This document shows, in pieces, positions 1-64,000 of a stretch of DNA of 64,000 nt. How positions within the stretch are numbered: the first letter of the stretch is position 1; the number at the start of each line of letters is the position of its first letter. The DNA lies in IMG/VR virus record IMGVR_UViG_3300028738_000008; one strand, 5' to 3'. Made by a program: the position numbers and the translations under genes. The notes below the pieces were generated by a model. The model worked only from the letters and a program-made list of their open reading frames with translations, had not been told where the DNA came from and searched no databases. This stretch comes from a virus (lineage: Duplodnaviria > Caudoviricetes).

Positions 1-1
1 A

Positions 2-214
2 TTGAAAACATTATTAATGGAAAGAGAACCTGAGAAGAAGATCGTCACAATAGACAAAATGTTGAACGTAATACACCAACGATCAGATATAGCAGCATGG
101 TTTATTGAAGGTGGTACAAAGGCTCTTTCAGATATTAGCGGCTACTATGGGGCTGAAAATGATAAAGACGACAGCGTTGTTTCTGGACAATATCGCATGC
201 ATGACTATCGTTAA
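2..214 (+). CDS. Hypothetical protein, probably a C-terminal fragment running off the window
   Basis: Open frame from the window edge to TAA; no recognisable motif. Confidence 0.55.
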   Translation: MKTLLMEREPEKKIVTIDKMLNVIHQRSDIAAWFIEGGTKALSDISGYYGAENDKDDSVVSGQYRMHDYR

Positions 215-243
215 ATAATAATTATCGTATTTATAAAAAAATA

Positions 244-465
244 TTGATCATGAGCGTATTATTAGAAATTATAGATGGATGGAAAAACTTCATCTTTGAA
301 AACAAGGAAGTCGAAATAGAGGCAAAACGTCGAATAACAATATGCGTTGATTGTGAATTTTTTACGAGTAGAAATACATGCGAAAAATGCGGATGTTATA
401 TGCCTTTTAAAACAAGAAGTCTTAAATCGAAATGTGCTCTGCCAGAGCCTTTAAAAAAATGGTAA
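244..465 (+). CDS. Small Cys-rich (zinc-binding-like, DUF6171-like) phage protein
   Basis: CVDC...CEKCGC...KC...W motif; TATTTATA at 228-235; start may be ATG 250. Confidence 0.65.
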   Translation: MIMSVLLEIIDGWKNFIFENKEVEIEAKRRITICVDCEFFTSRNTCEKCGCYMPFKTRSLKSKCALPEPLKKW

Positions 466-552
466 TGATAAATTCAAAGTCATGTAAAGGCTGAATCCAG
501 AATTTATAAACGAACAGGATACGCCAGTTTCTGGCGAAACAATATTGCTCAG

Positions 553-1101
553 TTACTTAAACTGAGCAATATTGTTTGCAACCATATCGTAAAGATATTG
601 TTTAATAAAAATACCCTTAATCTTTGGACTAGCTTTTTCAAATGTTGTAAATGGAACTTCCTCGCCGCCATCGGTGTAAAGAGAAACGGCAATGTCACTC
701 CATTCAACATGACTTATCAATGACGACGTTTCGTCTGGCATATCGTAGTCACTGCTTCTATTGCTTTGATTGTCCATAAGACATTTGACATTTACGCCAT
801 TCATATATATCTGAAATGAAACAGGCTCTTTGGTAGGGTCAAATGTATAATTAATATCGCTAATGTATTCAAGATCAAAATTACAACTATCGTTATCATT
901 TTTTTCTTTGATGTTCGAATCTATAACGTTTTCCTTAATCTTATTTCTATTTGATATAGAGTCGATTACGAATTGTTTTTGGAAATCTTCGCTTGCAAGC
1001 AATTGCGCTTTTTCGTCTTCGCTAACTTGCTTATCGTTATTAAGATAGTCGAAGTTTGATATTTCTTCGTTTATGGTTCTAATAATGTCTTTACTTATCA
1101 T
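553..1101 (-). CDS. Hypothetical protein (putative virion-associated)
   Basis: 182 aa ORF; N-terminal IIRTINEEI motif; late-type motif at 1117-1124. Confidence 0.7.
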   Translation of the reverse strand: MISKDIIRTINEEISNFDYLNNDKQVSEDEKAQLLASEDFQKQFVIDSISNRNKIKENVIDSNIKEKNDNDSCNFDLEYISDINYTFDPTKEPVSFQIYMNGVNVKCLMDNQSNRSSDYDMPDETSSLISHVEWSDIAVSLYTDGGEEVPFTTFEKASPKIKGIFIKQYLYDMVANNIAQFK

Positions 1102-1127
1102 GATTATAATATTTTATATAAATACGC

Positions 1128-1616
1128 TTAAATTTTATTAATGATCTTATTTTCGAAATCTTCAATAGCATTATCAACATTTTCCATTGTATTGCTAACG
1201 TCTTCAATAGCATTATCAACATCATGTCCTATTTCATCTGTTTTACGCTCAATCTTTTCAGATAATTCTTCGATGATTTTATCAACGTCGTCAATAACAT
1301 CGTCAACATCAACGCCAATTTCCTCTGTTTGGCGTTCAATCTTTTCAGATAATTCTTCGATCTTTTTTATAATACTATCAGTTCTAGCACCGCCTAATTT
1401 AGATGTATAGCCTAATACTGGTAAGGCGACTCCTTGAAAGAACACGGATACAATATATTGCATCCATCCGACCAGTCCGACTGGCTGCACGAAAAATAGT
1501 GGCACAATTACCAATAAAGATATAATCCAAAACATTGTCATAGAAGACAGTGAATCAGATAGTACCATTGCAAAGCTTTCCATCAAATTTTTATATTTTT
1601 CTATGAACTTAGACAT
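1128..1616 (-). CDS. Membrane protein with two TM helices and an acidic coiled-coil repeat tail
   Basis: Hydrophobic segments at about aa 25-70; repeated IEELSEKIER and DNAIED units, duplicated at DNA level (about 1249-1274 vs 1336-1361). Confidence 0.7.
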   Translation of the reverse strand: MSKFIEKYKNLMESFAMVLSDSLSSMTMFWIISLLVIVPLFFVQPVGLVGWMQYIVSVFFQGVALPVLGYTSKLGGARTDSIIKKIEELSEKIERQTEEIGVDVDDVIDDVDKIIEELSEKIERKTDEIGHDVDNAIEDVSNTMENVDNAIEDFENKIINKI

Positions 1617-1687
1617 AATGATTGGGTTTTATATAAATACTTAACACAATAATTAAGGTATAAGTATTTATATGAAAAGTAATTCAA

Positions 1688-2062
1688 ATGATGTATGATA
1701 TAATAATAATGGCGGCTATCAAGGATTTTGAGAAAATTGAATTCGTTTATAACAGTATTCTAAAAAACCTTCCGAAGGAGTATAATAAAATTTATTGCTT
1801 CACGCCTGTAGAATCATTCGGAAAAATAGAAGGCATTACATATATGCTTGATAGTGATGTTTTAAAGGTTGATATGTCTAGCGTCAACTTCAATCCTAGT
1901 TGGCCTTCGGTACTTGATAATTACGTATTTGCTTACATTGGTACTCGTAGAAATATCTCGTTAACAATACCGACAGCACTGATGACAGTAAACGGCGGAC
2001 AACGTGATGGCGATATTGCAAGCTTATCAGTTTCACATAATTTAAATGTTATTTTAGTATAA
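1688..2062 (+). CDS. Apparently chimeric ORF: glycosyltransferase-like N-terminus fused to the C-terminus of a BspA-type LRR protein
   Basis: C-terminal ISLTIPTALMTVNGGQRDGDIASL matches ITLTVPTALMTCNSGSPDGDIAYL of 13233..14855; N-terminal YDIIIMAAIKD resembles a GT-A start. Confidence 0.5.
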   Translation: MMYDIIIMAAIKDFEKIEFVYNSILKNLPKEYNKIYCFTPVESFGKIEGITYMLDSDVLKVDMSSVNFNPSWPSVLDNYVFAYIGTRRNISLTIPTALMTVNGGQRDGDIASLSVSHNLNVILV

Positions 2063-2073
2063 AATATTTATAA

Positions 2074-4989
2074 ATGGCAAAACTAACTACTAATCTCATA
2101 ACAGGCATTGAGATGCTTCTAACGGGTTTCGATGTTAGCGGAAATACGGTCACCGAAACAGACCCCACAGTTCCAACATATGTTAAAGCCATAACGACTG
2201 GCGATATATCTAGCTGGAACTCAAAACAACAAGCTGGTAATTATTTAGTTCAAGGTGATGTTATTGCTACCGATGCTTTGGGTCGTAATAAATTGAAAAT
2301 GTACATAACTGTTAATCCGTCAAACGTTGACATGAATGCATGTAACATTACTATACCAGCTCTAAAATACAATAAGAAGGTAGCATTTTCGCATTCAAGT
2401 GACGATAGTGACATCCTTGTTCATTCTTTATGGCAAGAATATTGCAACGGACATTGGATAGATGATATACTGTGGATTAATAGTCAACCATTTCATGAAT
2501 TGACTCCAAGAACTACTGGTAGTTATGCTCCACGAATTTTACGAAGTACTGACGGATGCGGAAATGACATTAGATTTAGAATGACTTTAGCTTATCTGTC
2601 ATATAATGGTGCTGGAACTAATTTATTAACATCAACGAATCTTGCTTCACCATACTCACAGAAAACAGACATTCAAAAAATGCTTGATTTTTTTGGCGAC
2701 ATATCTAATCATGGTCAAGGTATTCCCAATGGCGGTAAACTTGGCGTTGATGGCGACTGGTATGACTCATTAACTGGAACAGAAAATAACTTTAATACAA
2801 ATATGGGATTCAAGCCCGCCACAGTCTGTCAGGCTGACGGCGATATAAATTATTTGTATGCTGCGCAGATTATGGACGAGATTTATATGATGACAGATAA
2901 TCTGGTAAAATATGACCCATTTAATGCCGCTGATAACGCTGCGGACATAGATAAATTATGTATCAACAGACGATCCATAGTAAGCATGATATCATTTACA
3001 GGTAATACAACAGACGTTCAAACAAGCTTAATTGCTGCTCATAATGCATGCGTAGCAGACCCTTCAAAAAGATATTGGTTAATTAGCGGCGGACATAATT
3101 GGTCAGCATCGGCAAATATGCATAATGACGCCGTAGGCTTTCTTAATTATATTCATGATCATTATGGCGCAGGCGGCGACGATTCCATTTGGTTTGCAGG
3201 TATGTCAGAAATCTACGAATATTTGTTTTTAAGAAAACTTATAAAGAATAATATTGTGAAAACAATTTCAGGCAATACAATAATGTTTGAGTTTGAAATC
3301 CCAGATCCTTATAATGTGTCGTGGAAGGAATTATCATTCCTTATATCTGGAATCGCAAATATGAATGACGTTATCACATTCAGCGTTGATGGGCCAGCAT
3401 ATGGCGTATCCAAGGCTATTAATGACTCGTCATTATTGGTGAATATTGATTACAATAAAAACAGTAAAGCATTAGCTGAAAAGTATTTGGCTTTAGCTAT
3501 TGCATCCCCAACAAGTGAGAGAGTTGCTGATGCATATTATTTTATAAATAGACTCAACCCAAATATCAACTCGGTGTTAAGAAGTAAATTATCAACATAT
3601 GCAATAGCACCAACATTAAACTCAATCGTTATCAATAATAATGACACCTCAACCGCAAATAGATTGGTAACAATATCTTTAAGTTATACTGGCTACATGT
3701 CCGAATATATGGTATCTGAAACATCAACATTTTCAGGTGCTACTTGGAATGTGTTAACAACAACATCATTTCCATATACTTTCGCAACAAGTATCATTGA
3801 GACAAAAACGATATATGTGAAAATTAGAAATGCTTATGGCGTGTCAGCAACTATGGTCGATTCAATTAGTTATCTTGGCTTAGTGTTATCATTTAATTCA
3901 GTTATTATTAATTCTGGCGCAGGTACTACACAAACTGCTGAGGTGGTTGTGTCTACGACATATAGTAATAGTACGCCGACATACTATAGAATTGGCGAAA
4001 CACCCGATCTATCAACAAATCTTTGGATTACATGGACTGGATCGCAAATATCCTATAACTTAACAGCATTGGGAACACGAACCGTATACGTTCAATTACA
4101 GGATAATATCACAACAACAAATACCCTTAGTGACTCGATTCTATATTCGCCAATTGATCTTAAATCGGTTATAATTAATAGTGGCTCAACATCAACCCCC
4201 GATCAAATAGTACACATTGCATTTAATTACTTAGGATATCCTACTGATTATATGCTATCGGAAAATGCTGACTTTTCGGGTGCTACATGGACTCAGTGGA
4301 TAGGAGGCTCAGGATCAACCGTCACGTTTACTCTTAGTTTGAATAACGGTGTAAAAACGGTATATGGAAAAATGCGAGACATTAATAGTTATGAGAGTGT
4401 TGTTGTTAATGATACAATATCATTAGCGATTGCATCTGCAAAAAGAATGAAAGCAAGTTTAACAACGTATAGTGGAACATCGCCATTTGTCAGTTTAGTA
4501 TCAAATGGCGAAACTTGGAATCAAGGAAAACCATCAGTTACTTCAAAAGCATTGAAGGATACAAATGGTAATGCATACTGTAGTGTTATAGCATCATACA
4601 CTGGCATAATATCAGCATCTTTACCAATTCCTATGACTGGCACAGTTTATGACGCCGTGTTGTCAGGTGGGCTTGTATGGTACACAGGATCGCCAGTGGT
4701 TTACACTATACCGTTTATTATTACATTCACAGGTTTGGTTGTTGGTAAAATAATAAGAGTTAAAGTATTTGGCACTGATAACAGATCAACCGAGCAACAT
4801 GGTGCAGTGACTATATCTGGCATTGGTTCTGAAACGCAGGCAATAAATCCTAAATATAATGTATCGAATATAAACATATTTGAAAACGTTGTAGTGCCAA
4901 GCAACGGTAGTATTACACTTAGTTTAGTTGGCGTTACGCCTGATACTAAAACTTGCATTCAGATTGTTGAATTTGAAGAAGTGGGTTAA
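2074..4989 (+). CDS. Large protein with a polysaccharide-deacetylase-like domain and three beta-rich Ig-like repeats (putative virion/adhesion protein)
   Basis: PALKYNKKVAFSHSSDDS, DISNHG and ISGGH motifs; repeats LNSIVINNN/FNSVIINSG/LKSVIINSG...FSGATW. Confidence 0.6.
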   Translation: MAKLTTNLITGIEMLLTGFDVSGNTVTETDPTVPTYVKAITTGDISSWNSKQQAGNYLVQGDVIATDALGRNKLKMYITVNPSNVDMNACNITIPALKYNKKVAFSHSSDDSDILVHSLWQEYCNGHWIDDILWINSQPFHELTPRTTGSYAPRILRSTDGCGNDIRFRMTLAYLSYNGAGTNLLTSTNLASPYSQKTDIQKMLDFFGDISNHGQGIPNGGKLGVDGDWYDSLTGTENNFNTNMGFKPATVCQADGDINYLYAAQIMDEIYMMTDNLVKYDPFNAADNAADIDKLCINRRSIVSMISFTGNTTDVQTSLIAAHNACVADPSKRYWLISGGHNWSASANMHNDAVGFLNYIHDHYGAGGDDSIWFAGMSEIYEYLFLRKLIKNNIVKTISGNTIMFEFEIPDPYNVSWKELSFLISGIANMNDVITFSVDGPAYGVSKAINDSSLLVNIDYNKNSKALAEKYLALAIASPTSERVADAYYFINRLNPNINSVLRSKLSTYAIAPTLNSIVINNNDTSTANRLVTISLSYTGYMSEYMVSETSTFSGATWNVLTTTSFPYTFATSIIETKTIYVKIRNAYGVSATMVDSISYLGLVLSFNSVIINSGAGTTQTAEVVVSTTYSNSTPTYYRIGETPDLSTNLWITWTGSQISYNLTALGTRTVYVQLQDNITTTNTLSDSILYSPIDLKSVIINSGSTSTPDQIVHIAFNYLGYPTDYMLSENADFSGATWTQWIGGSGSTVTFTLSLNNGVKTVYGKMRDINSYESVVVNDTISLAIASAKRMKASLTTYSGTSPFVSLVSNGETWNQGKPSVTSKALKDTNGNAYCSVIASYTGIISASLPIPMTGTVYDAVLSGGLVWYTGSPVVYTIPFIITFTGLVVGKIIRVKVFGTDNRSTEQHGAVTISGIGSETQAINPKYNVSNINIFENVVVPSNGSITLSLVGVTPDTKTCIQIVEFEEVG

Positions 4990-4993
4990 AACA

Positions 4994-5028
4994 CTTGCAA
5001 GATACTGATATTAATAGTATCTTGCAAG
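4994..5028. terminator. Perfect inverted repeat, probable terminator
   Basis: CTTGCAAGATACT-N9-AGTATCTTGCAAG right after the 971 aa ORF. Confidence 0.55.
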
Positions 5029-5045
5029 CCTAAAAAATATATGAT

Positions 5046-5219
5046 ATGAATGAACAATTAAAAATTGGCGACGTGGTTGATTTAAAATCAGGAGGCCCAC
5101 GAATGACATTAGGTACTTTCCAGAGCAATGGAAAATGGCTTGCGCAGTGGTTTACTGGTGAAGAACTGAGACATGGCGAATTCCGTACTGAGCAAATCGA
5201 ATTGTCAAAAGACGAATAA
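5046..5219 (+). CDS. YodC/DUF2158-family small protein (57 aa; not in the ORF track)
   Basis: MNEQLKIGDVVDLKSGGPRMT...AQWFTGEELRHGEF; the GDVVxLKSGGPxMT signature. Confidence 0.8.
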   Translation: MNEQLKIGDVVDLKSGGPRMTLGTFQSNGKWLAQWFTGEELRHGEFRTEQIELSKDE

Positions 5220-5303
5220 TCAATGATTTCGTTTCACAATTCATGAAATAATTTACAGAATTTCATGAATTGTGAAACTTTTTCAAAATATTTTGTATTT
5301 ATA

Positions 5304-5334
5304 TTTGCAAGTTACAAATTAATGATTACCTTTG
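5304..5334 (+). promoter_or_regulatory. Bacteroidota housekeeping-sigma promoter of tRNA operon 1
   Basis: TTTG-N19-TACCTTTG. Confidence 0.85.
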
Positions 5335-5363
5335 TACCGAAATAAAATTTTAAGAAATATACA

Positions 5364-5435
5364 ATGAGAACAATTTTTAACATAGTACCGCAGCATCAAC
5401 CACAACCCTTGAAGTATCTTCAATCGAATGGCTGA
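5364..5435 (+). CDS. Leader peptide 1 MRTIFNIVPQHQPQPLKYLQSNG (Pro/Gln/His sensor)
   Basis: CCG CAG CAT CAA CCA CAA CCC run, located between promoter and terminator of the Pro/His/Gln tRNA cluster. Confidence 0.85.
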   Translation: MRTIFNIVPQHQPQPLKYLQSNG

Positions 5436-5463
5436 ACTATGTAAAAAATAAACATACATAATG

Positions 5464-5500
5464 ATCCCCTTTAATTGAAAGATTAAAGGGGATTTTTTTT
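5464..5500 (+). terminator. Attenuator terminator 1
   Basis: ATCCCCTTTAAT-tgaaag-ATTAAAGGGGAT plus T run, 2 nt before the first tRNA. Confidence 0.9.
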
Positions 5501-5502
5501 AT

Positions 5503-5587
5503 CTAGGCGTAGCCCTGTAGTTGGTAGCAGTCCTGATTTGGGATCAGGCGTGGTAACACCTCGTGAGTTCGACCCTCACCGCTTAGA
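5503..5587 (+). tRNA. tRNA-Pro(TGG) with long variable arm
   Basis: Acceptor CTAGGCG/CGCTTAG; anticodon arm CCTGA-TTTGGGA-TCAGG; 14-nt extra arm GTG-GTAA-CAC; T arm GTGAG-TTCGACC-CTCAC. Confidence 0.85.
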
Positions 5588-5597
5588 CAAAATTTAT

Positions 5598-5674
5598 CTG
5601 GGAGTTATGCAGAGGCAATACAACGGTATTTTGGAAATATCGGCTCGTGAGTTCGATTCTCACCTCTCAGACCA
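5598..5674 (+). tRNA. tRNA-Pro(TGG)
   Basis: Acceptor CTGGGAG/CTCTCAG; loop TTTGGAA; T arm; encoded CCA. Confidence 0.85.
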
Positions 5675-5702
5675 CTGATTATCAGTTCTTTGAATAATTT
5701 AT

Positions 5703-5775
5703 AGAGTAGTATATCAATTGGCAGATTACCGCATTCGGGATGCGGAGGCTCTGGATTCGAGTTCCAGTTACTCTA
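5703..5775 (+). tRNA. tRNA-Pro(CGG)
   Basis: CCGCA-TTCGGGA-TGCGG; acceptor AGAGTAG/TTACTCT. Confidence 0.85.
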
Positions 5776-5785
5776 CTGATTAGAT

Positions 5786-5859
5786 GGTGTCTATAGTGCA
5801 ATTGGTAGCATGACAGATTGTGGTTCTGTTGATGACAGGTTCGAACCCTGCTAGACACA
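5786..5859 (+). tRNA. tRNA-His(GTG)
   Basis: ACAGA-TTGTGGT-TCTGT; G-1 present; A at position 73. Confidence 0.85.
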
Positions 5860-5887
5860 CTAAATGCGAATTGCATTTTATTAAAAT

Positions 5888-5962
5888 GGTGATTGTAGCT
5901 TAAACGGATAAAGCGCATGCCTGTGAAGCATGTATATGCGAGATCGTACCTCGTCTTTCACC
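5888..5962 (+). tRNA. tRNA-His(GTG)
   Basis: CATGC-CTGTGAA-GCATG; G-1:C73. Confidence 0.8.
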
Positions 5963-5982
5963 CTAATTTTAAATTAAAGATC

Positions 5983-6747
5983 ATGTATTACGTTGTACAG
6001 AAGAATGTTTTTAGGGAAGAAAATTACGATAATTTGATTATCGCTTTGAATCGGTTGGAGTTGCCATATGAGATCGTTGATGTATTACCTTTTGTAGACA
6101 CCTTCGAATTCAAGACAACCAGAAAGGATGTTTTTCCTTTCGGAGCTGTTAAAATGTCAAGAATTGCCAAAGAATTGGACTGGAATCCAGGCTCTCAATT
6201 ATGTGACAATCATGACTATAACGTATATAGTAAGTATTATAAAGAAAACTTGCTGAACTACGATTCAAGGATTATCAGGTTTGGCGATGATTTCTTTCAA
6301 ACAGAAAGGTTCTTTGCACGTCCGACATTGGATACTAAAGTGTTTACTGGTCATGTGTTTGACATGGGCGAATGGATTAAGTTCAGAGACGAATCCATTG
6401 TCAATGGACATAGCACTTTACTGAACACAGATACTGAAATTCAGATTTCTTCTGTAAAAAATATACAGAAAGAAATAAGGTTTTGGATTGTGAAAGGCGA
6501 AATCGCCACAGCAAGTCAGTATTCTCTGGGTGGAAGATTCTGTGTGAATGAAAACGTCGATCAGTCGGCATATGACTTCGTAAACAGAATGATTAAGATA
6601 TTCGAATTGAATGATACCTTTATTATAGATGCATGCCTTGTTAAAGGCGAATACAAAATAGTTGAATGCGGTTGCACAAACAGTGCTGGCTTCTATCGAG
6701 CAGATATGCAAAAGCTGCTTATGAAATTGGAAGACGCTTTCAATTAA
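5983..6747 (+). CDS. ATP-grasp domain protein (DUF4343-like)
   Basis: FFARPTLDTKVFTG, EIRFWIVKGEI and IVECGCTNSAGFY motifs; start moved to ATG 5983 because 5917 lies inside tRNA-His. Confidence 0.75.
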   Translation: MYYVVQKNVFREENYDNLIIALNRLELPYEIVDVLPFVDTFEFKTTRKDVFPFGAVKMSRIAKELDWNPGSQLCDNHDYNVYSKYYKENLLNYDSRIIRFGDDFFQTERFFARPTLDTKVFTGHVFDMGEWIKFRDESIVNGHSTLLNTDTEIQISSVKNIQKEIRFWIVKGEIATASQYSLGGRFCVNENVDQSAYDFVNRMIKIFELNDTFIIDACLVKGEYKIVECGCTNSAGFYRADMQKLLMKLEDAFN

Positions 6748-6754
6748 TATAAAT

Positions 6755-6830
6755 TGCCTTATGGTGTAATTGGCAACACACCTGATTCTGATTCAGTTGA
6801 GTGAAGGTTCGAGTCCTTCTAAGGCATCCA
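6755..6830 (+). tRNA. tRNA-Gln(CTG)
   Basis: TGCCTTA/TAAGGCA acceptor; loop TTCTGAT; encoded CCA. Confidence 0.9.
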
Positions 6831-6837
6831 ACTATAT

Positions 6838-6909
6838 TGCCCTGTTATGTAATGGCTAGCATACGACACTTTGACTGTCGGAGTTACGGTTCGAATCCGT
6901 ACAGGGCAA
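6838..6909 (+). tRNA. tRNA-Gln(TTG)
   Basis: CGACA-CTTTGAC-TGTCG; TGCCCTG/CAGGGCA. Confidence 0.9.
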
Positions 6910-6995
6910 CAAAATTTAACGATATATTAGCGTTATTTAGAATCATTTTTTTTACATAATGTGCATATTTTTACTATTTATAGGTAAAATATACC

Positions 6996-8009
6996 ATGAA
7001 AATATTATTTATATTAAAAGAAAGATTTTATAATAATTCGTTAATCAAGTCATATGGACTAATGAATTCATCAACGCATGTTTCGAAGTATTTAGACTCT
7101 ATTGGACTTTGCACAAAAGTAGTGAGAGTTGTTGATGGAAATTCAATTGATAAAGAGGTTCATGAATACAAACCAGATGTCGTCATTATTGAGGCTTTAT
7201 GGGTAAGCGGCGAAAAACTAAAAGAACTTATTGAGATAAAGAGATATTCCCATATCAGATGGATTGTAAGAGTTCACAGCGATATTGGCTTCTTGGCTGC
7301 TGAGACTTTGGCATTGAAATATATTAATGATTACATTAGCCTCAATAAGCATAATTTGGTCATAGCACCAAACAATAAGGAATTTAATGAGTATCTTACG
7401 AATGCTATGAATTTTAAATTCAAATATCTTCCCAATATTATTAATGTTAAATCATCAGATCATTCTTTAGTAAAGCATCCGCACTCAATAGATATTGGAT
7501 GTTTTGGTGCATTAAGAATACTGAAAAATCATGTATTTCAAGCTATGTGTGCAATGAGCGCAGCGGATATATTAAATAAGACATTGCGCTTTCACATTAC
7601 TGTAGATGCGAACGCCGATAAAGCAAATCTAAATCCAGTATTAAAGAATTTGGAGGAATTATTTAAACGTAGTTCTCATGAATTGATCTGTCATCCTTGG
7701 ATGGAGAATGACGAGTTTCAGGGTCTGGTTAGAAAAATGGACATAGGCTTACAGCTTTCATATACCGAAAGCTTCAACATTGTCGCAGCAGATTTTGTTA
7801 ATAATGATATTCCAATTATCGTATCAGATGCCATTGATTGGATGCCAGATATATTTAAAACATCTACAATTGATTACGAAGAAGCGACTAATAAAATAGT
7901 TTCAATCTATAAATCCAGAACTTTGGGTCATAAAAAGAATGTTGCTTTTGATAGTTTGGTAAAATATAATCGTAAGGCTCAACAAGAATGGCTAGATTTC
8001 ATTATCTAA
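6996..8009 (+). CDS. GT-B fold (GT4-like) glycosyltransferase
   Basis: PDVVIIE, IGCFGALRILKN and DIGLQLSYTESFNIVAAD motifs. Confidence 0.7.
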   Translation: MKILFILKERFYNNSLIKSYGLMNSSTHVSKYLDSIGLCTKVVRVVDGNSIDKEVHEYKPDVVIIEALWVSGEKLKELIEIKRYSHIRWIVRVHSDIGFLAAETLALKYINDYISLNKHNLVIAPNNKEFNEYLTNAMNFKFKYLPNIINVKSSDHSLVKHPHSIDIGCFGALRILKNHVFQAMCAMSAADILNKTLRFHITVDANADKANLNPVLKNLEELFKRSSHELICHPWMENDEFQGLVRKMDIGLQLSYTESFNIVAADFVNNDIPIIVSDAIDWMPDIFKTSTIDYEEATNKIVSIYKSRTLGHKKNVAFDSLVKYNRKAQQEWLDFII

Positions 8010-8058
8010 AGTCAAGTGCTTATTATGAAATTAAAAGTATTTATTTTAAAATAATATC

Positions 8059-8829
8059 ATGACAGTAACGAATAGTAAACAGAGACTTTTTGAAATGATG
8101 TCCAGATTGGATGGCAATTTCAATTCAAGTCTAAACGAAAATGACGATAAGCTTGTTGATAGAGAGTTAATAGAAAACAAACGAACCGAAAAGAAGAAGG
8201 TTATCAATGAAAACAAGCTTTTCGAAATGAATAATAAGTTGAATGAGTTGGGTCAAAACGATCCTTGGGATGCTGAGGTTGATGCAGCATCACGTAGAGC
8301 TGAAATTAAAGCTTATTATGGTGGTAATCATACTCAGGGTGATGACGATGATGATTACGATGTAAAACCTCGTAGAGCTAGATTTTATTCTGATGATGAA
8401 GATGAAATGGACGAAAATAAGCTGACTGAATATCCTTCCGAGAAACCCACACATGGTCAAGACCCTAATTGGAGTATTGACCCAAAAAATCCTTCGGGAT
8501 GTCTACCTAATCTTCCTATGGATGAGGGCGATATGAATGAGGCTATTAACGTTGGTGACGTTTTACAATATTTAGATGACGGCACATTTTGGAAAATAAT
8601 TGATATAACCAACGGAATAGCAACAGCTTTTGACGGATTTAAAACAAAAGGAAAAATTGAGGCGAACAAATTAGTTGCCAATAATAATCTAAAAATATCT
8701 AAAGATGTTGACGGTAGGTTATTTAAAAGCTTAGTAGCGAAAGCAAAAGAGCATATTAAGAATAATGGCACAGATGAGGATGATTATATTAATAGCGGCT
8801 ACCCAATGGACGAAAATGAGCTGAACTAA
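8059..8829 (+). CDS. Acidic hypothetical protein (putative virion-internal)
   Basis: N-terminal SKQRLFEMMSRLDGNF shared with 11618..12691; late-type motif upstream. Confidence 0.75.
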   Translation: MTVTNSKQRLFEMMSRLDGNFNSSLNENDDKLVDRELIENKRTEKKKVINENKLFEMNNKLNELGQNDPWDAEVDAASRRAEIKAYYGGNHTQGDDDDDYDVKPRRARFYSDDEDEMDENKLTEYPSEKPTHGQDPNWSIDPKNPSGCLPNLPMDEGDMNEAINVGDVLQYLDDGTFWKIIDITNGIATAFDGFKTKGKIEANKLVANNNLKISKDVDGRLFKSLVAKAKEHIKNNGTDEDDYINSGYPMDENELN

Positions 8830-8877
8830 TAAAATAGTGAATTATTTTAAACTTTTTTGATTTTTTTACTATTTATA

Positions 8878-8908
8878 TTTGCAGGTATCAAAAATTGTAT
8901 TACCTTTG
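8878..8908 (+). promoter_or_regulatory. Bacteroidota housekeeping-sigma promoter of tRNA operon 2
   Basis: TTTG-N19-TACCTTTG. Confidence 0.85.
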
Positions 8909-8938
8909 TACCGAAATTAATATTTAAGAATAGAAACA

Positions 8939-9031
8939 ATGAGAAATTTACTTAACATAGAATTATTGGCAGTGGATCAGGTCAACCTCCTATTATGGGC
9001 GGATGAAGATAGATTATGCCATGCTGGTTAA
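8939..9031 (+). CDS. Leader peptide 2 MRNLLNIELLAVDQVNLLLWADEDRLCHAG (Leu/Trp/Ala/Asp/Glu/Val sensor)
   Basis: Consecutive L L L W A D E D codons; lies between promoter and terminator. Confidence 0.85.
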   Translation: MRNLLNIELLAVDQVNLLLWADEDRLCHAG

Positions 9032-9056
9032 GTAGAGTTTAAGAATATTTTAAACT

Positions 9057-9087
9057 AAACCCCCAGCATACGTGTTGGGGGTTTTTT
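9057..9087 (+). terminator. Attenuator terminator 2
   Basis: AAACCCCCAGCA-tacg-TGTTGGGGGTTT plus T run. Confidence 0.9.
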
Positions 9088-9131
9088 GTTTATGTACGTT
9101 ATTTGACATGTTGGGTTATAAAATTAAAATT

Positions 9132-9203
9132 GGTCTATTGGGGTATGGGTTATCCTTTGTGGTTGTCAGCCATGAGAAGCGAGTTCAAGTCTCGCATAGA
9201 CCG
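9132..9203 (+). tRNA. tRNA-Asp(GTC)
   Basis: Loop TTGTCAG; GGTCTAT/ATAGACC; G73. Confidence 0.85.
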
Positions 9204-9262
9204 CACTAAGCATTATGAGAGTACTTGCCACTAGGGTAAGCCAACCTAAATTGCTTTTTCAT

Positions 9263-9336
9263 ACCTTCGTAGGGGAGTGGTCGTCCCTGTCGCACTGTCT
9301 ATGCGAAGATCGCCAGTTCAAATCTGGTCGGGGGTG
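9263..9336 (+). tRNA. tRNA-Asp(GTC)
   Basis: TCGCA-CTGTCTA-TGCGA; G73. Confidence 0.85.
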
Positions 9337-9365
9337 CTGGTTTCATAATAAATGAAACATTTAAT

Positions 9366-9438
9366 GCTCGGTTCATCTAACTGGTTAGGATAGGTGACCT
9401 TCAATCATCCAATACGGATTCAAGTTCCGTACCGAGTA
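9366..9438 (+). tRNA. tRNA-Glu(TTC)
   Basis: GGTGA-CCTTCAA-TCATC; GCTCGGT/ACCGAGT. Confidence 0.85.
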
Positions 9439-9448
9439 CTTTTTTCAT

Positions 9449-9523
9449 GCTCCTATCGTCTAGTTGGTTCAAGGCGTCTGTTTTACAAGCAGAATATCGG
9501 TGGTTCGAATCCATCTGGGAGCA
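9449..9523 (+). tRNA. tRNA-Val(TAC)
   Basis: TCTGT-TTTACAA-GCAGA. Confidence 0.9.
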
Positions 9524-9532
9524 CAAATTTAT

Positions 9533-9605
9533 GGCTTAGTAGACCAACGGCAGAGTCATCAGACTTAAACCCTGTACAGTGTGGGTTCGAATCCCACCTA
9601 AGCTA
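9533..9605 (+). tRNA. tRNA-Leu(TAA), short variable region
   Basis: Loop CTTAAAC; GGCTTAG/CTAAGCT; A73; imperfect anticodon stem. Confidence 0.75.
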
Positions 9606-9612
9606 CAAATAT

Positions 9613-9686
9613 GGCTCAGTATCCCAATTGGCAGAGGAAGTTGACTCAAAAACAACTAGTTGTCGGTTCGAATCCGACTTGAGCTA
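9613..9686 (+). tRNA. tRNA-Leu(CAA), short variable region
   Basis: GTTGA-CTCAAAA-ACAAC. Confidence 0.8.
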
Positions 9687-9697
9687 CAATATAATAT

Positions 9698-9770
9698 GGA
9701 TCGGTAGACCAACGGCAGAGTCACTTGTTTTAGAAGCAAGCCAGTGAGGGTTCGAATCCCTCTCGATCTA
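9698..9770 (+). tRNA. tRNA-Leu(TAG), short variable region
   Basis: CTTGT-TTTAGAA-GCAAG. Confidence 0.85.
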
Positions 9771-9780
9771 CAATATTTAT

Positions 9781-9867
9781 GGGGAATTGATGGAATGGTA
9801 GACATCCTAGTTTTAGAAACTAGTGCGAAATAATAGTAGCGTGTGAGTTCGAGTCTCACATTCCTCA
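9781..9867 (+). tRNA. tRNA-Leu(TAG), long variable arm
   Basis: CTAGT-TTTAGAA-ACTAG; GGGGAAT/ATTCCTC. Confidence 0.9.
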
Positions 9868-9986
9868 CGCAATATTCAATGGGAACGCATGTGTTAACAT
9901 CGTGGCGTCCGTCACGTAGATGGGAAACAGAACAGGGAGCATGCCTAGAATCTCGTTTAGGGTTGGAGATTTACTTTAATAATTAT

Positions 9987-10060
9987 GGGGCAGTAGCTCA
10001 ATTGGCTAGAGCACTACACTTGCAATGTAGAGGTTGTGGAATCGTCCTCCATCTGCTCCA
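9987..10060 (+). tRNA. tRNA-Ala(TGC)
   Basis: CTACA-CTTGCAA-TGTAG; G3:U70 pair. Confidence 0.9.
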
Positions 10061-10088
10061 CTGATAATCAGGAGATTATCTATTTTAC

Positions 10089-10178
10089 ACGTCTATGTCC
10101 GAGTGGCTTAAGGAACTGGTCTCCAAAACCAGCGTGGGTGACACCATATCCAAGGTTCGAATCCTTGTTGGCGTGCCA
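10089..10178 (+). tRNA. tRNA with Trp anticodon (CCA) on a Ser-like long-variable-arm body
   Basis: CTGGT-CTCCAAA-ACCAG; D region TGTCCGAGTGGCTTAAGGAA; 18-nt extra arm; G73; encoded CCA. Confidence 0.75.
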
Positions 10179-10199
10179 GAGAATAAATGTTGCGAATCT

Positions 10200-10225
10200 T
10201 GTAACATTTATTCTTTTTTTTCGTA
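10200..10225 (+). promoter_or_regulatory. ECF-type promoter
   Basis: TGTAAC-N16-CGTA(TAAT), same motif as in the 55-64 kb region. Confidence 0.7.
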
Positions 10226-10245
10226 TAATTTGTAAAAATAACAAT

Positions 10246-10434
10246 ATGAGAGTTAAGATTGGCGATAAAATTGTGGATACAGAAGACGAGCCTATCATGC
10301 TTATTTTCGAAGACGATGCTGAAAGAAAAATGGTTGCGAATACAATTGGCGACATGATTTCAGGCTGTAAACGTTATTGCATGTATCCAAAAGATACCGA
10401 TATTGATACTATTAATTTTTTCATGATATGTTAA
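10246..10434 (+). CDS. Hypothetical protein
   Basis: ATG 10246 downstream of the ECF-type promoter; the longer track ORF overlaps tRNAs. Confidence 0.65.
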   Translation: MRVKIGDKIVDTEDEPIMLIFEDDAERKMVANTIGDMISGCKRYCMYPKDTDIDTINFFMIC

Positions 10435-11108
10435 TTATTTCAAAGAAAAAGGACTATTACGATGGCGTTGTTCAAACAACAGGCATTGATAAGACAATTG
10501 TTTATAATAGAAAGCAAAATGATATCAGAGATTCATTCGATGATTATAAAAAGCTTCCAGCGGACTTAATTAAGTTGGTTGAAAATCTCACAGCCTTTCA
10601 TTTGGATACTAAGAAGACTAATTTGGAATTAAAGGGGATTTACATAATCGCTTTTTGCGGACAAATGTATGTCGCATGGGAAATGATTGACAGAAAACCA
10701 TTCAATGATTATGATCCGAAATCAATTATAACGTATGATTTAAAAGGCATGCAAGAAATTGTTATCGATAAAACATGGCGTGATGCTGTTGGCATTGTAG
10801 ACGCTTATAGAAACCTTGTTAATTACGACCCTATGAAGCTTCACAGATTATATAATAGTCCTGTTTTCGCCATCGATACGGCATTTGTAAGGTATGGCGC
10901 ACGTGACTCCAACTTCATACTCAACCCAACGTTGAAAACGTATAAATTCTTCAAGCTTTTTGATTCATTTCAGGCTTTGCAAGAAATTCAAATGTTTATT
11001 TCTGGTGTGTTGGGAACTGGCGAGAATAAGATGATAGAAGTAGCTGATAAATATAAAATAGAAAGTCATGGATTCGACAAAACATCCTTCCGAAAAGAAA
11101 AAAAGTGA
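10428..11108 (+). CDS. Hypothetical phage protein
   Basis: 226 aa, coupled to the upstream ORF. Confidence 0.8.
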   Translation: MLIISKKKDYYDGVVQTTGIDKTIVYNRKQNDIRDSFDDYKKLPADLIKLVENLTAFHLDTKKTNLELKGIYIIAFCGQMYVAWEMIDRKPFNDYDPKSIITYDLKGMQEIVIDKTWRDAVGIVDAYRNLVNYDPMKLHRLYNSPVFAIDTAFVRYGARDSNFILNPTLKTYKFFKLFDSFQALQEIQMFISGVLGTGENKMIEVADKYKIESHGFDKTSFRKEKK

Positions 11109-11177
11109 GCCTGAAAACTGCTGCGGCAAAACTGCCAATGTCATTGAGCAGAGAAAGAAAAGTAAAGTAAAAAAGAA

Positions 11178-11582
11178 ATGAGATTATTAATATTACTTTT
11201 TTACTTACCAATATTATCCTTTTCGCAGACCACTGTGATCGGTCATGTTTCAGCAACTGTAATTGAGTCTGTGTTTGTCAAGAATGTGTATAATTCTGGG
11301 TATACGGCAATAGATAAGAGTATCGACTCAACAACCGTTACATCTGCAATCATAACTACAACGCAGTTCAATCCGAATATTTTTACGATTACAATTCCAA
11401 CAACAAGTAAAATTGTTAAGAATACTAATGGCAAGGATTCAATGAGTGTTTTCAATTTTAAAACCGTTGGGTTTAAAATTGACACAATTACAATAAATGG
11501 GATAGTAGCACCAATGCCAAAGCAATCTTCTGGCAATTATATATCGACTACGCCCATACCAATCATAGTAAATTATAATTGA
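11178..11582 (+). CDS. Secreted beta-sandwich protein, DUF4402-like
   Basis: Signal peptide, GHVSATVI, C-terminal IIVNYN. Confidence 0.65.
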   Translation: MRLLILLFYLPILSFSQTTVIGHVSATVIESVFVKNVYNSGYTAIDKSIDSTTVTSAIITTTQFNPNIFTITIPTTSKIVKNTNGKDSMSVFNFKTVGFKIDTITINGIVAPMPKQSSGNYISTTPIPIIVNYN

Positions 11583-11617
11583 AAAAGGGAAGCTTTATTA
11601 GCCTCCCTTTTTCTTGT

Positions 11618-12691
11618 TTAGTATTTGGTTGAGTATGTGGCATACATTTTGAAGTCATTTTTCGTTAAAGCAGAGTCTCCGCCATCACGACCAGACATCT
11701 TGTCAGCCAATTTTTTTGCCAATTTAGCATTGTATATCAAAACATTTACCATTTGCGGATTAAACTCATATTTATCAATGTTATTTAAATATTCGTCGTC
11801 AGCTGGGTTATACATTAAGGTAATACTGGCATTTTTTTCTTGTGAGAAGAATGTAAATGCAAATATGTCCCCATTATTAGCACCTCTTAACTCGACTTTA
11901 GCAAATCTAAATGGAACTGGAGCACTTTGACCAGATGATCTATCCATAATCATAAGCTGAACATCAATGTTATTAAGATACTTCTTAAATAAGCTATCGA
12001 GAACATCTTGTCTTATCTTTCTAGTTCGTGAATCGGTTCTATCCGCCTTAAATGCTTTAGCTCCCATTTCGGGCCCGATTTCATCAATAGCCAAATCCGC
12101 TTTAAATGACTTATTATCAGCATTTTTATCATAAACATCGCCATCATTGAACGATTTAATGCCGTCACGTGGACGAACGTCTTGATCTTCATCCATATCA
12201 TTTTCGTCATCAACAGTATATTTTCCAATATCCTCAACTCCAACTCCTTCAATTGAATCGTCAGTAGTTCCGTCATTAAGATCGGCTTCATCCATTTCGC
12301 CTTCATCTGACATTCCATCATCGCCAAAGAAATTTTCTCTACTCTCAACAAAGTCACCCCAAGAGGTCGCTAGAAATTGTTTGTTCTTTGTATCGTAAAC
12401 AATTGTTTTTGTATATGTATCACCCATATTAACATATATGCCAATTGCATCCCTGAAATAATTGTCAACGAATTCATTTTCATCTGTAATAGATTCCACA
12501 CCATATCCTTCAAGATATTTATTAGCCGCATCCATAGCATTTTCAGCGGCTGCGTGTGATAAATGTTGTGTATTAAGTTTCTCAGCATATTTTTCGATCA
12601 TATCGCCATTTTCATCGGCTTCATTTGCGTTGAAGTTTTGATCCATTCTACCCATGACTTCAAATAGTCTGTTTTTACTAGTTTTTTTCAT
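11618..12691 (-). CDS. Acidic hypothetical protein (putative virion-internal)
   Basis: 357 aa; N-terminal SKNRLFEVMGRMDQNF similar to 8059..8829. Confidence 0.8.
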   Translation of the reverse strand: MKKTSKNRLFEVMGRMDQNFNANEADENGDMIEKYAEKLNTQHLSHAAAENAMDAANKYLEGYGVESITDENEFVDNYFRDAIGIYVNMGDTYTKTIVYDTKNKQFLATSWGDFVESRENFFGDDGMSDEGEMDEADLNDGTTDDSIEGVGVEDIGKYTVDDENDMDEDQDVRPRDGIKSFNDGDVYDKNADNKSFKADLAIDEIGPEMGAKAFKADRTDSRTRKIRQDVLDSLFKKYLNNIDVQLMIMDRSSGQSAPVPFRFAKVELRGANNGDIFAFTFFSQEKNASITLMYNPADDEYLNNIDKYEFNPQMVNVLIYNAKLAKKLADKMSGRDGGDSALTKNDFKMYATYSTKY

Positions 12692-12697
12692 ATTGTT

Positions 12698-13129
12698 TTA
12701 ATTAAATCCTACTATGCAGGTATTATTTTTAAAATCGAATTGTAAGTCAGCAGCATATAATGTTCCGCCATTTTGTAATGTCGCTCCGCCGATAACATAC
12801 TTCCATTTATATTCGTTAATGTTTTTCTTTGTGCTTGAAATAAGCTCGTCACTATTCTTATCACGTAATTCGAGATCAAAAGTACCTGTCAAGCCATTTA
12901 TAACAATTTTCATAAGTCCAATACCCTCTTCGTCAGGATTAAAGCCAACACCCCAGCTAAGTACAATACTACTATCATTAATATCTGACTCATACTCGGA
13001 TGATATGTTATCATAATTAAAAAAATGTGACTGAGCAATTGGTTGTGTGAAGGCGAATTGTCCGTTTGTGAATGAGTAATTCTCATTGATTGACTTTATT
13101 TCGTCGTCGATTATTTTGTTAATATTCAT
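12698..13129 (-). CDS. Hypothetical protein (putative virion-associated)
   Basis: MNINKIIDDEIKSINE N-terminal motif; late-type motif upstream. Confidence 0.75.
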   Translation of the reverse strand: MNINKIIDDEIKSINENYSFTNGQFAFTQPIAQSHFFNYDNISSEYESDINDSSIVLSWGVGFNPDEEGIGLMKIVINGLTGTFDLELRDKNSDELISSTKKNINEYKWKYVIGGATLQNGGTLYAADLQFDFKNNTCIVGFN

Positions 13130-13232
13130 AATGTCAATATTTTTATAATAAATACTTACACAAACTCTTTTCGTTTGTATTTATGTTAAAACAATTTAAA
13201 GCATATTTTTTTATTAAAAATACCTGATTTAT

Positions 13233-14855
13233 ATGAAAACATTACACGAATCGCCATTTGTATATTTATATGAAAACTCTGGCCATAAGGAAAAAACTGT
13301 TCGTAGCATTAATATAAATGCAAGTAAGGCACAAGCAATATACGTTCCAGTGCCACCACCAACAGTTAACGCCTTATTAATGACTTTTAATGATATATCA
13401 GGTACTTTTGTTACAGACCCATCATCTGTTGAAGAATGGAACATATTTTTTGATTTACCAGTAAATGGTAATCCGTTTACATCTGTCTCAATATCTTCAA
13501 ATACCGTTAGTTTATTTGGCGGTAGTGACATAACTCTAAAAAATTACTTATTCGGCGATACTGATTTTGGAAACAATCTGTTGGAGTTCATTGATGATAG
13601 CGGAATCATTATTAATAGTGGTAATGGAGCATTTAGCGATACAGGCGAAATTGGTAATGGATGCCACAATATAACAAAAATATCAATGTCAGCATGCGTA
13701 TCATTAGGTGATGAAACATTTGCTGATTGCTATTCATTAACAGATTTATCATTACCATTCGATAGTTATGTTACCTTGGGTTCAAATATTTTTCGTTCTT
13801 GTGGTATGGCATCATTAAGCTTTTCATCATTAACAATGGCTGGAGATAGCTGCTTCAATAGCTTGTCACTTTTAACTGAATTTAGTGCACCAATATTAAT
13901 CGTTGCGGATATGAATTGTTTTTCTGGATGCGTTGCAATATCAGCAATATCATTGCCGTCATTAACAACGGCTGGAGACGGCTGTTTCAGTAATTGCGTA
14001 TCGTTATCAATTCCTGATCTACCAATTGCAACAACTGCTGGAGTTAACTGCTTTTACAATTGTTCGACATTATCATCATTATCATTACCAGATTTAGTTA
14101 CTGCTGGAGAAAGCTGTTTCAGTAATTGCGTATCGTTATCAACTGTCGATCTGCCATTATTAACAACTGCTGGAAATGGTTGCTTTTACGGTTGTCCATT
14201 ATCATCATTATCATTACCAGATTTAGTTACTGCTGGAGAAAGCTGCTTTATGGGAATAAGATCATTTACTACCATGAATTTACCATCCTTATCATCGATA
14301 GGTACTACTTGTTTTCAAGATTGCGCATCTTTGTTAGCAGTTAATTTACCAGCATTAATCACAATGGGCGAAGGCTGTTTTAATGGATGCACATCTTTAC
14401 TAACAGTAGACATGCCACAGTGTCAAACAGCTGGCGGCGGTTGCTTTAGTTATTGTACGTCGTTAACATCAGTAGACATGGCATCACTGATTTCAATGGG
14501 AAATTCATTTTTTTTAAACTGCATATCTTTAGTGACATTAAATCTTCCTTTATTATCGTCTGCCACGCAATCTTGTTTTGCGACCTGTACATCATTGGTA
14601 GACATCAGTTTACCATCATTAATATCAACTGGTAATTATTTCTTTAACGGCTGTACGTTATTAACAAACATCAGTTTACCGTCATGCGTTAGTTTAGGAC
14701 TTACTTTATATAATGATTCAGTTTTCAATAATATTACAGGCAAAAAAATAACTTTAACAGTGCCAACAGCTTTAATGACTTGTAATAGTGGATCGCCTGA
14801 TGGTGATATAGCTTATTTACAGGCTAATAACATAGTAACACTGATAACAGTTTAA
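13233..14855 (+). CDS. BspA-type (LRR_5) leucine-rich repeat protein
   Basis: Many 22-23 aa repeats of the form SLPSLTTAGDGCFSNCVSL. Confidence 0.85.
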   Translation: MKTLHESPFVYLYENSGHKEKTVRSININASKAQAIYVPVPPPTVNALLMTFNDISGTFVTDPSSVEEWNIFFDLPVNGNPFTSVSISSNTVSLFGGSDITLKNYLFGDTDFGNNLLEFIDDSGIIINSGNGAFSDTGEIGNGCHNITKISMSACVSLGDETFADCYSLTDLSLPFDSYVTLGSNIFRSCGMASLSFSSLTMAGDSCFNSLSLLTEFSAPILIVADMNCFSGCVAISAISLPSLTTAGDGCFSNCVSLSIPDLPIATTAGVNCFYNCSTLSSLSLPDLVTAGESCFSNCVSLSTVDLPLLTTAGNGCFYGCPLSSLSLPDLVTAGESCFMGIRSFTTMNLPSLSSIGTTCFQDCASLLAVNLPALITMGEGCFNGCTSLLTVDMPQCQTAGGGCFSYCTSLTSVDMASLISMGNSFFLNCISLVTLNLPLLSSATQSCFATCTSLVDISLPSLISTGNYFFNGCTLLTNISLPSCVSLGLTLYNDSVFNNITGKKITLTVPTALMTCNSGSPDGDIAYLQANNIVTLITV

Positions 14856-14902
14856 ATTAATTTGAAGAATTTAAACTTTTTTATAAAAAATCACTATTTA
14901 TA

Positions 14903-14934
14903 CTTGCAGATGTAATTTATTTGAATTACTTTTG
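14903..14934 (+). promoter_or_regulatory. Bacteroidota housekeeping-sigma promoter of tRNA operon 3
   Basis: CTTG-N20-TACTTTTG. Confidence 0.8.
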
Positions 14935-14963
14935 CACCAGTTAAAAACAATTAAAAAATAGAA

Positions 14964-15041
14964 ATGATGAATGCAACACTTAAATACGGAAAGACTACTA
15001 AATCTTATAAAAAATATAAGATGAAGAAGGACTGTGTGTAA
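14964..15041 (+). CDS. Leader peptide 3 MMNATLKYGKTTKSYKKYKMKKDCV (Lys/Tyr sensor)
   Basis: 8 Lys and 3 Tyr in 25 codons; lies between promoter and terminator. Confidence 0.85.
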   Translation: MMNATLKYGKTTKSYKKYKMKKDCV

Positions 15042-15063
15042 GTGAACTATATATAATATATTC

Positions 15064-15098
15064 AAAAACCCAGTCTTAATTTAAGTCTGGGTTTTTTT
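15064..15098 (+). terminator. Attenuator terminator 3
   Basis: AAAAACCCAGTCTTAA-t-TTAAGTCTGGGTTTTT plus T run. Confidence 0.85.
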
Positions 15099-15112
15099 AT
15101 GTTAAAAAATTC

Positions 15113-15184
15113 GCTCCTATAGCTTAATGGTAAAGCCTTCGACCTTTAATCGAATGACCCCTGAATCAGTATCAGGTGGGAGCA
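15113..15184 (+). tRNA. tRNA-Lys(TTT)
   Basis: TTCGA-CCTTTAA-TCGAA; variant T loop. Confidence 0.8.
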
Positions 15185-15200
15185 CAGAGTATAGTAAGTC

Positions 15201-15271
15201 GCTTCTATAGCTCAATGGTAGAGCTTGTAACTTTTAATTATAAGACCTCGGTTCGATTCCGAGTAGGAGCA
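15201..15271 (+). tRNA. tRNA-Lys(TTT)
   Basis: TGTAA-CTTTTAA-TTATA. Confidence 0.85.
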
Positions 15272-15281
15272 CAAAATTATT

Positions 15282-15354
15282 GCCTTCGTAGCTTAATCGG
15301 GAAAGCTGTACACTCTTAATGTAAGGAGCGTGAGTTCGATCCTCACCGAGGGCA
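15282..15354 (+). tRNA. tRNA-Lys(CTT)
   Basis: Loop CTCTTAA; GCCTTCG/CGAGGGC. Confidence 0.9.
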
Positions 15355-15361
15355 CAAATAT

Positions 15362-15443
15362 GGGATGGATGGTAAGCAGGCGAAATCAGCGGATTGTAAA
15401 CCCGTCGCTACCAGCTATTTAGGTTCGAATCCTAACCGTCCCA
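15362..15443 (+). tRNA. tRNA-Tyr(GTA)
   Basis: Loop TTGTAAA; long variable arm; A73. Confidence 0.85.
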
Positions 15444-15502
15444 CGTGAGAGACCGTTATAATTTCAAAGTCCACTTGGTATCGGAAGCGTAGAAATTAAT
15501 TT

Positions 15503-15586
15503 GGGGATGTATGCAAATGGTTGAAGCAAGCGGTCTGTAAAACCGTGACGTAAGAGACGATGCTGGTTCGAATCCAGCCAGCCCCA
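15503..15586 (+). tRNA. tRNA-Tyr(GTA)
   Basis: GCGGT-CTGTAAA-ACCGT; long variable arm. Confidence 0.9.
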
Positions 15587-15648
15587 CTTGGTAGACTGTT
15601 ATAATTTCATAGAACCCATTAAGTGTGGTATGCGTGGAAATTAAAAAT

Positions 15649-15729
15649 GGCGGCAGACGGGTAATGGAAATCCTAGGGGCATGCAATCCTGAGTCACAGA
15701 CTATGTTGGTTCGAATCCAACCGTCGCCA
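15649..15729 (+). tRNA. Atypical tRNA of undetermined identity (best-centred anticodon TGC, possibly GCA), long variable arm
   Basis: Good T arm and acceptor GGCGGCA/CGTCGCC; weak anticodon stem with loop CATGCAA; extra arm AGTC-ACA-GACT. Confidence 0.5.
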
Positions 15730-15753
15730 CAATGAATTAAAAATTAATTAGAT

Positions 15754-15993
15754 ATGGAAACATTAGTAGAAATCATCAAAGGAAATCGTGCCGTTATGTC
15801 GCACGTATGCAATGCTAAAGCTTATTTTATCATTGAAACAATGAATAACAAGTATCAACTTGAAATGGACAGCACTGATGGTGATTGGAAGACAACACAC
15901 ATGCAGACTGAATACGCTGCTATCACATTAATGCGATGGATACGCCGAGGTATTGACGAAAAGGACGGAACATTTATATCACTATATGAATAA
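15754..15993 (+). CDS. Hypothetical protein
   Basis: 79 aa ORF after the tRNA cluster. Confidence 0.7.
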   Translation: METLVEIIKGNRAVMSHVCNAKAYFIIETMNNKYQLEMDSTDGDWKTTHMQTEYAAITLMRWIRRGIDEKDGTFISLYE

Positions 15994-16049
15994 GTTACAA
16001 TCAGCTTGGAAATAAGAATGGCGATTGAAGAAATTTAGTCGCCATTTTT

Positions 16050-16075
16050 TGTAACCTTTTTGGTTTCTTAACGTA
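16050..16075 (+). promoter_or_regulatory. ECF-type promoter upstream of the suppressor tRNA
   Basis: TGTAAC-N16-CGTA, 15 nt before the tRNA 5' end. Confidence 0.7.
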
Positions 16076-16089
16076 TAAGTATTAAAATT

Positions 16090-16161
16090 GGCTCGTTAGT
16101 TCAGCGGTTAGGGCGTCTGACTCTAAATCAGAAGGCATGGTTTCGAATACCATACGAGCCG
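16090..16161 (+). tRNA. Amber suppressor tRNA (anticodon CTA)
   Basis: TCTGA-CTCTAAA-TCAGA perfect arm; GGCTCGT/ACGAGCC; G73. Confidence 0.9.
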
Positions 16162-16175
16162 CAAATAATTATAAT

Positions 16176-16472
16176 ATGAGAAAAATAACTGTTGAAAATG
16201 TGATGGCTGATGATCCTATGAAGGTACTCCAGCAATGGCGTAGCGTTAATGATAAGATCACCAGATTCATAAACGTGGCAAATCCAAGGGTTTATATGTT
16301 CATATTTGGCGAATCAGAAGGCATGCGACTATGGGAACATTTCGTAAACAATTGCGACAGACATGATTTCCAGAAATTTATGACATATTTAACATCAGAG
16401 CAATACAATGACCTGATGATCAATTTATATTATAATGACGGCATGTATTCATTGGTGCATTATAACGATTAA
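16176..16472 (+). CDS. Hypothetical protein
   Basis: ATG 16176 directly after the suppressor tRNA. Confidence 0.65.
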   Translation: MRKITVENVMADDPMKVLQQWRSVNDKITRFINVANPRVYMFIFGESEGMRLWEHFVNNCDRHDFQKFMTYLTSEQYNDLMINLYYNDGMYSLVHYND

Positions 16473-16482
16473 TAAAAAAAGA

Positions 16483-16514
16483 CTTGCATAATTGAATTAT
16501 TTAGTTTATTTTTG
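16483..16514 (+). promoter_or_regulatory. Bacteroidota housekeeping-sigma promoter of pth2
   Basis: CTTG-N20-TATTTTTG. Confidence 0.75.
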
Positions 16515-16549
16515 CAGTCTATTAGTATTTAATATTAAAAAGTAAGATT

Positions 16550-16879
16550 ATGACGTAGGTTAAATTAGTAACAGTAACAAGGAAAGACCTCAAAGCAGGT
16601 TATCAATTAGTACAGTCAGCACACGGCTTAGCTGAGTTTGCACATGTATATCCAACACATTTCAATGATTGGATGCGAGATTCAAAGTATCTCGTTTCAT
16701 TGTCAGTCGATAATGAAGAAAACCTCAAAGAATTATTTAGTGAATTAACCAGTAATGGCGCAATCATTGTGGCATTTAACGAACCTGATATAAATGATCA
16801 GCTGACATCGATATGCTTTTATGGTACGCCAGAGATTAGGAAATTGACTGAACATTTAGATTTAGCATTAAAAAATTAA
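16550..16879 (+). CDS. pth2: Peptidyl-tRNA hydrolase, Pth2 family, with in-frame TAG at codon 3
   Basis: ATG ACG TAG, then in frame VKLVTVTRKDLKAGYQLVQSAHGLAEF...FNEPDINDQLTSICF (Pth2 N-terminal V-R-x-D-L...Q-x-x-H motif and EPD motif); the track ORF 16673 is only the C-terminal part. Confidence 0.8.
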
Positions 16880-16883
16880 CGTT

Positions 16884-16913
16884 ATGAGAAAGATATAGAT
16901 ACGTCCTCCATAA
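16884..16913 (+). promoter_or_regulatory. Amber-containing minigene MRKI(TAG)IRPP(TAA) inside a hairpin
   Basis: ATG AGA AAG ATA TAG ATA CGT CCT CCA TAA; CGTTATG at 16880 pairs with CATAACG at 16909-16915. Confidence 0.5.
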
Positions 16914-17027
16914 CGTCATAGGAAACTATGAATTTGCAATTCGCAAATTGCAAATCACATGCATGAATCATTTAGAATGACGACTGTATTAATTATAAAT
17001 GAATAAATTTAAATAAAAAAACACATC

Positions 17028-17483
17028 ATGGAAGCAGTAGCAAATAGTTCAAAAATAGTATCAAAGGATACACAGGCATTAGTAAACGGTATTTCAGAAG
17101 TTATCGCCGTAATCAATAGCAAAATCAAAACAACTGACTGGAAGCAGTCATCGTCATTAAGTGTTTACAACAATCCAAAGTTGTTCTCATTGGTAGCTGA
17201 TTTAGGCACATGCGACAGAAAAAGATTGAAGAGAATTCTAAACAGATGCATGACTAACACAAGTCTTAGGAACATCAATTCAGTTATACATTTCTTATCA
17301 AAAACAGTATATAACGATCTAATTCCTACGGCTTATGTTCGTTTATCAGCCACAGAAACAGCTATACAGTTAGCTAGAAAAAAATACGTGGAATCTCGTA
17401 AGGCAACAGAAGCTTTACAGGCTAAATACAAGGTAGTTAAAGGGGATTACTACAAAATGAAAACAGCATTAGACTTAAAATAA
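17028..17483 (+). CDS. Hypothetical basic protein
   Basis: 151 aa; C-terminal coiled-coil. Confidence 0.75.
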   Translation: MEAVANSSKIVSKDTQALVNGISEVIAVINSKIKTTDWKQSSSLSVYNNPKLFSLVADLGTCDRKRLKRILNRCMTNTSLRNINSVIHFLSKTVYNDLIPTAYVRLSATETAIQLARKKYVESRKATEALQAKYKVVKGDYYKMKTALDLK

Positions 17484-17636
17484 TATCGAAATTATTTTAA
17501 AAAATCGTTGCCGAATCGAAAAAGAACTGGTATATTTGCAGAATGTATCGGTTCTTTTTTTATGTTTGAAATTATGATAATTTAACATCAAAAAAACGTA
17601 TTCGGTTCTATTTATAAAAGCAAAAATTAATTATAT

Positions 17637-20186
17637 ATGACACAAGAAAATGATTTAAGTCCTATTTCGCCAGACCTCATAAAGAAGGCGTCACTAGAAT
17701 ATTTCGGCGGAGATTCATTAGCAGCCGAAGTTTGGATGAACAAGTATTGTTTGAAAGACGACAATAGCTTTTACGAACTAACTCCAGACGATATGCATCG
17801 GAGAATCTCAGGAGAGATCGCAAGAATTGAAAACAACTATCCAAATCCAGTATCCGAGGAAGAAATCTTCCAATCCCTATCACATTTTAAAAGAATTGTT
17901 CCGCAAGGAGGCCCAATGAGTGGCATTGGCAATAACCTTCAAATCGTATCATTAAGTAATTGCTTTGTGATTGGCGATAAAGGTGTTTCAGATTCATATG
18001 GTGGTATCTTGAAAATTGATCAGGAGCAAATTCAATTAATGAAACGACGTGGTGGAGTTGGTCACGATCTATCACACATTAGACCATCAGGATCACCAGT
18101 AAAAAACAGCGCATTAACCTCAACAGGTATTGTGCCATTCATGAAACGTTATAGCAACTCAACAAAAGAGGTTGCACAAGATGGTAGACGTGGTGCTTTA
18201 ATGCTTTCAATAGCCGTAAAACATCCAGACTCGGAAGCTTTCATCGACGCAAAATTGGAGAAAGGCGAAATATCTGGCGCAAACATTTCTGTTAAACTTG
18301 ACGACGAGTTTATGAACAGCCGTTATCTTCCCAACGGAGAATTCGTTCAACAATATCCTATTAACAGTGAAAACCCATCAGTAACCAAAACTATTAACTC
18401 TAATAAGTTATGGGATAAGATTATACACAATGCTTGGAAATCAGCAGAACCTGGAATTTTGTTTTGGGATACAATCATAAAAGAATCTATTCCAGACTGT
18501 TATAAAGATTTTGGGTTTAAAACTGTATCAACAAATCCTTGCGGTGAAATTCCTTTATGTCCATATGATAGTTGTAGATTGCTTGCTTTAAATCTATTTG
18601 GCTATGTCATTAATCCTTTCATGCCAAACGCATCTTTCGATTGGGAGTTATTCAAGTCTGACGTTCGTTTGGGTATGAGATACATGGACGATATCATTGA
18701 TCTTGAAATCGAAAAGATCGACGCAATATTATTGAAGATCGAAAATGACCCAGAGGATGCATTTATCAAAATGTATGAAAAGAATCTTTGGGAGCAGATA
18801 AAAGCAATGACGATCAAAGGTAGACGTACAGGCTTAGGCATCACAGCCGAAGGCGATATGCTTGCTTCCTTGGGCTTACGTTATGGAACTGATCTTGCTA
18901 CTGACTTTGCCGAAGAAGTTCAAAAAACGCTTAAATTAGAGGCTTACAGAGCATCTGTTGAAATGGCTAAAGAACGTGGTGCATTTCCTATTTATGATGC
19001 TAAGCTTGAAGAAAATAATCCCTTCATTGCTAGAATTAAAGAAGAAGACCCACAGTTGTATGCTGATATGCAAAAATATGGTCGTAGAAATATTGCCTTA
19101 TTAACAATTGCGCCAACAGGAACTGTAAGTTTAATGACGCAGACAACATCTGGTATTGAGCCTTGTTTTATGCCTGTGTACATGCGTCGCAGAAAAATCA
19201 ATCCACAGGAAAAAAATGTTCGTGTAGACTTCACTGATTCGGAAGGCATTTGCTGGACAGAATACCCAATCTTTCATCATAAATTTGAATTGTGGCTACA
19301 ATTAAATGGTTATGATGTTGACGCCGTTAAGTTGATGAAACCATCAGAGGTTGAGGAAATTACAAAATTAAGTCCTTATTATCTTGCTACTGCCAATGAT
19401 GTTGATTGGGTGAAAAAGGTTGAAATGCAAGGCAGACTGCAAAAGCATGTCGATCATAGTATTTCCGTAACGGTTAATCTTAAAGCCGACGCAACGGAAG
19501 ACCTTGTTTCAAAGGTATATGAGACTGGATGGAAATCAGGATGTAAAGGTATTACTGTTTACAGAGACGGCTGTCGTGACGGCGTTCTTGTATCAGTAAC
19601 AGACATAAAGGAAAATGAGAAGATCAAAGCATTCCATGACACGCAAGCACCTAAACGTCCTAAACGTGTAAAAGCTGATATTATTAGATTCAATAATAAT
19701 AGCGAAAAATGGATTGGCGTTGTAGGCTTAATCGATGGCAGACCCTATGAAATCTTCACAGGTAAGTTAGAGAACGGCTTAGCAACTATACCACCTTATG
19801 TTAAAGAAGGTATAATCATAAAAAATAAAATGGCTGATGGTACATCACGATACGATATTGAATACACTGATAATGCTGGTGTTGCTCATGTTGTTGAAGG
19901 CTTATCATATAAATTCAATCCAGAATTTTGGAACTACGCCAAACTTGTTTCAGGTATTTTGCGTCATGGTATGCCACTTGTCTATGTTAAGGAATTGGTT
20001 GAGTCGCTGAATCTTAATGACGAAAATTTGAATACATGGAAAAATGGCGTTGTTCGATGTATCAAAAGATATATTAAGGACGGCGTGAAAGGCAAAGGTA
20101 CATGTCCTAATTGCGGTGGAGATCGCCTTGAATATATTGAAGGATGCCTTACTTGCAAGGATTGCGGAAATAGTAAATGTTCGTAA
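17637..20186 (+). CDS. nrdJ: Class II (adenosylcobalamin-dependent) ribonucleotide reductase
   Basis: TNPCGEIPLC, RRTGLG, TIAPTGT, DHSISVTVN and KGITVYRDG motifs; C-terminal CxxC...CxxC. Confidence 0.95.
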   Translation: MTQENDLSPISPDLIKKASLEYFGGDSLAAEVWMNKYCLKDDNSFYELTPDDMHRRISGEIARIENNYPNPVSEEEIFQSLSHFKRIVPQGGPMSGIGNNLQIVSLSNCFVIGDKGVSDSYGGILKIDQEQIQLMKRRGGVGHDLSHIRPSGSPVKNSALTSTGIVPFMKRYSNSTKEVAQDGRRGALMLSIAVKHPDSEAFIDAKLEKGEISGANISVKLDDEFMNSRYLPNGEFVQQYPINSENPSVTKTINSNKLWDKIIHNAWKSAEPGILFWDTIIKESIPDCYKDFGFKTVSTNPCGEIPLCPYDSCRLLALNLFGYVINPFMPNASFDWELFKSDVRLGMRYMDDIIDLEIEKIDAILLKIENDPEDAFIKMYEKNLWEQIKAMTIKGRRTGLGITAEGDMLASLGLRYGTDLATDFAEEVQKTLKLEAYRASVEMAKERGAFPIYDAKLEENNPFIARIKEEDPQLYADMQKYGRRNIALLTIAPTGTVSLMTQTTSGIEPCFMPVYMRRRKINPQEKNVRVDFTDSEGICWTEYPIFHHKFELWLQLNGYDVDAVKLMKPSEVEEITKLSPYYLATANDVDWVKKVEMQGRLQKHVDHSISVTVNLKADATEDLVSKVYETGWKSGCKGITVYRDGCRDGVLVSVTDIKENEKIKAFHDTQAPKRPKRVKADIIRFNNNSEKWIGVVGLIDGRPYEIFTGKLENGLATIPPYVKEGIIIKNKMADGTSRYDIEYTDNAGVAHVVEGLSYKFNPEFWNYAKLVSGILRHGMPLVYVKELVESLNLNDENLNTWKNGVVRCIKRYIKDGVKGKGTCPNCGGDRLEYIEGCLTCKDCGNSKCS

Positions 20187-20299
20187 AAATAATTGCAAAA
20201 ACGCTTGCAGATACGAAAATAAATAACTATATTTGCGAATAATAATTACAATGGGTCTGTCGATAATTATTGGCAGACCCATATTTAACTATAATCTAT

Positions 20300-20512
20300 A
20301 TGGGTAACATTAGTACATATGACTTAGAACAGTTAGAAGCCTTCGTAGGCGTGAAAAGGTGTAAAGTAATAGGAAAGCATCCTCATAGTGGAGAAAATGT
20401 TGATTGCGATAAACTTGTACAGATAGCAAAAGGCATATGTGGCTTAAGAGTTGTTAATGATAAACTTGAGGCATTTTATGTATTCAAACCAAAACAACTC
20501 AAATGTCTATAG
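20300..20512 (+). CDS. Hypothetical protein
   Basis: Behind a TAnnTTTG promoter (about 20206-20235); ends in TAG overlapping the next start. Confidence 0.6.
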   Translation: MGNISTYDLEQLEAFVGVKRCKVIGKHPHSGENVDCDKLVQIAKGICGLRVVNDKLEAFYVFKPKQLKCL

Positions 20513-20799
20513 TCATACGCAATCCATTTGATATTGTCCTCGATGGAGAGGGCGACGAACTATGGAGTGTTATGCACCAATATCATTTTCGTGATGGGGT
20601 GCTACAAGACCCTATGATTCGAATGTATTGCGGAAAGATTGACGATTATGGCGATCTTGAAATAGATAAAGTCTATGACGAACTGGATTGGTTAAAAGAT
20701 TTTGAAATATGTGGTAGAATACCACAGGTTATGCATGACGATGGTTTAGTCTATGACGACCTTACTTACAAATTGAAAATAAAGATTGAAAATAAATAA
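20503..20799 (+). CDS. Hypothetical protein
   Basis: 98 aa, coupled ORF. Confidence 0.65.
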   Translation: MSIVIRNPFDIVLDGEGDELWSVMHQYHFRDGVLQDPMIRMYCGKIDDYGDLEIDKVYDELDWLKDFEICGRIPQVMHDDGLVYDDLTYKLKIKIENK

Positions 20800-20824
20800 T
20801 AACAAAAATTAATAAATTGTATCT

Positions 20825-23098
20825 ATGAAAACTGTAAAAATTTCCGAGGATTTTTATTTAAACTCTCAAGCTGTAAAGAAAGAACAGATTATCGTTCAAC
20901 AAACTGCAACCAATCACATCTTCGTGGTTGACGTATCAGGTTCAATGAGCAGAGAACTGCCATTGATCAGAAAACAACTAAAGAATAAGCTTTCGACTGT
21001 CATGCGTGATGGCGATACTATTTCAATTGTCTGGTTTTCTGGTGGTAGCCAGAGTGGAATCCTAAAGGAAGAAGTTGAGGTAAAGTCCTTAAAAACATTA
21101 TCTGAATTGAATGATGCCGTCGATAGATGGCTGCAACCTGTAGGCTGTACCGCTTTCCAAAGACCTTTAATTCTTACCAAGGAATTGATCGGAAGGATTA
21201 GAAAAAATCGTCCAAACAGTTCATTCTCAATGATCTTCCTAACTGATGGTTACAATAATGATTGTAGCTGGACTAGCGTTGTATCTGCGTTGAAAGACTT
21301 AACCGATGATATTTCAGCATCTACTTTCGTTGAATATGGCTTCTATGCCGATTCACAAAGAATACAAGAAATGGCGTCCATATTAGGTGGCGAAAGAATC
21401 AGCACATCTGATTTCGATGAATTTGAGCCAATCTTTGATAAGAAGATTTCATCTGGCGGCGGTTCAACTAAAAAAATTAGCGTTACAGTTGATACCAAAG
21501 AGCTTTTATTTGGCTTGGTGTACAGTTGCGACGCTGATGGTTCAATCATTCTATACAACGTTGTCGATGGCAAAGTTGCTGTAAATGAATCTGTTAACGA
21601 GATATTTTTCTTCTCGAAATTAGGTAATAACAATTTAAACGAATACCCGAAGGAACTTGACACAGTATTATATACTGCAATATATGTTCTAGCGGATAAT
21701 CTTTTATATGACGAAGCCGAAAAAATCTTCACATTTCTTGGTGATGGATACTATTACAAGGAGCTGATGGATGCTTATGGAAAACAGAAGTTGAACAACT
21801 TCAAGATCTCAATGAAAGCATGTATTACCGACACAAGTTTCAGATTTCCACAAGGCAGGTCAACGATTAAACCTGTTGACGACAATGCTTATTGCTTGAT
21901 GAATCTTATTTCTGATCTCGGTCAAATTAAAGATTGCTTACTATTCACAGGACACAAAGATTTTGTTTATAACAGAATTGGTGCAAAACGTGTGGCGGTT
22001 GGCAGTACATTAACCGAAGGTGAAAAAGAAAAACTAGCACACGCTAAGAATGTTGCAGAAATGGTTGAGATCAGTAAAGACCTTGAAAAAAACAAAGTCG
22101 ATCTTACATTCACGACAACCGACCCAAATGCTGGGAGTCCTCTTACAAACCTTGTTTGGAACGAAGAAAGAGCCAATTTATCGATCTTAGTCAAATATGA
22201 AGGTGTTGTAACACTTCCAAAAAATGACTTCGGAATCGAAAGCGTAGCAAGCTTTAAATACAATACTTATACAGTTATCAAAGACGGTATTCTTAATGTA
22301 ACAAAATTGCCTGTTTCGTACTCGAAAGAACTTGAAGAATTGTTGATTGCCAATGAAGTATCATACTACAATGATTATTTTGAAGGCGACCATATTATCA
22401 ATGCAAATTCGACAGTCCATTACGAACCTCAATACATCGTTATCGACTTGGCGTCACTTCCAATCGTAAACAGAGGAATGGTTCGTTCGATTTCTGCTAC
22501 CGATTTATCGAAACTTGAATGGGAATTGGTGAAATTACAAGGTGCAAAAAAGGTTTTTGATTCGTATAAGAAAGCAATGTTTCCAAAAACAAGCAAGTCT
22601 TATGCAGATATGATCAGTCCTGAATGCGCTGAATGGTTGAAAACAATCGGTATTACTGATTACAATGGCTATGCGCCAAAAACATCAGCAGTCCTTAGCG
22701 GCGACAACTACATGTCCGTAAATCTTATCACAAAGATTAAAGGCTTGTCGGCATTGCCAAAGGTTGAAGATGTTGTCAGCAAAATGGCAAAAGGCGGCGA
22801 TCTAAAATTGGGTGAATTCGTTATGTCGTCAGCAGTTACTGACGTTCTAAATGAGTTAGCTCTTGATAAAGATAACTTACCAGCACTCGAAGAATTCTTC
22901 AACACGCAGTTCAATGAGATTAATACCCTCAAACGTAAGCTGTTGCAGTATATCGCACAGATTAAATTCTCACTTATCCTGTCAAGGAAATGGTTTACAG
23001 AGTTTAAGAATTTCGACGAAAACAAATTGTCCGTCAAATACGATGGACAAGCATTAGACTTTACTTTCGATCTTACCGAAAAGGAAGTGAAAATCTAA
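20825..23098 (+). CDS. von Willebrand factor A domain protein
   Basis: MIDAS motif IFVVDVSGSMS, GCT and IFLTDG. Confidence 0.8.
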   Translation: MKTVKISEDFYLNSQAVKKEQIIVQQTATNHIFVVDVSGSMSRELPLIRKQLKNKLSTVMRDGDTISIVWFSGGSQSGILKEEVEVKSLKTLSELNDAVDRWLQPVGCTAFQRPLILTKELIGRIRKNRPNSSFSMIFLTDGYNNDCSWTSVVSALKDLTDDISASTFVEYGFYADSQRIQEMASILGGERISTSDFDEFEPIFDKKISSGGGSTKKISVTVDTKELLFGLVYSCDADGSIILYNVVDGKVAVNESVNEIFFFSKLGNNNLNEYPKELDTVLYTAIYVLADNLLYDEAEKIFTFLGDGYYYKELMDAYGKQKLNNFKISMKACITDTSFRFPQGRSTIKPVDDNAYCLMNLISDLGQIKDCLLFTGHKDFVYNRIGAKRVAVGSTLTEGEKEKLAHAKNVAEMVEISKDLEKNKVDLTFTTTDPNAGSPLTNLVWNEERANLSILVKYEGVVTLPKNDFGIESVASFKYNTYTVIKDGILNVTKLPVSYSKELEELLIANEVSYYNDYFEGDHIINANSTVHYEPQYIVIDLASLPIVNRGMVRSISATDLSKLEWELVKLQGAKKVFDSYKKAMFPKTSKSYADMISPECAEWLKTIGITDYNGYAPKTSAVLSGDNYMSVNLITKIKGLSALPKVEDVVSKMAKGGDLKLGEFVMSSAVTDVLNELALDKDNLPALEEFFNTQFNEINTLKRKLLQYIAQIKFSLILSRKWFTEFKNFDENKLSVKYDGQALDFTFDLTEKEVKI

Positions 23099-23300
23099 AT
23101 AAATAAAATGCGGTGCTTCTATGAGGCATCGCATTATTTACTTTCACACAATTTTGATTACGGCTCAGATGAAATTGGAAAGCTAGTTATGATTGTCAAA
23201 CCGTCTAAATGTGTTCTCACAGGATGCGGCGATTTTTAATAAAGCATATATAAAAAAAATAAGTAAAATCTTGTGGTGTAAAGACGAACCGCATAAATAT

Positions 23301-23924
23301 ATGACAAATACACAAAAATTTGTAAAGCGAGAATTAGAGATTCTTGCAGCAACAGTTCCAGATGCAGTTATAACACCTTTCGCAAAAGAAATACTTGCTT
23401 TATGTGAAGCATTTGGGAACTCAGGGCAGAGTGGAGGTTCTGCGCCATATACAGCAAGCGTGCTTGCGCAAGCAATTAAGAAACTTTTACTCCAAGAGCC
23501 AATTTGCGACGTAACTGGACATGAGAATGAATGGATTAACGTTAGCGAAGTTTCTAATGACATTGACTTATATCAGAATTGTAGATGTAGTGCTTTATTT
23601 AAAAATAGCAAGGAGAGCAAAGCGAATTATTTGGATGCCATTGTTTGGAAGGGGACGGAAGCATATGACACATTTACAGGTAGAGTTTATATCGACGATA
23701 AAGACTTCGAACTGATTGGGAGTAGCCATTATGTGAAATTTCCGTTTAAACCAAAAACATTTTATATCGATGTGGTTCGAGTTCCAATTACAAAAGAATT
23801 GGCTGAAAGTAGAGGCATGCACTATATTGAAGACGGGTTAAAAGAATGTTACTATACTATTTTAAAAAATCCCAAACAATTGGAAAAGGTTTTTAAATAC
23901 TATGATAAAAGATGTATCGTCTAA
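23301..23924 (+). CDS. Hypothetical phage protein
   Basis: Likely start ATG 23301 (track start 23193). Confidence 0.75.
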   Translation: MTNTQKFVKRELEILAATVPDAVITPFAKEILALCEAFGNSGQSGGSAPYTASVLAQAIKKLLLQEPICDVTGHENEWINVSEVSNDIDLYQNCRCSALFKNSKESKANYLDAIVWKGTEAYDTFTGRVYIDDKDFELIGSSHYVKFPFKPKTFYIDVVRVPITKELAESRGMHYIEDGLKECYYTILKNPKQLEKVFKYYDKRCIV

Positions 23925-24178
23925 ATGCGCCCTCACAAGATAAGAAACATATGTATAAAAAAATAAGTAAAACCGACGAAATTAATGCTCGGCTACAACA
24001 AGAAGGAAAGGTATATTTATTGAATACTGATAAGGATTTACAAAAAATGATCGATATGAATCAGATTATGGATGAAGCTAGATACGAACATCAGGATTTT
24101 GTTCTTAACTTCTGTCCTACTTGTATTCAAATGACAAACCATTTGAGTGGAATATGTCAAAAATGTCGAATTAAATAA
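23912..24178 (+). CDS. Hypothetical protein with C-terminal CxxC...CxxC
   Basis: 88 aa ORF. Confidence 0.55.
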   Translation: MYRLNAPSQDKKHMYKKISKTDEINARLQQEGKVYLLNTDKDLQKMIDMNQIMDEARYEHQDFVLNFCPTCIQMTNHLSGICQKCRIK

Positions 24179-24240
24179 TATCTCATTATCAGTCAGTTAG
24201 AATTATTACGAAGAATTTTTTCATTTTATATGGAAAAATG

Positions 24241-24271
24241 TTTGGTAGTTAAAAAAATTGTATTACTTTTG
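24241..24271 (+). promoter_or_regulatory. Bacteroidota housekeeping-sigma promoter of tRNA operon 4
   Basis: TTTG-N19-TACTTTTG. Confidence 0.85.
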
Positions 24272-24375
24272 TGCCATGATCATCAAATGAGGCGACGAGA
24301 TTTTATTTTAATACTTCTCAAACTTTTATGAAAATCATACTATTTATATTTTTAAAACATACAAAAAAAACGAAA

Positions 24376-24522
24376 ATGAAAAGGAACATATCATCAGCAA
24401 CCATATCGGGAATTACATCGGGATCAATATCTCGCAATAGTAATGGTATGTCAAGATGTAATTTCATTTTTACAGGTATTAATACAGGCATACAAAAAAT
24501 AGATTGGGTTCTCTTAATGTGA
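24376..24522 (+). CDS. Leader peptide 4 MKRNISSATISGITSGSISRNSNGMSRCNFIFTGINTGIQKIDWVLLM (Ser/Gly/Thr/Ile/Asn/Arg/Met/Cys/Phe sensor)
   Basis: 36 of the 38 residues at positions 2-39 belong to the nine amino acids of the downstream tRNAs; may also start at 24328. Confidence 0.85.
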   Translation: MKRNISSATISGITSGSISRNSNGMSRCNFIFTGINTGIQKIDWVLLM

Positions 24523-24544
24523 GAATTTTAAAACCTTAAACAGG

Positions 24545-24578
24545 AAACCCGATCTACAGCAAATAGATCGGGTTTTTT
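24545..24578 (+). terminator. Attenuator terminator 4
   Basis: AAACCCGATCTA-cagcaaa-TAGATCGGGTTT plus T run. Confidence 0.9.
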
Positions 24579-24629
24579 CGTTGATAGCAGTAAGGCTATC
24601 GTTTCTTTGACATGTTGGAATTAAAATAA

Positions 24630-24714
24630 GCAAGGCTAGCTAAGTGGTCGAAAGTAGGTGATTGCAAACCATCTGGAAGAAATTCCCTCACTGGTTCAAA
24701 TCCAGTGCCTTGCT
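24630..24714 (+). tRNA. tRNA-Cys(GCA) with long variable arm
   Basis: GCAAGGC/GCCTTGC; loop TTGCAAA; U73; 16-nt extra arm GGAA-GAAA-TTCC. Confidence 0.85.
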
Positions 24715-24734
24715 CATATCATATTGATAATCAT

Positions 24735-24810
24735 AGGGTTGTATCACCTCTGCCTGATAAGCAGTTGAAAGTGTAATGGTCACATGTGGGTTCAAGTCCC
24801 ATCCTCCCTA
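24735..24810 (+). tRNA. Atypical D-armless tRNA-Ile(GAT)
   Basis: AGGGTTG/CCTCCCT acceptor, TATCAC linker, CTGC-CTGATAA-GCAG, GTG-TAATGGT-CAC hairpin, T arm GTGGG-TTCAAGT-CCCAT. Confidence 0.65.
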
Positions 24811-24840
24811 CAACAAAGAAAAAATAAAGTTGCTTAATTT

Positions 24841-24866
24841 TGTAACCTTTTCAAAGTTTCTTCGTA
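24841..24866 (+). promoter_or_regulatory. Internal ECF-type promoter
   Basis: TGTAAC-N16-CGTA. Confidence 0.7.
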
Positions 24867-24942
24867 TAATAGAAAAAGATTTATGAGTACAAAAATTAAA
24901 TGATGATTTTTCGAACCATTGTAGTATTTATATTAAAATAGT

Positions 24943-25614
24943 ATGATGAAAGATCAAATTATCGAATTACGAAAATTGGGAAATTCGTACAACGAAATAG
25001 TAAGTAAACTTGGTTGTACAAAGTCAAATGTCTCATATCATTGTGGCAAATTAGGAATTAATTTACATAATGATAATCCGAAAAAAATAAGTGAACAAAT
25101 CGTAGAGTCAATAAGAAACGATAAAATTTCGTTGTCGTCTAAAGAGATTGCTTTAAAATATAATGTTAGCGTAAGTACAGTGAATAAATTTACAAAGATG
25201 AAGTCAAGGTCTTTAGATATAAAACCTGAAAGTAGCGTATGTTTAAATTGTGGTAAAGAAACACCGTATAGAAAAGAGAAACGATTTTGTAGCAATCAAT
25301 GCGGTGCTCAATATATACACAAATTGGCTTATAAAGATTTTTTAGAAAATAACGAAAAATATTGTGTTGGAAATTACACAGCTAAAAATTTTAAGGACTT
25401 TATTGTAGCTGAGCAAAATGATAAATGCTTGATATGTGGAATGTCAGCAATTTGGGAAAACAAAATATTAGTTTTCGTTTTAGATCACATTGACGGTAAT
25501 GCTTCAAATAACAAAAGAGAAAATTTAAGATTAATTTGTCCTAATTGCGATTCGCAAACAAGCACATTTAAATCGAAAACGAAGGTTTCAATGAGAAGAA
25601 ATTATAATAAATAA
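24943..25614 (+). mobile_element. HNH homing endonuclease with N-terminal HTH, inserted in the tRNA operon
   Basis: LDHIDGNASNNKRENLRLICPNCDSQT; CLNC...FCSNQC zinc finger. Confidence 0.9.
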
Positions 25615-25619
25615 TATAT

Positions 25620-25702
25620 GGAAGGTAGCATGCAGTGGTGCATAAGTGGCTTTGAACACCATGCCGATGTAAAAGTCGAGAGTTCGATTCTTTTACCTTC
25701 CG
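25620..25702 (+). tRNA. tRNA-Ser(TGA)
   Basis: GGAAGGT/ACCTTCC; loop TTTGAAC; long arm; G73. Confidence 0.85.
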
Positions 25703-25709
25703 CTTAGAA

Positions 25710-26015
25710 GTAAGATTAGTCTGAGACAAAGTACACGTCATGGCAACCACGCCAGCTTCTACACGCATAGCTGATTGATTAACAGAGTCATTCAGTCTGG
25801 TACTTAGAAGTAGTGTTAGCAATTGTTCTGTTTATTTGCTAATGATATTTATTAATTGCCGTTTCCGAATTGCTTAAGATGCTGCCATTAAGATTCTGTT
25901 TGGGACAATTAGAAAGGATGTGTTGAACTACCCGATTATAAAAGGTCTCCTGAGATTTTATGAATCTTTGTAATAAGGTTCGTGGTCGTGAGTAAGAGGC
26001 TCACATCGGAAATAA
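25710..26015 (+). ncRNA. Candidate structured ncRNA (about 300 nt) between tRNA-Ser and tRNA-Phe
   Basis: No credible ORF; hairpins CAGCT/AGCTG, TTAGCAA/TTGCTAA, GTGAG/CTCAC; long-range TTTCCGA/TCGGAAA. Confidence 0.35.
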
Positions 26016-26028
26016 AATATTTAAAATT

Positions 26029-26102
26029 GGGGAGGTAGCTCAGTTGGTAGTAGCGGTGGATTGAAGATCCACAGGTCGTCGGTTCAAGTCCGACTCTCCC
26101 CA
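26029..26102 (+). tRNA. tRNA-Phe(GAA)
   Basis: GTGGA-TTGAAGA-TCCAC. Confidence 0.92.
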
Positions 26103-26183
26103 CGAAAAACAATGGTGCTTAGTATTGTTACTTCAATGGATGAAACAAAACACAATGCTGCAAAATTCCTTGTTTTTATTATC

Positions 26184-26257
26184 GCAGTGATGGTGTTTAA
26201 TGGTTAGCATATAACCTTGCCAAGGTTGAGGTGGAAGTTCGAATCTTCTTCATTGCT
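26184..26257 (+). tRNA. tRNA-Gly(GCC)
   Basis: TAACC-TTGCCAA-GGTTG; U73. Confidence 0.9.
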
Positions 26258-26329
26258 CTTTTTTTATATTTATTATTTCGGTGATGAAATCTAAATATTT
26301 TTTTGATGTTCGCTCTTTGACATATTTTT

Positions 26330-26468
26330 GAGCAGATGTATCGATAACATAATAATCAATAGAATTATTGGCGCATGCTGTTATTTTTAAATTATCATTG
26401 ATCTGGGTTTGACGTAATTTTCTCTCGCCAAAAACAGGTAAATTAAATTTAATCCCGATCACCTGCTC
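26330..26468 (+). ncRNA. Candidate rod-shaped ncRNA (6S-like architecture)
   Basis: GAGCAG..ATCG / CGAT..CTGCTC closing stem, AT-rich bubble, inner TTGGCG/CGCCAA stem. Confidence 0.35.
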
Positions 26469-26481
26469 CACAAATTAAATT

Positions 26482-26567
26482 GCAGTAATCGCATAGTTGG
26501 TCGATTGCGCCAGCCTTCCAAGCTGGAAAGAGAAATCACGGCGAGGGTTCGAATCCCTCTTACTGCT
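26482..26567 (+). tRNA. tRNA-Gly(TCC) with long variable region
   Basis: CCAGC-CTTCCAA-GCTGG; 16-nt variable region; U73. Confidence 0.85.
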
Positions 26568-26583
26568 CAATAAATTGTTAATA

Positions 26584-26856
26584 ATGAAACTGAAAAACAT
26601 ATTGAAAGCCTTATGGGGTCAGTTACCAGCACAAAGAGCATTTAGGAATTTTTTTATCACTGGAAATGCTTTAGGCATGTTTAACATAAGAAGTCATCAG
26701 TGTGAAAATGGTACTCCAAAGGTTATGTACAATACCAGAGCCACAGCACAAAAAGCTGCTGATAGCATGGGTAAAAAAATGAATAAGCATTTCTCGGTTT
26801 ATAAATGTATCTATTGTGATGGGTATCACTTAGGTAAGAATAGAGATAATAAATAG
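26584..26856 (+). CDS. Hypothetical protein with YKCxxCxGYH motif
   Basis: ATG 26584; C-terminal zinc-finger-like motif. Confidence 0.7.
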   Translation: MKLKNILKALWGQLPAQRAFRNFFITGNALGMFNIRSHQCENGTPKVMYNTRATAQKAADSMGKKMNKHFSVYKCIYCDGYHLGKNRDNK

Positions 26857-26927
26857 TGGTATAGCTCAGTTGGTAGAGCATGGGTATCATAAGCCCTGTG
26901 TCATAGGTTCGATTCCTATTGCCGCTA
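26855..26927 (+). tRNA. tRNA-Met/Ile2(CAT)
   Basis: GGGT-ATCATAA-GCCC; paired 1:72 (elongator type). Confidence 0.85.
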
Positions 26928-26945
26928 CAAACTAATAAATATATA

Positions 26946-27176
26946 ATGGTAGAAAGTAAGTTTAATTCACACGGAAAATTGAAAATGGATAATGATACAA
27001 AAATCAAGGCTGGCGATACTGTTGAATACAGCTATGCTGATAATAACCCAAACGATAGAACAAGAAAAATGATCGTAACGCTTAGAGGCACTTGGGATGG
27101 TGATAAGGTTTCATTCAACGATAAGAAAAATACCGTAGTTAAAACTACTCATTGGCTAACATTAATAGAAGAATAA
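26946..27176 (+). CDS. Hypothetical protein
   Basis: ATG 26946, between tRNAs. Confidence 0.6.
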   Translation: MVESKFNSHGKLKMDNDTKIKAGDTVEYSYADNNPNDRTRKMIVTLRGTWDGDKVSFNDKKNTVVKTTHWLTLIEE

Positions 27177-27177
27177 T

Positions 27178-27315
27178 ATGCAAGAAAAAGAAGATGCTAT
27201 TGAGGAAAGGGATGATAAGCTTTCATACGAGAATTATAATCATGTTGATGGCAAATTTCATAAAGTAAGACGTAAGAATACGCATCTTACGCCAAAGAAG
27301 AAAAAACGAAAGTAA
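27178..27315 (+). CDS. Small basic hypothetical protein (45 aa)
   Basis: MQEKED...HLTPKKKKRK, translated by eye. Confidence 0.55.
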   Translation: MQEKEDAIEERDDKLSYENYNHVDGKFHKVRRKNTHLTPKKKKRK

Positions 27316-27323
27316 AAATATAT

Positions 27324-27413
27324 TGCGAGTTAGAGAAGTCAGGCCTATCTCACCAGTCTCATAAGCTGGAGTACCGTTTAAAAGTATCGTTGGTTCGAAT
27401 CCAGCACTCGCTT
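27324..27413 (+). tRNA. tRNA-Met(CAT), initiator-like 1:72 mismatch, long variable arm
   Basis: CCAGT-CTCATAA-GCTGG; 19-nt variable region. Confidence 0.8.
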
Positions 27414-27427
27414 CATTAAAAACACAC

Positions 27428-27512
27428 TGCGGAATGGTGTAATTGGCAACACACGAGGCTCATAACCTTGAGACATTAAATGCTTGTATTGGTTCGAATC
27501 CAATTTCCGCTT
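27428..27512 (+). tRNA. tRNA-Met(CAT), initiator-like 1:72 mismatch, long variable arm
   Basis: CGAGG-CTCATAA-CCTTG; 17-nt variable region. Confidence 0.8.
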
Positions 27513-27526
27513 CTATAATTATAATT

Positions 27527-27600
27527 GGTCGTGTGGCGCAATTGGTTAGCGCAATTGTCTTATACACAAAAGGTTGTGGGTTCAAGTCCCACCATGACCA
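27527..27600 (+). tRNA. tRNA-Ile(TAT)
   Basis: TTGT-CTTATAC-ACAA; GGTCGTG/CATGACC. Confidence 0.8.
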
Positions 27601-27612
27601 CAACAAATACAT

Positions 27613-27693
27613 GCTTAGTTAGCCAAGTGGCAAGGCAGCAGACTGTTAATCTGCCGAAGAAATTCATCGTAGGTTCGATCCCTACACTAAGCG
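27613..27693 (+). tRNA. tRNA-Asn(GTT) with long variable region
   Basis: GCAGA-CTGTTAA-TCTGC; 14-nt variable GAA-GAAA-TTC; G73. Confidence 0.88.
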
Positions 27694-27762
27694 CAAATAC
27701 TTTATATTTTTTGTTGCATATCTAATTTATTATCATTAAATTTGCAGCCTAAAACATTTAAT

Positions 27763-27987
27763 ATGATAGTAAAATATGTACATCATGACACTGAGGTAAG
27801 TGTGCAAGAAGAAATGCTTGGAAAACATCGTGAGCATTGCTTATGTTATCAGGGTTGTAAGTTCTTCAAACCTGAAACCAGAAAAGGAAATTGTGGCATT
27901 GCAAATGCCATTTATAAGAATTGCGTTCTTTACGGTGTTGTAACACCAGTTTGGGAATGTCCTAAATACGAGAAGGAAACTGTGTAA
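27763..27987 (+). CDS. Cys-rich hypothetical protein
   Basis: HCLCYQGC...C...C...WECP. Confidence 0.7.
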   Translation: MIVKYVHHDTEVSVQEEMLGKHREHCLCYQGCKFFKPETRKGNCGIANAIYKNCVLYGVVTPVWECPKYEKETV

Positions 27988-28235
27988 TGGATGAATTAAT
28001 ACCAGCACCTGAACAGAATATGTTCAACATTGAAGTTTATTTGGACGACGGAAGGGTATTCGAATACAAAGTAGCGTCAGCCGAAAAAGTTCGAGAACAT
28101 GCTCATGCCATTATCATGACAGGCTACAGGCATAATGATGGATTTTTATTTGAACATTATCCACCGCACAGAATCTTGAAGGTCAAGAGCAATAACATAA
28201 GCACTCAGTATAAAGACGTAACAAAAGGAACGTAA
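27987..28235 (+). CDS. Hypothetical protein
   Basis: Coupled ORF. Confidence 0.75.
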   Translation: MDELIPAPEQNMFNIEVYLDDGRVFEYKVASAEKVREHAHAIIMTGYRHNDGFLFEHYPPHRILKVKSNNISTQYKDVTKGT

Positions 28236-28540
28236 TGGAATTACAAAAATTGATTTTAGCCGAGGACGTTTACGACGCCTTGGAAACAGGTAAGAATTGT
28301 ACGATCAGAAAAGGTCGCAGAGACATTCAATTAGACAAGCTTTTATTTGAATCGCTTGACGAAAAAAGAACAACAGTCGTAAATGTCGTAATGACAATTC
28401 ATTGTAAGCTACAGCATATTCCAGACGAGTTTGTATGGAACGACGGATTCACAGGACATGAAAACATGCTTACAGAAATGAAAAGGTTTTATCCTGACAT
28501 TCAAATGGATACCGAATGTACTGTAATTATATTTGAATAA
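28235..28540 (+). CDS. ASCH/PUA-like domain protein
   Basis: GKNCTIRKG...DGF...LxxFYP pattern. Confidence 0.65.
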   Translation: MELQKLILAEDVYDALETGKNCTIRKGRRDIQLDKLLFESLDEKRTTVVNVVMTIHCKLQHIPDEFVWNDGFTGHENMLTEMKRFYPDIQMDTECTVIIFE

Positions 28541-28662
28541 TGAATTTCGAGACATTATTGGCAATAATTATAGCAATTCCATTTTCAATGATTTGTCTAC
28601 GTTGCACATTGAAAAATTGTGAGAATCCTTCATATGAATCATGGAGAATTGAGAACGAATAA
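28540..28662 (+). CDS. Small membrane peptide (40 aa)
   Basis: TAATG coupling; hydrophobic N-terminus. Confidence 0.4.
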   Translation: MNFETLLAIIIAIPFSMICLRCTLKNCENPSYESWRIENE

Positions 28663-28728
28663 AAATATAAATGCTGGAACAACTCTGTACGTGAGCCAGC
28701 TACTATTGCAATAGTAACGTACACTCAC

Positions 28729-28800
28729 GCCGATATCATATAATTGGTATTATGCTGGCTCTGTAACCCAGACATCGGGAATCGTCCTCTCGTATCGGCT
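28729..28800 (+). tRNA. tRNA-Thr(TGT)
   Basis: GCCGATA/TATCGGC Thr-type acceptor; loop TCTGTAA (atypical C33). Confidence 0.7.
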
Positions 28801-28806
28801 CAATAT

Positions 28807-28880
28807 GCATCCTTAGCTATAATTGGTAGAGCACCTGTTTAGTAAGCAGGGGGTTGTCGGTTCGAGTCCGTCAGGATGCT
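28807..28880 (+). tRNA. tRNA-Thr(AGT)
   Basis: CCTGT-TTAGTAA-GCAGG; GCATCCT/AGGATGC. Confidence 0.85.
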
Positions 28881-28901
28881 CAAACATTTAAATTAAAAAC
28901 A

Positions 28902-29126
28902 ATGGTAAATACATTAAAGGGTAAATTGATTAAAACTGTTATAAAGAGTGCTTGCAGAGCAAAATTTACTAAAGAGAAGGTGCAAGAGTATCTAAAGGGA
29001 TATTTAGCATTTGAGACAACTGTAACAAATTATTCGCTTGATGTAGATTCAGCATATTTTGATATTGTCTATGTGGACAATCATCAAAATCATTTAATTA
29101 GTGTTAATATAAAAATCGTAAAATAA
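28902..29126 (+). CDS. Hypothetical protein
   Basis: ATG 28902 after tRNA-Thr. Confidence 0.6.
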   Translation: MVNTLKGKLIKTVIKSACRAKFTKEKVQEYLKGYLAFETTVTNYSLDVDSAYFDIVYVDNHQNHLISVNIKIVK

Positions 29127-29133
29127 AAGTAAT

Positions 29134-29526
29134 ATGACAATTCAAGATCAGATCAACTTGGACTTGCACCAAGCAATGTTAAACAAAGACAAGGAACTTT
29201 TAACATTTTTAAGGGTTGTAGCCAGTGATTTTTACCTAAAAGGAAAGGTCATTGACGATGAAATGGCGAAGAAAGTTTTACGCACATTAAAGGAAGAAGC
29301 AACCATAATGAACAACCAATACGAAATTGACGTTATTGCTAAGTATTTGCCAGCATTATTAAGCGAAGCAGAGATCAAAGCACTCGTTATTGAGGCTATT
29401 AAAGCCAATGGCTTCGCTGGAATGAAAGACATGGGTAAAGTTATGGCTGAATTAAAAAAGTTGCCTACAGCCTCTCAAATTGACAATACTTATGCCAGTA
29501 AATTAACAAAGGAATTGCTAGCATAG
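29134..29526 (+). CDS. GatB/YqeY domain protein
   Basis: DLHQAMLNKD...KYLPALLSEAEI...KDMGKVM signature. Confidence 0.85.
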   Translation: MTIQDQINLDLHQAMLNKDKELLTFLRVVASDFYLKGKVIDDEMAKKVLRTLKEEATIMNNQYEIDVIAKYLPALLSEAEIKALVIEAIKANGFAGMKDMGKVMAELKKLPTASQIDNTYASKLTKELLA

Positions 29527-29534
29527 TAAAATAT

Positions 29535-29610
29535 GGAGGCGTATCACAACAATCTTCTAAATTGTTTTAGTGTAATTGGACTGATGTGGGTTCGACTCCC
29601 ATCGCCTCTT
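29535..29610 (+). tRNA. Atypical D-armless tRNA-Arg(TCT)
   Basis: GGAGGCG/CGCCTCT, TATCAC linker, AACAAT-CTTCTAA-ATTGTT, TTAGT-GTAATTGG-ACTGA hairpin, T arm GTGGG-TTCGACT-CCCAT. Confidence 0.65.
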
Positions 29611-29627
29611 CAAGAATAATAACTATT

Positions 29628-29903
29628 ATGAATATAATTAAAGTAGAAAACGTAAAAGGCATTGAAAATCGTGCAAAGGGTATGACGGTATTGCACGATT
29701 ATAAAATGGATGGTAGACATGTTCAGTCTGTTATAGTTGTTTTAAGCTATGATGATCTTAAAAGTATTAGCAATATAATCGAAAAATTGAGGGGATATAA
29801 TGTTAGTTGTTTGGTCATGCCAGAAGCTTTACATTTTACTCCAGAAGAAAGAATATTGCTTGAACCTTTATTCAATAAAAGTTTTACTGTAAGTTATTAT
29901 TAA
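29628..29903 (+). CDS. Hypothetical protein
   Basis: ATG 29628. Confidence 0.6.
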   Translation: MNIIKVENVKGIENRAKGMTVLHDYKMDGRHVQSVIVVLSYDDLKSISNIIEKLRGYNVSCLVMPEALHFTPEERILLEPLFNKSFTVSYY

Positions 29904-29908
29904 ACAAT

Positions 29909-29982
29909 GGCTATGTAGCTCAACTGGATGGAGCACTTCGCTACGAACGAAGAGGTTGGGGGTTCGAATCCCTTCATGGTCA
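29909..29982 (+). tRNA. tRNA-Arg(ACG)
   Basis: CTTCG-CTACGAA-CGAAG. Confidence 0.92.
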
Positions 29983-29995
29983 CAAATGCATATAT

Positions 29996-30877
29996 ATGAA
30001 AAAGAACATAGTATTTTATAACGCCTATCATAAAGGTGACTTACATTACTCAAGACAATTTATGAAAGATATTCAAAAGAATCTCTCGACTAAATATGAG
30101 GGTTTCTTTTATTCTGATAAATATCCTGATGATAATATTTATTTTGACTTAGTTGATTTTAAACGACTTCCGTTTAAAAATATGCTTAATGAAAATTCTC
30201 AAGTTACTTATGACGAAAAAAATGTTTACATTAATACTTGGATAGGTCAAGGTGGGTACAAATATGTTGTTGAGTCTAAATGCTCTTTAAAGTCTTATCA
30301 TAATATGTATAAGGACATTTATGTAACATTAGGCATACCTTTAAAGAGAATTGATGCATATATTCCAACGATTGATTATACAAAGCTTGACCAACAGCAT
30401 ACCGTAAATATTTTGAATTTTAACAGTCAGCAAAAACTCACCAACGTAAAGAAGAAGATACTTATATGTAATGGCGATGTATTATCATTTCAGTCTGAGA
30501 ATTTTAAATTTGAATACATTGTAAACATACTTGCATTCATGAATCTCAATTGTACTTTTATATGTACCAGTAAATCTTTTCTACCCAAAACCGATAATGT
30601 TGTTTTCTGCGAGGATATCATAAAAAAAGACGGCTGTGATCTAAATGAAATTTCTTTTCTATCAACATTTTGCGATATAATCGTCGGCAGAGCTTCTGGG
30701 CCTTATGCATTCACGCATGTAAAGGAAAACATTGGGAATAAAGATATCGATTATATTTCATTATGTAAAAATATAGAAGAAGGTATTTGGTATCAGGGCA
30801 AAGCATCTAATAGCTGGTCTGACAAATATACCATAAATAATATTGTTGACATGATTAATTTGAAAATAAATGACTAA
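29996..30877 (+). CDS. Putative glycosyltransferase (GT-B-like)
   Basis: N-terminal HKGDLHYSR and DIIVGRASGP motifs; first gene of the sugar cluster. Confidence 0.55.
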   Translation: MKKNIVFYNAYHKGDLHYSRQFMKDIQKNLSTKYEGFFYSDKYPDDNIYFDLVDFKRLPFKNMLNENSQVTYDEKNVYINTWIGQGGYKYVVESKCSLKSYHNMYKDIYVTLGIPLKRIDAYIPTIDYTKLDQQHTVNILNFNSQQKLTNVKKKILICNGDVLSFQSENFKFEYIVNILAFMNLNCTFICTSKSFLPKTDNVVFCEDIIKKDGCDLNEISFLSTFCDIIVGRASGPYAFTHVKENIGNKDIDYISLCKNIEEGIWYQGKASNSWSDKYTINNIVDMINLKIND

Positions 30878-31541
30878 AAAAGTATTAATTTTTACAAGTG
30901 CTTGGGGCAGAAGACCTCTAATGACACGACAATGCATGCTGAGTGTTATGGCTCAGAGTTATAAAGATCTTGTCCATGCGGTTAACATTACTTTAGACGG
31001 CGACGCAACCACAAAAGATTATTCTCCGATGTATAACGATCTTGTTAAATTGGATAATAGATTTATCGTTAATACCAATCTGAATGGTCATACACATCAT
31101 AATAATATGCTTGCGATAAAGTCCGTTCCAAATTTCATGGAGTATGATTATTTTTTGAAGATGGATAATGACGATATATACAAAACTCATTACGTTGAGA
31201 ATATTGTAAATTTCTTTGAAGCAAATCCTGATGTAGATATTACATCGACAAAAATAACCGATCACTTAAATGGTTATGACCTTTATAAAGGCTCATGGGA
31301 TAATTTTGGCGCAAATCCAGATGGAACAGATTATCATATGCCTATGACATTTGCATTTACACGTAAAGCATTGGAGTCTATTATCGGACTAACAAATATT
31401 TATGGCTTTGATGATATGATGTGGCGTGACGCATGGGCTAAAGATGGCTTGAAGCATAAGGCTGTTCATAATGAAAACGAAGTTATTTTCAATGTACATG
31501 GCGGAAATGTCTCAACAGGCAGTTGGTTAAAAAAGAAATGA
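30870..31541 (+). CDS. GT2-family glycosyltransferase
   Basis: SVMAQSYKD, FLKMDNDDIY (DxD) and FDDMMW motifs. Confidence 0.75.
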   Translation: MTKKVLIFTSAWGRRPLMTRQCMLSVMAQSYKDLVHAVNITLDGDATTKDYSPMYNDLVKLDNRFIVNTNLNGHTHHNNMLAIKSVPNFMEYDYFLKMDNDDIYKTHYVENIVNFFEANPDVDITSTKITDHLNGYDLYKGSWDNFGANPDGTDYHMPMTFAFTRKALESIIGLTNIYGFDDMMWRDAWAKDGLKHKAVHNENEVIFNVHGGNVSTGSWLKKK

Positions 31542-31544
31542 ATC

Positions 31545-32159
31545 ATGATAAATGGAGATCGTAGTAAAATAAATTTATTCGTATGCGTTTATAGTACTGA
31601 GAATAAACGGAGACAGAATGAAATGGATAAATGTTTACGAATTAATAAAAGGAATCAATTTCTCAATGTTGTGCCAATTTATAATCAGGATAGACTAACA
31701 TATAATGATTTCTTTAAAATCATAAATGAAGCGTCTGGAAATGATGACATTAACATAATAACAAATTCGGATATATATTTTGACTCTACTATTGAATTAG
31801 CTCAACATATGTTATATAAGGAATTATATGCATTAACTCGCTGGGATTTAAATGGTAATGACTTAACATTTTATAATCTTAGTTATAGTCAGGATAGCTG
31901 GATATTTAGAGGTAAAATTGAAGATATTAATGCACCTTATGAATTAGGAAAAATGGGATGCGATAATAAAATAGCTTTTGAATTTTTTAATAAAGGTTAT
32001 AAAGTGCTAAACCCATCTAAAAGCATTATTACAACTCATTTACATGAATCAAATTTTAGAACATATGATTATTTTGATCAGTATGATGGGTGGACTCTGT
32101 GGATTGAGCCTCATTTTATTTTTGAAGAGCCTGTATTTAATAAATATATGAAATCCTAA
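31545..32159 (+). CDS. Glycosyltransferase-like protein
   Basis: IITNSDIYFD, ALTRWD, SQDSWIF and GCDNKIA motifs. Confidence 0.6.
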   Translation: MINGDRSKINLFVCVYSTENKRRQNEMDKCLRINKRNQFLNVVPIYNQDRLTYNDFFKIINEASGNDDINIITNSDIYFDSTIELAQHMLYKELYALTRWDLNGNDLTFYNLSYSQDSWIFRGKIEDINAPYELGKMGCDNKIAFEFFNKGYKVLNPSKSIITTHLHESNFRTYDYFDQYDGWTLWIEPHFIFEEPVFNKYMKS

Positions 32160-33146
32160 ATGAGAAAAGCACTAATAATCGGTATAACAGGACAGGACGG
32201 TTCATATCTCGCAGAATATTTATTGGAAATGGGATATGATGTTCACGGTATTGTAAGAAGAAATTCATTACCCAATTCGCAATCGTATCGTCTTGAGTCG
32301 ATAGAAAAAGAAATTCATACCTATTATGGTGACCTATTAGATCAAACATCCTTAGATAGTACTCTTGCTGAGGTTAAACCTGATGAAATTTATAATCTGG
32401 GTGCTCAATCTCATGTTAGAATTAGTTATGATATTCCACAATACACATCACAGGTAAATGCCATAGGCGTTTTAAATCTACTTGAGTCGTATAAGAAAAT
32501 ATGTCCAGAAGCTAAATTATACCAAGCCAGCACTTCCGAAATGTTTGGATTGAATATTGACGATGATAATTTCCAGAGAGAAACAACGGTTTTGAATCCT
32601 GTTTCCCCTTATGGTATATCGAAAGTATTTGCTTATGGCATGGTAAGGCATTATAGACGAGCATATGATTTACATGCATGTAATGGCATTTTGTTTAATC
32701 ATGAATCTCCAAGACGTGGTGACAACTTTGTTACAAGTAAAGTCGTTAAAAGTGCATGTATGATTAAATTAGGACGACAAGAAAAACTTGAATTAGGCAA
32801 TATGGACTCATACAGGGATTGGGGGCATGCTAAGGATTACGTGAAAACAATGCATTTAATTATCAATCATGAAACAGCTGATGATTTTGTTGTTAGCACT
32901 ATGGAAACTCGCTCAGTAAGAGATATGTGCGATATAGTTTTTAAATATTTGGATTTGAATTATATGGATTATGTTGTTCAAAATCCTAAATTTATGAGAG
33001 CAGAGGAATTACCATATTTAAGAGGTGATTCAACAAAAATGAGAAATACGTTCAATTGGAAGCCTACTTACACATTCGAAGAAATGATGTACGAAATGAC
33101 TGCTCATTGGATGGATGTATTACAGGGAATTAAATCAAAAAGATAA
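32160..33146 (+). CDS. gmd: GDP-mannose 4,6-dehydratase
   Basis: GITGQDGSYLAE, YNLGAQSHV, YQASTSEMFG, SPYGISK and NHESPRRG motifs. Confidence 0.95.
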   Translation: MRKALIIGITGQDGSYLAEYLLEMGYDVHGIVRRNSLPNSQSYRLESIEKEIHTYYGDLLDQTSLDSTLAEVKPDEIYNLGAQSHVRISYDIPQYTSQVNAIGVLNLLESYKKICPEAKLYQASTSEMFGLNIDDDNFQRETTVLNPVSPYGISKVFAYGMVRHYRRAYDLHACNGILFNHESPRRGDNFVTSKVVKSACMIKLGRQEKLELGNMDSYRDWGHAKDYVKTMHLIINHETADDFVVSTMETRSVRDMCDIVFKYLDLNYMDYVVQNPKFMRAEELPYLRGDSTKMRNTFNWKPTYTFEEMMYEMTAHWMDVLQGIKSKR

Positions 33147-33159
33147 GAGTTCGATATAA

Positions 33160-33291
33160 TGCAGCGAGAATAAATACATCGAGGTTAAAGGGTATGAAAC
33201 AGAGTTAGATCGAATTAAATGGAGTCAATTTACTGAACCATTGGAAGTTTGGAAGAGAAAAGAATTGTTAAAATTAGGACTAAAATTATAA
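33160..33291 (+). pseudogene. C-terminal remnant of a PD-(D/E)XK-type endonuclease
   Basis: Start-less frame ENKYIEVKGYETELDRIKWSQF, bounded upstream by TAA. Confidence 0.45.
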
Positions 33292-33336
33292 TAATTGACT
33301 TGTATTTGTTAATAATTATAAGTATTTTTGTAAAAT

Positions 33337-33427
33337 GGATAGATGCCAGAGTCTGGTTTATCGGGACAACCTGCTAAGTTGTTGTACGGCGAAAGTCGTG
33401 CCGAGGGTTCGAATCCCTCTCTATCCG
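33337..33427 (+). tRNA. tRNA-Ser(GCT)
   Basis: ACAAC-CTGCTAA-GTTGT; long arm; G73; own TAnnTTTG promoter at about 33323-33330. Confidence 0.92.
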
Positions 33428-33442
33428 CATAAATGATTGGAT

Positions 33443-34078
33443 ATGAGAAAAGTGTCGTTTGCGTTAACAGCTTGTGGGAGACCTGATCTCTTAGAAAGAA
33501 CTATGGATTCATTCATAACACATAACACATATCCAATCGAAAAATATTATATCACAGAAGACTCAACAATAATCGGATTGAATGATAAATTGATTGAGAA
33601 ATATTCAGCCTTGAATATAGAGTGGATAATAAATGAAACCCGAATGGGTCAGATAAGATCAATCGATAATATGTATGCAAAAATAGATACTGAATACATA
33701 TTTCATTGTGAAGATGATTGGCTATTCACTCAAGATGGCTTCATTGAGAAGAGTATTGATATACTCGATAATAATTCCAACATAATGATGGTGTGGCTTA
33801 GAGCACACAATGACACTAATGGACACCCTGTAACATACTTCAATGAAAAATTCGATATTGTTACACATAATTACTTAATAATGTGGCATGGTTTTTCATT
33901 TAATCCAGCATTGCGAAGATTAAGTGATTATAAACTTGTTGCGCCTTATGAGTCGATTGGACATGAATCTGATCTCTCAATAAAGTATAAAGAACTCGGA
34001 TTTTCAACAGCAATACTAAAAGATAAGCATGTCGAGCATATTGGCTGGAATCGACACATGAATGATATAAATCAGTAA
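33443..34078 (+). CDS. GT2-like glycosyltransferase
   Basis: TACGRPDLLERT, YIFHCEDDW and FSFNP motifs. Confidence 0.75.
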   Translation: MRKVSFALTACGRPDLLERTMDSFITHNTYPIEKYYITEDSTIIGLNDKLIEKYSALNIEWIINETRMGQIRSIDNMYAKIDTEYIFHCEDDWLFTQDGFIEKSIDILDNNSNIMMVWLRAHNDTNGHPVTYFNEKFDIVTHNYLIMWHGFSFNPALRRLSDYKLVAPYESIGHESDLSIKYKELGFSTAILKDKHVEHIGWNRHMNDINQ

Positions 34079-34080
34079 GC

Positions 34081-35007
34081 ATGGAAAAAGTTGACGTAAT
34101 TATAAACGTGTATGGCAAACCTTGGCAGACACTTTGCACATTAAAATCGCTTATGAAAGTAAGCGGCGAACATATCGATAAAATTTATATAATCGAGGAG
34201 AGACAACAACCATATGGCTCAAAAATTGAATTCATATATAAAGAATTTAATAATGTAATTAGATATATGCCAGACGTATATCGTTTCGTAACTGTTACAA
34301 ATCATGGTAACATGTCTAATCCGAACGAACGATATATTTTCAGATACCAATATGGTATAGAAAATTCAGACAAAAAATATGTTTTTATCACGCACAACGA
34401 TATACTATATGTCAATGATATTATTGGTAATATGCTTGAGAAAGATGATGGCCAAGCTGGCGTTGGGCTGATTGGACAATGTTGGAATTGCCCAGCGTTT
34501 ATGGGTAATCTATGTGATGGAGATAGGCACGATAAATATAACCCAACATATGATGAAGTCATAAATCTGACAAAAATACACACACCAGCACGATATCTAC
34601 AACACAATGAGTTGGTAGACCGAACTCACCCAATGCCATTACCTGAATGTAGACTTAATGAATTTGCATGCTTAGTCGATAGAAATATAACTATGGCACA
34701 ATGCTACCCGAATGGTAATACGCCTTTGTTTGGAGCATATGATTTACTTGACTTGGGCGATGCTTGGTTTAGAAGCCTTATCCTTAAAGGATTCAAATTT
34801 AAAAATCATGACATTAATGTTGATGCCGTTCATGGTTATTTTTCTCAAATTCCATCCGAAATACGAGTATATATGGAGAAAATAACTGATAGCAGCGTAA
34901 CTGAACGATCAAAAATGTTTGTAAGTGGCTACCCGACGCAACTTGATCATCAGAAATATAATGATTCAGAAGTATTTGCCGAAAATTATTTTAAAGAAAA
35001 CTTTTAA
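34081..35007 (+). CDS. GT-A-like glycosyltransferase
   Basis: YVFITHNDILY, RLNEFACL and DLGDAWF motifs. Confidence 0.6.
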   Translation: MEKVDVIINVYGKPWQTLCTLKSLMKVSGEHIDKIYIIEERQQPYGSKIEFIYKEFNNVIRYMPDVYRFVTVTNHGNMSNPNERYIFRYQYGIENSDKKYVFITHNDILYVNDIIGNMLEKDDGQAGVGLIGQCWNCPAFMGNLCDGDRHDKYNPTYDEVINLTKIHTPARYLQHNELVDRTHPMPLPECRLNEFACLVDRNITMAQCYPNGNTPLFGAYDLLDLGDAWFRSLILKGFKFKNHDINVDAVHGYFSQIPSEIRVYMEKITDSSVTERSKMFVSGYPTQLDHQKYNDSEVFAENYFKENF

Positions 35008-35018
35008 CACTTTTAACA

Positions 35019-35609
35019 ATGGATGTATATTGCTTACCAGACAATTATTCACATAGATTGAATAATGCATACTTTGATGATACTTCATTCAAAGACGAAT
35101 ATCAAGATGACGTTTATGATGCTGCTGAGGCTACTCTGAAAGAAAATGATTTTAAATCAATCGTGGATATTGGTACAGGTAGCGGATTTAAGCTGATCAA
35201 GCATTTCGATAAATACGACACATTTGGAATTGATCTTGAGCCAACAGTTACTTTTTTAAGAAGACAGTACCCTGAAAAGAAATGGGGCGGACTGCATGAA
35301 CTACCTGTGGATGGTCGATATGACGTTTTCATATGTTCAGATGTGATCGAACATATACCTGAGCCAAATGGATTTCTCGAAGAATTACTTAAATACGATT
35401 TTAAGAAAATAGTTTTCTCAACACCCGATAAATTGCATATGTATTCAGGCTTACAACTTGGAATGCCCTCAAACACAGCACATGTACGTGAATGGGATAT
35501 GATCGAGTTTAATAAATACCTGAGTAAATATTTTGTGATCGAAAAGCATTTTAAATCCAATGAGGGATCAAATACGCAGATTGCTATTTGCAGTAAGAAA
35601 ATAATTTAA
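35019..35609 (+). CDS. Class I SAM-dependent methyltransferase
   Basis: IVDIGTGSG, DVFICSDVIEHI and VFSTPD motifs. Confidence 0.85.
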   Translation: MDVYCLPDNYSHRLNNAYFDDTSFKDEYQDDVYDAAEATLKENDFKSIVDIGTGSGFKLIKHFDKYDTFGIDLEPTVTFLRRQYPEKKWGGLHELPVDGRYDVFICSDVIEHIPEPNGFLEELLKYDFKKIVFSTPDKLHMYSGLQLGMPSNTAHVREWDMIEFNKYLSKYFVIEKHFKSNEGSNTQIAICSKKII

Positions 35610-35715
35610 TAAATTTATAGAAAAATACTTGCATGATATTTAAAAAAGTTTTATTTTTGTATCGAATTTTAAACAGGGCATAGCCTAATCTATGCGTAAA
35701 CTTTAATTTTTTTAT

Positions 35716-36750
35716 ATGAAAAACTTTTTATTTTCTTTCGTGCTATTAACCTTAGCACTTGTTTCTTGTCAGAAACAGTCTGACATCGTAACGCCGACTA
35801 CAGGCAAAATGCATTATCCGACCATTAATTTGGTTCAGGGTTCTGAACTTGTAACAAAAAGTGCTGGCAACACTATTACTACACTCACTTATGAATTTTG
35901 GGTGAAAGCACCAAATGCTGGTGGAACAGGAACTACTGGATGGGTACTTGCAGAGGACGGATTATTTAAGGATGGAACTACTCCACAGAACAACAATGCT
36001 CCAACATGGGATGTTGCTTATCCTAACAATTGCACCACATGCTTTATTGACATTCCATTACATATGGAAACACGTATTGTTATCAAAGGTAAGGATGCGG
36101 ATGGAATTAAATATTACGGTATTGGCACTTCACCTGTTGGCGGATGGACAACAGCTGAAATTGGTAATATGACGATTAATATGTATGAGATTGATTCTCG
36201 CCTAACAATCGATGTTAGCGATTTGATTAAGAATACAAACTTTAATTTCACATTAACATTTGCTGGCACTATTAAACCCATTGACTATAATAATATTGTT
36301 CAATCGACAGATTCATGGTTACTTGGCGTAGCATCTGGCGTTAGAAATTATAGAGGCGTACCATTAGTATCGACGACAGGAGTTTCAGTCTTGAAAAAAA
36401 TTGAGATATTGGGTACAGGTATTAAAAATACAACACCTACCTATAAGATTAATGATGCTACAGCAACAATTGAGCAGGTTCAGAATGTATATGAATACTT
36501 CGGAAAAGGTAGTTCAGATTTTACAGCCACATATAGTGTTGTTAGACGTGATGGCGTTGTGTTTAAACCTACGACAGCCATTACAATGGCAAGTCCAAAT
36601 CCGTCAACAAGTTTTAGTGGTACTAATTGGCTGCAAGCAGGATATGACTTTCATATAGCTTTCACGGCAAACCCACAAGACTTAGGTAAAGGCTGCTTTG
36701 TAGGTACACTTACGAGCAATAGCACTATCAACGGAACTGTTGGTCTATAA
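35716..36750 (+). CDS. Lipoprotein (Bacteroidota lipobox), beta-rich
   Basis: MKNFLFSFVLLTLALVSC signal II; own promoter at about 35628-35660. Confidence 0.75.
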   Translation: MKNFLFSFVLLTLALVSCQKQSDIVTPTTGKMHYPTINLVQGSELVTKSAGNTITTLTYEFWVKAPNAGGTGTTGWVLAEDGLFKDGTTPQNNNAPTWDVAYPNNCTTCFIDIPLHMETRIVIKGKDADGIKYYGIGTSPVGGWTTAEIGNMTINMYEIDSRLTIDVSDLIKNTNFNFTLTFAGTIKPIDYNNIVQSTDSWLLGVASGVRNYRGVPLVSTTGVSVLKKIEILGTGIKNTTPTYKINDATATIEQVQNVYEYFGKGSSDFTATYSVVRRDGVVFKPTTAITMASPNPSTSFSGTNWLQAGYDFHIAFTANPQDLGKGCFVGTLTSNSTINGTVGL

Positions 36751-37284
36751 ATGAAGACAATACTATTAGCATTCATTATGTTAATAGGAATCACAAGTCA
36801 AGCTCAGAAGCCCATCAACGTACTGTCGATGGGCTTCGGCAAAGACTTCATAAGTGGCGAAGCATTGATCAATGCAAACTTTATGATACATAATGCTTAC
36901 GCCAGTTATTCGGTTTCTATTGAAAACTCTGTAAAGAGTTACGACGTGGGATGGACTTTCAATCAAAAATATTTGAAAGGTTTCTATTTAATTCCCACAA
37001 TTGGCATTACAGCCGTAAATAAAACAAATGTTTCAAGATTTTGCATTGAGACAGTTCCAAATTCAAATGTTGATATTACAGTTGTTGACGGAGTGATCAC
37101 AACCTCAATTATTAGTCAGCCAACAGGCACAACTGTGGGAGCAATTGACAAAGTAAATAGTAAGGTTGAAATGCACCCAAATATAGGATTGTTTATTGGA
37201 TATCAGTTTGATGACACGCTTACACTTTTCATAAAGGCAACAAATAATTCATTTGGTGCTGGGATGGGTTTCATTATAAATTAA
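36751..37284 (+). CDS. Putative outer-membrane beta-barrel protein
   Basis: Signal peptide; alternating beta pattern; C-terminal FGAGMGFIIN. Confidence 0.55.
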   Translation: MKTILLAFIMLIGITSQAQKPINVLSMGFGKDFISGEALINANFMIHNAYASYSVSIENSVKSYDVGWTFNQKYLKGFYLIPTIGITAVNKTNVSRFCIETVPNSNVDITVVDGVITTSIISQPTGTTVGAIDKVNSKVEMHPNIGLFIGYQFDDTLTLFIKATNNSFGAGMGFIIN

Positions 37285-37293
37285 AATTACAAA

Positions 37294-37734
37294 ATGCCAT
37301 TAAAAATTGTAGATTCCTATAAAAGGAAATTTAAAGTGTATTGCGTGAATGATAAAATCATGTGCGATGTTTTGCAAATGATTTTATCGAGTGATGAAAC
37401 ATCTGGCATCATTCAACATGATCAACTCTATGGAGTAATATTCGATGATTCAAAATTCATATTACATGAATACACTGGACTCAATTATATTGATGGCAGA
37501 GAGGCATACGACGGCGATATCTTTAGAGATAAGCATCATGGCGATCTGTTTAGAATCTATCGTATAGAGGGCGGATTTGCCATTAGCGTAAATTCCTTTC
37601 CTTCTACATTCGTTGGTAGCAGTCCATTTCCATTAACGCCATTAGCTGATGCTCAAACAACTTCATGGTTTCATGGTAGTGCCGAGTATGTATCTAACAT
37701 CCATGAATTTATTTTACCAGAATCATATTTTTAA
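37294..37734 (+). CDS. YopX-like protein
   Basis: EYTGLNYIDGREAYDGDI resembles YopX QxTGLxDxxGxEIYEGDI. Confidence 0.7.
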   Translation: MPLKIVDSYKRKFKVYCVNDKIMCDVLQMILSSDETSGIIQHDQLYGVIFDDSKFILHEYTGLNYIDGREAYDGDIFRDKHHGDLFRIYRIEGGFAISVNSFPSTFVGSSPFPLTPLADAQTTSWFHGSAEYVSNIHEFILPESYF

Positions 37735-37780
37735 CTTGCAGTCAATATTATTTTTACGTATTTTTGTAAAAAAGTAATTT

Positions 37781-38137
37781 ATGGATATTGATTTAAATGA
37801 TACTTATTGGGATAGAGTGGTTGGCATTGTCACCGAACTTCGTGTTGATGCACGATGGATACTAAGACAGAACGGTAGCGAGAAACCATATGGCTCATTG
37901 CGAATAGTTTCGCACCCAGACCTTAAAGCAGGTTATCTACGTGCAGTCTTCACCTATGTTGAAGATGTTAGGCAAAAATCCAAAGGCGAGAAGATACAAA
38001 CTATTGAAGACTATCAAATTGATAAGTCTGAGCTTGAAATATATTCCGTCGATGAAGCAATAAAAACAAAAAGCGTCACATATGAAGCTCCATATCAAGA
38101 GCTTAACAAAAAATTCGGCGTAAATATTTTCGAATAA
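37781..38137 (+). CDS. Hypothetical protein
   Basis: 118 aa behind a TAnnTTTG motif. Confidence 0.75.
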   Translation: MDIDLNDTYWDRVVGIVTELRVDARWILRQNGSEKPYGSLRIVSHPDLKAGYLRAVFTYVEDVRQKSKGEKIQTIEDYQIDKSELEIYSVDEAIKTKSVTYEAPYQELNKKFGVNIFE

Positions 38138-38155
38138 ATTTAATAAATAATAATT

Positions 38156-39055
38156 ATGATTTCAAGAAGTAATAAAAAGGAACTGGACATTTTCGATAGT
38201 TTTAATACTGATCAGAATCTTCCAAAGCATGTGAAACGTAGAGAGTCAGAAACAAATGATGTTGTGTCATTTGAGGGCAGTAGCGTTGATGGTAATTGGC
38301 AAATAGCGTCGCCCACCACTGTTGAGAGTGATATGACGTATTGGGTTGATTATCGGAAATATATGTTCGGTCAGAACAATACCATTATCAATTGGGTGAA
38401 ACTTAAAATAGCTCAATCAATGTTTAAAAACAAAATGGTTGCAAAGCCTGTTAAAACATTGAATATCAGGGAATTTTTCAGTGACATAAAGGATTCTGTT
38501 GAAACTATCGCAGCATCAAATGAAATTGCTGATCATTACGAAAAGGTTCTTTTGAAAGCAAAGGACATGAATCAAAGAGCTTTGATCACAAAACTTACTG
38601 ATTTGTTGGAAGTCGTTAGGGCTGAAACCGTTTTAATTGGGACTGATTTGAATAAGTTTGTAACCGAAAAGAATGTAATTGACTTTTACAATAAGATCGG
38701 CGAAGACAAACATCTTAAATTGAGTTGGATGAAGAACTTTGTAAGGGTAATACCTGACGACGTTTATGAACTTAAACAACATGCCGACACTTTCATGGTG
38801 TTCGATAACTATGTTGTTCTTCATTACGACCCTCTGAATAACGGCGATGAATTGACAACAGAAGAAAAGGAAAAAGCTAAAGACCCAATTCTATTCGGTG
38901 TTATCAAAAACAGCCATAAGCTTTATTATATTGCTGATTGGGTTGACGAATATTGCGACTTAACATTGGAAGAAATGTTTAAAGAATTAGGAAGCAAAGT
39001 AGGCGAGATAAACAATAAGTCTGTGCATACTTTCATTGACAAAATAAAAGCATAA
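38156..39055 (+). CDS. Hypothetical phage protein
   Basis: 299 aa; C-terminal KDPILFG...YIADWVDEYCDLT. Confidence 0.8.
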   Translation: MISRSNKKELDIFDSFNTDQNLPKHVKRRESETNDVVSFEGSSVDGNWQIASPTTVESDMTYWVDYRKYMFGQNNTIINWVKLKIAQSMFKNKMVAKPVKTLNIREFFSDIKDSVETIAASNEIADHYEKVLLKAKDMNQRALITKLTDLLEVVRAETVLIGTDLNKFVTEKNVIDFYNKIGEDKHLKLSWMKNFVRVIPDDVYELKQHADTFMVFDNYVVLHYDPLNNGDELTTEEKEKAKDPILFGVIKNSHKLYYIADWVDEYCDLTLEEMFKELGSKVGEINNKSVHTFIDKIKA

Positions 39056-39130
39056 AAAATATATTTACAATATTTGGCATAGATTAAAGTTTTCAGTTAC
39101 TGCCCACGTATTTATAATAAAGTTTATATC

Positions 39131-39946
39131 ATGAAATTAATTAATTACGATGGGAATGGCATAAAAACTGGAATTTATTGTATAAGGAATTTAAAAAACA
39201 ATAAATTATATGTTGGAAGTAGTAAGAGTTCAATAGGATCGAGAAAACGAAGACATTTATTAAATTTAAAAAACAATACACACTATAACGAACATTTACA
39301 AAATGCTTGGAATTTTTATGGTGAGGAAAATTTCTCATTTGAGGTTTTATTTTTATGTAAATCAGACGAATGCTCAAGATATGAAGCAGAATTTATCAAG
39401 TTGTATTCATCGAATATTCGAAAATATGGATATAATATTGCCAATGTTGAGAATTATAAATTCGCATACAATATGTCTGAAATACATAATAATGAAAAAA
39501 GTCAAAAAAAAATTAATAAATCATTAGTATGTAATGGATTACATACTAATGAAAGAGGCATTTCTAAACCATTTAATGTGTATAACTTAAGTGGTAATTT
39601 TATTAAAAAATATGATAGTGCCAAAGAGTATATTGAAATGCATGGCGGATCAAGAGGAAATTTATCCATAGTCTTATCAAAAAGAAAATTAGTATACATT
39701 GAGAAAAATATAATACTATTTGAAGATGATATATTAACTAATGACGATATCGCATATGTTAATAATAAGTTAAGACGTAAACATGTGTTTCTCTATAACG
39801 TCGATGGCGAATTTATTAACGAATTTGAATCTGTAAAGCTTTGTGCTGATCATTTAAAATGTAAAGAAGCTGAGATAAGAATGTGTTGTTTGGGCAAAAG
39901 AAGTAGAATAAGAAATTTTATAACTAAATATACAAAAAATGAGTGA
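39131..39946 (+). mobile_element. GIY-YIG homing endonuclease with NUMOD1-like C-terminal repeats
   Basis: TGIYCIRNLKNNKLYVGSS...HYNEHLQNAWNFYG; YNxxGxFI repeats. Confidence 0.9.
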
Positions 39947-40802
39947 AAGTAATGACGATTTAACAACTGGAATAGGCAAAGGGTTAAGGTATAACCAAGG
40001 CAAATTAAGATACGACCTTGTGCATGCAAAAGCCGAAAGGGATATGGTTGATGTTTTAACATATGGCGCAAGTAAATATAGCCCTGATAATTGGCGTCAA
40101 GGTATGTCGTGGAAATCTATTATAGCCTCTTTGAAAAGACATTTGGCTGCGATTGAACTTGGCGAGGATTATGACAATGGCGAAGGCGGAAGTGGAAAGC
40201 TACATGTTTCAAATCTGGCTTGTAATGCACACTTTTTAAATGGACTGTACTATGATTTTCCACAGGGCGATGACCGTTATAAAAGCTATCTAAAGATTCC
40301 TAAAATTGGCTGGGATATTGATGGCGTACTTGCAAACTTTATGAAAGCATGGCATTTATTGCACCCAGAGGTACTGGAATTCCCAACTACATGGTATACT
40401 GATCGCCATATTCGTGACAGGTTTGACGCTATGAAAATAGATGGCACATTAGATGCTTTTTATTTAAATATGGAAACTGAAATAAAAGCTGAGGAGTTAT
40501 TATATGATCCTCATTGCTACATAACTTCTCGTCCAGTTAAGAAAGAAGTTACTGAACAATGGCTTGATAAGAATCATTTTCCAAGTAAGCCTGTTTACAC
40601 ATTGGAAACCAGACAGTCCAAAGTTGATTTGGCAAAGGAAGCTGGCGTTGAGATTTTTATTGACGACTCATTTGACAACTTTGTTGACTTAAACAATCAT
40701 GGTGTGTTTACATATTTGTTAACAACTCCTTGGAACATACGACATGACGTTGGTCATATGAGAATTAATTCGATTAATGACATTCCTTGGTTAAGAAAAT
40801 AA
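39939..40802 (+). CDS. dATP/dGTP diphosphohydrolase-like (DUF5664) domain fused to a HAD 5'-nucleotidase-like domain
   Basis: GLRYNQGKLRYDL...GASKYSPDNWRQG...RHL...H; then WDIDGVL and FIDD. Confidence 0.8.
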   Translation: MSESNDDLTTGIGKGLRYNQGKLRYDLVHAKAERDMVDVLTYGASKYSPDNWRQGMSWKSIIASLKRHLAAIELGEDYDNGEGGSGKLHVSNLACNAHFLNGLYYDFPQGDDRYKSYLKIPKIGWDIDGVLANFMKAWHLLHPEVLEFPTTWYTDRHIRDRFDAMKIDGTLDAFYLNMETEIKAEELLYDPHCYITSRPVKKEVTEQWLDKNHFPSKPVYTLETRQSKVDLAKEAGVEIFIDDSFDNFVDLNNHGVFTYLLTTPWNIRHDVGHMRINSINDIPWLRK

Positions 40803-40805
40803 GTC

Positions 40806-40913
40806 ATGGCAGATAATACAGAGTCTAAGTCAATATCAGATATTGAGATAGAAGATGGACATGGCTTTTGGGGCTGCGAACAATACGGATACACAAAAGA
40901 CGAAGATTTATGA
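40806..40913 (+). CDS. Small acidic ORF (35 aa)
   Basis: TGA overlaps the next ATG. Confidence 0.35.
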   Translation: MADNTESKSISDIEIEDGHGFWGCEQYGYTKDEDL

Positions 40914-41245
40914 AGCTTGAAACACTGGTTAGGTCTTATGAAATAATGGGATACACTCCGAAAGGATTGGAACGTGATGAAGAATGTCAAAGCATAATCA
41001 AATAGCTATATGATAAATACAAAATTCATGTTTATGCAAATTATTGCTCAATGCGATTTAAAGAATATCCTAAAACGTATATGAGATTTAAAGGATGCTA
41101 CAGATATGAATGCGGCAAGGATTATAGTAATAATTTTTATTGTGATACGTCATTTGATAGTCCTTACGATGCTTATTTTGACGCACTTAGACATATGCTG
41201 CCAGCATTTAGATTTCAATATAAATATAACGACGATTACAAATGA
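40910..41245 (+). CDS. Hypothetical protein with in-frame TAG at codon 32 (readthrough or nonsense allele)
   Basis: MKLETL...CQSIIK(TAG)LYDKYKIHVYANYCS continues in frame into track ORF 41051..41245. Confidence 0.55.
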
Positions 41246-41898
41246 CAACAGTTTGCTTTATATCCGATACACATAATAAGCATAATAAACTAATAATTCC
41301 TGAATGTGATTTTTTAATACATTCAGGAGATATTAGTTCAATGGGTTATGAATATGAAATAGTAAATTTTTTAAAATGGTTTAGTAAACAGCCAGCTAAA
41401 TACAAAATTTTTACTGTTGGTAACCATGATTGGTTATTTGAACGTAACAGATCATTAGCCAAATCACTTATTCCAGAAAATGTTATATATTTGGAAGATG
41501 AAAGTATTGAAATAGATGGATTGAATTTTTATGGCTCGCCAGTACAGCTGGAATTTTGTAATTGGGCTTTTAATAGAAGTGAAGAGTCTCTTACAAGATA
41601 TTGGTCAAATATTCCAGACAATATTGACATATTGATAACGCATTCGCCTGCATATGGAATACTTGATGATGTTAGACATAATGGCAAACATTTAGGGTCG
41701 CCATCATTATATGACGAAGTTACTAACAGAATAAAACCATTGATTCACTGTTTCGGGCACATACATTCTGGGCATGGAACAAAATTTATTAATAATACAT
41801 GTTTTGTAAATGCCTCTGTTTTAGATGAAGACTATAAATTATCTTACAATCCAATACTCATTGGTATAAATGACCGCAAGGTAGAGGTCTTTAGCTGA
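41242..41898 (+). CDS. Calcineurin-like metallophosphoesterase
   Basis: ISDTH, HSGD, GNHD, ITHSP and FGHIH motifs. Confidence 0.92.
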   Translation: MTTVCFISDTHNKHNKLIIPECDFLIHSGDISSMGYEYEIVNFLKWFSKQPAKYKIFTVGNHDWLFERNRSLAKSLIPENVIYLEDESIEIDGLNFYGSPVQLEFCNWAFNRSEESLTRYWSNIPDNIDILITHSPAYGILDDVRHNGKHLGSPSLYDEVTNRIKPLIHCFGHIHSGHGTKFINNTCFVNASVLDEDYKLSYNPILIGINDRKVEVFS

Positions 41899-41928
41899 TG
41901 ATACCACTATTTATAATCAAAATTAAAT

Positions 41929-42261
41929 ATGAAAAAGATAAAAAATTTATTCAAAAAGCTTCAATACGACAAGCAATTACAAGAAAAGTTGGCTGGCGAG
42001 TTGACACTTAAAGGCGACGCTATTATATGGTCATACGACTTTGATAATGACGCCGAAGAGATTAACATTTGTCAAGAGGAACTCGATGATAGTGATACGA
42101 CTTTTGATGAAGTCGTTTGTGTTGAAGAATACCTAACGGAAACATATGACACAGACTTGGAAGAAATCGAAGATTTCATTACGAGCAACGACGACATTGG
42201 CGAATATGACTTCTCCAACTCGATTATTAAAGGGTCATGCATTTCATTTAAAATTAGCTAA
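41929..42261 (+). CDS. Acidic hypothetical protein
   Basis: 110 aa; late-type motif upstream. Confidence 0.7.
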   Translation: MKKIKNLFKKLQYDKQLQEKLAGELTLKGDAIIWSYDFDNDAEEINICQEELDDSDTTFDEVVCVEEYLTETYDTDLEEIEDFITSNDDIGEYDFSNSIIKGSCISFKIS

Positions 42262-42262
42262 T

Positions 42263-42472
42263 ATGCAAAACCGTACATTCAAAGTAGTAAGCTATGACCC
42301 TAAAACAAATCTTCAAGGAAGTAAACGTGTTTATACTTCGGAAAAAGACTTTCTGAGATATAAGGATGATGTTATAAGGAGATACAGATATCATTTAATC
42401 GTAAAAACTTTTGAGTTGATTGACGATGTGTGGGTTTCGTTAAATACTTATCCATGTGATAAAATTAGTTAA
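42263..42472 (+). CDS. Hypothetical protein
   Basis: ATG 42263. Confidence 0.6.
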   Translation: MQNRTFKVVSYDPKTNLQGSKRVYTSEKDFLRYKDDVIRRYRYHLIVKTFELIDDVWVSLNTYPCDKIS

Positions 42473-42479
42473 GGATTTT

Positions 42480-42505
42480 TGTAACATTTTGAAAGTTTAA
42501 ACGTA
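42480..42505 (+). promoter_or_regulatory. ECF-type promoter
   Basis: TGTAAC-N16-CGTA. Confidence 0.7.
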
Positions 42506-42549
42506 TAAATAGGTAGCAGCATTAAAGTTGTTACCTATTTTTATTTATC

Positions 42550-43587
42550 ATGGGCGGAAAAGCATTACAGAAATACGGAGTCTTTACTGAGAGAAAAGAC
42601 ACTGAGGAATTTATGAGAATTGGCAGGAAAATGCAAGATATAATCAAGACTGAAATCGGACTTGATACCGCCATTGTTAAATGTTTCCACGAGAAACAAG
42701 ATCATGGCGATTTGGACTTGCTGATCAAAATACCTGAAAGAACATTCGGAACTGGCGGTGGCATTAATCTGGCTAGCTTTGTTGAGAACATCTTGAAACC
42801 AAGAGCTATCAATAACAATGGCGGAGTTATTTCATTCGACTTTGAAGAATTTCAAATCGACTTTATCTCAATTGAAGAAAGCGATTGGGAAATAGCTAAT
42901 ACTTATTTCTCTTATGATCCATTGGGAAATATCATGGGTAAAACCTATCATAAATTCAATTTATCATACGGCTGGAATGGTTTGTTTTACAAATTCAGAA
43001 ACCTAGACGGTAGAATCGGCGGAAACATCGAAATGACCAAAGACCCTAGGAAGATTTTTGAATTTGGAGACTACGATTACGACAGGTATTTGAAAGGATT
43101 CAATTCAATTGACGAAATTTATGATTTCGTTATGAAGTCTAAATACTTTGATACCAGCATCTTTCAATTTGAAGACTTGAATCATATTGATCGTAAGAGA
43201 AACAAGAAAAGAAAATCTTACAATGAGTTTCTTGCTTTCATGAATGAGAACAACATCGGAACTAAATACACTTTTGATAAAAATAAGGAAAACTACATCG
43301 ACATGATTGAAGAAGCTTTTCCCGAATCTAATTTGAAACATGAATTAAGTATCATAAAAAAGCGTGATGCTTTCCGTAGAGAACTGGCTAATAAATTCAG
43401 CGGTACGATTGTCATGGAATGGTTGCCAGAGTTGAAGGGTAAGGAATTGGGCTTGGCTTTGAGAGATTATAAAGAATCTCATGGTGACGGCTATGAAAAG
43501 TATATCATGAACCATAATATTGATCAAATAAAAATCAATTTTATGGCGTTGTATAACGGAAATGACTTGCACATTCCAAAATTTTAA
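42550..43587 (+). CDS. Putative nucleotidyltransferase (pol-beta superfamily)
   Basis: HGDLDLL (GDxD) motif and FQIDFI. Confidence 0.6.
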   Translation: MGGKALQKYGVFTERKDTEEFMRIGRKMQDIIKTEIGLDTAIVKCFHEKQDHGDLDLLIKIPERTFGTGGGINLASFVENILKPRAINNNGGVISFDFEEFQIDFISIEESDWEIANTYFSYDPLGNIMGKTYHKFNLSYGWNGLFYKFRNLDGRIGGNIEMTKDPRKIFEFGDYDYDRYLKGFNSIDEIYDFVMKSKYFDTSIFQFEDLNHIDRKRNKKRKSYNEFLAFMNENNIGTKYTFDKNKENYIDMIEEAFPESNLKHELSIIKKRDAFRRELANKFSGTIVMEWLPELKGKELGLALRDYKESHGDGYEKYIMNHNIDQIKINFMALYNGNDLHIPKF

Positions 43588-43612
43588 TTACCTTTGTAAA
43601 AAAATTTGAAAT

Positions 43613-44044
43613 ATGAAACTATATAAGGCTTTAAAACTGAAAAAGAAATTGACTGGCGAAATTGCTAGTTTGAAATTATTAATTCTTTCTAAGAACTCAT
43701 ACGTGGAAGGTTCAAAGGTAAACTATGTTGTGACTGAACTGTATGATGAACTGTTGGTAAAAATAAATGCTTTGGTTGATTTGAAAATGTCGATCAATGC
43801 AGCAAATGCCGACATTCAAGAAAGTATTTATAATCTTGCTGAATTGAAAGGCATGATTTCTTTCTGGCAGCAAATGCCGACAGCCGAAGGTGTTATTAGT
43901 AATACTTACTCGGAAGCAGCCGCAAAGACTTATGTGGCTACCTTTAATGAAGTTTTTAAAGATAATCTCATTAAAAACTTACAGACTGACGTTGATACGA
44001 TTCAGGAAGAAATCGATACATATAATTATACCAAAGAAGTTTAA
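43613..44044 (+). CDS. DIP1984-like coiled-coil protein
   Basis: MKLYKALKLKKKL...LKMSINAAN...IDTYNYT pattern. Confidence 0.6.
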   Translation: MKLYKALKLKKKLTGEIASLKLLILSKNSYVEGSKVNYVVTELYDELLVKINALVDLKMSINAANADIQESIYNLAELKGMISFWQQMPTAEGVISNTYSEAAAKTYVATFNEVFKDNLIKNLQTDVDTIQEEIDTYNYTKEV

Positions 44045-44225
44045 AACATAAGGGAAGTCGAGGAATTAGTGTAAAAATCAACGATAGTTACATGTAAAAC
44101 TGAAAACGATAATGATATCAACATTAAAATTCAAGTCTTATGCGTATCAAAAATCACTCGTCAAAATTGAAAACTCATTTTATCTACTTTTATATTAACA
44201 AATCGATTTTCCTTTTACATTTTTT

Positions 44226-44606
44226 ATGAGAGAAACAATAGAAAAACTAACGGAAGAAGAAAAGTCTGCATTGCTTTTAAAGTACGCTGACCTTTCTTCT
44301 TATTATATTAAAGAACATTTATATGACCCACTTATCTCTGCGGTCATTTTAGATACGTGTTTTAAGCACTTAGAAGCGAATTACAAGGATTCATCGAAAG
44401 TAGCTAAAGCATGGGCTGTAACCATCGTTATGCGCAACTATGACGACCTGCTTGATGTTGGACATATCAGACATATGATCGAGAAGTTCTTAATGTATTA
44501 TGCCAGCAGCAAGTATGAGGAATATTGTGCTGATATAGCTCTTTGGAATAATGACTTTGCCAAAGACGCCGAATTTATTAGGAACTATTGCTCAACCGAA
44601 TTATGA
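44226..44606 (+). CDS. Hypothetical protein
   Basis: 126 aa. Confidence 0.7.
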   Translation: MRETIEKLTEEEKSALLLKYADLSSYYIKEHLYDPLISAVILDTCFKHLEANYKDSSKVAKAWAVTIVMRNYDDLLDVGHIRHMIEKFLMYYASSKYEEYCADIALWNNDFAKDAEFIRNYCSTEL

Positions 44607-44782
44607 GCACAAATTATAATGTTTATAAGGGTAAAAATGGCGTTGAGCATGTGCTTGTAAGATTCACATGGTTTGATGATAAGGGCGACCCAAACTATAT
44701 CGAATCGCATGATCTTGATTCTGCTGCCGAAATACTTGGTCTATTGCGTGGTGAGACATGCCTTGGCGATTTAGAGCCATAA
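44603..44782 (+). CDS. Hypothetical protein
   Basis: ATGA coupling. Confidence 0.55.
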   Translation: MSTNYNVYKGKNGVEHVLVRFTWFDDKGDPNYIESHDLDSAAEILGLLRGETCLGDLEP

Positions 44783-44830
44783 TTAATTATTCAACTATTT
44801 ATGCCTGTATGCTCTAATGCATAATTCAAT

Positions 44831-45046
44831 ATGGCAAATTATATTAAATATAAGAGATCAACAAAGAAATTCGATCTAGGATATAACCAAGAAGATATTC
44901 AAGCATTCTTAGACTCATTAATTGTGGAGGGTTGGAGAATTATCACATATGAGGAAAAGCCTAATAACGATAATGATGGATTTACAATGTATTTACTTTG
45001 CGGCAAAGAAAAAACTGAATGGGGAAAAGATAAACAAGTATTATAA
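44831..45046 (+). CDS. Hypothetical protein
   Basis: 71 aa. Confidence 0.65.
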   Translation: MANYIKYKRSTKKFDLGYNQEDIQAFLDSLIVEGWRIITYEEKPNNDNDGFTMYLLCGKEKTEWGKDKQVL

Positions 45047-45098
45047 ATTTGCTTGTTTATAAAACATTTATTATATACCTTTGTCAAAAATATAATTC

Positions 45099-45446
45099 AT
45101 GACAAATAAAAACAATAATCAAATCTCTGGTAAAACTGATAACAATATCGCAAACACATATTCAGGTATAACCACTGGCATTATAAATGCATTTCCTTGG
45201 AATGGCTCAGCTAGCACATATGTTACAGCACCAAAGTATTCAAGTGTTGAACTGATCGATACACTGATATTTGAAGACAGAATTGAATTGGTTTACAAGG
45301 GAGTACTTTCATTAAGTACATGGTCACAAGGTTATAATATCGAAATTTGGAAAAACGTATACGGATGCGTTGACGGTAAGTTTTCCATGATTGAACATGT
45401 AATCGGAGAATACATACCAGCACAAGATGAATCTTATAGCTTCTAA
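45099..45446 (+). CDS. Hypothetical protein
   Basis: 115 aa behind TACCTTTG. Confidence 0.7.
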   Translation: MTNKNNNQISGKTDNNIANTYSGITTGIINAFPWNGSASTYVTAPKYSSVELIDTLIFEDRIELVYKGVLSLSTWSQGYNIEIWKNVYGCVDGKFSMIEHVIGEYIPAQDESYSF

Positions 45447-45768
45447 GAAAATAAAACCATGACAAAAATTCATGGTTTTATTTTTAAATTATCTTGTAGA
45501 TTCAATATTAATTACTTACTTTTGTACAGCATAATAAACTAATAATTGTGCGACAATATAAACTAATAATTAATAGACGGCGATACAGTTCACACATATC
45601 CTAGTTGCTCGAAAATTATATATTCTAGTAAACCAACTGTTTACAAAGAAGGCGACTATGGTCACTCATTTGCTTTTGGTTATTACATTATAAATGAGAA
45701 ACTTGAGCATGTTTATATTAACACAAATCAAGATGAATATGTTAGGCTCTGGAAACAATACGTAAAAG

Positions 45769-46218
45769 TTGATGAAAAAGATATATCAAACAATAATTGA
45801 TAAAAATCATGGCAATTGCATGCAAGCTACTATTGCCAGTATATTTGATTTAACTTTAGATCAAGTTCCAAATTTTATTGAACTTGGATGCGAATGGTTT
45901 AATGTTATGGGACAAATGTATATTGATCGAGGCTATGACTTATGCTGTTTCAATCCTCAAAGAGATATTGAACAAACCAGAGAAGTACTTAATATAGATA
46001 AGGGAGTTAATGGATATTGGGTTGCCACAGTTGATAGCATTTATTTTGGCAAGGCTGTAAGTCATTCAGTTATCATAGATAAAGACTTAAATGTGGTGCA
46101 TGACCCCAATCCGAATAATATAGGTCACGTCTATGAATTTGGCGATATAAAATCTATAGACGTGTGCGGAAAAAATAATTGGTATATAGATATTGATGGA
46201 AAACTAATAATCAAATAA
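45769..46218 (+). CDS. Hypothetical protein, papain/C39-like Cys-His motif
   Basis: GNCMQATIAS...HSVI...VVHDPNP. Confidence 0.6.
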   Translation: MMKKIYQTIIDKNHGNCMQATIASIFDLTLDQVPNFIELGCEWFNVMGQMYIDRGYDLCCFNPQRDIEQTREVLNIDKGVNGYWVATVDSIYFGKAVSHSVIIDKDLNVVHDPNPNNIGHVYEFGDIKSIDVCGKNNWYIDIDGKLIIK

Positions 46219-46219
46219 A

Positions 46220-46468
46220 ATGGAAGAAAAAATGAAAATACTCTTATTGAGTGACGAAGAAGTAAAATGGCGAATATTCGAAGAAGCCACATTAAAAGCA
46301 TATGAACTCATTGGCGCAAATCCTGTGACAATTGAAGTTGATAACAATGATTATGGTTTTGATTTTGTTTATGGCTTCTGGGTTAATAACAAGTCCGAAG
46401 GCGGCAGAGTGCTGCTAAGCCGTGATAAAGAAAAATGTATTGAAATGTTAAAAATAATACTACCATAA
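46220..46468 (+). CDS. Hypothetical protein
   Basis: 82 aa, coupled. Confidence 0.65.
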   Translation: MEEKMKILLLSDEEVKWRIFEEATLKAYELIGANPVTIEVDNNDYGFDFVYGFWVNNKSEGGRVLLSRDKEKCIEMLKIILP

Positions 46469-46469
46469 A

Positions 46470-46853
46470 ATGGAAGAAGTTGAAGGATTAGTTAGCGACG
46501 AACAAGGTGAGCGTGTCGAGCCAGTTGTTGAAAACATTGGTAAAGAATTTTTTGAATGGGCAGATAAATACTGGTCACTTAATGTCTTTATAACTAAGGG
46601 CATCGAAGTCGTAGGCAAACGAGAGGACTCAGAAGTATGTTTATATGAGATAATGAAAACATACTTTATAAAAAAGATTAATGAACTTGCTGAACAAAAA
46701 TATGCAAAGCCTGAACCAAATAAAGAACTCTTAACGGAACTTTGCGACTATATTGGAACGCATATTTATAAAATTGGGAGGATTGCTCCAGAAGATATTC
46801 CTGTTCAATCAAATTCAGAACTAGTTGAAGAATTCTTAAAAACCAGAAAATGA
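46470..46853 (+). CDS. Hypothetical protein
   Basis: 127 aa, coupled. Confidence 0.65.
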   Translation: MEEVEGLVSDEQGERVEPVVENIGKEFFEWADKYWSLNVFITKGIEVVGKREDSEVCLYEIMKTYFIKKINELAEQKYAKPEPNKELLTELCDYIGTHIYKIGRIAPEDIPVQSNSELVEEFLKTRK

Positions 46854-47317
46854 TAAAGACATTGGCAGAATCATGTGTAATTAATGATATAATCTCGGAT
46901 ATGTTTTTACCATACGAACTATCATTAAAATTAAAGGAACTTAAATTCAATGAACCCTGCTTGGCATTCTATGCAACAGATCCTTTCACTAAGGCAGATG
47001 ATATGCAGCTAAAGATGGTAAAGCAATTACCAAATACTCCGATAGACGCATGTAGGAATTCAGAATTTGGAGGCAGCATAGCTGCACCAACATTTCAACA
47101 AGCATCCGACTGGATATTGTTAAAGTATGGATATTTTATATCGTCAACATATGACACATATAAAAAGCTGCATGGAGCAATGGCTGGCGATTATTATGAC
47201 CTATATTTTGCTGGATATCATGCGACACAAAATATTGCTATGATTGCAATCATTAAAAAAATGCTTCTTTTAATATCTGAAAATTTACTTGAAGGGGATG
47301 GTAAATGCGAAAAGTAG
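46850..47317 (+). CDS. Hypothetical phage protein
   Basis: FLPYELSLKLKELKFNEPC...AAPTFQQASDWILLKY. Confidence 0.75.
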   Translation: MIKTLAESCVINDIISDMFLPYELSLKLKELKFNEPCLAFYATDPFTKADDMQLKMVKQLPNTPIDACRNSEFGGSIAAPTFQQASDWILLKYGYFISSTYDTYKKLHGAMAGDYYDLYFAGYHATQNIAMIAIIKKMLLLISENLLEGDGKCEK

Positions 47318-48210
47318 GCGAGTTCGAAGAGAGATTGAAAGCATACAACGAAGATCATTGCTGGCAATACGACATACGTGTGAAGAACATGGAAGCCGAT
47401 CTAAGCAATGGACAGTTCGACGCCGACTACTGCGACAAATTAAGAGTCTCCGATTTTATATTCGAAAACATTATAGATAAAAAAGAACAGCAAAATCTTA
47501 AAAAGTTTATCGAACGTCATGAGTGGCTCGGAACATTATCTCAATATACGACACATTGGTTCGCTTGCTATCATATTCATAATGACGTAAAGATAATCGC
47601 TGGCGTAATATTATTCAATGTTCCAAACTCCTTTAGCAAAATACTCGGCGAGGAAACTCCACAACTGGAAAGACTTATAAGCCGAGGTGCTTGCATATCA
47701 TGGTCGCCAAAGAACTTGGCAAGTGCTTTCTTAATGTGGTGCATCACATGGATGGTAAAGAATACACAGTACAGACTATTCACAGCCTATTCAGACCCAA
47801 CTGCAAAAGAATTAGGCACAATTTATCAAGCATGTAACTTTTATTACATGGGACAGAGTGCTGGAGCAACCAATCGCTACATAAATCCTTATAACGGAAA
47901 GATTGTGTCCGATAGATATTTCAGACAAAAGACTTCTTACAAAAAGTTCGCAATCGAAATGGGAATCGAATGGCAAAAGAATTGGAATCACCCAACTGGA
48001 ATGTGCTGGGATAATATGTCGAAAGAAACCGAACAAAGATTGAGGGACTATTCAAAAATGAAACAAAGTCAGGCAGAAATTATTCAAATGCCTTCTAAAC
48101 ATAAATATGCATATGTGCTCGGCGTAACCAAACACGAAACACGCCAATTGAGAAAGCTTTATGAGTCAAAGAATAAAAATCATGAATATCCTAAAGACAG
48201 AGGAAAATAA
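47305..48210 (+). CDS. Mom-like (GNAT-fold) DNA modification enzyme
   Basis: FIERHEWLG, LISRGAC, AYSDP and GTIYQACNFYYMG motifs. Confidence 0.7.
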   Translation: MRKVGEFEERLKAYNEDHCWQYDIRVKNMEADLSNGQFDADYCDKLRVSDFIFENIIDKKEQQNLKKFIERHEWLGTLSQYTTHWFACYHIHNDVKIIAGVILFNVPNSFSKILGEETPQLERLISRGACISWSPKNLASAFLMWCITWMVKNTQYRLFTAYSDPTAKELGTIYQACNFYYMGQSAGATNRYINPYNGKIVSDRYFRQKTSYKKFAIEMGIEWQKNWNHPTGMCWDNMSKETEQRLRDYSKMKQSQAEIIQMPSKHKYAYVLGVTKHETRQLRKLYESKNKNHEYPKDRGK

Positions 48211-48254
48211 GAAATAGTTTCGAATAAAAACAGTATTTATAAAAAAATACATTT

Positions 48255-49718
48255 ATGACAGATATTATTAAGCTAATCAGCGAAGAACTTAACAGACTAA
48301 CACCTGTTGTACTCAATGAGAACCATATTTACGAAGCCGAAGACGATACAGAGGATCAAGAAGAACCCGAACAAGTTACACAAGCTGCAAATAACTTCGA
48401 ACAAATGGCAAACGCCGTTAAGCCAGAAGGCGACGTAGAAGCTATCGGAATGCCAAACGAAAGCCAAATAGGTGGCTTCACTGTCTATATTCCTGTAAGC
48501 AGAGAATACTCATTAAATAAGGTAATCGCCTCAATGATCAAAGCAGCGACTAAGCTCGGAGTCACTCCACCTGTTATAACCAAAGGCAATAAAACAACTA
48601 AGGTAGTTACAGTCGATGGCTACAAATATGCCGTAGACGTAATCCCTGTCAGCGTAAATGTTGATCAAGTGTTCAGAATGCCAGGTAATTACAAGCTGGA
48701 AGCAGTCGTGGACACAAGAAGCGGCGGAAGTGTTGCAGTGGGTACAGACCCAATTCCTCATGAATTATTAAACGGTTCACAAGATTGCGACTACTGTCAC
48801 CAAAAAAGAGATCGTATAAAAAGCTTTATCGTAAGAGGCGGAGCAGACAATGGATATAAAACATTGGGAAGTAATTGTGTAAACAAATTCTTAGGAATTA
48901 ATCCAGCCAAATATTTAAGAATGCTGGACGTATATTCATTGTTTAAAAACACAATGGAACAATTCGAAGAAGATGGCTTTGGAAACGAAGGTGGCGGCGG
49001 TGGATTTGGAATCAGTGCTAAACTAAGAATCTTTGATCTACCAAAAGCAATAACTATTGTTCATAATGTATTAAAAGCAGACGGTGGCAATATTAAACGT
49101 GATTGGGTGTATCCTGATAATGGCAGAAAATACCAAACAAATGAAGGAGAAGCAACTGCTGATAAAGCAGAGGAAATTATGGACGACCCAGACCAAAGAG
49201 ATAACATAAAGGTAGACGAGGATTACGTGAAAGGCTTTATTGACTTTTTGAAAAACTTTGAAATACCTAAAGACGCCAAATACGAATTTCAAGAATATCT
49301 TCACAAGATGAAGGAAATCCCTAATAAAGATTTCAGATACGTCGATACTGCCTTCTTAGCTTCTGCCGAAAACTATTTCGACCAAAACCAAGCAAGACTC
49401 GCTGCGCCAGAATCAAACTTCGTAGGCGAAGAAGGTGCTAAAGTCAAAATAAAAGACGCTACAGTAACTGGCGTTCGCTCTGGCGACGGTGCATACGGCA
49501 CATGGTACTTATGGACATTCGTTGACCCAGCAGGTAACGTCTTAAAGAAATTCGGTGAACTTAATACAAAATTCAGAACCTTCGAAGACCCTAGACATGA
49601 TGCATTATTAGGAGATATCAATAAAGGCGATAAATTCAGCTTTACAACGGATATTAAGAAACACGAAGTATTCAATAACCAAAAATCAACCCAGCTGGGC
49701 AGATTGTCTAAATTCTAA
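48255..49718 (+). CDS. Hypothetical protein (Zn motif, C-terminal OB-fold-like), putative virion-associated
   Basis: CDYCH...LGSNCV; N-terminal IIKLISEELNRL...NE; late-type motif. Confidence 0.75.
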   Translation: MTDIIKLISEELNRLTPVVLNENHIYEAEDDTEDQEEPEQVTQAANNFEQMANAVKPEGDVEAIGMPNESQIGGFTVYIPVSREYSLNKVIASMIKAATKLGVTPPVITKGNKTTKVVTVDGYKYAVDVIPVSVNVDQVFRMPGNYKLEAVVDTRSGGSVAVGTDPIPHELLNGSQDCDYCHQKRDRIKSFIVRGGADNGYKTLGSNCVNKFLGINPAKYLRMLDVYSLFKNTMEQFEEDGFGNEGGGGGFGISAKLRIFDLPKAITIVHNVLKADGGNIKRDWVYPDNGRKYQTNEGEATADKAEEIMDDPDQRDNIKVDEDYVKGFIDFLKNFEIPKDAKYEFQEYLHKMKEIPNKDFRYVDTAFLASAENYFDQNQARLAAPESNFVGEEGAKVKIKDATVTGVRSGDGAYGTWYLWTFVDPAGNVLKKFGELNTKFRTFEDPRHDALLGDINKGDKFSFTTDIKKHEVFNNQKSTQLGRLSKF

Positions 49719-49720
49719 TC

Positions 49721-50146
49721 ATGAATACTATATTATGTGCAGCCTTTTGCGGTACAGGCAAAACATACTTCTGTGAGAAAAATGCTAAAGCCATTGAAAT
49801 AGAATACTGGAAGTATAAAGACAAAGGATTGCAAAAAGAGTATATTGCTGATGTGAAAAAACACTTTGGCAAGGTCAAGCATATTTTTATTGCTACCGAT
49901 CCAGAAGGCTTGAAACTTTTAAATAATGAGGGATTTAATATAACTCTCATTTATCCGAATAATGAATTACGAAACGAATATCTTGATAGATATATTGAAA
50001 GAGATAGCCCACATGAATTTATAGGGGCATTTATGAAATACTGGAATCTATGGATTGACGAATTAAAAGAACAAAAATATTGTGAACATATTATATTAGA
50101 AAAGGGTCAATACTTGCAAGACGTTATCAAAAAACTAAAACCATGA
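49721..50146 (+). CDS. P-loop kinase-like protein
   Basis: AAFCGTGKT Walker A. Confidence 0.65.
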   Translation: MNTILCAAFCGTGKTYFCEKNAKAIEIEYWKYKDKGLQKEYIADVKKHFGKVKHIFIATDPEGLKLLNNEGFNITLIYPNNELRNEYLDRYIERDSPHEFIGAFMKYWNLWIDELKEQKYCEHIILEKGQYLQDVIKKLKP

Positions 50147-50748
50147 ACATAAATAATATCATAAAAGACGAGTTATCCAAACTCAATGAAGACGTCATCG
50201 AAAAGTCTAGCGACCCAAACACCATGTCATTCTATCATGGCGGCAACCTAGATCGCTATGACGATTCCTTATCTCAGAAAAAAGGCAGATACGAATACGG
50301 TGCAGGCTTGTACTTAACAACCCACTACGAAACCGCTAATAAGTACTCCAAAGGCTCTAGGAAGATTTATATCATAGAAGTCAATAAAGGAAACGATATA
50401 GCTAACGTCTGGCTGGACTTCAATAACGTAAAAGCTTTTATAAATCTCTACGCAATCAATAACATGCGCAAAGAACTTATTAATACCTTAACCAAATACG
50501 ATAAGGACGGCAAAGTTCCAGCTTATATCCTGAACAACATCTTAAATAATAACCAAGCTATAAGACCTTCAAATACAAAAGCCGTAAGACAATTCTATAT
50601 AGAAAATAACATCGACTACGACATAGTAAATAACCCTTTCGGCTGGGGCGAAGAAATGATGGTGCTTTATAATATGAAGAAAATAAAGTCAGCGAGGATA
50701 ATCAAACCTACCGACAAGATAAAAGACCTTTTAATAAAAAACAATTAA
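50143..50748 (+). CDS. ADP-ribosyltransferase-like protein
   Basis: FYHGG...YGAGLYLTTHYETANKY...E (H-Y-E type pattern). Confidence 0.55.
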   Translation: MNINNIIKDELSKLNEDVIEKSSDPNTMSFYHGGNLDRYDDSLSQKKGRYEYGAGLYLTTHYETANKYSKGSRKIYIIEVNKGNDIANVWLDFNNVKAFINLYAINNMRKELINTLTKYDKDGKVPAYILNNILNNNQAIRPSNTKAVRQFYIENNIDYDIVNNPFGWGEEMMVLYNMKKIKSARIIKPTDKIKDLLIKNN

Positions 50749-50752
50749 TTCA

Positions 50753-51769
50753 ATGAATATCAAAAAACTTATATTGGAAGAAATAATTATAAACGAGAAT
50801 AAACAACTCGCCGATAAGCTGTATTTCAATACAGGTAAATTGGATGAAACTGATAAACAGAAAATATTGTATATCACCAAAGGCGATAACACAACAAAAT
50901 TAATATCAGACATATATTTCGAATATAAAGATTCGTGGAAGTTCCGTGAAGTCGTAAATAATATGCCTTTAGTTCATAACGAACTAGTAAACTATAATCA
51001 AAACGTATTTCCTATTAAAGACTTTGATATTCTTAACTCCAAAAACATTCGCAATATCTATGACATTCTCGTAAACAGACAGTCAATTATAAATAACCTA
51101 AGAAAACTTCCATCTACAGCTGTCCGTAATATGAAAGCCGATATTAGACAACCTAGGAACTATAATGAAATGCACGACTATAATGATCGTATGAGCTATT
51201 TCATGGCAAACTATTCCCTAGTAGGTAACCGTGACCCAAAACTCTTAAAGAAAATTCATGACAAAATGTTCAAGTCTAACATAACCTTAGACATGCTGCT
51301 AGATTTCGTAGAAGAAAAAGAAAACCTTTTAGGTGGTAAAGAATTTACAAAGGATATGATCAATGACATGATCAGAAACGAAAGCGATGAAGACATGTCA
51401 ATAATATTCGAAACAGATAATGTCATGGTCGTAAAAATAGAGAGCTACGATGCAATAAAAAAAATAGGCTGCAACTCCTTCTGGTGCTTTACATATGGCG
51501 GACAGAGTTCCAGACACTGGAACGAATATTCTTATAACGGAATAGTATACGTAATTATCGATTTCAGCCTGCCAAGCGATGATCCTGAATTCATGTTTAC
51601 ATTAATAAAACCTTTACAAAAATATAAATCTTATAACGAAGGCGGCGAAAACGAAGATAGTAGTCCTGTCTTTAATATGGCAAACGAAAACTATAATAAT
51701 CCTTACGACGTTCTCATTCGTCTTGTAGGCAAAAATAATATAAAAAAACTATTTACCTTCGATTATTAA
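50753..51769 (+). CDS. Hypothetical protein (putative virion-associated)
   Basis: MNIKKLILEEIIINE; SFWCFT motif. Confidence 0.75.
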   Translation: MNIKKLILEEIIINENKQLADKLYFNTGKLDETDKQKILYITKGDNTTKLISDIYFEYKDSWKFREVVNNMPLVHNELVNYNQNVFPIKDFDILNSKNIRNIYDILVNRQSIINNLRKLPSTAVRNMKADIRQPRNYNEMHDYNDRMSYFMANYSLVGNRDPKLLKKIHDKMFKSNITLDMLLDFVEEKENLLGGKEFTKDMINDMIRNESDEDMSIIFETDNVMVVKIESYDAIKKIGCNSFWCFTYGGQSSRHWNEYSYNGIVYVIIDFSLPSDDPEFMFTLIKPLQKYKSYNEGGENEDSSPVFNMANENYNNPYDVLIRLVGKNNIKKLFTFDY

Positions 51770-51770
51770 T

Positions 51771-52055
51771 ATGAGATACCTTAAAGAATATCAAGAATAC
51801 ATTAAGAAAATCACCGATACATACATTTCTATGCTTACCTGTGACGAAGAAAACACGCCTTTACGCATGTTTAATGTCGTCGATTCCGTCCCAAATAATG
51901 ACGGCGAATATATGTCAAAACTAGTAATAGCAGAGAATATCAGAGAGAACAACGCATATGCACTTAAATGGCTCATAACAAATATGATGACCTTCGATCA
52001 ATGGAAACTATTAAACGCATTCAAAGTAGATATCGACGACTTCTATAAGCATTAA
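51771..52055 (+). CDS. Hypothetical protein
   Basis: 94 aa. Confidence 0.6.
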   Translation: MRYLKEYQEYIKKITDTYISMLTCDEENTPLRMFNVVDSVPNNDGEYMSKLVIAENIRENNAYALKWLITNMMTFDQWKLLNAFKVDIDDFYKH

Positions 52056-52187
52056 ATTTTTTTAAAAAATTTTAAACCCTGACTATTTAGCTAAATGCTT
52101 GATTTTCAGGGTTTTTTATAAAAGAGAAATTCTATAATGGTAATTTTTTTCCAGAATTTTTTATAGTCTGTGGAGTTACGGCTGCAG

Positions 52188-52250
52188 CACCCCCACCCCT
52201 GTGAGGGGGGGTCTGAGGGGGGGGTGTGGGGTGGGGATACCCCTCTGGGG
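52188..52250. other. GC-rich island with a G-quadruplex-competent tract
   Basis: CACCCCCACCCC followed by G7-TCTGA-G8-TGT-G4-T-G4, in an otherwise AT-rich non-coding gap between convergent units. Confidence 0.65.
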
Positions 52251-52507
52251 CACTTGTCAGCTGTCTGGCTGCACGATCTCGAATGCCGACGATAGGCAGT
52301 ACCACATCAAAACAGGGTCGCTTAAACAGGCTTAAAACGCATAGTGATTATGTTAAGCATTTGGTTATCATATAATTATGATATGTTTAGTACAACATAA
52401 TAATATGCTATGATAAATAGGTTAGCTGAATTATTATGTATAACAGAAAAATGTTAGCAAAAAAAAGATAGCCTATTTCTAAGCTATCTTTTTTTTAAAA
52501 GCTATCT

Positions 52508-53068
52508 TTATAGCTGAAATATTTTGCCTGATGATTTAACAGTATCCATATTTTCTACAATAAAGGTACGGAACTTGCCAGAAGAGAGCTTTAATGCTTT
52601 GGTAATCAGTTGCTTAGCTATTGTTTTGTCGGCACTGTTTACTTTTTTATATTCGCCTTTGATTAAGGTAGTTTTAGAAATAACCATGCCAAAAATGTGA
52701 ACGGCTAAAGTTTCTTTGTGTATTCTGATGCTTGCATTAACATTATGATAAGCATCGGTCTGGGCTTGGCTTGCTACTGTACGATCTTCGATATTTGCAG
52801 ACAAGTTTTTTTGAGCTGCAGCAGTCATTTCCAAAAGAGCCAATCTAACAGTTGGTAATAATATGTTAGATTCTTTTGCAATATTGATCAAAATTGCATC
52901 GCTACAATTTTGCAATTTGCGAAAGTCAGCTTTTTTTATGTTAGCTACCGAAATATTGGTATTAATAACATAATTTGAAATTTCACCGCTTGTTTTACTT
53001 TCGTAGTTTTGGAAACCGATAAACCTTGCACCTTTCAAACCGTCTAATTCTGAAAATAAATTTGCCAT
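52508..53068 (-). CDS. Hypothetical protein
   Basis: Likely start MANLFSELDG at 53068 (track 53185). Confidence 0.75.
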   Translation of the reverse strand: MANLFSELDGLKGARFIGFQNYESKTSGEISNYVINTNISVANIKKADFRKLQNCSDAILINIAKESNILLPTVRLALLEMTAAAQKNLSANIEDRTVASQAQTDAYHNVNASIRIHKETLAVHIFGMVISKTTLIKGEYKKVNSADKTIAKQLITKALKLSSGKFRTFIVENMDTVKSSGKIFQL

Positions 53069-53425
53069 CGTAGGAAATTTTAATGGAATAACATCATTGT
53101 TAAATCCGATACAAAGATATAGCCATATGGAGGCGAAAACTATGACTTTTATCATGTTTCTAAAAATAAGTGCAAAATAAATCATTTATTTTTGATTATA
53201 TTTGTAACTCACTGGAAATCTGTCACTTAGAAACAAGAGTATTTTTTGATCTTATTTTGTGTATATCTATACTATATATATAGACTATTTTTAAAAGTAG
53301 GTTAATTTTGTAGCTTAAATTTGAATGATCTTTACAAAGTTGAACACTTATATAGATATGAAATAATAACGGCTAAAAACGGCTTAAAATCGAAATTGCA
53401 TTTATTTTTGATTATTTTTGTAAAC

Positions 53426-53439
53426 ATGATAAAAGTCAT
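53426..53439. promoter_or_regulatory. Operator-like palindrome ATGAY-N4-GTCAT
   Basis: Near-perfect copy here, perfect copy at 54340-54353, half site at about 57738-57742; each lies upstream of a TAnnTTTG element. Confidence 0.5.
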
Positions 53440-53512
53440 AGTTTTGGTATATCAATAGCATTACTTTTGACGTATAAATTATTTAAAGGTTACAAATTTA
53501 AACTATTTTATT

Positions 53513-54274
53513 ATGATGTTCGTAAATTGTTCACAGGCACGCAAAGAAACAAAGTTATCATATATCGGCGGAACAAATATTTCCAGTAAGATTAAAAAGA
53601 ATTTAAAGGTTAATATGTTAACCTACATCGTTTACCTTGCGCCATCTGACCATAGTGGACATAATGTTTGCACAAGTTCAACAGTTGAATGTCGTTTGGG
53701 TTGCCTTGCAACGTCGGGACGCAATATGATGGATATTAATTCTGGTAAACATATTATTAACAATGCAAGAGTCAGGAAAACACAATTGTTTTTTGATCAT
53801 AATGAATATTATATGGAATGGCTTGTAGCTGAAATAAAAAGTAAACAGCTAAAAGCTATTAAAGATAATAATTTGTTCAGTGTACGTTTGAACGGAACGT
53901 CGGATATTAACTGGCAAGAAATTATGTTAAATGGCAAGAATATCTTCGAAATCTTTCCAGACGTTCAATTTTATGACTACACAAAGAATGCAAAGAAATT
54001 TATTAACATAGCAAAAAATTATGATCTTACTTTTTCGTACACTGGAAAAAACTGGTCAACTTGTCAAAGATTATTATCAATAGGGTACAATGTTGCAATG
54101 ATCTTTAAAGATAGCATTCCTAACGATTACAAAGGTTATACTGTACTTAATGGCGATTTAACGGATAATAGGATAGGCGATTTAAAAGGTTGCATAGTGG
54201 GCTTAAAATGGAAAAGAATAGCTAATAAGGAAATAAACGAACAAATCAAAAATAGTGTGTTCGTAATTCAGTAA
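53513..54274 (+). CDS. Phage gp88-like protein (radical-SAM-like Cys cluster)
   Basis: VCTSSTVECRLGCL, SVRLNGTSDI, QFYDYTK and YDLTFS motifs. Confidence 0.75.
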   Translation: MMFVNCSQARKETKLSYIGGTNISSKIKKNLKVNMLTYIVYLAPSDHSGHNVCTSSTVECRLGCLATSGRNMMDINSGKHIINNARVRKTQLFFDHNEYYMEWLVAEIKSKQLKAIKDNNLFSVRLNGTSDINWQEIMLNGKNIFEIFPDVQFYDYTKNAKKFINIAKNYDLTFSYTGKNWSTCQRLLSIGYNVAMIFKDSIPNDYKGYTVLNGDLTDNRIGDLKGCIVGLKWKRIANKEINEQIKNSVFVIQ

Positions 54275-54425
54275 CATAATTAGGGGACAATGTTAAACAG
54301 AATTGTCCCCTAAATTTATTTTCATTTATTTTTGCAAACATGACAAAAGTCATAGTTTTGGCAATCAAAAGGCCTTATCTTTGTAGTATAAATTTTAAAG
54401 GTTACAAATTTAAAACTTTCTTATC

Positions 54426-54965
54426 ATGGTACAAACAATCAAATTTGATCAAATTTATTCAGACTACTACAAACGTATTAGTCATTTTATTGGTTTGAAA
54501 ATTGGTTTTAATTCGGGTATTACTGCCGAATTAACAAACGACGTATTTGTAAAAGTTAATTTACATTTAACCGAATTTGATGCAGAAAAAAGCAGTTTTG
54601 GCACATGGATACACACCATCGCAAAAAACATTATGATTGATTATTCCAGAAGCACGGAATACAAAAATCGCTACAAAACTGCACATATTGACGATACTGT
54701 TAATGATGAACTTCATCAGGTATTTCAAATTGCACACAAAGAAAACAATTCGGATATGGAACAAAACGAGGTTTATGTTCGGATTCAGGCTTCAATGGCA
54801 AAACTAAAGGAAAACGAAAAAACTTTGGTTGAGTTAATTATTCTCAAAGAATACAAATTGAAAGAGGTCGCCGAAATAACAAATATGACTTTGGCAAATG
54901 TAAAAGTAACGATTATGAGAGCAAAGGAAAAAATGAAGTTACAACTCGCAGATATATATTGTTAA
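54426..54965 (+). CDS. ECF-type sigma-70 family sigma factor 1
   Basis: ELTNDVFVKV...FDAEKSSFGTWIHTIAKNIMIDYSR (region 2); KEVAEITNMTLANVKVTIMRAK (region 4). Confidence 0.9.
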   Translation: MVQTIKFDQIYSDYYKRISHFIGLKIGFNSGITAELTNDVFVKVNLHLTEFDAEKSSFGTWIHTIAKNIMIDYSRSTEYKNRYKTAHIDDTVNDELHQVFQIAHKENNSDMEQNEVYVRIQASMAKLKENEKTLVELIILKEYKLKEVAEITNMTLANVKVTIMRAKEKMKLQLADIYC

Positions 54966-55072
54966 TCAGAACAAATGTCGGGAGCAATGTTCCCGACATT
55001 TGTTTTCATCATGTTACAATGTTCACACTTTAAAGATTCAATCCAATGTTAAAGATTATATTCAATTTAGAA

Positions 55073-55195
55073 ATGTCTCAAACCAGAATTAACATAATAT
55101 TAGCACTGATATTCTGTGCATTTATGTTTTTAACTTCATGCAGTTCAGGCAAACAATTGCATAGGTACAATGTTCAAACCGTTCACAACTTTTAA
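55073..55195 (+). CDS. Small lipoprotein-like peptide (40 aa)
   Basis: MSQTRINIILALIFCAFMFLTSCSS lipobox. Confidence 0.45.
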   Translation: MSQTRINIILALIFCAFMFLTSCSSGKQLHRYNVQTVHNF

Positions 55196-55419
55196 TATGT
55201 TACTACTTACAATGTCCCCAGAATCGTCAATGTCTCCAGCTCAGTTAATTATTTCACTGACTATCTTTATAGTCGTATGTGTTTCCGCTGGTATTATTCA
55301 GGACAAAATTAAATCAAAAAAGAAACCGAAATAATTGTAACCTATTTGCACAATGTTCGTATAATCTTAAACAAACACTTATCAATGTACATTCTTTGTT
55401 GTGTTCAAATAATAAAAAT

Positions 55420-55815
55420 ATGAATAAGCAAAAAAAAATATTACAAGCATTGTATAACATTTCTAAATCTGCAAAAGTAGGTTCTGAATGTACTTGTCCT
55501 TCATGCAACATATTGTTTGTTAAAACAAATTATCAGCAAGCATTTTGTAAATCTAAAAATGGAACATTATGTAAAGATTGGTATTGGAATAATGTAACTC
55601 CGAATAAACGAAATAATACTACACGAATTTCCCCAGCCAATGCAACATATTATAAAACTACAATTATTCCGAATATGTTGGAAGATCGTGGCTTTAGAAG
55701 TTTAGAAGAAATGAATGAACATATGTTAAATGACGATGGAAGTTGGGGCAGTCATCAATGCGTAGTTGAAAAATGCGAATTTTGTGGATATATTAATTGT
55801 GAATGTGAGTTTTAA
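55420..55815 (+). CDS. Cys-rich hypothetical protein
   Basis: ATG 55420 after the promoter cassette; CTCPSC, FC...C, CEFCG..C. Confidence 0.7.
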   Translation: MNKQKKILQALYNISKSAKVGSECTCPSCNILFVKTNYQQAFCKSKNGTLCKDWYWNNVTPNKRNNTTRISPANATYYKTTIIPNMLEDRGFRSLEEMNEHMLNDDGSWGSHQCVVEKCEFCGYINCECEF

Positions 55816-55874
55816 ACTGTAACCTTTTTTGATTAGTATCGTATAATCTTAAACAAACACTAAAACTCTTTATT

Positions 55875-56135
55875 ATGGCACAGGTTCAAAACAAAATCGC
55901 ATCACGTCCATTGTACACAATCGCAGGTGAAATCAGAGCTGAATGGCAAAAGGTTTACTTTGGTGCAGTCCCTTATCTTGAGGCAATGGAATGTCTTACC
56001 AGTATTGACCAGAAGTATGGCTGCGATGACGCCAAAAGTATTGTATTGTATTTCCTTAGCAATGCTTCAAGTTTTCGGGGGGATGCCGCAAAACGCATTA
56101 AAATCGAATTGAAAGCAATGTGCGGATTGAAGTAA
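55875..56135 (+). CDS. Small phage protein
   Basis: RPLYTIAGEI..W..VYFGAVPYLEAM...YFLSNASSFRG. Confidence 0.8.
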   Translation: MAQVQNKIASRPLYTIAGEIRAEWQKVYFGAVPYLEAMECLTSIDQKYGCDDAKSIVLYFLSNASSFRGDAAKRIKIELKAMCGLK

Positions 56136-56235
56136 ACATAAGCAAAACGAACAATGTTCAAATTACATTGTTCGTTTTGTAACCTTTTTTAATTAGTATC
56201 GTATAATCTTAAACAAACACTAAAAAATATTTATC

Positions 56236-56466
56236 ATGAAAAGTTTCAAATCTGTTTTAGTAATCGTTTTCTTATTGTTCACATTGGTATTGTTTGGAAG
56301 TTGCTCAGCATCCAATGGAACTTATCATAAGTCGAAGGGTAATTATGTTCAATCTCGACATGTGCAAAAAAAATCGGCTCAGATTCGCAATGGTAATCAG
56401 TGGAAGTGCAATCATGGTAAGCACAAAACTTTGCAACAAAAACATAATAAATTCCTGCTTTTTTAA
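56236..56466 (+). CDS. Small basic lipoprotein-like protein
   Basis: Hydrophobic N-terminus ending in FGSC. Confidence 0.6.
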   Translation: MKSFKSVLVIVFLLFTLVLFGSCSASNGTYHKSKGNYVQSRHVQKKSAQIRNGNQWKCNHGKHKTLQQKHNKFLLF

Positions 56467-56569
56467 TACTTCTTTTCTCTTTCATTTTTAGTTTTAAAAG
56501 GTTACATTAATTTGTAACCTTTTTTTTTGTTTATCGTATAATCTTAAACAAACACTAAAAACATTCATC

Positions 56570-56791
56570 ATGAGACTTTTAAAACTTTGCGCAAAATGTT
56601 CTGATCTTTGCGGTATCTCTTTTCAGAATGGTACTGGTAAAATTCATGAGTCAGACGGATATGTACCCGAAAACATCAATATCGGCGGCGGAGATTATGT
56701 TGAATTGGATATTGATATGGAAACTGGTCAGATTCAAAACTGGAAACCTGTCACCGATGCAGCAATTATTTTATCAATCAAAACGGCTTAA
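56570..56791 (+). CDS. Hypothetical protein
   Basis: After the promoter cassette; KCSD...GYVP...GGGDYVELDID. Confidence 0.75.
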   Translation: MRLLKLCAKCSDLCGISFQNGTGKIHESDGYVPENINIGGGDYVELDIDMETGQIQNWKPVTDAAIILSIKTA

Positions 56792-56796
56792 ACATC

Positions 56797-56985
56797 ATGG
56801 ATGATTATTACAATGTTAAAAGGCTTGCATTAGTTTTATCTGTGCAAGCAGAAATCGAAGGAATGAAGGCTGAAAATATGTTGCGTAGTCAAAATAATGA
56901 GTCGCCAGCATACGGCTCTGATCAATTCAATGAATGTGCAAACAAATTGGAAAATTTGGCTTACGCTCACAACGAACAATTGTAA
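56797..56985 (+). CDS. Hypothetical protein
   Basis: Its stop TAA lies inside the next TGTAAC. Confidence 0.65.
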   Translation: MDDYYNVKRLALVLSVQAEIEGMKAENMLRSQNNESPAYGSDQFNECANKLENLAYAHNEQL

Positions 56986-57017
56986 CCTTTTTGCACAATG
57001 TTCGTATAATATTAAAA

Positions 57018-57143
57018 GGGAGTTAGCATATATTGTATAATGCGAGAGGCGATTGCCATAGGCACATATTTCCTAATGTGGAAATACTTTGACAGTCTAA
57101 AAGTTGTTACTCTATAAAAAAGGTTCGATTCCTTTTATTCCCA
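57018..57143 (+). ncRNA. tRNA-shaped RNA with a branched insertion (about 60 nt) in place of the anticodon loop
   Basis: GGGAGTT/TATTCCC acceptor; GCAT/ATGC D stem; AGAG/CTCT stem enclosing TGCC-ATA-GGCA and ATTTCC/GGAAAT hairpins; T arm AAAGG-TTCGATT-CCTTT; own ECF-type promoter. Confidence 0.65.
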
Positions 57144-57201
57144 CTATTTTTTGTAACCTATTTGCACAATGTTCGTATAATCTTAAACAAACACAATCAT
57201 C

Positions 57202-57543
57202 ATGAAAGAATTTAAGATCGAAGGCAAGCCATTAGAAGATTTGAAAACTGTAATGATTTTCAGAAAGTATAAGAACGGCGAAGTCATTGCTTTAATGCCA
57301 TACGAAATTGCCGATATGCAGGGTCACATAATGTCATACATGCATCAGGTTCAACATTGTGCAACTGATTACAATGGCGTTGTAAGTCAAACAAAGTTGG
57401 CTAAACCAGAAGAGTATGCCGAATTACTTAAGGAACTTGAATGGGTTGGTTACGAAGTGAAAGCCAATTTAAAAAGAAATCACAATGTTTATTTGAAAGA
57501 GTATTACAGAATCGAGAACCTTTACAAAGAATCTTATAAATAA
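57202..57543 (+). CDS. Hypothetical protein
   Basis: After the promoter cassette. Confidence 0.75.
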   Translation: MKEFKIEGKPLEDLKTVMIFRKYKNGEVIALMPYEIADMQGHIMSYMHQVQHCATDYNGVVSQTKLAKPEEYAELLKELEWVGYEVKANLKRNHNVYLKEYYRIENLYKESYK

Positions 57544-57549
57544 ATTAAT

Positions 57550-57708
57550 ATGGTACAGCTACAAAGATCGCAATACATTCCAACGCTACAGGAATATAAT
57601 AACTCAAGGCTGATTGCTACAGATGTTTTATCTGGTCAGGAATATAGAAGGAAACTTCGCAGGGATAAAAGACACCCAGAAAAAATATCTTTCAAAGGAT
57701 ATAAATAA
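57550..57708 (+). CDS. Small basic hypothetical protein (52 aa)
   Basis: MVQLQRSQYIP...GQEYRRKLRR, translated by eye. Confidence 0.5.
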   Translation: MVQLQRSQYIPTLQEYNNSRLIATDVLSGQEYRRKLRRDKRHPEKISFKGYK

Positions 57709-57728
57709 TTAACTATTTTTTTGTAACA

Positions 57729-57761
57729 TTTGCAAAAGTCATTTTTATTGTTTATCTTTGT
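57729..57761 (+). promoter_or_regulatory. Bacteroidota housekeeping-sigma promoter of ECF sigma 2
   Basis: TTTG-N21-TATCTTTG. Confidence 0.7.
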
Positions 57762-57787
57762 ACCCTAATCAATTTAAATAATCTTGT

Positions 57788-58303
57788 ATGGAAAGGTATT
57801 CAGATTTTAATAAAGTTTATGTTGAGCACAAAGCTATGGTGTTTAACTTCGTTCTAATCAGAACAAACAACCGTGAAGTCTCGGAAGAGATTACAAGCGA
57901 TGTATTTGTAAAAGTAGCTGAATGTATGGATGTTTTTAATCCTGAGATTGCCAAGTTCACAACTTGGATGCTTACCATAGCAACGAATAAGATTAAAGAT
58001 TACTACAGATCATTGCAGACAGTTGCCAAACTTGGCGAAGTCTATTTATCTGAATACGTTCAAGCCGTTGCCCCAGATAGTAATGATTCAATTGAAAATG
58101 ATGAACTAAGGGCACAAATTGATCGTGCTTTTGATGTTCTTAAGGATATTGAAAAACAGGTTGCTGATCTTTATATTAAACAGGATAAGCAATACAAAGA
58201 GATTGCTGCACTGTTGGATATTCCAATTGGCTCAGTCAAAGGCTATTTAAGCCGTGCCAGAATGAAAATGCAAATCTATCTTAAAGATGTTTATGCTAAC
58301 TAA
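57788..58303 (+). CDS. ECF-type sigma-70 family sigma factor 2
   Basis: EEITSDVFVKV...FNPEIAKFTTWMLTIATNKIKDYYR; YKEIAALLDIPIGSVKGYLSRAR. Confidence 0.92.
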   Translation: MERYSDFNKVYVEHKAMVFNFVLIRTNNREVSEEITSDVFVKVAECMDVFNPEIAKFTTWMLTIATNKIKDYYRSLQTVAKLGEVYLSEYVQAVAPDSNDSIENDELRAQIDRAFDVLKDIEKQVADLYIKQDKQYKEIAALLDIPIGSVKGYLSRARMKMQIYLKDVYAN

Positions 58304-58402
58304 GATATATCTTGTCCATAATAATGTTTGTGTAATTAAAAACCCTGAAAGTTGTAACCTTTCAGGGTTTTGTTCGTATAATCTTAAACAAACATAGAAA
58401 TC

Positions 58403-58603
58403 ATGAAAAAGGTTATTTTAACCATTGGCGGCACAAAGTATGAAGTTCACTTCACGATATTAAAGTATGGCTCAAAAGGTTGTTACATTACCATTGAATC
58501 TGTATTTTCAACAATACAAAACTGCATGTCTATTTTAGGCTACACTGAAACCGATATCGAAAACAAAGTTATTTCTGCCTTATCACAGGCTACAGATATT
58601 TAG
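58403..58603 (+). CDS. Hypothetical protein
   Basis: After the promoter cassette. Confidence 0.6.
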   Translation: MKKVILTIGGTKYEVHFTILKYGSKGCYITIESVFSTIQNCMSILGYTETDIENKVISALSQATDI

Positions 58604-58656
58604 TTGTAACCTTTTTGAATCTGTATCGTATAATCTTAAACAAACATACCTATATT

Positions 58657-58842
58657 ATGACAGCTTTTGAGAATGAGAATAAAGTTTATTACATTAGAAA
58701 CCTTGGCAGATACGAGGAAGACGAGGACAGCGACATTCGTTTGACAAAGGAACTCAAAAGGCAATCAAAGCCAAAGCGACAGGTTGTTGAACATAACGTC
58801 AGCCAGAAGTTTAATCAAAAATTGAAAAACTCACGACGATAA
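58657..58842 (+). CDS. Hypothetical protein
   Basis: ATG 58657 after the cassette. Confidence 0.6.
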   Translation: MTAFENENKVYYIRNLGRYEEDEDSDIRLTKELKRQSKPKRQVVEHNVSQKFNQKLKNSRR

Positions 58843-58923
58843 GTTTTTAGGTCAGGTTCAAGACGGCTGAACTTGGGTAACTGTCTCACAAGGTAGCCTA
58901 CAAGCTTATTTAAAACATATACA

Positions 58924-59085
58924 ATGAAACCAAAGAAGACTATAGGCGTTCTAATCGACTACGTTAAAGCGAACCGAAAAGGCTCAAGGGACGCAGAACT
59001 GGAGCACTCAACTGGATGGACAGCAACGCATAAGGTTCACAAGTCAGACAAAACATATTCCAGAAAAAAGGCAAAGAATCTGTAA
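58924..59085 (+). CDS. Small basic protein (53 aa)
   Basis: MKPKK...YVKANRKGSRDAELE..TGW..HKVHKS; stop inside the next TGTAAC. Confidence 0.65.
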   Translation: MKPKKTIGVLIDYVKANRKGSRDAELEHSTGWTATHKVHKSDKTYSRKKAKNL

Positions 59086-59208
59086 CCTTTTTTCTGGAAT
59101 CTCGTATAATATAGTGTAGCCTTATGGATTAAGCCTAAATAATTATTTTGATATTAGTTGTAACCTTTTTTGATATTCATCGTATAATCTTAAACAAACA
59201 CAACGATC

Positions 59209-59436
59209 ATGGCAATAGTAAAAAAGAATTTTAAAGTAATCGGCAAAATCGACAGAGGTAATGGCATCGAAGATTATCCAATTTTTCTCATGGTCTCTTA
59301 TGATCAAAAGAAAGGCGAAAACTCAACGTCAATTGATGAAGATGTTCTTTTTGATGTTGAAAATTTGGCAAAAGAACATTTTTTACTAAAAATGAACGTT
59401 CCGTATTACGGTGCAAAATCTATTACCGTTGTGTAA
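59209..59436 (+). CDS. Hypothetical protein
   Basis: After the cassette; stop inside the next TGTAAC. Confidence 0.65.
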   Translation: MAIVKKNFKVIGKIDRGNGIEDYPIFLMVSYDQKKGENSTSIDEDVLFDVENLAKEHFLLKMNVPYYGAKSITVV

Positions 59437-59481
59437 CCTTTTTTGATATTCATCGTATAATCTTAAACAAACATTAAGACA

Positions 59482-59925
59482 ATGAAACTTTATACAACGA
59501 CTGCAAAAGGTAATTCATTTTTGGCAAAGACTAATTCAAAAGTCATCGAAGCTATTGACAATGTGATTAATACGGGTATTCGTATTCGCTTTTGGTATGG
59601 CGATGATGAAACGGGCTGTTCGTGGGTTGAAGAAAATGATACAATTGGAACCATCGGTAGGTCAACAGGTGACTATAAAATACCATTATTAATTAAGAAT
59701 AAACGATCTTTAGGCGGCGGCGCAATACTTACTCATTGTATTGTGAAATTGGTCGATATATCCAATAATAAAGTTTTATATGTTCACCCAAAATTCAGCC
59801 TACCAGAAATAGACTGTTATTTCATGAAAGTTATTGTTGATCATAAAGTATATGCAAACTGTGATTCATGGAATCAGGCGATAAGATTAACAAAGTTTTT
59901 AACAGGTCAAAGAAATTGTAAATAG
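59482..59925 (+). CDS. Hypothetical phage protein
   Basis: RIRFWYGD.ETG.SW.EE.D..G.IGRSTG..KIPLLI...S.GG.AIL. Confidence 0.8.
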   Translation: MKLYTTTAKGNSFLAKTNSKVIEAIDNVINTGIRIRFWYGDDETGCSWVEENDTIGTIGRSTGDYKIPLLIKNKRSLGGGAILTHCIVKLVDISNNKVLYVHPKFSLPEIDCYFMKVIVDHKVYANCDSWNQAIRLTKFLTGQRNCK

Positions 59926-59999
59926 GTTGTTTATTCTTTTAGACATTTGTAACCTTTTTTAATAGTTTGCGTATAATCTTAAACAAACACTTCGACATC

Positions 60000-60299
60000 A
60001 TGTTAGAATTCACGAACGCAAGGTCATTCAATTTTAGCTTAAAGAAAGCAGTACAAAAGGAAACAGGCTTAAAAGTATCCGTTGAGATCATAAACAGTTA
60101 CAACTTTCCAAAGTGCTGGGTTCGCATACATGCGCCAAGACCAATAATGTTTTCAAACGAATTCAGGCAAAAAGTATTTACCGCTTGTGGCTACGACAGC
60201 AAAGGACTTTTGGATAGTGACGATATTTGCTATGGTAACATAATGCCTAGCAATATCAGTGCCCATGTTCCCGAATGGCTGAAAGTATTCAAAGACTAG
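60000..60299 (+). CDS. Hypothetical protein
   Basis: ATG 60000 after the cassette. Confidence 0.7.
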   Translation: MLEFTNARSFNFSLKKAVQKETGLKVSVEIINSYNFPKCWVRIHAPRPIMFSNEFRQKVFTACGYDSKGLLDSDDICYGNIMPSNISAHVPEWLKVFKD

Positions 60300-60405
60300 T
60301 AAATAGTCGAATGACTACAAAGATAGTTAATAATTAAGTTGGCTATCTTTGTAACCTTTTTGAATATTCATCGTATAATCTTAAACAAACATTAAAACAT
60401 TGATT

Positions 60406-60732
60406 ATGAAAAAGATTAAATCGTTTATCAACTCAGAAAATGTTCAGGCTTATGGTACGTCTTTAGTTGACAAAATTGAAGTGACTTTTGCAGAATTAAC
60501 CAAAGTCTTTGGCAAACGCACATTTGGCGCATCAGGTGACAATAAATGTGCCGCACAATGGCACTTGTTATTCGAAGACGGCACTGTTGCAACCATTTAC
60601 GATTATAAAGAATGTATTGCATACTGTGGAAGAAAACGAGGTAAAAAGGTCGGCGATATTACAGATTGGCATATCGGAGGCAACAGCGAAAGAGCCGCAA
60701 TTTTGGTGAAAAAAGAATTAGGATTGTTGTAA
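60406..60732 (+). CDS. Hypothetical phage protein
   Basis: FGKRT...DNKCAAQW...VATIYDYK...WHIGG. Confidence 0.8.
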   Translation: MKKIKSFINSENVQAYGTSLVDKIEVTFAELTKVFGKRTFGASGDNKCAAQWHLLFEDGTVATIYDYKECIAYCGRKRGKKVGDITDWHIGGNSERAAILVKKELGLL

Positions 60733-60783
60733 CCTATTTGCACAATGTTCGTATAATCTTAAACAAACACTAAAACATTTATC

Positions 60784-60999
60784 ATGGCTGCAACAAAATT
60801 ACAAGAAAGACATTTTGAAAACGAATTAGTTCATAATCCAAGTTTATATGTCGATCAGACATGCAACATGGTTAATCTAACCACTCTGGCAGAAAGTTTT
60901 ATCGACGAACACCAACCAGCGAACAAAGAACAGGTTTATGAATCAGCTATAGATTGGTTCAAAGGTTGGAGAGGTAATGTAAGATATCATAATAATTAA
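60784..60999 (+). CDS. Hypothetical protein
   Basis: After the cassette. Confidence 0.65.
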   Translation: MAATKLQERHFENELVHNPSLYVDQTCNMVNLTTLAESFIDEHQPANKEQVYESAIDWFKGWRGNVRYHNN

Positions 61000-61146
61000 A
61001 AATATAATTGTTCCTTCCCCCAAGTTTGTTTGTGTTTGCCCTGAGAAGTTGTAACCTTCTTGGGGCATTTGCATTTATACAATGTTCGATATAGTTGTAA
61101 CCTTTTCTGGCAATGTACGTATAACCTATAACAAACAATATACATT

Positions 61147-61344
61147 ATGAGCACGATCTACGAAATCATCGAAAGAAAAAAACAGGGTGTCGATTGTACA
61201 GAAGCTGAGAGCGCAACGATCAAAACGTGGCTCAAAGAACTGAAACTCCCATTTGAACAGCCTACAATGGGCGACGTTATGGAATTGTTTTCAGAAGAGT
61301 ACGGCGAATTTCTGGATGAGGTTCAGGTAAAAAACCCTTATTGA
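61147..61344 (+). CDS. Hypothetical protein
   Basis: After the cassette. Confidence 0.65.
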   Translation: MSTIYEIIERKKQGVDCTEAESATIKTWLKELKLPFEQPTMGDVMELFSEEYGEFLDEVQVKNPY

Positions 61345-61396
61345 TTGTAACCTTTTGGGGCAATGTACGTATAACCTTAAACAAACAATATCTATC

Positions 61397-61651
61397 ATGG
61401 CAGACTATATTAACAGAGCACATTTTGACTCAATGAACCCAAGGCAGACTCATAGAACCAGAGAGCAATTTAGAAAAATGAATTCTAATGAAGCACCCAA
61501 AGGATATTATCCAATGCTTAAAGAGTCATTGAGTTCAAGCGATAATGTTTGTAATCATTGTGACTGGCGCAGTGATTGTACAAAGGCTATTTGTTCATGC
61601 ATGGCGTATGATCGTAAAGATGGCGTCGGCGTAATATTTAAAGAAATATAA
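61397..61651 (+). CDS. Cys-rich hypothetical protein
   Basis: APKGYYPM...CNHCDWR..C...CSCM.YDRKDG..VIFK. Confidence 0.7.
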   Translation: MADYINRAHFDSMNPRQTHRTREQFRKMNSNEAPKGYYPMLKESLSSSDNVCNHCDWRSDCTKAICSCMAYDRKDGVGVIFKEI

Positions 61652-61697
61652 TTGTAACCTTTTCTGGCAATGTACGTATATTCTAAAAACAATTATC

Positions 61698-61895
61698 ATG
61701 ACCGAAGCAATTGCTATTAATAATTTGAACAATGTTCAAGCTAAGCGACACAAGATGGTTTACGCTATACTGGCGAACCGCTACAGGCTTAAAATATTGT
61801 CAGAGGCACAATATTATAACTTTGAACAAAGGTTGCTTAATTCGTCTTATTCGCACCTTTATAAAGTATATGGCAAAGAGTGTAACCTTTTATAA
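61698..61895 (+). CDS. Hypothetical protein
   Basis: After the cassette. Confidence 0.5.
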   Translation: MTEAIAINNLNNVQAKRHKMVYAILANRYRLKILSEAQYYNFEQRLLNSSYSHLYKVYGKECNLL

Positions 61896-61932
61896 TCTTA
61901 CTCGTATAATCTTAAACAAATAATTTAAAGCT

Positions 61933-62076
61933 ATGTCATTTATTGTATTAGAAAAATTCGGTGGAAATGTTAATGTCTGCACCAATGAGGATGGCGAAAC
62001 CCTTGAGTTTGAAACGGCTGAACTTGCACAAGTTGAGGCTGATGACTGTCAGGACGGACAAGTAGTTGAGGTATAA
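61933..62076 (+). CDS. Small acidic protein (47 aa)
   Basis: After the cassette; MSFIVLEKFGG...GQVVEV. Confidence 0.6.
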   Translation: MSFIVLEKFGGNVNVCTNEDGETLEFETAELAQVEADDCQDGQVVEV

Positions 62077-62095
62077 ATCTTTAAATGCATTAATT

Positions 62096-62440
62096 ATGAA
62101 GAAATTAACACGTGAACAGGTTATTGAAGAAATTATTCAAAACCTTTATGAACTTGAAGATGAAACACTTTTAGGCGATACCCTGAGAGACGGCTTCAAA
62201 GGCTATAATAATTATACTGATAAAGAGTTGATTAGTCAGTATAAGATTGTATTTGAGACAGAAATTGAAATTCCTCGACAGTCATTAACAAGGGCTGAAA
62301 TCTGCGAAAAATTGAATGCTGATTTTGATTCTAAGCATAATCATGAATCATTTCCAAGCACTTACGAACACTATACAGACCGTGAATTAGCAAACGAATT
62401 TTACAGAACATTTCACTATCGTATAAGTTTTACGAAATAA
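62096..62440 (+). CDS. Hypothetical protein with duplicated LTREQ...Y..YTD.EL unit
   Basis: Internal repeat; similar G..GYNEFSDAEL motif in 63513..63911. Confidence 0.7.
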   Translation: MKKLTREQVIEEIIQNLYELEDETLLGDTLRDGFKGYNNYTDKELISQYKIVFETEIEIPRQSLTRAEICEKLNADFDSKHNHESFPSTYEHYTDRELANEFYRTFHYRISFTK

Positions 62441-62510
62441 TAAAAAGAATCATGATAAGTTGTAACCTTATCATGATTCTTTCGTATAATCTTAAACAAA
62501 CACATTCACT

Positions 62511-62930
62511 ATGAAAATACTCGAAGGTAAAATTCCAACAGTTGCAGGGTTCTATTTTGCAAAGTCTGAAACATCTAATAAATGGCAACTGCTTATCAAG
62601 GTGTCTGGAGTAGCACCGTTCATGAATATGGATAACATTCATTGCCTGAATCAGGAATCCGACGACACGATTCTCCAAAACCTTTTAACTGTTGAGTGGA
62701 GTGAGGCAGTTGAAATGACAGCAACTACCCTTGATGTCCATTGTGGCTTTACCATTTCAATGGAAACAAAAGATTCGATTATTAATAAACTGATTGATGG
62801 TCAGAAACTTGCGGCAGTAATATTACTGAAAAAAAGTACAGACAATGAAATGGGATTGAAAGAAGCTAAAAATTATGTTGATGCCCTTGAGGTCACTCTG
62901 AAAGACTCAGGAGTACTTCAACGAAAATAA
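62511..62930 (+). CDS. Protein with a C-terminal ribosomal L7/L12-CTD-like domain
   Basis: GQKLAAVILLKKST...MGLKEAKNYVD. Confidence 0.65.
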   Translation: MKILEGKIPTVAGFYFAKSETSNKWQLLIKVSGVAPFMNMDNIHCLNQESDDTILQNLLTVEWSEAVEMTATTLDVHCGFTISMETKDSIINKLIDGQKLAAVILLKKSTDNEMGLKEAKNYVDALEVTLKDSGVLQRK

Positions 62931-63002
62931 TAGAAAGAACCCGAATAAGTTGTAACCTTATTCGGGTTCTTTCGTATAACCTTAAACAAACACAATCGTA
63001 TT

Positions 63003-63467
63003 ATGAAATCAATTGAGTATCTTTTACAATTACACCCAGATAAGACAGGCAGAGAAATTCTGGCAATCCAAGCCGAAGAAAAACTTGAAGACGAAAGGAA
63101 ATTCGAAAAAGCTAATGCAAAGAAATTGAAATTCGTTATTGATCATAATACCAATGGCGGTTACTATTGCGGAAGGTTTGGCGTCGATCAACGCTATTTC
63201 TATCGTGTTTTCAATATGAGAATGGAAGGCTCTGATATTTATATGGACGTTGAAACAATAGTAGTCTTTATGAATGATGCCGACTCTGAAAGCACACGGA
63301 ACAAAGGCGAAGTGAATGTAGAAAGGCGTATCAAAGAATTTCAAAAAGAGGATAAGTATTGCTTAAATAGCGAAATGCAAAACAGAGTAACAAAAAAGGA
63401 ATGGGACGAAGTTAACGACTATGTAAATAATCTGGCAAAGTTCTGGGAACACATCAAAAAAGTGTAA
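63003..63467 (+). CDS. Hypothetical protein
   Basis: After the cassette; stop inside the next TGTAAC. Confidence 0.75.
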   Translation: MKSIEYLLQLHPDKTGREILAIQAEEKLEDERKFEKANAKKLKFVIDHNTNGGYYCGRFGVDQRYFYRVFNMRMEGSDIYMDVETIVVFMNDADSESTRNKGEVNVERRIKEFQKEDKYCLNSEMQNRVTKKEWDEVNDYVNNLAKFWEHIKKV

Positions 63468-63512
63468 CCTTATTCGGGTTCTTTCGTATAACCTTAAACA
63501 AACATTCAAAAT

Positions 63513-63911
63513 ATGAAAACAGTTTCAAAGGAATTAGCGATCAGTATGATTTTACAGGCAATCGTTGTGAACATTCAAAGGAATGACGGTACGGGCAAAG
63601 GCATTGACGATATGTGCAAACGTTTGGAAAGTGGCTTTGTTGGTTACAACGAATTTTCAGACGCTGAACTGGAAAGCGAATACAATTATTTATCTGGCGA
63701 CACTGAGCCAATTAAGATCGAAAAGCCTACGTTTCAATTAGAACGTGACATTGAACAGATCACACGTTATTATTTCACGGTTCATGCCGACAACGTGGAA
63801 GAGGCTAACAAGCTGTTAGATGCTTGCATTGATAAAGGCGAAATCCCTTGTATTTTCCAACAAAATCAAGAAGGTAATATCACTTGCTATGACCGTCTGG
63901 CAGACTGCTAA
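63513..63911 (+). CDS. Hypothetical protein
   Basis: After the cassette. Confidence 0.7.
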   Translation: MKTVSKELAISMILQAIVVNIQRNDGTGKGIDDMCKRLESGFVGYNEFSDAELESEYNYLSGDTEPIKIEKPTFQLERDIEQITRYYFTVHADNVEEANKLLDACIDKGEIPCIFQQNQEGNITCYDRLADC

Positions 63912-64000
63912 AAGAAATTGAAAAATAAGGTTGCAGAGTTGTAACCTTATTTTTTGTTTTGCGTATAATATAGTGTAGCCTTATGACTATTAATTAATTG

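What the first reader, a model, noticed from the sequence alone, without database searches (positions are those of the whole stretch)
5296..33427. Four leader-peptide attenuators in front of phage tRNA operons that together partition all 20 amino acids
Seen: each tRNA cluster has the same order: Bacteroidota promoter, 23-48 aa leader ORF, intrinsic terminator, tRNAs. A TATTTATA motif is also nearby in all four. Leader composition mirrors the downstream tRNAs: P/H/Q, then D/E/V/L/A/W, then K/Y, then C/I/S/F/G/M/N/T/R. These sets are 3+6+2+9 = 20 amino acids with no overlap. Each leader's 3' part can pair with its terminator (antiterminator). Established: this is the architecture of ribosome-mediated attenuation in amino-acid biosynthesis operons. 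Inference: the phage senses shortage of charged tRNA by ribosome stalling and transcribes the matching tRNA block on demand, for example after starvation or host anticodon-nuclease attack. I know of no description of this for tRNA operons or phages, but I could not search the literature.
Basis: partly seen in the sequence, partly recalled or inferred. Interest (0 to 1): 0.97.

Follow-up and report, generated by a model that had tools for sequence, protein, structure and literature searches.

The report
Leader-peptide attenuators gating phage tRNA clusters
A giant phage of Bacteroidota puts a short "test" reading frame and a transcription stop signal in front of each of its four tRNA gene blocks. 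Each frame is written in the amino acids whose tRNAs lie behind it, so the phage probably makes a tRNA block only when ribosomes run short of those tRNAs.

Summary
The window holds four units, each a Bacteroidota-type promoter, a short ORF (23, 30, 25 and 48 aa), an intrinsic terminator and then tRNAs. The tRNA identities split all 20 amino acids into P/H/Q, D/E/V/L/A/W, K/Y and C/I/S/F/G/M/N/T/R. Each leader is enriched in its own set. None of 200,000 random 3/6/2/9 partitions reaches the observed match.

The same four units occur in uncultured jumbo phages (complete genomes of 349-365 kb) whose leader sequences have diverged. Substitutions in the leaders stay inside the set. The Met codon sits in whichever leader lies upstream of a tRNA-Met gene. 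A segment near each leader's 3' end copies the terminator's 3' arm, so it can pair with the 5' arm as an antiterminator. It pairs best with its own unit's arm (within-type permutation p<5e-5).

In a ribosome-footprint folding model, the antiterminator is lost at about the point where each sensor run ends.

No Rfam family, paper or cultured phage matched.

Best reading (about 0.85): these are ribosome-mediated attenuators that feed back on aminoacyl-tRNA supply. This is a known mechanism applied to a new target, tRNA genes, in a phage. There is no experimental evidence. The antiterminators of units 1 and 2 in the window itself are weak, and unit 4 is not one tight operon.

The parts
5304..5334 (+). 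Unit 1 promoter (TTTG-N19-TAccTTTG). TATTTATA lies at 5296-5303.
5364..5435 (+). Leader ORF 1, 23 aa, with the sensor run PQHQPQP (codons CCG CAG CAT CAA CCA CAA CCC).
   Evidence: Conserved in G001, L005 and G002-G005 as PQPQQHPQ or QPQHQPPQ.
5419..5431 (+). Candidate antiterminator strand of unit 1 (TTCAATCGAATGG). It can pair with 5466-5480. It also forms a local hairpin with 5409-5414.
   Evidence: Weak: not better than shuffles. The ribosome-mask model gives P 0.19 without a ribosome, 0.58 at the sensor codons and 0.09 at the stop.
5463..5502 (+). Terminator 1: a 14-bp stem, dG about -18, plus T8. The tRNA-Pro gene starts at 5503.
5503..6910 (+). tRNA cluster 1: Pro(TGG) x2, Pro(CGG), His(GTG) x2, an ATP-grasp ORF at 5917-6747, then Gln(CTG) and Gln(TTG).
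8878..8908 (+). Unit 2 promoter.
8939..9031 (+). Leader ORF 2, 30 aa. In the core ELLAVDQVNLLLWADED, 15 of 17 residues are in the set D/E/V/L/A/W.
9021..9027 (+). Antiterminator strand of unit 2 (ATGCTGG). It pairs with CCAGCAT at 9063-9069 and ends 1 nt before the stop codon.
   Evidence: dG is -9.7, which is not significant against shuffles in this clade. Relatives have 8-12 bp helices with covariation.
9057..9091 (+). Terminator 2.
   Evidence: G001 shows a compensatory C>T / G>A change in the stem.
9102..9117 (+). Conserved motif TTTGACATGTTGG of unknown function, lying ahead of the first tRNA-Asp.
9132..10178 (+). tRNA cluster 2: Asp x2, Glu, Val, Leu x4, Ala, Trp. A terminator at 10178-10216 ends the cluster.
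14903..14934 (+). Unit 3 promoter (CTTG ... TActTTTG). TATTTATA lies at 14895-14902.
14964..15041 (+). Leader ORF 3, 25 aa. 11 of the 24 residues after the start Met are K or Y.
   Evidence: Relatives carry YYYGKKSYKK.
15027..15038 (+). Antiterminator strand of unit 3 (AAGGACTGTGTG). It pairs with the terminator's 5' arm.
   Evidence: dG -10.1, p 0.06. It ranks 1 of 27 against all units' arms.
15066..15101 (+). Terminator 3.
15113..15587 (+). tRNA cluster 3: a Lys-like gene (15113-15184), Lys(TTT), Lys(CTT), Tyr(GTA) x2.
24241..24271 (+). Unit 4 promoter.
24376..24522 (+). Leader ORF 4, 48 aa (an in-frame ATG also lies at 24328). Residues 3-39 are all C/I/S/F/G/M/N/T/R except one Ala.
   Evidence: A metatranscriptome contig covers 24328-24452.
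24499..24511 (+). Antiterminator strand of unit 4 (ATAGATTGGGTTC). It forms 11 pairs with AACCCGATCTA at 24546-24556.
   Evidence: dG -14.6, p 0.013. It ranks 1 of 27.
24545..24581 (+). Terminator 4.
24606..24621 (+). Second copy of the motif TTTGACATGTTGGAAT, lying ahead of tRNA-Cys.
24630..33428 (+). tRNA cluster 4, interrupted by ORFs: Cys, Ile-GAT-like, Phe, Gly x2, CAT x3, Ile(TAT), Asn, Thr, Arg-TCT-like, Arg(ACG), Ser(GCT).

Best explanation
The four units are ribosome-mediated (leader-peptide) transcription attenuators that control phage tRNA genes.

**Proposed sequence of events.** Host RNA polymerase starts at a Bacteroidota sigma-A-type promoter, and a ribosome translates the short leader.
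- If the aminoacyl-tRNAs for the leader's codon run are plentiful, the ribosome runs on to the last codons or the stop. There it covers or melts the antiterminator strand near the leader's 3' end. The GC-rich hairpin plus U-tract then forms, and transcription ends before the tRNAs.
- If any of those aminoacyl-tRNAs is scarce, the ribosome stalls inside the run, upstream of the antiterminator strand. That strand pairs with the terminator's 5' arm. Polymerase reads through into the tRNA block, whose products relieve the shortage. This is a negative feedback loop.

**Coverage.** The four sensors together cover all 20 amino acids. Units 2 and 4 are multi-amino-acid sensors (6 and 9 amino acids).

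**Shown here:** the anatomy, the composition match, conservation, an antiterminator matched to its own terminator, and the geometry.

**Inferred:** translation of the leaders, stalling, the sign and size of the response, and which tRNAs of cluster 4 are really co-transcribed.
For: 1. **Composition match.** Each leader is enriched in the amino acids of its own downstream tRNAs. None of 200,000 random partitions reaches the observed match in the window, or separately in G002, G003, G004 or G005. The true leader-to-cluster assignment is the best of 24 in every genome.
2. **Conservation.** The same four units occur in G001 (close relative) and in G002-G005 (complete 349-365 kb genomes), and single units occur in other IMG/VR and metagenome contigs. 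Mean leader identity is only 0.5-0.6.
3. **Substitutions stay in-set.** T1: 0.59 against a background of 0.07. T2: 0.70 against 0.32. T4: 0.77 against 0.46.
4. **Leader content tracks tRNA content.** Internal Met codons occur in leader 4 only where the CAT-anticodon tRNA genes lie in cluster 4 near its start (window, G001). They occur in leader 2 in every genome with a tRNA-Met downstream of cluster 2, although G001's leader 2 also has them with no tRNA-Met there.
5. **Terminators.** All are canonical. In the T2 alignment 98.8% of cells are paired and 5 pairs covary.
6. **Antiterminator.** A leader 3' segment complementary to the terminator's 5' arm beats shuffles (p<=0.03) in 20 of 27 units. 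It shows 3 covarying pairs in T2. It pairs better with its own arm than with other units' arms (permutation p<5e-5, also when permuting only within a type).
7. **Geometry.** With a 30-nt ribosome mask, predicted antiterminator formation is high while the A site is anywhere in the sensor run, and it drops at about the run's end (sensor > stop, Wilcoxon p=4e-6; window alone).
8. **No room for a separate promoter.** tRNAs start 1 nt (unit 1) and about 12 nt (unit 3) after the T-run.
9. **Frame is preserved.** Leaders keep ATG starts and similar lengths. A 42-nt insertion in G001's leader 2 is in frame.
10. **Weak RNA evidence.** A soil metatranscriptome contig covers the leader-4 region of a G001-like strain.
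Against: - There are no expression, Term-seq or ribosome-profiling data. The one RNA contig could be DNA carry-over.
- In the window's own clade, the unit 1 antiterminator is weak (dG about -4 to -5, no better than shuffles). The unit 2 antiterminator has only 7 bp (p 0.3).
- Within T1 alone covariation is a single pair and is not significant.
- Units 2 and 4 have no obvious anti-antiterminator. Without any translation the model predicts read-through, which differs from the trp paradigm.
- In some relatives' T3 and T4 units the antiterminator strand lies 19-24 nt before the stop. A ribosome parked at the stop would not cover it.
- Cluster 4 in the window is 9 kb long and full of ORFs. Some tRNAs in relatives (Leu-UAA, Leu-CAA, Met, suppressor) lie outside any attenuator.
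- The window's leader 4 has 7 UCN codons but the phage lacks a tRNA-Ser(UGA).
- The sequences compared are related, so counts of pairs and substitutions are not independent events.
Confidence: 0.85

Rival explanations
1. The units sense general translation capacity, not specific tRNAs. The default state is read-through, because the antiterminator is transcribed first. Any efficient translation of the leader switches the tRNA block off. The codon bias only tunes this, or is inherited.
For: In units 2 and 4 the model predicts the antiterminator forms without any ribosome (P 0.65-0.96). No anti-antiterminator was found there.
Against: This does not explain why four leaders carry four disjoint codon sets that match the four tRNA blocks. 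It does not explain why substitutions stay in-set, or why Met codons track the position of tRNA-Met. Several units of types 1 and 3, including the window's own, show low antiterminator probability without a ribosome (0.07-0.35), like the classical three-state attenuators.
Confidence: 0.08
2. The short ORF plus terminator is an independent small gene. The tRNAs are driven by their own promoter, for example the TTGACA-containing motif at 9102 and 24606.
For: TTGACA-N16-TAAAAT scores 11 of 12 against the sigma-70 consensus at 9103-9130. The motif is conserved.
Against: In relatives the motif ends 2-6 nt before the tRNA, so a -10 box and transcription start would fall inside the tRNA. The motif occurs only twice per 350-kb genome. 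It is absent from units 1 and 3, where the tRNA abuts the T-run. Bacteroidota sigma-A uses TTTG/TAnnTTTG rather than TTGACA/TATAAT (established knowledge). This reading also leaves the composition match and the antiterminator unexplained.
Confidence: 0.03
3. The sign is reversed. Stalling uncouples the ribosome from polymerase and increases termination (Rho or polarity), so shortage lowers tRNA output.
For: It is only logically possible, because no expression data exist.
Against: The leader segment that matches its own terminator pairs with the terminator's 5' arm, and it is exposed exactly when the ribosome sits in the sensor run. That predicts read-through on stalling. Positive feedback on shortage would serve no evident purpose.
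Confidence: 0.02
4. The match between leader composition and tRNA sets is chance, and the ORFs are spurious or encode ordinary small peptides.
For: Leader 2 looks like a small hydrophobic peptide. AT-rich genomes have many short ORFs.
Against: None of 200,000 random partitions reaches the match, in five genomes tested separately. The units are conserved across diverged phages with in-set substitutions. Their position between promoter and terminator is fixed.
Confidence: 0.01
5. The leader RNA senses tRNA directly, as a T-box does, with the codon runs acting as specifier sequences. No translation is needed.
For: The regulated system is tRNA-related, as with T-boxes.
Against: No T-box or other Rfam family matches, even at E<=1. 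There is no conserved T-box bulge. The frame is kept, with an ATG and an in-frame indel. Nine amino acids in one leader cannot act as a single specifier.
Confidence: 0.01

Closest known systems
Leader-peptide attenuators of amino-acid biosynthesis operons (trpL, hisL, pheL, leuL, thrL, ilvL/ivbL of Proteobacteria), from my own knowledge
   Same: Same parts in the same order: promoter, short ORF with a run of regulatory codons, mutually exclusive antiterminator and terminator hairpins, and ribosome position as the switch. thrL (Thr+Ile) and ilvL (Ile/Leu/Val) are also multi-amino-acid sensors.
   Different: The regulated genes are tRNAs, not enzymes. The element is in a phage. It has a Bacteroidota promoter. 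Up to nine amino acids are sensed by one leader. Four sensors jointly cover all 20 amino acids. Units 2 and 4 seem to lack the 1:2 anti-antiterminator. No sequence or Rfam family match.
pheM leader of the E. coli pheST operon (phenylalanyl-tRNA synthetase), from my own knowledge
   Same: It is a leader-peptide attenuator that adjusts a component of the translation apparatus to the supply of the cognate aminoacyl-tRNA.
   Different: It regulates a synthetase, for one amino acid, in a cellular genome. Here the tRNA genes themselves are the output.
T-box riboswitches
   Same: They couple tRNA charging status to transcription read-through by a terminator/antiterminator choice.
   Different: T-boxes bind uncharged tRNA directly, have no ORF and have a conserved fold. 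Nothing of that kind is present here.
tRNA gene clusters of large phages (T4, T5, mycobacteriophage arrays, huge phages)
   Same: These are dense phage tRNA arrays interspersed with homing endonuclease genes. Here HNH ORFs appear. Such arrays are thought to compensate for codon usage, host tRNA loss or anticodon nucleases (PMC12409363 for PARIS/AriB).
   Different: No codon-matched leader or attenuator has been described for them in the papers I could search.
Predicted leader-peptide attenuators of Bacteroidota (for example the Bacteroid-trp motif), from memory and not tested beyond the Rfam scan
   Same: They show that ribosome-mediated attenuation is plausible in this host phylum despite its weak use of Shine-Dalgarno sequences.
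   Different: They lie upstream of trp biosynthesis genes. Rfam gave no match to the present leaders.

Membership tests
Ribosome-mediated (leader-peptide) transcription attenuator | A short ORF with a start codon lies close behind a promoter and ahead of the regulated genes. | tested here: met
   Four ORFs of 23-48 aa start 25-105 nt behind TTTG/TAnnTTTG promoters. The ATG, the frame and the length are conserved in relatives.
Ribosome-mediated (leader-peptide) transcription attenuator | A run or enrichment of codons for the amino acid(s) whose supply is sensed, matched to the regulated function. | tested here: met
   Examples: PQHQPQP ahead of Pro/His/Gln tRNAs, and 36 of 37 residues in-set in leader 4.
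Ribosome-mediated (leader-peptide) transcription attenuator | An intrinsic terminator lies between the leader ORF and the regulated genes. | tested here: met
   GC-rich stems with dG of -11 to -22 plus T5-9. They covary in alignment A1.
Ribosome-mediated (leader-peptide) transcription attenuator | An alternative antiterminator helix uses the terminator's 5' arm, and its formation depends on where the ribosome sits. | tested here: met
   It is strong in units 3 and 4 and in all relatives. It is weak in units 1 and 2 of the window's own clade.
Ribosome-mediated (leader-peptide) transcription attenuator | An anti-antiterminator (segment 1:2) gives termination when there is no translation. | tested here: inconclusive
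   In several units of types 1 and 3, including the window's own, the model shows low antiterminator probability without a ribosome (0.07-0.35). Units 2 and 4 do not show this.
Ribosome-mediated (leader-peptide) transcription attenuator | Read-through rises when the cognate aminoacyl-tRNA is limiting, and this depends on leader translation. | not testable with these tools
   This needs infection or reporter experiments. The only data are one metatranscriptome contig over leader 4.
T-box riboswitch | A conserved stem I / specifier loop and a T-box sequence that pairs with the tRNA 3' end. | tested here: not met
   There is no Rfam T-box hit at the gathering threshold or at E<=1.

The most novel reading that the evidence does not exclude
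The four attenuators form a demand-sensing network over all 20 amino acids that makes phage tRNA supply inducible. A tRNA block is transcribed only when the host pool of that block's tRNAs collapses. Causes could be the phage's own host shut-off or tRNA-cleaving defence systems (anticodon nucleases such as PrrC, PARIS/AriB, retron PtuAB). That would make this an inducible counter-defence circuit, and the first case of tRNA genes regulated by leader-peptide attenuation.
Probability: 0.35. Interest if true: 0.95.

Novelty: new variant of a known kind. Interest (0 to 1): 0.9.

Why it matters
Leader-peptide attenuation is a textbook mechanism, but it is known for genes that make amino acids (and one tRNA synthetase operon), not for tRNA genes. 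Here the sensor and the regulated product are two sides of the same molecule: codons in the leader, and the tRNAs that read them behind it. That would give a direct homeostat for decoding capacity.

The finding would explain how huge phages with 30-65 tRNA genes control them. It would give a reason why the amino acids are partitioned into the same four tRNA blocks across a whole family of jumbo phages. It would also make a current question testable: whether phage tRNAs are deployed in response to host tRNA depletion or cleavage.

Multi-amino-acid leaders sensing up to nine amino acids are also compact, portable sensors of specific decoding stress. They could be useful as reporters in Bacteroidota.

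Tried and rejected
- **Mis-set gap in the first scan.** The first promoter-pattern scan used a wrong gap length and found nothing. The corrected scan is.
- **Neighbour-protein search.** The 256-aa neighbour protein gave only weak N-terminal hits, but two of those loci turned out to be relatives.
- **A precedent I recalled from memory did not hold.** I thought E. coli tRNA-Phe gene pheV had a leader peptide. The K-12 sequence shows about 100 nt of plain promoter region and no Phe-rich ORF. One literature search on it returned only coronavirus PHEV papers.
- **No fifth leader.** There is none ahead of the scattered Leu(UAA)/Leu(CAA)/Met tRNAs of relatives, none ahead of the amber-suppressor tRNA, and none at extra regex "promoters" inside cluster 4. 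Those sites lie in or next to ordinary coding sequence.
- **The TTTGACATGYTGGAAT motif is not a promoter.** This reading is rejected for relatives, where the motif abuts the tRNA. RNAalifold suggested GUCGG:UUGAC pairing between the leader end and the motif, but those columns are invariant, so this is not evidence.
- **Weak or unusable alignments.** Covariation in T1 alone is one compensatory pair and not significant. The MAFFT alignment of T4 (A4) misaligned the antiterminator and was not used.
- **No cultured relative.** GenBank phages hold no relative of the region or of two of the units tested, a relative's unit 2 and the window's unit 4.
- **Little RNA data.** The DNA comes from peat metagenomes, and none of the runs found with the 9.9-kb stretch is RNA. 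A separate search found one soil metatranscriptome that gave two specific contigs, one of them over leader 4. That is too thin to show ends or levels.

Full report
**What is in the window.** ARAGORN and Infernal together find 36 tRNA or tRNA-like genes between 5503 and 33428, all on the + strand. They fall into four groups.
- 5503-6910: Pro x3, His x2, Gln x2.
- 9132-10178: Asp x2, Glu, Val, Leu x4, Ala, Trp.
- 15113-15587: a Lys-like gene, Lys x2, Tyr x2.
- 24630-33428: Cys, an odd Ile-GAT-like gene, Phe, Gly x2, three CAT-anticodon tRNAs, Ile-TAT, Asn, Thr, an odd Arg-TCT-like gene, Arg-ACG, Ser-GCT.

An amber-suppressor tRNA (CTA) lies at 16090.

The four amino-acid sets are disjoint and add up to 20.

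Each group is preceded by a Bacteroidota-type promoter (TTTG-N19-TAnnTTTG; CTTG in unit 3), a short ORF and a canonical intrinsic terminator. In unit 1 the first tRNA starts 1 nt after the T-run. In unit 3 it starts about 12 nt after. These tRNAs can therefore only be made by read-through of the terminator.

**Is the composition match more than chance?** Background frequencies were taken from long ORFs of the window and four related phages. Each window leader is enriched in its own set, with binomial p of 1e-6 to 2.5e-4.

The runs are striking. PQHQPQP lies ahead of the Pro/His/Gln tRNAs. In leader 4, 36 of 37 consecutive residues come from the nine-letter set.

I repartitioned the 20 amino acids at random into groups of 3, 6, 2 and 9, 200,000 times. 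No partition reached the observed 76 of 122 in-set residues; the best was 69. Of the 24 ways to assign leaders to clusters, the true one scores highest: 76, against 59 for the runner-up.

**Relatives.** GenBank phages hold nothing similar. IMG/VR does.
- A promoter pattern found a close relative, G001, a 148.5-kb fragment.
- A 16-nt motif between terminator and first tRNA, TTTGACATGYTGGAAT, found about 17 loci in many contigs. Four of these contigs are complete jumbo-phage genomes of 349-365 kb, G002-G005.
- A metagenome scan added further unit-2 variants.
- The window's DNA occurs in many peat metagenomes.

Every complete genome has the same four units in the same order, with the same four tRNA sets. 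The leaders have diverged to a mean identity of 0.5-0.6 but keep their composition.
- Unit 1: PQPQQHPQ or QPQHQPPQ.
- Unit 2: for example MKNLFDILVAVLMVDVLLWAAEEDDLCVVG.
- Unit 3: YYYGKKSYKK.
- Unit 4: for example TTNIFSSISTTTSRIGRTIFCSNFIGRNSN.

The random-partition test gives 0 of 200,000 in each of G002-G005 separately.

At aligned sites where one leader has an in-set residue and another leader differs, the other residue is also in-set far more often than background predicts. The figures are 0.59 against 0.07 for T1, 0.70 against 0.32 for T2, and 0.77 against 0.46 for T4. So selection acts on composition, not on a peptide sequence.

A 42-nt insertion in G001's leader 2 keeps the frame.

One change in tRNA content is tracked by the leaders. 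In the window and G001, CAT-anticodon tRNA genes lie in cluster 4 near its start, and leader 4 has internal Met codons. In the distant relatives a tRNA-Met lies downstream of cluster 2. There leader 2 has internal Met codons and leader 4 has none. The match is not perfect. G001's leader 2 also carries Met codons in its insertion, and G004 has a tRNA-Met in cluster 4 but its leader 4 has Met only at position 2, next to the start.

**The RNA switch.** All terminators are GC-rich stems (dG -11 to -22 kcal/mol) followed by T5-9. In an alignment of seven unit-2 sequences, 98.8% of cells pair and five pairs show compensatory changes.

In every unit, a segment near the leader's 3' end is a near copy of the terminator's 3' arm. 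It can therefore pair with the 5' arm. Examples of leader segment / 5' arm:
- GCAGTCGGGT / ACCCGACTGC
- GAAGTCGGGT / ACCCGGCTTC
- GTTCAGTCGGGT / ACCCGACTGAAC
- GAACGGGGTT / AACCCCGTTC, against GAATGGGG / CCCCATTC in a sister genome
- GATACGGGTTC / GAACCCGTATC
- in the window, TAGATTGGGTT / AACCCGATCTA

These duplexes beat dinucleotide shuffles (p<=0.03) in 20 of 27 units. They show three covarying pairs in the unit-2 alignment. Each leader pairs better with its own terminator arm than with the arms of other units. The summed energy is -398, against -327 +/- 12 for permutations within the same unit type (p<5e-5).

I also modelled a ribosome as a 30-nt unpaired mask and folded the transcript up to the terminator loop. 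The probability that the 5' arm is held by the antiterminator stays high while the A site is anywhere in the sensor run. It falls at about the end of the run, in most of the 27 units (window alone; sensor > stop, Wilcoxon p=4e-6).

That is the geometry an attenuator needs. Stalling on the sensor codons leaves the antiterminator free. Translating past them removes it.

**Weak points.**
- In the window's own clade the unit 1 antiterminator is poor and the unit 2 one has only 7 bp. Neither beats shuffles.
- T1 alone has one compensatory pair, which is not significant.
- Units 2 and 4 show no anti-antiterminator, so without translation they would read through.
- Cluster 4 of the window is long, is interrupted by ORFs including an HNH gene, and has lost the tRNA-Ser(UGA) that G001 has, although leader 4 keeps seven UCN codons.
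- The suppressor tRNA, and some Leu and Met tRNAs of relatives, are outside any attenuator.
- There is no real expression evidence. One soil metatranscriptome contig covers 24328-24452 and continues with G001-like sequence.
- The genomes compared are related, so the counts are not independent events.

**Comparison with what is known.** The architecture is that of the classical leader-peptide attenuators: trpL, hisL, pheL, and thrL and ilvL for several amino acids. pheM of pheST is the nearest in function. The regulated genes here, however, are tRNAs, in a phage, in Bacteroidota, with four sensors that together cover the whole code.

Rfam has no matching family, even at E<=1. Eight targeted full-text searches found no description of a leader peptide or attenuator in front of tRNA genes. 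A precedent I half remembered, E. coli pheV, is not borne out by the sequence.

I file this as a new variant of a known kind. All sequence-level defining features of a ribosome-mediated attenuator are met. The physiological response is untested.

**Verdict.** The proposed triggers, such as host tRNA depletion or anticodon nucleases, remain speculation.

Two features lie inside the units and are unexplained.
- The motif TTCTTTGACATGYTGGAAT occurs exactly twice per genome, just ahead of the first tRNA-Asp and tRNA-Cys.
- In unit 2 of the distant relatives, a helix encloses the terminator. A CTCCTTTCT box pairs with a purine stretch next to the motif, and own partners beat permuted partners (p=7.5e-4).

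Noticed in passing
window 9102-9117 and 24606-24621; relatives L009, L017, L022, L027, L031, L036 and others: The motif (G)TTCTTTGACATGYTGGAAT occurs exactly twice per ~350-kb phage genome, always 2-20 nt upstream of the first tRNA-Asp or tRNA-Cys. It is not a -35/-10 promoter in relatives, and in the 120 hits returned from bacterial genomes no tRNA follows it. Its function is unknown.
   Followed up: partly
L063:6231-6354, L066:6451-6573, L022:1281-1404, L031:3969-4085 and others (unit 2 of relatives): A pyrimidine box CTCCTTTCT(T) upstream of the terminator resembles the 3' end of 16S rRNA. It pairs with a purine stretch just after the T-run, so the helix encloses the terminator. Own partners beat permuted partners (p=7.5e-4). 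A GTAAT..ATTAC hairpin also straddles the leader stop codon.
   Followed up: partly
window 24735-24812 and 29535-29610: These are two tRNA-like genes with anticodons GAT and TCT. Each has a truncated D-arm region and a D-arm-like hairpin (GTGTAATGG..) inserted in the variable region. The first replaces a normal tRNA-Ile(GAT) of the close relative G001.
   Followed up: partly
window 15113-15184: An extra Lys-like tRNA (anticodon TTT) has C at position 33 and a non-canonical T-loop. It sits directly after terminator 3. Infernal scores it 53.5 bits, but ARAGORN misses it.
   Followed up: no
window 16090-16162 and 16550-16879: An amber-suppressor tRNA (CTA) is followed about 390 nt later by a PTH2-like peptidyl-tRNA hydrolase ORF (Pfam 23.9 bits, cut-off 23). 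The ORF has TAG as its third codon, so the full-length enzyme would need the suppressor.
   Followed up: partly
window 24943-25614; L002:2151-2675: HNH homing-endonuclease-like ORFs are inserted between tRNA genes. In the window, one sits where G001 has tRNA-Ser(UGA).
   Followed up: partly
window 5917-6747: An ATP-grasp protein of the R2K clade (Pfam R2K_3, 1e-14) is encoded inside tRNA cluster 1, between the His and Gln tRNAs.
   Followed up: no
window 24287-24331 and 24328-24375: In unit 4 of the window and G001, a conserved 14-aa ORF (MRRRDFILILLKLL) overlaps by ATGA an upstream in-frame extension of leader 4. The AAACTTTT..ACTATTTATA box, which lies upstream of the promoter in units 1-3, lies here inside the transcript.
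   Followed up: no

What the first reader, a model, noticed from the sequence alone, without database searches (positions are those of the whole stretch)
5364..6909. Attenuator 1: PQHQPQP leader whose codons match the Pro/His/Gln anticodons one for one
Seen: leader codons CCG, CAG, CAT, CAA and CCA are read by the downstream anticodons CGG, CTG, GTG, TTG and TGG. TTGAAG (5409-14) pairs with CTTCAA (5418-23). Alternatively TCTTCAAT (5417-24) can pair, with one bulge, to ATTGAAAGA (5474-82) in the terminator arm and loop. This resembles the classic 1:2, 2:3, 3:4 layout. The antiterminator is the weakest of the four (inference).
Basis: partly seen in the sequence, partly recalled or inferred. Interest (0 to 1): 0.8.

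Follow-up and report, generated by a model that had tools for sequence, protein, structure and literature searches.

The report
Leader-peptide attenuator gating phage tRNA genes
A huge peat-soil phage places a 23-codon test gene with a Pro/Gln/His codon run, plus a switchable transcription stop, directly in front of its Pro, His and Gln tRNA genes, so it probably makes these tRNAs only when ribosomes read those codons slowly; I found no published case of this control for tRNA genes.

Summary
A Bacteroidota-type promoter (5304-5334) is followed by a 23-codon ORF (5364-5435, core PQHQPQP). Next come a 14-bp intrinsic terminator (5463-5500) and, two bases later, tRNA-Pro x3, His x2, an ATP-grasp gene and Gln x2.

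PQHQPQP is the longest Pro/His/Gln run in all six frames of the window.

- 22 distinct homologous leaders in uncultured phages keep the same design in front of Pro/His/Gln tRNAs, and their Pro and Gln codons vary synonymously.
- Other leader types change with their tRNA set: LLQQLQLLQL precedes Gln/Leu, and SSSRSSS precedes Arg/Ser. Permuting tRNA sets among 12 units gives p<1e-5.
- Folding with a ribosome mask frees the antiterminator only when the ribosome sits on the regulatory codons.

Two weak points remain. This copy's antiterminator is weak and not significant on its own. The codon-to-anticodon match is literally true but not conserved.

I read this as a ribosome-mediated attenuator that senses decoding of Pro/His/Gln codons. 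There is no expression evidence and I found no publication. The scan has noted the same design on other phage DNA many times.

The parts
5231..5278 (+). Perfect hairpin followed by a T run, after the DUF2158 gene (5046-5219). It is the upstream gene's own terminator, so the terminator at 5463 does not belong to that gene.
5304..5334 (+). Bacteroidota-type promoter match (TTTG, 19-nt spacer, TAnnTTTG), about 30 nt before the leader ATG. The same motif precedes leader 2, and lies about 105 nt upstream of leader 4.
   Evidence: 8 matches in the window against 3.1 expected
5364..5435 (+). Leader ORF of 23 codons. It has an A/T-rich, unpaired 5' UTR and no Shine-Dalgarno sequence.
5388..5408 (+). 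Regulatory codon run PQHQPQP (CCG CAG CAT CAA CCA CAA CCC).
5396..5414 (+). Region 1, the 5' strand of the 1:2 hairpin. It contains UCA 5396-98, CCA 5400-02 and TTGAAG 5409-14, and overlaps regulatory codons 11-15.
   Evidence: the family equivalent UCCA:UGGG is
5418..5435 (+). Region 2. CTTCAA 5418-23, UGG 5429-31 and UGA 5433-35 pair with region 1. Alternatively, 5419-5431 pairs with region 3. It contains the GAATGG motif, kept in a different reading frame from the relatives.
5373..5386 (+). 5' strand of an outer helix (codons 4-8) that pairs with 5436-5449, just after the stop codon. It closes the untranslated leader. It is not conserved across the whole family.
5436..5449 (+). 3' strand of the outer helix.
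5467..5479 (+). Region 3: the terminator's 5' arm and loop. Region 2 pairs with it in the antiterminator: 5419-24 with 5474-79, 5426-28 with 5470-72, and 5430-31 with 5467-68.
   Evidence: (folding with a ribosome mask)
5463..5500 (+). Intrinsic terminator: 14-bp stem at 5463-5476/5481-5494, GAAA loop, and a T run at 5493-5500.
5503..5963 (+). tRNA-Pro(TGG) x2 (atypical), tRNA-Pro(CGG) and tRNA-His(GTG) x2. The first starts 2 nt after the T run, leaving no room for a separate promoter.
5983..6747 (+). R2K-clade ATP-grasp gene embedded in the tRNA block. This arrangement is conserved in relatives.
6755..6910 (+). tRNA-Gln(CTG) and tRNA-Gln(TTG).

Best explanation
This is a ribosome-mediated (leader-peptide) transcription attenuator that gates a phage tRNA operon. 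Transcription starts at the Bacteroidota-type promoter, and a ribosome translates the 23-codon leader.

If Pro, His and Gln codons are decoded quickly, the ribosome reaches the stop codon and covers region 2 (5418-5435). The terminator at 5463-5500 then forms, and transcription ends 2 nt before the first tRNA.

If decoding of codons 9-15 is slow, the stalled ribosome covers region 1 but leaves region 2 free. Region 2 then pairs with the terminator's 5' arm and loop (5467-5479), and RNA polymerase reads through into tRNA-Pro x3, His x2, the ATP-grasp gene and tRNA-Gln x2.

With no ribosome, the 1:2 hairpin and the outer helix hold region 2, and termination follows.

Because the products are the tRNAs that relieve the stall, the circuit would be a negative feedback loop. 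It would supply phage tRNAs on demand, for example when host tRNAs are scarce, cleaved or ill-matched to phage codon usage.

Shown directly: the anatomy, the conservation, and the covariation of leader composition with tRNA set. Inferred: translation of the leader, coupling to RNA polymerase, regulated readthrough, and the physiological signal.
For: 1. Anatomy. Promoter, ORF, terminator and tRNAs are contiguous, and the upstream gene has its own terminator.

2. Composition in this window. The leader carries the longest Pro/His/Gln run in six frames of the window. Each of the window's four leaders is enriched for its own tRNA block, with empirical p of 0.002-0.007 and a diagonal log-odds matrix. 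The four blocks partition all 20 amino acids.

3. Conservation. 22 distinct homologous leaders from IMG/VR contigs (typically MKNLVNI[V/Q]PQPQQHPQ..EWG.Y.) are each followed by a terminator and Pro/His/Gln tRNAs. Their Pro and Gln codons vary synonymously while the amino acids are kept.

4. Covariation across leader types. LLQQLQLLQL precedes Gln/Leu tRNAs. SSSRSSS precedes Arg/Ser. C/D/Y/N/E-rich leaders precede Glu/Asp/Tyr/Asn/Cys. Permuting tRNA sets among 12 units never reached the observed score in 100,000 trials.

5. Antiterminator design across units. The leader's 3' end is complementary to the terminator's 5' arm, using a different sequence in each unit type. Seven of nine units beat shuffles at p<=0.04. 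In the family, GAATGGGG pairs with CCCCATTC in 95.5% of cells, against 63% or less when the partner is slid.

6. Geometry. With a ribosome mask, the probability that the terminator's CCCC pairs with the leader's 3' end is 0.77 when stalled, 0.02 at the stop codon and 0.22 with no ribosome (mean of 22). For the window the values are 0.49, 0.00 and 0.00.

7. Closest relative. L001 carries a compensatory G5414A plus C5418T change that keeps the 1:2 hairpin and lengthens the 2:3 pairing. Its P15Q change stays within the Pro/His/Gln set.

8. RNA-level conservation. The GAATGG motif is conserved in a different reading frame here (S-N-G-stop) than in the relatives (E-W-G), which points to an RNA role.
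Against: - There are no expression data. No RNA sequencing run holding this DNA was listed.
- This copy's antiterminator is weak: about -5 to -8 kcal/mol against -18.5 to -20.7 for the terminator. Its duplex energy is not better than shuffles (p=0.19).
- The three-state pattern appears in 1.7% of shuffles, and a stall-minus-stop difference at least as large appears in 8%.
- Within the 22-member family the antiterminator columns are nearly invariant, so there is no covariation for it.
- Seven of the 22 relatives are predicted to form the antiterminator even without a ribosome.
- Transcription-translation coupling and a pause site are assumed, not shown.
- His is sensed by a single codon.
- Extra tRNA would not help under plain amino-acid starvation, so the logic requires tRNA to be the limiting factor rather than the amino acid.
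Confidence: 0.72

Rival explanations
1. The leader and terminator form a translation-dependent switch, but it reports general translation capacity or timing of infection (any slowing of ribosomes). It does not specifically sense Pro/His/Gln decoding.
For: The geometry only requires a ribosome to sit at codons 9-15. The conserved N-terminal codons and the start-stop pairing (80% of cells paired) point to control of initiation as well.
Against: A general sensor has no need for a core made of the block's own amino acids, nor for that core to change with the tRNA set across phages.
Confidence: 0.1
2. The hairpin is a constitutive, leaky terminator that only sets a low fixed level of tRNA transcription or ends a small promoter-proximal transcript. 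The short ORF plays no part in regulation.
For: The terminator is far more stable than this copy's antiterminator, and the antiterminator is not individually significant.
Against: This does not explain a conserved ORF with synonymous variation in its core. It does not explain the match between composition and tRNA set. It does not explain complementarity between the leader end and the terminator arm in seven of nine units, or the compensatory change in L001.
Confidence: 0.08
3. The same attenuator senses aminoacylation (amino-acid starvation) rather than tRNA abundance. It would then tie tRNA and ATP-grasp expression to host nutritional state.
For: Classical leader peptides respond to charged-tRNA levels, and the structure cannot tell the two causes of a stall apart.
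Against: Making more uncharged tRNA would not relieve starvation. A feedback loop makes sense only if tRNA itself is limiting (inference).
Confidence: 0.08
4. A chance ORF happens to sit next to a terminator.
For: Short ORFs are common in AT-rich DNA (620 in this window).
Against: It carries the longest Pro/His/Gln run in the window. There are 22 conserved homologues, and the permutation test gives p<1e-5.
Confidence: 0.02

Closest known systems
Leader-peptide attenuators of enterobacterial amino-acid operons: hisL (seven His codons), trpL, pheL, leuL, and the multivalent thrL and ilvL (ilvGMEDA) leaders
   Same: A short ORF with a run of regulatory codons, alternative 1:2, 2:3 and 3:4 hairpins, an intrinsic terminator before the first regulated gene, and a read-out of decoding speed. 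Like ilvL and thrL, it senses several amino acids at once.
   Different: The regulated genes are tRNA genes, not biosynthetic enzymes, so the product acts directly on the sensor. The element is in a phage, has a Bacteroidota-type promoter and lacks a Shine-Dalgarno sequence. No Rfam leader family matches it.
pheM leader attenuator of the E. coli pheST operon (from my own knowledge)
   Same: Leader-peptide attenuation applied to a component of the translation apparatus serving the sensed codons.
   Different: It controls an aminoacyl-tRNA synthetase and senses one amino acid. Here the tRNAs themselves are controlled and three amino acids are sensed.
T-box riboswitches
   Same: A terminator/antiterminator decision that depends on the state of a specific tRNA.
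   Different: A T-box binds uncharged tRNA directly and has no translated ORF. No T-box or other Rfam cis-regulatory family scored here.
Bacteroid-trp RNA motif (Rfam; a predicted Trp leader-peptide attenuator in Bacteroidota, from my own knowledge)
   Same: It suggests that leader-peptide attenuation is used in the likely host phylum.
   Different: It is a bacterial biosynthetic operon sensing one amino acid. It gave no match to this region.
Phage tRNA arrays viewed as codon-usage compensation or as counter-defence against tRNA-cleaving immunity (for example PMC12409363 on PARIS AriB, found)
   Same: Large phage-encoded tRNA sets that replace or supplement host tRNAs.
   Different: I found no description of demand-sensing control of their transcription in those papers or elsewhere.

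Membership tests
Ribosome-mediated (leader-peptide) transcription attenuator | Short ORF in the 5' leader with clustered codons cognate to the regulated product | tested here: met
   23-codon ORF with PQHQPQP in front of Pro/His/Gln tRNAs. The same holds in 22 homologues.
Ribosome-mediated (leader-peptide) transcription attenuator | Intrinsic terminator between the leader ORF and the first regulated gene | tested here: met
   14-bp stem plus T run at 5463-5500, 2 nt before the first tRNA.
Ribosome-mediated (leader-peptide) transcription attenuator | Antiterminator mutually exclusive with the terminator, formed only when the ribosome stalls at the regulatory codons | tested here: inconclusive
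   It is predicted in silico: 0.49 stalled, 0.00 at stop and 0.00 with no ribosome for the window, and 0.77, 0.02 and 0.22 as family means. This copy is weak: 1.7% of shuffles reproduce the pattern, and the duplex test gives p=0.19. Relatives have a strong 8-bp version.
Ribosome-mediated (leader-peptide) transcription attenuator | 1:2 hairpin that overlaps the regulatory codons and sequesters region 2 | tested here: met
   It is in the minimum-free-energy fold. A compensatory G-C to A-U change occurs in L001. The family equivalent UCCA:UGGG is paired in 95.5% of cells.
Ribosome-mediated (leader-peptide) transcription attenuator | The leader is translated | not testable with these tools
   The only support is indirect: synonymous variation with conserved amino acids in the core and an unpaired start region. 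No RNA or ribosome data were available.
Ribosome-mediated (leader-peptide) transcription attenuator | Readthrough responds to the supply of cognate charged tRNA | not testable with these tools
   This needs an experiment.
Curated Rfam leader or T-box families | Score at or above the family's gathering threshold | tested here: not met
   Only tRNA passes. The best other hit is PyrG_leader at 30.5 bits against a threshold of 65 (E=0.13), which is no more than a terminator-like resemblance.

The most novel reading that the evidence does not exclude
Huge phages of Bacteroidota-type hosts run a set of demand sensors. Each block of tRNA genes is autoregulated by a leader peptide that measures how fast the codons served by that block are decoded. 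The phage therefore replaces exactly those tRNAs that are missing in the infected cell, whether through codon-usage mismatch, host shut-off or tRNA-cleaving defence systems. This would be the first case of leader-peptide attenuation controlling tRNA genes, and a direct read-out of why and when phages express their tRNAs.
Probability: 0.6. Interest if true: 0.9.

Novelty: new variant of a known kind. Interest (0 to 1): 0.82.

Why it matters
Why phages carry tRNA arrays, and when they use them, is an open question that is now tied to tRNA-targeting immunity. A leader whose codons list the tRNAs behind it would mean that expression is driven by demand. It also offers a simple, testable handle: mutate the start codon, the regulatory codons or the antiterminator, then deplete single tRNAs. 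The leader sequence alone would predict which tRNAs a block is meant to supply. It would also extend a textbook mechanism, attenuation of amino-acid operons, to a new class of target genes and to phages of a phylum where coupling of transcription and translation is little studied.

Tried and rejected
- The whole genome of the window is not held.
- INPHARED phage records hold no relative of 5200-9200, only short tRNA matches.
- A scan of bacterial and archaeal genomes for the family's leader start found nothing.
- The one metagenome scan for the window's subfamily returned only the same relative as L001, on a 328.5-kb contig; the other 12 loci were chance matches. The window-specific antiterminator therefore cannot be tested by covariation.
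- No RNA sequencing run was listed. The DNA holders are peat metagenomes.
- Rfam gave a sub-threshold PyrG_leader hit and microRNA hits on the upstream palindrome; I rejected these as hairpin look-alikes.
- The outer helix (5373-5386 with 5436-5449) is present here and in some relatives but is not conserved across the family by inspection of alignment A2.
- Within the family, the antiterminator shows no covariation because its columns are invariant.
- A cruder measure, mean pairing of the whole 5' arm, separated the ribosome states poorly. I replaced it with the specific leader-to-CCCC pairing.
- I rejected the isoacceptor 'one codon per anticodon' design.
- Reading TAG as a sense codon hardly changes ORFs in this window, despite a CTA-anticodon tRNA.

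Full report
**What is in the sequence**

The window carries at least 36 tRNA genes, all on the + strand, between 5503 and 33428. ARAGORN finds 33 and Rfam 34, and the two lists overlap only in part. The protein genes are phage-like: ribonucleotide reductase, HNH endonuclease and several PHROG families. A relative lies on a 328.5-kb contig, and IMG/VR records of the same leader family reach 300-425 kb at 97-100% estimated completeness. This is therefore a huge phage. The DNA occurs in peat metagenomes.

Upstream of the finding, a DUF2158 gene (5046-5219) ends with its own perfect hairpin at 5231-5278. A Bacteroidota-type promoter match (TTTG, 19-nt spacer, TAnnTTTG) follows at 5304-5334. An unpaired A/T-rich 5' UTR leads into an ORF at 5364-5435 that encodes MRTIFNIVPQHQPQPLKYLQSNG. 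A 14-bp terminator stem at 5463-5494 is followed by a T run to 5500. The first tRNA starts at 5503, which leaves no room for another promoter.

The block contains Pro(TGG) x2, Pro(CGG), His(GTG) x2, an R2K-clade ATP-grasp gene, Gln(CTG) and Gln(TTG).

**Checking the observation**

PQHQPQP is the longest run of Pro/His/Gln in all six frames of the window. Only 0.65% of the window's 620 short ORFs are as rich in these three residues.

The one-to-one codon-anticodon match is literally true. By my arithmetic it would arise about one time in five under uniform codon use. It is also not conserved:
- The closest relative keeps the CCG codon, yet its homologous tRNA has anticodon TGG. The difference from the window's CGG is a single base.
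- Relatives that carry only Pro(TGG) use all four Pro codons in their leaders.

The match is therefore at the level of amino acid and tRNA family, not single codons.

**The same design elsewhere in the window**

Three further units of promoter, short ORF and terminator precede the other tRNA blocks. Each leader is enriched in the amino acids of its own block, with empirical p between 0.002 and 0.007. The log-odds matrix is diagonal, and the four blocks divide all 20 amino acids without overlap.

**Comparative evidence**

I used the ATP-grasp protein and leader-start patterns as probes. These yielded 22 distinct leaders of the Pro/His/Gln type from uncultured phage contigs. The typical sequence is MKNLVNI[V/Q]PQPQQHPQ..EWG.Y. 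In every case a terminator and Pro/His/Gln tRNAs follow.

Within the regulatory core, the Pro and Gln codons vary synonymously while the amino acids stay the same. That pattern is expected if the ORF is translated and residue identity is what matters.

Other phages carry the same conserved leader start with a different core, and the core follows the tRNAs behind it:
- LLQQLQLLQL precedes Gln and Leu tRNAs.
- SSSRSSS precedes Arg and Ser tRNAs.
- Cys/Asp/Tyr/Asn/Glu-rich cores precede those tRNAs.

Permuting the tRNA sets among 12 units never reached the observed match in 100,000 trials. These units are not all independent, and some tRNA sets are cut off by locus ends.

**Structure and mechanism**

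The minimum-free-energy fold of the untranslated leader has three elements:
- A 1:2 hairpin: UCA and CCA at 5396-5402 plus TTGAAG at 5409-5414, paired with CTTCAA at 5418-5423 plus UGG and UGA at 5429-5435.
- An outer helix: 5373-5386 with 5436-5449.
- The terminator.

The fold is well below shuffled sequences (z = -4.65).

I then masked a 30-nt ribosome footprint and folded the nascent RNA up to the terminator loop. When the A site is on codons 8-14, region 2 (5419-5431) pairs with the terminator's 5' arm and loop (5467-5479). This no longer happens once the ribosome moves on or reaches the stop codon, and it does not happen without a ribosome.

The specific pairing probability for the stalled, stop and no-ribosome states is 0.49, 0.00 and 0.00 for the window. 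The means over the 22 homologues are 0.77, 0.02 and 0.22. The stalled value exceeds the stop value in all 22.

In the relatives the antiterminator is a strong 8-bp helix, GAATGGGG with CCCCATTC. It is paired in 95.5% of cells, against at most 63% when the partner is slid. Its columns are invariant, so there is no covariation.

Across unit types the complementarity is achieved with unrelated sequences. Seven of nine units beat dinucleotide shuffles at p<=0.04.

The GAATGG motif is kept in the window in a different reading frame (S-N-G-stop rather than E-W-G), which argues for a role at the RNA level.

Compared with the window, relative L001 has a compensatory G5414A and C5418T change. This preserves the 1:2 hairpin and lengthens the 2:3 pairing to eight contiguous pairs. 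Its Pro15-to-Gln change stays inside the sensed set.

**Weak points**

- The window's own antiterminator is weak, about -5 to -8 kcal/mol against about -19 to -21 for the terminator.
- It is not better than shuffles in the duplex test (p=0.19).
- The full three-state pattern arises in 1.7% of shuffles, and an equal stall-minus-stop difference in 8%.
- In seven of the 22 relatives the antiterminator is predicted to form even without a ribosome.
- No RNA data could be found. Translation of the leader, polymerase pausing, coupling and regulated readthrough are all inferred.

**Interpretation**

The best reading is a leader-peptide attenuator that senses how fast Pro, His and Gln codons are decoded, and that admits RNA polymerase into the tRNA operon only when decoding is slow. 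The tRNAs made would relieve the stall, so the circuit is a negative feedback loop for tRNA supply.

Whether the natural trigger is codon-usage mismatch, loss of host tRNAs or tRNA-cleaving defence is open.

**Comparison with known systems**

It works like hisL, trpL, pheL and leuL, and like the multivalent ilvL and thrL attenuators. Its logic is closest to the pheST leader. It matches no curated Rfam family and is not a T-box.

Six full-text searches found no description of attenuation controlling tRNA genes, in phages or elsewhere. The scan's own notes describe the same design in many other phage genomes. These are unchecked AI notes and I do not count them as evidence.

I class this as a new variant of a known kind of regulator, and of high interest if an experiment confirms it.

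Noticed in passing
window 5703-5776 vs L001 3802-3875: The homologous tRNA-Pro differs by one base at anticodon position 34: CGG in the window, TGG in the 94%-identical relative. This is an anticodon switch between close relatives.
   Followed up: partly
L001 3176-3700: An HNH endonuclease gene (Pfam HNH_3, E=7e-9) is inserted between the first and second tRNA of the relative's block. It is absent from the window. The window has an extra tRNA-His (5787-5860) that the relative lacks.
   Followed up: partly
window 5503-5588 and 5598-5674: The first two tRNA-Pro(TGG) genes are atypical. The first is 86 nt with a long variable arm and scores only 35 bits in Rfam. The second is called by ARAGORN only. 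The first is conserved in L001.
   Followed up: partly
window 9366-9439, 15113-15184, 29535-29610: Three tRNAs found by Rfam were missed by the first ARAGORN run. The first is Glu(TTC). The second is Lys(TTT)-like with an odd T arm. The third is Arg(TCT)-like with an unusual D region. The last two anticodons were read by eye.
   Followed up: partly
window 16090-16162: A tRNA with a CTA anticodon (amber suppressor type) is present. However, reading TAG as sense barely changes ORFs in this window, and TAA is the usual stop codon (37 of 43 long frames).
   Followed up: partly
window 5983-6747 and loci L001-L008: An R2K-clade ATP-grasp gene sits inside or next to the Pro/His/Gln (or Gln/Leu) tRNA block in all eight related loci. 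It is probably co-transcribed with the tRNAs. Its function is unknown.
   Followed up: partly
L006 578-658; L134 (- strand) leader at 4769; L057 6011-6097; L113 2907-2999: Other phages carry leaders with the same conserved start but different cores matched to their own tRNA blocks. LLQQLQLLQL precedes Gln/Leu. SSSRSSS precedes Arg/Ser. C/D/Y/N/E-rich cores precede Glu/Asp/Tyr/Asn/Cys.
   Followed up: partly
alignment A2 columns 6-26 and 87-95: The leader start (ATGAAAAATTTAGTNAACATA, encoding MKNLxNI) is conserved at the DNA level across leader types. It can pair with the TAAATTTTT around the stop codon (80% of cells paired). This may shut off re-initiation, but the role is unexplained.
   Followed up: partly
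window 8939-9031, 14964-15041, 24376-24522: Three further leader-terminator units precede the other tRNA blocks. Together the four blocks cover all 20 amino acids without overlap. Units 2-4 have clearer antiterminators: ATGCTGG with CCAGCAT, AGGACTG with CAGTCTT, and TAGATTGGGTT with AACCCGATCTA.
   Followed up: partly
window 5231-5278: A perfect long palindromic hairpin follows the DUF2158 gene. It draws spurious sub-threshold microRNA hits in Rfam on both strands.
   Followed up: no

What the first reader, a model, noticed from the sequence alone, without database searches (positions are those of the whole stretch)
8939..10178. Attenuator 2: LLLWADED leader ahead of Asp/Glu/Val/Leu/Ala/Trp tRNAs
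Seen: eight consecutive codons CTC CTA TTA TGG GCG GAT GAA GAT all belong to the downstream set. ATGCTGG (9021-27, the last codons) is complementary to CCAGCAT (9063-69) in the terminator's 5' arm. A ribosome reaching the stop would mask it and allow termination; one stalled at the sensor run would free it. The single Trp codon supports the odd tRNA(CCA) at 10089 being a working Trp decoder (inference).
Basis: partly seen in the sequence, partly recalled or inferred. Interest (0 to 1): 0.8.

Follow-up and report, generated by a model that had tools for sequence, protein, structure and literature searches.

The report
Leader-peptide attenuator gating phage tRNA genes
A 30-codon mini-gene written mostly in Leu, Asp, Glu, Val, Ala and Trp codons, wired to a switchable transcription stop, sits in front of a giant peat-soil phage's tRNA genes for those six amino acids, so the phage probably makes these tRNAs only when ribosomes read those codons slowly; I found no published case of such control of tRNA genes.

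Summary
The ORF 8939-9031, the eight-codon run 8984-9007, ATGCTGG 9021-27, CCAGCAT 9063-69 and the terminator 9057-9084 are all where it said.

The unit is one of four in this window with the same layout: a Bacteroidota-type promoter, a short ORF, a terminator, then a tRNA array. Each leader is enriched only in the amino acids of its own tRNA cluster, and together the four clusters cover all 20 amino acids.

Six orthologues of this unit in related uncultured giant phages keep the reading frame. They also keep the pairing between the ORF end and the terminator's 5' arm, with both-sided changes at 5 of 9 pairs. In more distant relatives whose tRNA clusters are grouped differently, the leaders change to match.

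Folding with a ribosome footprint shows the antiterminator is free while the ribosome sits on any codon up to the last sensor codon, and is masked at the final codons.

Nothing here is experimental. This scan has found the same kind of unit before on other DNA and on this genome. Six literature searches found no published description.

The parts
8878..8908 (+). Bacteroidota-type promoter: TTTG (8878-8881), 19 nt, TAccTTTG (8901-8908). The transcription start is inferred near 8914.
   Evidence: The pattern TTTG-N18-21-TAnnTTTG is found at 5304, 8878 and 24241, each just upstream of a leader ORF. The 18-mer at 8900-8917 is identical at 5326-5343, and none of 100 shuffles gave as many matches. 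The same boxes precede the orthologous leaders. The promoter consensus itself is from my own knowledge of Bacteroides/Flavobacterium promoters.
8939..9031 (+). Leader ORF, 30 codons plus stop; there is no Shine-Dalgarno sequence, and the 5' UTR is A/U-rich.
   Evidence: The frame is kept in 6 orthologues despite indels of 42, 3, 3 and 6 nt.
8960..9007 (+). Sensor segment, codons 8-23 (ELLAVDQVNLLLWADED; 15 of 17 residues in the tRNA set). It includes the run of 8 at 8984-9007.
   Evidence: The orthologous segments are 88-100% within the set.
9021..9027 (+). Antiterminator 5' strand AUGCUGG, inside codons 28-30.
9036..9056 (+). Inner hairpin of the antiterminator structure (9 bp, loop of 3).
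   Evidence: It is kept in G001 with a G-U to U-A change.
9057..9087 (+). Intrinsic terminator: 12-bp stem 9057-9068/9073-9084, loop UACG, U-run 9082-9087. Positions 9063-9069 form the 3' strand of the antiterminator.
   Evidence: -19.0 kcal/mol, z = -4.2. There is a compensatory C-G to U-A change in G001.
9098..9114 (+). boxA-like element GTTATTTGACATGTTGG, a likely loading site for host NusB/NusE antitermination factors.
   Evidence: The boxA consensus GYTCTTTAANA is from PMC5725501.
9132..10178 (+). Regulated tRNA array: Asp(GTC) 9132-9204 and 9263-9337; Glu(TTC) 9366-9438; Val(TAC) 9449-9524; Leu(TAA) 9533-9606; Leu(CAA) 9613-9687; Leu(TAG) 9698-9771 and 9781-9868; Ala(TGC) 9987-10061; Trp(CCA) 10089-10178.
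10178..10223 (+). Terminator that closes the tRNA operon.
   Evidence: 18-pair stem followed by a T-run.

Best explanation
This is a ribosome-mediated (leader-peptide) transcription attenuator that gates a phage tRNA operon.

The proposed sequence of events is as follows. Host RNA polymerase starts at the Bacteroidota-type promoter, near 8914. A ribosome translates the 30-codon leader.

If aminoacyl-tRNAs for Leu, Asp, Glu, Val, Ala and Trp are plentiful, the ribosome reaches codons 26-30 or the stop codon and covers 9021-9027. The antiterminator then cannot form. The terminator 9057-9084 folds, and transcription ends at the U-run before any tRNA is made.

If decoding of any sensor codon is slow, the ribosome stalls with its footprint ending at or before about 9019. 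Then 9021-9027 pairs with 9063-9069, making a -15.9 kcal/mol hairpin that takes half of the terminator's 5' arm. The polymerase reads through.

Right after the terminator the polymerase transcribes a boxA-like element (9098-9108), which probably recruits the host Nus factors. It then makes the ten tRNAs. The new tRNAs speed up leader translation and shut the operon again, which is negative feedback.

Shown by computation only: all the sequence elements, the complementarity, its covariation, the frame conservation, the footprint geometry, and the co-variation of leader composition with tRNA set.

Inferred: promoter use, translation of the ORF, transcription-translation coupling, the regulatory outcome, and the boxA function.
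For: (1) Anatomy and coordinates are as described.

(2) There are four paralogous units in the window, with leaders at 5364, 8939, 14964 and 24376. Each leader is enriched only for its own tRNA set: 4.9x, 2.0x, 3.6x and 1.7x on the diagonal of the leader-by-set matrix, and 0.93x or less everywhere off it. The binomial tails are 1e-4, 3e-4, 8e-5 and 2e-6. The four tRNA sets partition the 20 amino acids.

(3) Seven orthologues of this unit were found (window, G001/L001, L009, L010, L019, L060, L104). All indels inside the ORF are multiples of 3. The antiterminator pairs in 58 of 63 cells, with 5 of 9 pairs changed on both sides. In L060 and L104 the loop-proximal bases of the 5' arm pair with the ORF end but not with the 3' arm.

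(4) Each orthologue folds into an antiterminator of -13 to -19.5 kcal/mol, with z from -3.6 to -5.5 and 0 of 200 shuffles as stable.

(5) With a ribosome footprint masked, all 7 orthologues show the terminator's 5' arm paired while the A site is anywhere up to the last D/E codon, and the pairing drops directly after that.

(6) Relatives whose tRNAs are grouped differently have matching leaders. In G002 a run LLQQLQLLQL precedes Gln and Leu tRNAs, a K/R/M-rich leader precedes Met, Lys and Arg tRNAs, and a T/S/Y/H/A/G/R/C/P/V leader precedes exactly those tRNAs (diagonal 3.3x, 1.7x, 3.9x). The 735-kb phage LR756501.1 has a T/P/A/V/R/G leader before Arg, Thr, Val, Ala, Gly and Pro tRNAs.

(7) The boxA-like motif is identical to the sequence in Bacteroidota rRNA-operon spacers and matches the boxA consensus at 10 of 11 positions.
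Against: There is no expression, ribosome-profiling or 3'-end data. Only DNA runs from peat hold this sequence, and no RNA run was listed.

At thermodynamic equilibrium the terminator wins for every ribosome position (P at least 0.93). The switch therefore has to be kinetic. As I recall it, this is also true of the E. coli trp attenuator, but I did not check that here.

In this unit no structure was found that would sequester the antiterminator strand in the absence of translation (an anti-antiterminator, the 1:2 helix of trp). An untranslated leader would therefore read through.

Two sensor codons, CTC and GTC, are not read by the encoded anticodons under standard wobble rules.

The G001 orthologue carries a 14-codon in-frame insertion made mostly of amino acids outside the tRNA set.

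The N-terminal Asn and Ile codons lie in the zone where a stall would also cause read-through.

The sensor cannot tell a missing tRNA from a missing amino acid.

The host is unknown.

If the 9103-9114 motif were a promoter, the tRNAs would also have a route of expression that bypasses the attenuator.
Confidence: 0.8

Rival explanations
1. The element is a translation-dependent attenuator, but it reports general translation capacity (ribosome availability, host shut-off, overall elongation rate) rather than the supply of these particular tRNAs. On this reading the codon bias is secondary.
For: Any stall in codons 2-24 frees the antiterminator, including stalls on codons outside the tRNA set (R, N, I, Q). 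With no ribosome at all the antiterminator also forms. The G001 insertion adds 14 mostly non-set codons without destroying the unit.
Against: It does not explain why four leaders in one genome carry four disjoint codon sets, each matching its own cluster. Nor does it explain why the leaders change together with tRNA grouping in G002, L039 and LR756501.1.
Confidence: 0.1
2. The terminator is an ordinary constitutive terminator that ends a short transcript (a small peptide gene or a small RNA). The tRNA array is then transcribed from its own start at the conserved 9103-9114 motif. The leader and the tRNAs would be neighbours, not a regulatory pair.
For: A sigma-70-like match, TTGACA-16-TAAAAT, lies at 9103-9130. 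The motif precedes tRNAs in many phages, sometimes inside arrays or after an inserted ORF. Terminated attenuator RNAs and leader peptides can act in trans in Sinorhizobium (abstracts of PMC7968998 and PMC7298713, listed).
Against: The -10-like hexamer ends 2 nt before the mature tRNA 5' end, and it is not kept at that spacing in the fourth unit or in the orthologues. In hosts the motif is an rRNA-spacer sequence resembling boxA, not a promoter. This reading explains neither the covarying pairing between the ORF end and the 5' arm, nor the codon/tRNA match.
Confidence: 0.06
3. The codon match and the complementarity are coincidences in an AT-rich intergenic region.
Against: The pattern is replicated in 4 units here and in at least 10 further units in relatives, with frame conservation and compensatory changes.
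Confidence: 0.02

Closest known systems
Multivalent leader-peptide attenuators of enterobacterial amino-acid operons (ilvL of ilvGMEDA: Leu/Val/Ile; thrL: Thr/Ile; also trpL, hisL, leuL, pheL)
   Same: Both have a short translated leader between the promoter and the first gene, runs of sensor codons, an intrinsic terminator, and an antiterminator that shares the terminator's 5' arm and is masked by a ribosome at the end of the ORF. In both, several amino acids are sensed by one leader.
   Different: The regulated genes here are tRNA genes, not biosynthetic enzymes, so the product feeds back on decoding itself. Six amino acids are sensed at once. No anti-antiterminator (the 1:2 helix of trp) was found in this unit. 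The setting is a phage with a Bacteroidota-type promoter. There is no sequence relation: no Rfam leader family matched.
pheST (phenylalanyl-tRNA synthetase) leader-peptide attenuator of E. coli, and T-box riboswitches of Firmicutes
   Same: These control translation-apparatus genes in response to how well a codon or a tRNA is served.
   Different: pheST regulates a synthetase and has a single-amino-acid leader. T-boxes bind uncharged tRNA directly, without a ribosome, and regulate synthetase or amino-acid genes. No T-box match was found in the window. This comparison is from my own knowledge.
rRNA-operon antitermination (boxA with NusB/NusE, NusA, NusG, SuhB) and lambda nut sites
   Same: An 11-nt boxA-like sequence lies in the nascent RNA ahead of a long, structured, untranslated transcription unit. 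As in lambda, the phage would be using host Nus factors. PMC5725501 states that NusB/E bind boxA upstream of the 16S and 23S genes and gives the consensus GYTCTTTAANA.
   Different: Here the element follows a conditional terminator and precedes tRNAs. The window copy matches the consensus at 9 of 11 positions, and the host-type copy at 10 of 11. Binding was not tested. In hosts the 3' half of the motif also forms the 23S processing stem; that partner strand is absent in the phage.
Codon-matched leader attenuators ahead of tRNA arrays noted earlier by this scan in other phages (flavobacterial-type, Caulobacter and other giant phages) and for the first unit of this genome
   Same: The design is the same: a leader, a terminator, and a tRNA cluster with matching composition.
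   Different: Those are unchecked AI notes on other DNA, not publications. This unit adds 7-way covariation for the antiterminator and the boxA-like element.

Membership tests
Leader-peptide (ribosome-mediated) transcription attenuators | A short ORF lies in the transcribed leader between the promoter and the first regulated gene. | tested here: met
   The ORF 8939-9031 starts 31 nt after the promoter's -7 box and ends 100 nt before the first tRNA. The frame is conserved across 7 orthologues. The transcription start and translation are inferred.
Leader-peptide (ribosome-mediated) transcription attenuators | Sensor codons are enriched for the amino acids relevant to the regulated genes. | tested here: met
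   19 of 29 residues are in the set (2.0x, P = 3e-4), with a run of 8. The matrix over the four units is enriched on the diagonal and depleted off it. Leader composition co-varies with tRNA content in relatives.
Leader-peptide (ribosome-mediated) transcription attenuators | An intrinsic terminator lies between the leader ORF and the regulated genes. | tested here: met
   A 12-bp stem followed by U6, -19.0 kcal/mol, z = -4.2, with a compensatory change in G001.
Leader-peptide (ribosome-mediated) transcription attenuators | An alternative antiterminator helix exists that excludes the terminator. | tested here: met
   The 9021-27/9063-69 pairing lies within a -15.9 kcal/mol hairpin. In the alignment 58 of 63 cells pair and 5 of 9 pairs are compensatory. 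All orthologues fold likewise. At equilibrium the terminator still wins, so the switch must be kinetic.
Leader-peptide (ribosome-mediated) transcription attenuators | Ribosome position decides between the structures: a stall at sensor codons frees the antiterminator, and a ribosome at the ORF end masks it. | tested here: met
   Footprint-masked folding of the window unit and 6 orthologues. This is a model computation, not a measurement.
Leader-peptide (ribosome-mediated) transcription attenuators | A 1:2 (anti-antiterminator or pause) helix causes termination when the leader is not translated. | tested here: not met
   In this unit the ribosome-free nascent RNA still forms the antiterminator (P 0.6-0.8). 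The first and third units do show such a helix. This feature is not present in all known attenuators.
Leader-peptide (ribosome-mediated) transcription attenuators | Read-through responds to the supply of charged tRNA in vivo or in vitro. | not testable with these tools
   No RNA run was listed for this DNA, and no cultured close relative exists in the phage collection.
Rfam leader families and T-box (His_leader, Leu_leader, Thr_leader, Trp_leader, T-box and others) | A match to the family's covariance model. | tested here: not met
   There is no such match at gathering score in the window, or at E up to 1 in 4500-35000.
rrn-type boxA antitermination element | A sequence matching the boxA consensus, found in the host upstream of both 16S and 23S. 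| tested here: met
   The host-type motif GTTCTTTGACA matches GYTCTTTAANA (PMC5725501) at 10 of 11 positions, and the window copy GTTATTTGACA at 9 of 11. In Bacteroidota genomes the 19-mer lies between the spacer tRNAs and the 23S rRNA, and GTTCTTTGAAAG lies upstream of the 16S rRNA.
rrn-type boxA antitermination element | It binds NusB/NusE and confers resistance to termination. | not testable with these tools
   This needs binding and read-through assays.

The most novel reading that the evidence does not exclude
The four leaders together form a complete meter of decoding capacity covering all 20 amino acids. The phage tests, one codon class at a time, whether the infected cell can still decode. 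It switches on only the tRNA operon that is needed, then hands the polymerase to the host's own rRNA antitermination machinery through a boxA copied from the host rRNA-operon spacer. This would be on-demand replacement of tRNAs lost to host tRNA decay or to tRNA-cleaving anti-phage defences. It would give a direct, testable answer to why large phages carry tRNA sets.
Probability: 0.45. Interest if true: 0.92.

Novelty: new variant of a known kind. Interest (0 to 1): 0.85.

Why it matters
Why phages carry tRNA genes is a long-standing question. The usual candidates are codon-usage matching, replacement of degraded host tRNAs, and escape from anticodon nucleases. How those genes are controlled is essentially unknown.

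An attenuator whose sensor codons are the very codons served by the tRNAs behind it implies that the phage expresses its tRNAs in response to a measured decoding deficit, with built-in feedback. That turns the question into simple experiments: deplete one tRNA and watch one operon.

It also extends leader-peptide attenuation, which is known for amino-acid and synthetase genes, to tRNA genes. And it shows a phage pairing a conditional terminator with a host-type boxA.

The units are short, modular and predictable from sequence. They could therefore serve as annotation markers for tRNA operons in giant phages and as portable sensors of codon-specific translation speed.

Tried and rejected
Equilibrium switch. 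Folding the full leader with the ribosome footprint masked at every codon always gave the terminator (P at least 0.93). I therefore rejected a thermodynamic switch and kept a kinetic one.

Sigma-70 promoter at 9103-9130. Rejected, because the -10 hexamer ends 2 nt before the tRNA 5' end and its spacing is not conserved in the fourth unit or in the orthologues.

The motif as a Bacteroidota -33/-7 promoter. The spacing to the nearest upstream TTTG is 12-15 nt, not 19-21, so this is unlikely.

The motif as the 5' strand of a processing stem flanking the tRNA array, as it is for 23S in hosts. No complementary partner was found after either array; duplex energies equal those of shuffled controls.

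Protein search with the 48-aa leader of the fourth unit: no homologue. Such ORFs are probably not called as genes.

RNA evidence. 24 peat DNA runs hold the sequence, and no RNA run was listed.

Only 10 loci had a tRNA behind the motif.

The 18-mer promoter scan and the gapped promoter scan found only one related contig.

A nucleotide search of cultured phages found only tRNA similarity.

Six literature searches found no paper on attenuation of tRNA genes.

No structure prediction or complex prediction was run; neither was relevant.
Full report
OBSERVATION

The window is AT-rich (GC about 0.34) and phage-like. It carries 33-35 tRNA genes, all on the + strand.

At the given place the ORF 8939-9031 reads MRNLLNIELLAVDQVNLLLWADEDRLCHAG*. 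Codons 16-23 (8984-9007) are CTC CTA TTA TGG GCG GAT GAA GAT. ATGCTGG is at 9021-27, and CCAGCAT is at 9063-69 within the 5' arm of a 12-bp terminator (9057-9084, U-run to 9087).

Behind the terminator lie tRNAs Asp x2, Glu (Rfam only), Val, Leu x4, Ala and Trp(CCA), from 9132 to 10178. The array is closed by a second terminator at 10178-10216.

IS IT MORE THAN CHANCE?

As background I used the residue frequencies of 34 long ORFs of the window. The set {D,E,V,L,A,W} has frequency 0.327. The leader has 19 of 29 residues in the set (binomial tail 3e-4) and a run of 8 (P about 2e-3). Of 395 short ORFs in six frames, one reaches the run of 8 and one reaches the fraction 0.66, presumably this ORF itself. 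That alone would be suggestive only.

The decisive point is recurrence. The same layout occurs four times in the window:
- A leader at 5364-5435 with the run PQHQPQP stands before Pro x3, His x2 and Gln x2 tRNAs.
- The present unit.
- A leader at 14964-15041 with 11 Lys/Tyr residues in 24 stands before Lys x3 and Tyr x2.
- A leader at 24376-24522 has 31 consecutive residues from {I,S,T,G,R,N,M,C,F} and stands before Cys, Phe, Gly, Met, Ile, Asn, Thr, Arg and Ser tRNAs.

In the 4x4 matrix of leaders against tRNA sets, the diagonal is enriched 4.9, 2.0, 3.6 and 1.7 times. Every off-diagonal cell is 0.93 or lower. The four sets partition the 20 amino acids.

Three units carry an exact TTTG-N19-TAnnTTTG promoter-like box, and the third unit carries CTTG in place of TTTG. 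Units 1 and 2 share an identical 18-mer there. That spacing and those boxes are the Bacteroidota housekeeping promoter type (my own knowledge). A BspA-type leucine-rich-repeat gene in the window fits such a host.

RELATIVES

The DNA comes from peat metagenomes. A close relative is IMG/VR contig 3300025140_000001, here called G001.

More distant relatives were reached through the ATP-grasp gene that lies between the His and Gln tRNAs. They include a 425-kb, 97%-complete contig (G002) and contigs of 328 and 363 kb. The nearest GenBank records are the 735-kb and 462-kb uncultured giant phages LR756501 and LR756500, at about 50% protein identity.

Seven orthologues of this unit were collected and aligned (A2). 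Four things stand out.

(a) All four indels inside the ORF are multiples of three (42, 3, 3 and 6 nt). The peptides stay 88-100% within the tRNA set over the sensor segment although their sequences differ, for example LVAVLMVDVLLWAAEEDD and LLVLAEVLLWDDEEA.

(b) The pairing between the ORF end and the terminator's 5' arm is kept in one common register. 58 of 63 cells are standard pairs and 5 of 9 pairs change on both sides: AUGCUGG/CCAGCAU in the window, AGUCGGGU/ACCCGACU in L009, CAGUCGGGU/ACCCGACUG in L010, and AUUGUCGGG/CCCGACAAU in L104. Sliding one strand by 1-3 columns gives 14-27 pairs of about 63 and 0-1 compensatory pairs.

(c) In L060 and L104 the loop-proximal bases of the 5' arm pair with the ORF end but not with the 3' arm. 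The antiterminator is therefore selected in its own right, not as a by-product of the terminator.

(d) The terminator itself shows a compensatory C-G to U-A change between the window and G001.

CO-VARIATION OF LEADER WITH tRNA CONTENT

In G002 the tRNAs are grouped differently, and the leaders follow:
- A leader with LLQQLQLLQL precedes Gln and Leu tRNAs.
- A K/R/M/I/T-rich leader precedes Met, Lys and Arg tRNAs.
- A leader built from T,S,Y,H,A,G,R,C,P,V precedes Tyr, Thr, Pro, Ala, Ser, Cys, His, Gly, Val and Arg tRNAs.
The diagonal enrichments are 3.3, 1.7 and 3.9 times, and off-diagonal cells are 1.2 or lower.

Further cases:
- G003 has a YYY..KK.YKK leader before Lys and Tyr tRNAs.
- L039 has a leader containing N,H,I,C,F,S,W,R before Phe, His, Ser, Ile, Arg, Cys, Trp and Asn tRNAs.
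- LR756501.1 has a T/P/A/V/R/G leader before Arg, Thr, Val, Ala, Gly and Pro tRNAs.

The leaders share an N-terminus, M-[KR]-N-L-x-[ND]-I, so they are paralogues whose sensor parts have diverged to match their clusters.

MECHANISM

The hairpin 9021-9069 consists of an outer helix (9021-27 with 9063-69) and an inner 9-bp hairpin (9036-9056). It folds at -15.9 kcal/mol (z = -4.5). The terminator folds at -19.0 kcal/mol (z = -4.2). All six orthologues give -13 to -19.5 kcal/mol, z from -3.6 to -5.5, with 0 of 200 shuffles as stable.

When the whole leader is folded at equilibrium, the terminator wins wherever the ribosome is placed, because the inner hairpin can coexist with it. The switch therefore has to be kinetic: the antiterminator forms before the 3' arm is made. 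As I recall it, the E. coli trp attenuator is similar (2:3 about -12, 3:4 about -20 kcal/mol), but I did not check this.

I then folded the nascent RNA up to the terminator loop with a 28-nt footprint masked (A site -15 to +12). The 5' arm is paired with probability 0.6-0.9 for every A-site codon from 2 to 24. It drops to 0.0-0.5 from codon 25/26 to the stop codon. The boundary falls directly after the last sensor codon: with the A site at GAT 9005-07, the footprint edge is near 9017, and the antiterminator starts at 9021. The same step is seen in all seven orthologues and, with their own sequences, in the other three units of the window.

Of the 19 sensor codons, 17 are readable by the encoded anticodons under ordinary or extended wobble. 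CTC and GTC are not.

A NEW ELEMENT: boxA-LIKE MOTIF

Between the terminator and the first tRNA lies TTGACATGTTGG (9103-9114). It is also found after the terminator of the fourth unit (24607) and before the first tRNA of the orthologues. It also stands before or inside tRNA arrays of other IMG/VR phages.

The sigma-70-like match there is not credible, because its -10 hexamer abuts the tRNA and is not conserved.

The extended 19-mer occurs in 41 reference genomes, most of them Bacteroidota. There it lies in the rRNA operon between the spacer tRNAs and the 23S 5' end, and a shorter copy lies upstream of the 16S. Its first 11 nt, GTTCTTTGACA, match the boxA consensus GYTCTTTAANA at 10 of 11 positions. 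PMC5725501 states that NusB/E bind boxA upstream of the 16S and 23S genes.

In hosts the 3' half of the motif also pairs with the 23S 3' flank. The phage has no such partner.

My reading (about 60%) is that a polymerase which passes the attenuator is loaded with the host Nus factors, so that it can cross the long, structured, untranslated tRNA array.

WHAT SPEAKS AGAINST, AND WHAT IS OPEN

- There is no RNA or ribosome data.
- There is no anti-antiterminator in this unit, so an untranslated leader would read through.
- G001 has a 42-nt in-frame insertion, flanked by AACATGG repeats, that encodes mostly amino acids outside the set.
- Stalls at the conserved N-terminal Asn and Ile(ATA) codons would also open the gate.
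- Amino-acid starvation and tRNA loss are indistinguishable to such a sensor.
- The host and the timing of expression are unknown.

COMPARISON AND NOVELTY

Functionally this is a multivalent leader-peptide attenuator of the ilvL/thrL type. The defining features that can be tested in sequence are met, except the 1:2 helix. It belongs to no Rfam leader family and is not a T-box.

What is new is the target (tRNA genes), the feedback logic that follows from it, the modular partition of all 20 amino acids, and the coupling to a host-type boxA.

Six full-text searches found no description. Subscription journals are largely outside that library.

This scan has noted the same kind of unit before, in other phages and for other units of this genome. 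I reached my reading before consulting those notes, and they are not independent evidence.

VERDICT

It is a new variant of a known kind. Confidence in the mechanism is 0.8, and interest is 0.85.

Noticed in passing
window 9098-9114 and 24602-24620; L159:4923-4941: A boxA-like element (host-type form GTTCTTTGACATGTTGGAAA) lies right after the attenuator terminators of units 2 and 4. It is identical to a sequence in Bacteroidota rRNA operons between the spacer tRNAs and the 23S rRNA. It also precedes tRNAs in several other IMG/VR phages.
   Followed up: partly
window 5364-5494, 14964-15094, 24376-24575: Three sister units have the same promoter, leader and terminator layout. They stand before the Pro/His/Gln, the Lys/Tyr, and the Cys/Phe/Gly/Met/Ile/Asn/Thr/Arg/Ser tRNAs. 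In unit 1 a leader hairpin, TTGAAG/CTTCAA, changes to TTGAAA/TTTCAA in G001, which is a compensatory change.
   Followed up: partly
window 10089-10178; L009:17180-17261; L004:17542-17616: The tRNA(CCA) has an 18-nt variable arm with its own stem, discriminator G and an encoded CCA end. Its orthologues have a 12-nt and a normal-length variable region, so the arm is a lineage-specific expansion. ARAGORN calls the G001 copy Gly(TCC), and that copy has a degenerate anticodon stem.
   Followed up: partly
window 16016-16162: An amber-suppressor tRNA (anticodon CTA) is not behind a leader. It follows a 79-aa gene and its terminator, and it has a separate sigma-70-like promoter (TTGTAAC...CGTATAAG). 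Similar promoters occur at 10198-10229 and near 24838-24870.
   Followed up: no
window 9869-9986; L001:1758-1845: A spacer of about 118 nt between tRNA-Leu and tRNA-Ala is partly conserved in G001. Neither ARAGORN nor Rfam calls it a tRNA. It may be a small structured RNA or a decayed tRNA.
   Followed up: no
L001:641-682 (G001 orthologue of this leader): A 42-nt in-frame insertion, flanked by AACATGG direct repeats, adds 14 codons, mostly for amino acids outside the cluster's set (H,Y,I,N,S,G,Q,K).
   Followed up: partly
window 8939-8959 and 5364-5384; L009:8939 and 14576; L012:6638: Paralogous leaders share the N-terminus M-[KR]-N-L-x-[ND]-I with a conserved AAC/GAC-ATA. ATA is read by the phage's own tRNA-Ile(TAT) at 27527. 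A stall there would open every gate, so this could be a start-up signal.
   Followed up: no
window 9366-9438: The tRNA-Glu(TTC) is found by Rfam (48.7 bits) but missed by ARAGORN. By my manual reading, its anticodon loop reads CCTTCAA, that is, C rather than U at position 33.
   Followed up: no
window 24943-25614; G003 (L010) 19722-19877; L060 and L104 between the terminator and the boxA-like motif: HNH-endonuclease-like genes and a conserved 43-aa ORF (starting METIKYF... or MKTIEYI...) are inserted inside tRNA operons, including between the attenuator and the boxA-like motif.
   Followed up: no
L156:2992-3201 (LR756501.1, 735-kb uncultured phage): This published giant-phage genome carries a unit of the same design: a leader rich in T,P,A,V,R,G and a terminator, followed by Arg, Thr, Val, Ala, Gly and Pro tRNAs. 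The record has no annotation.
   Followed up: partly
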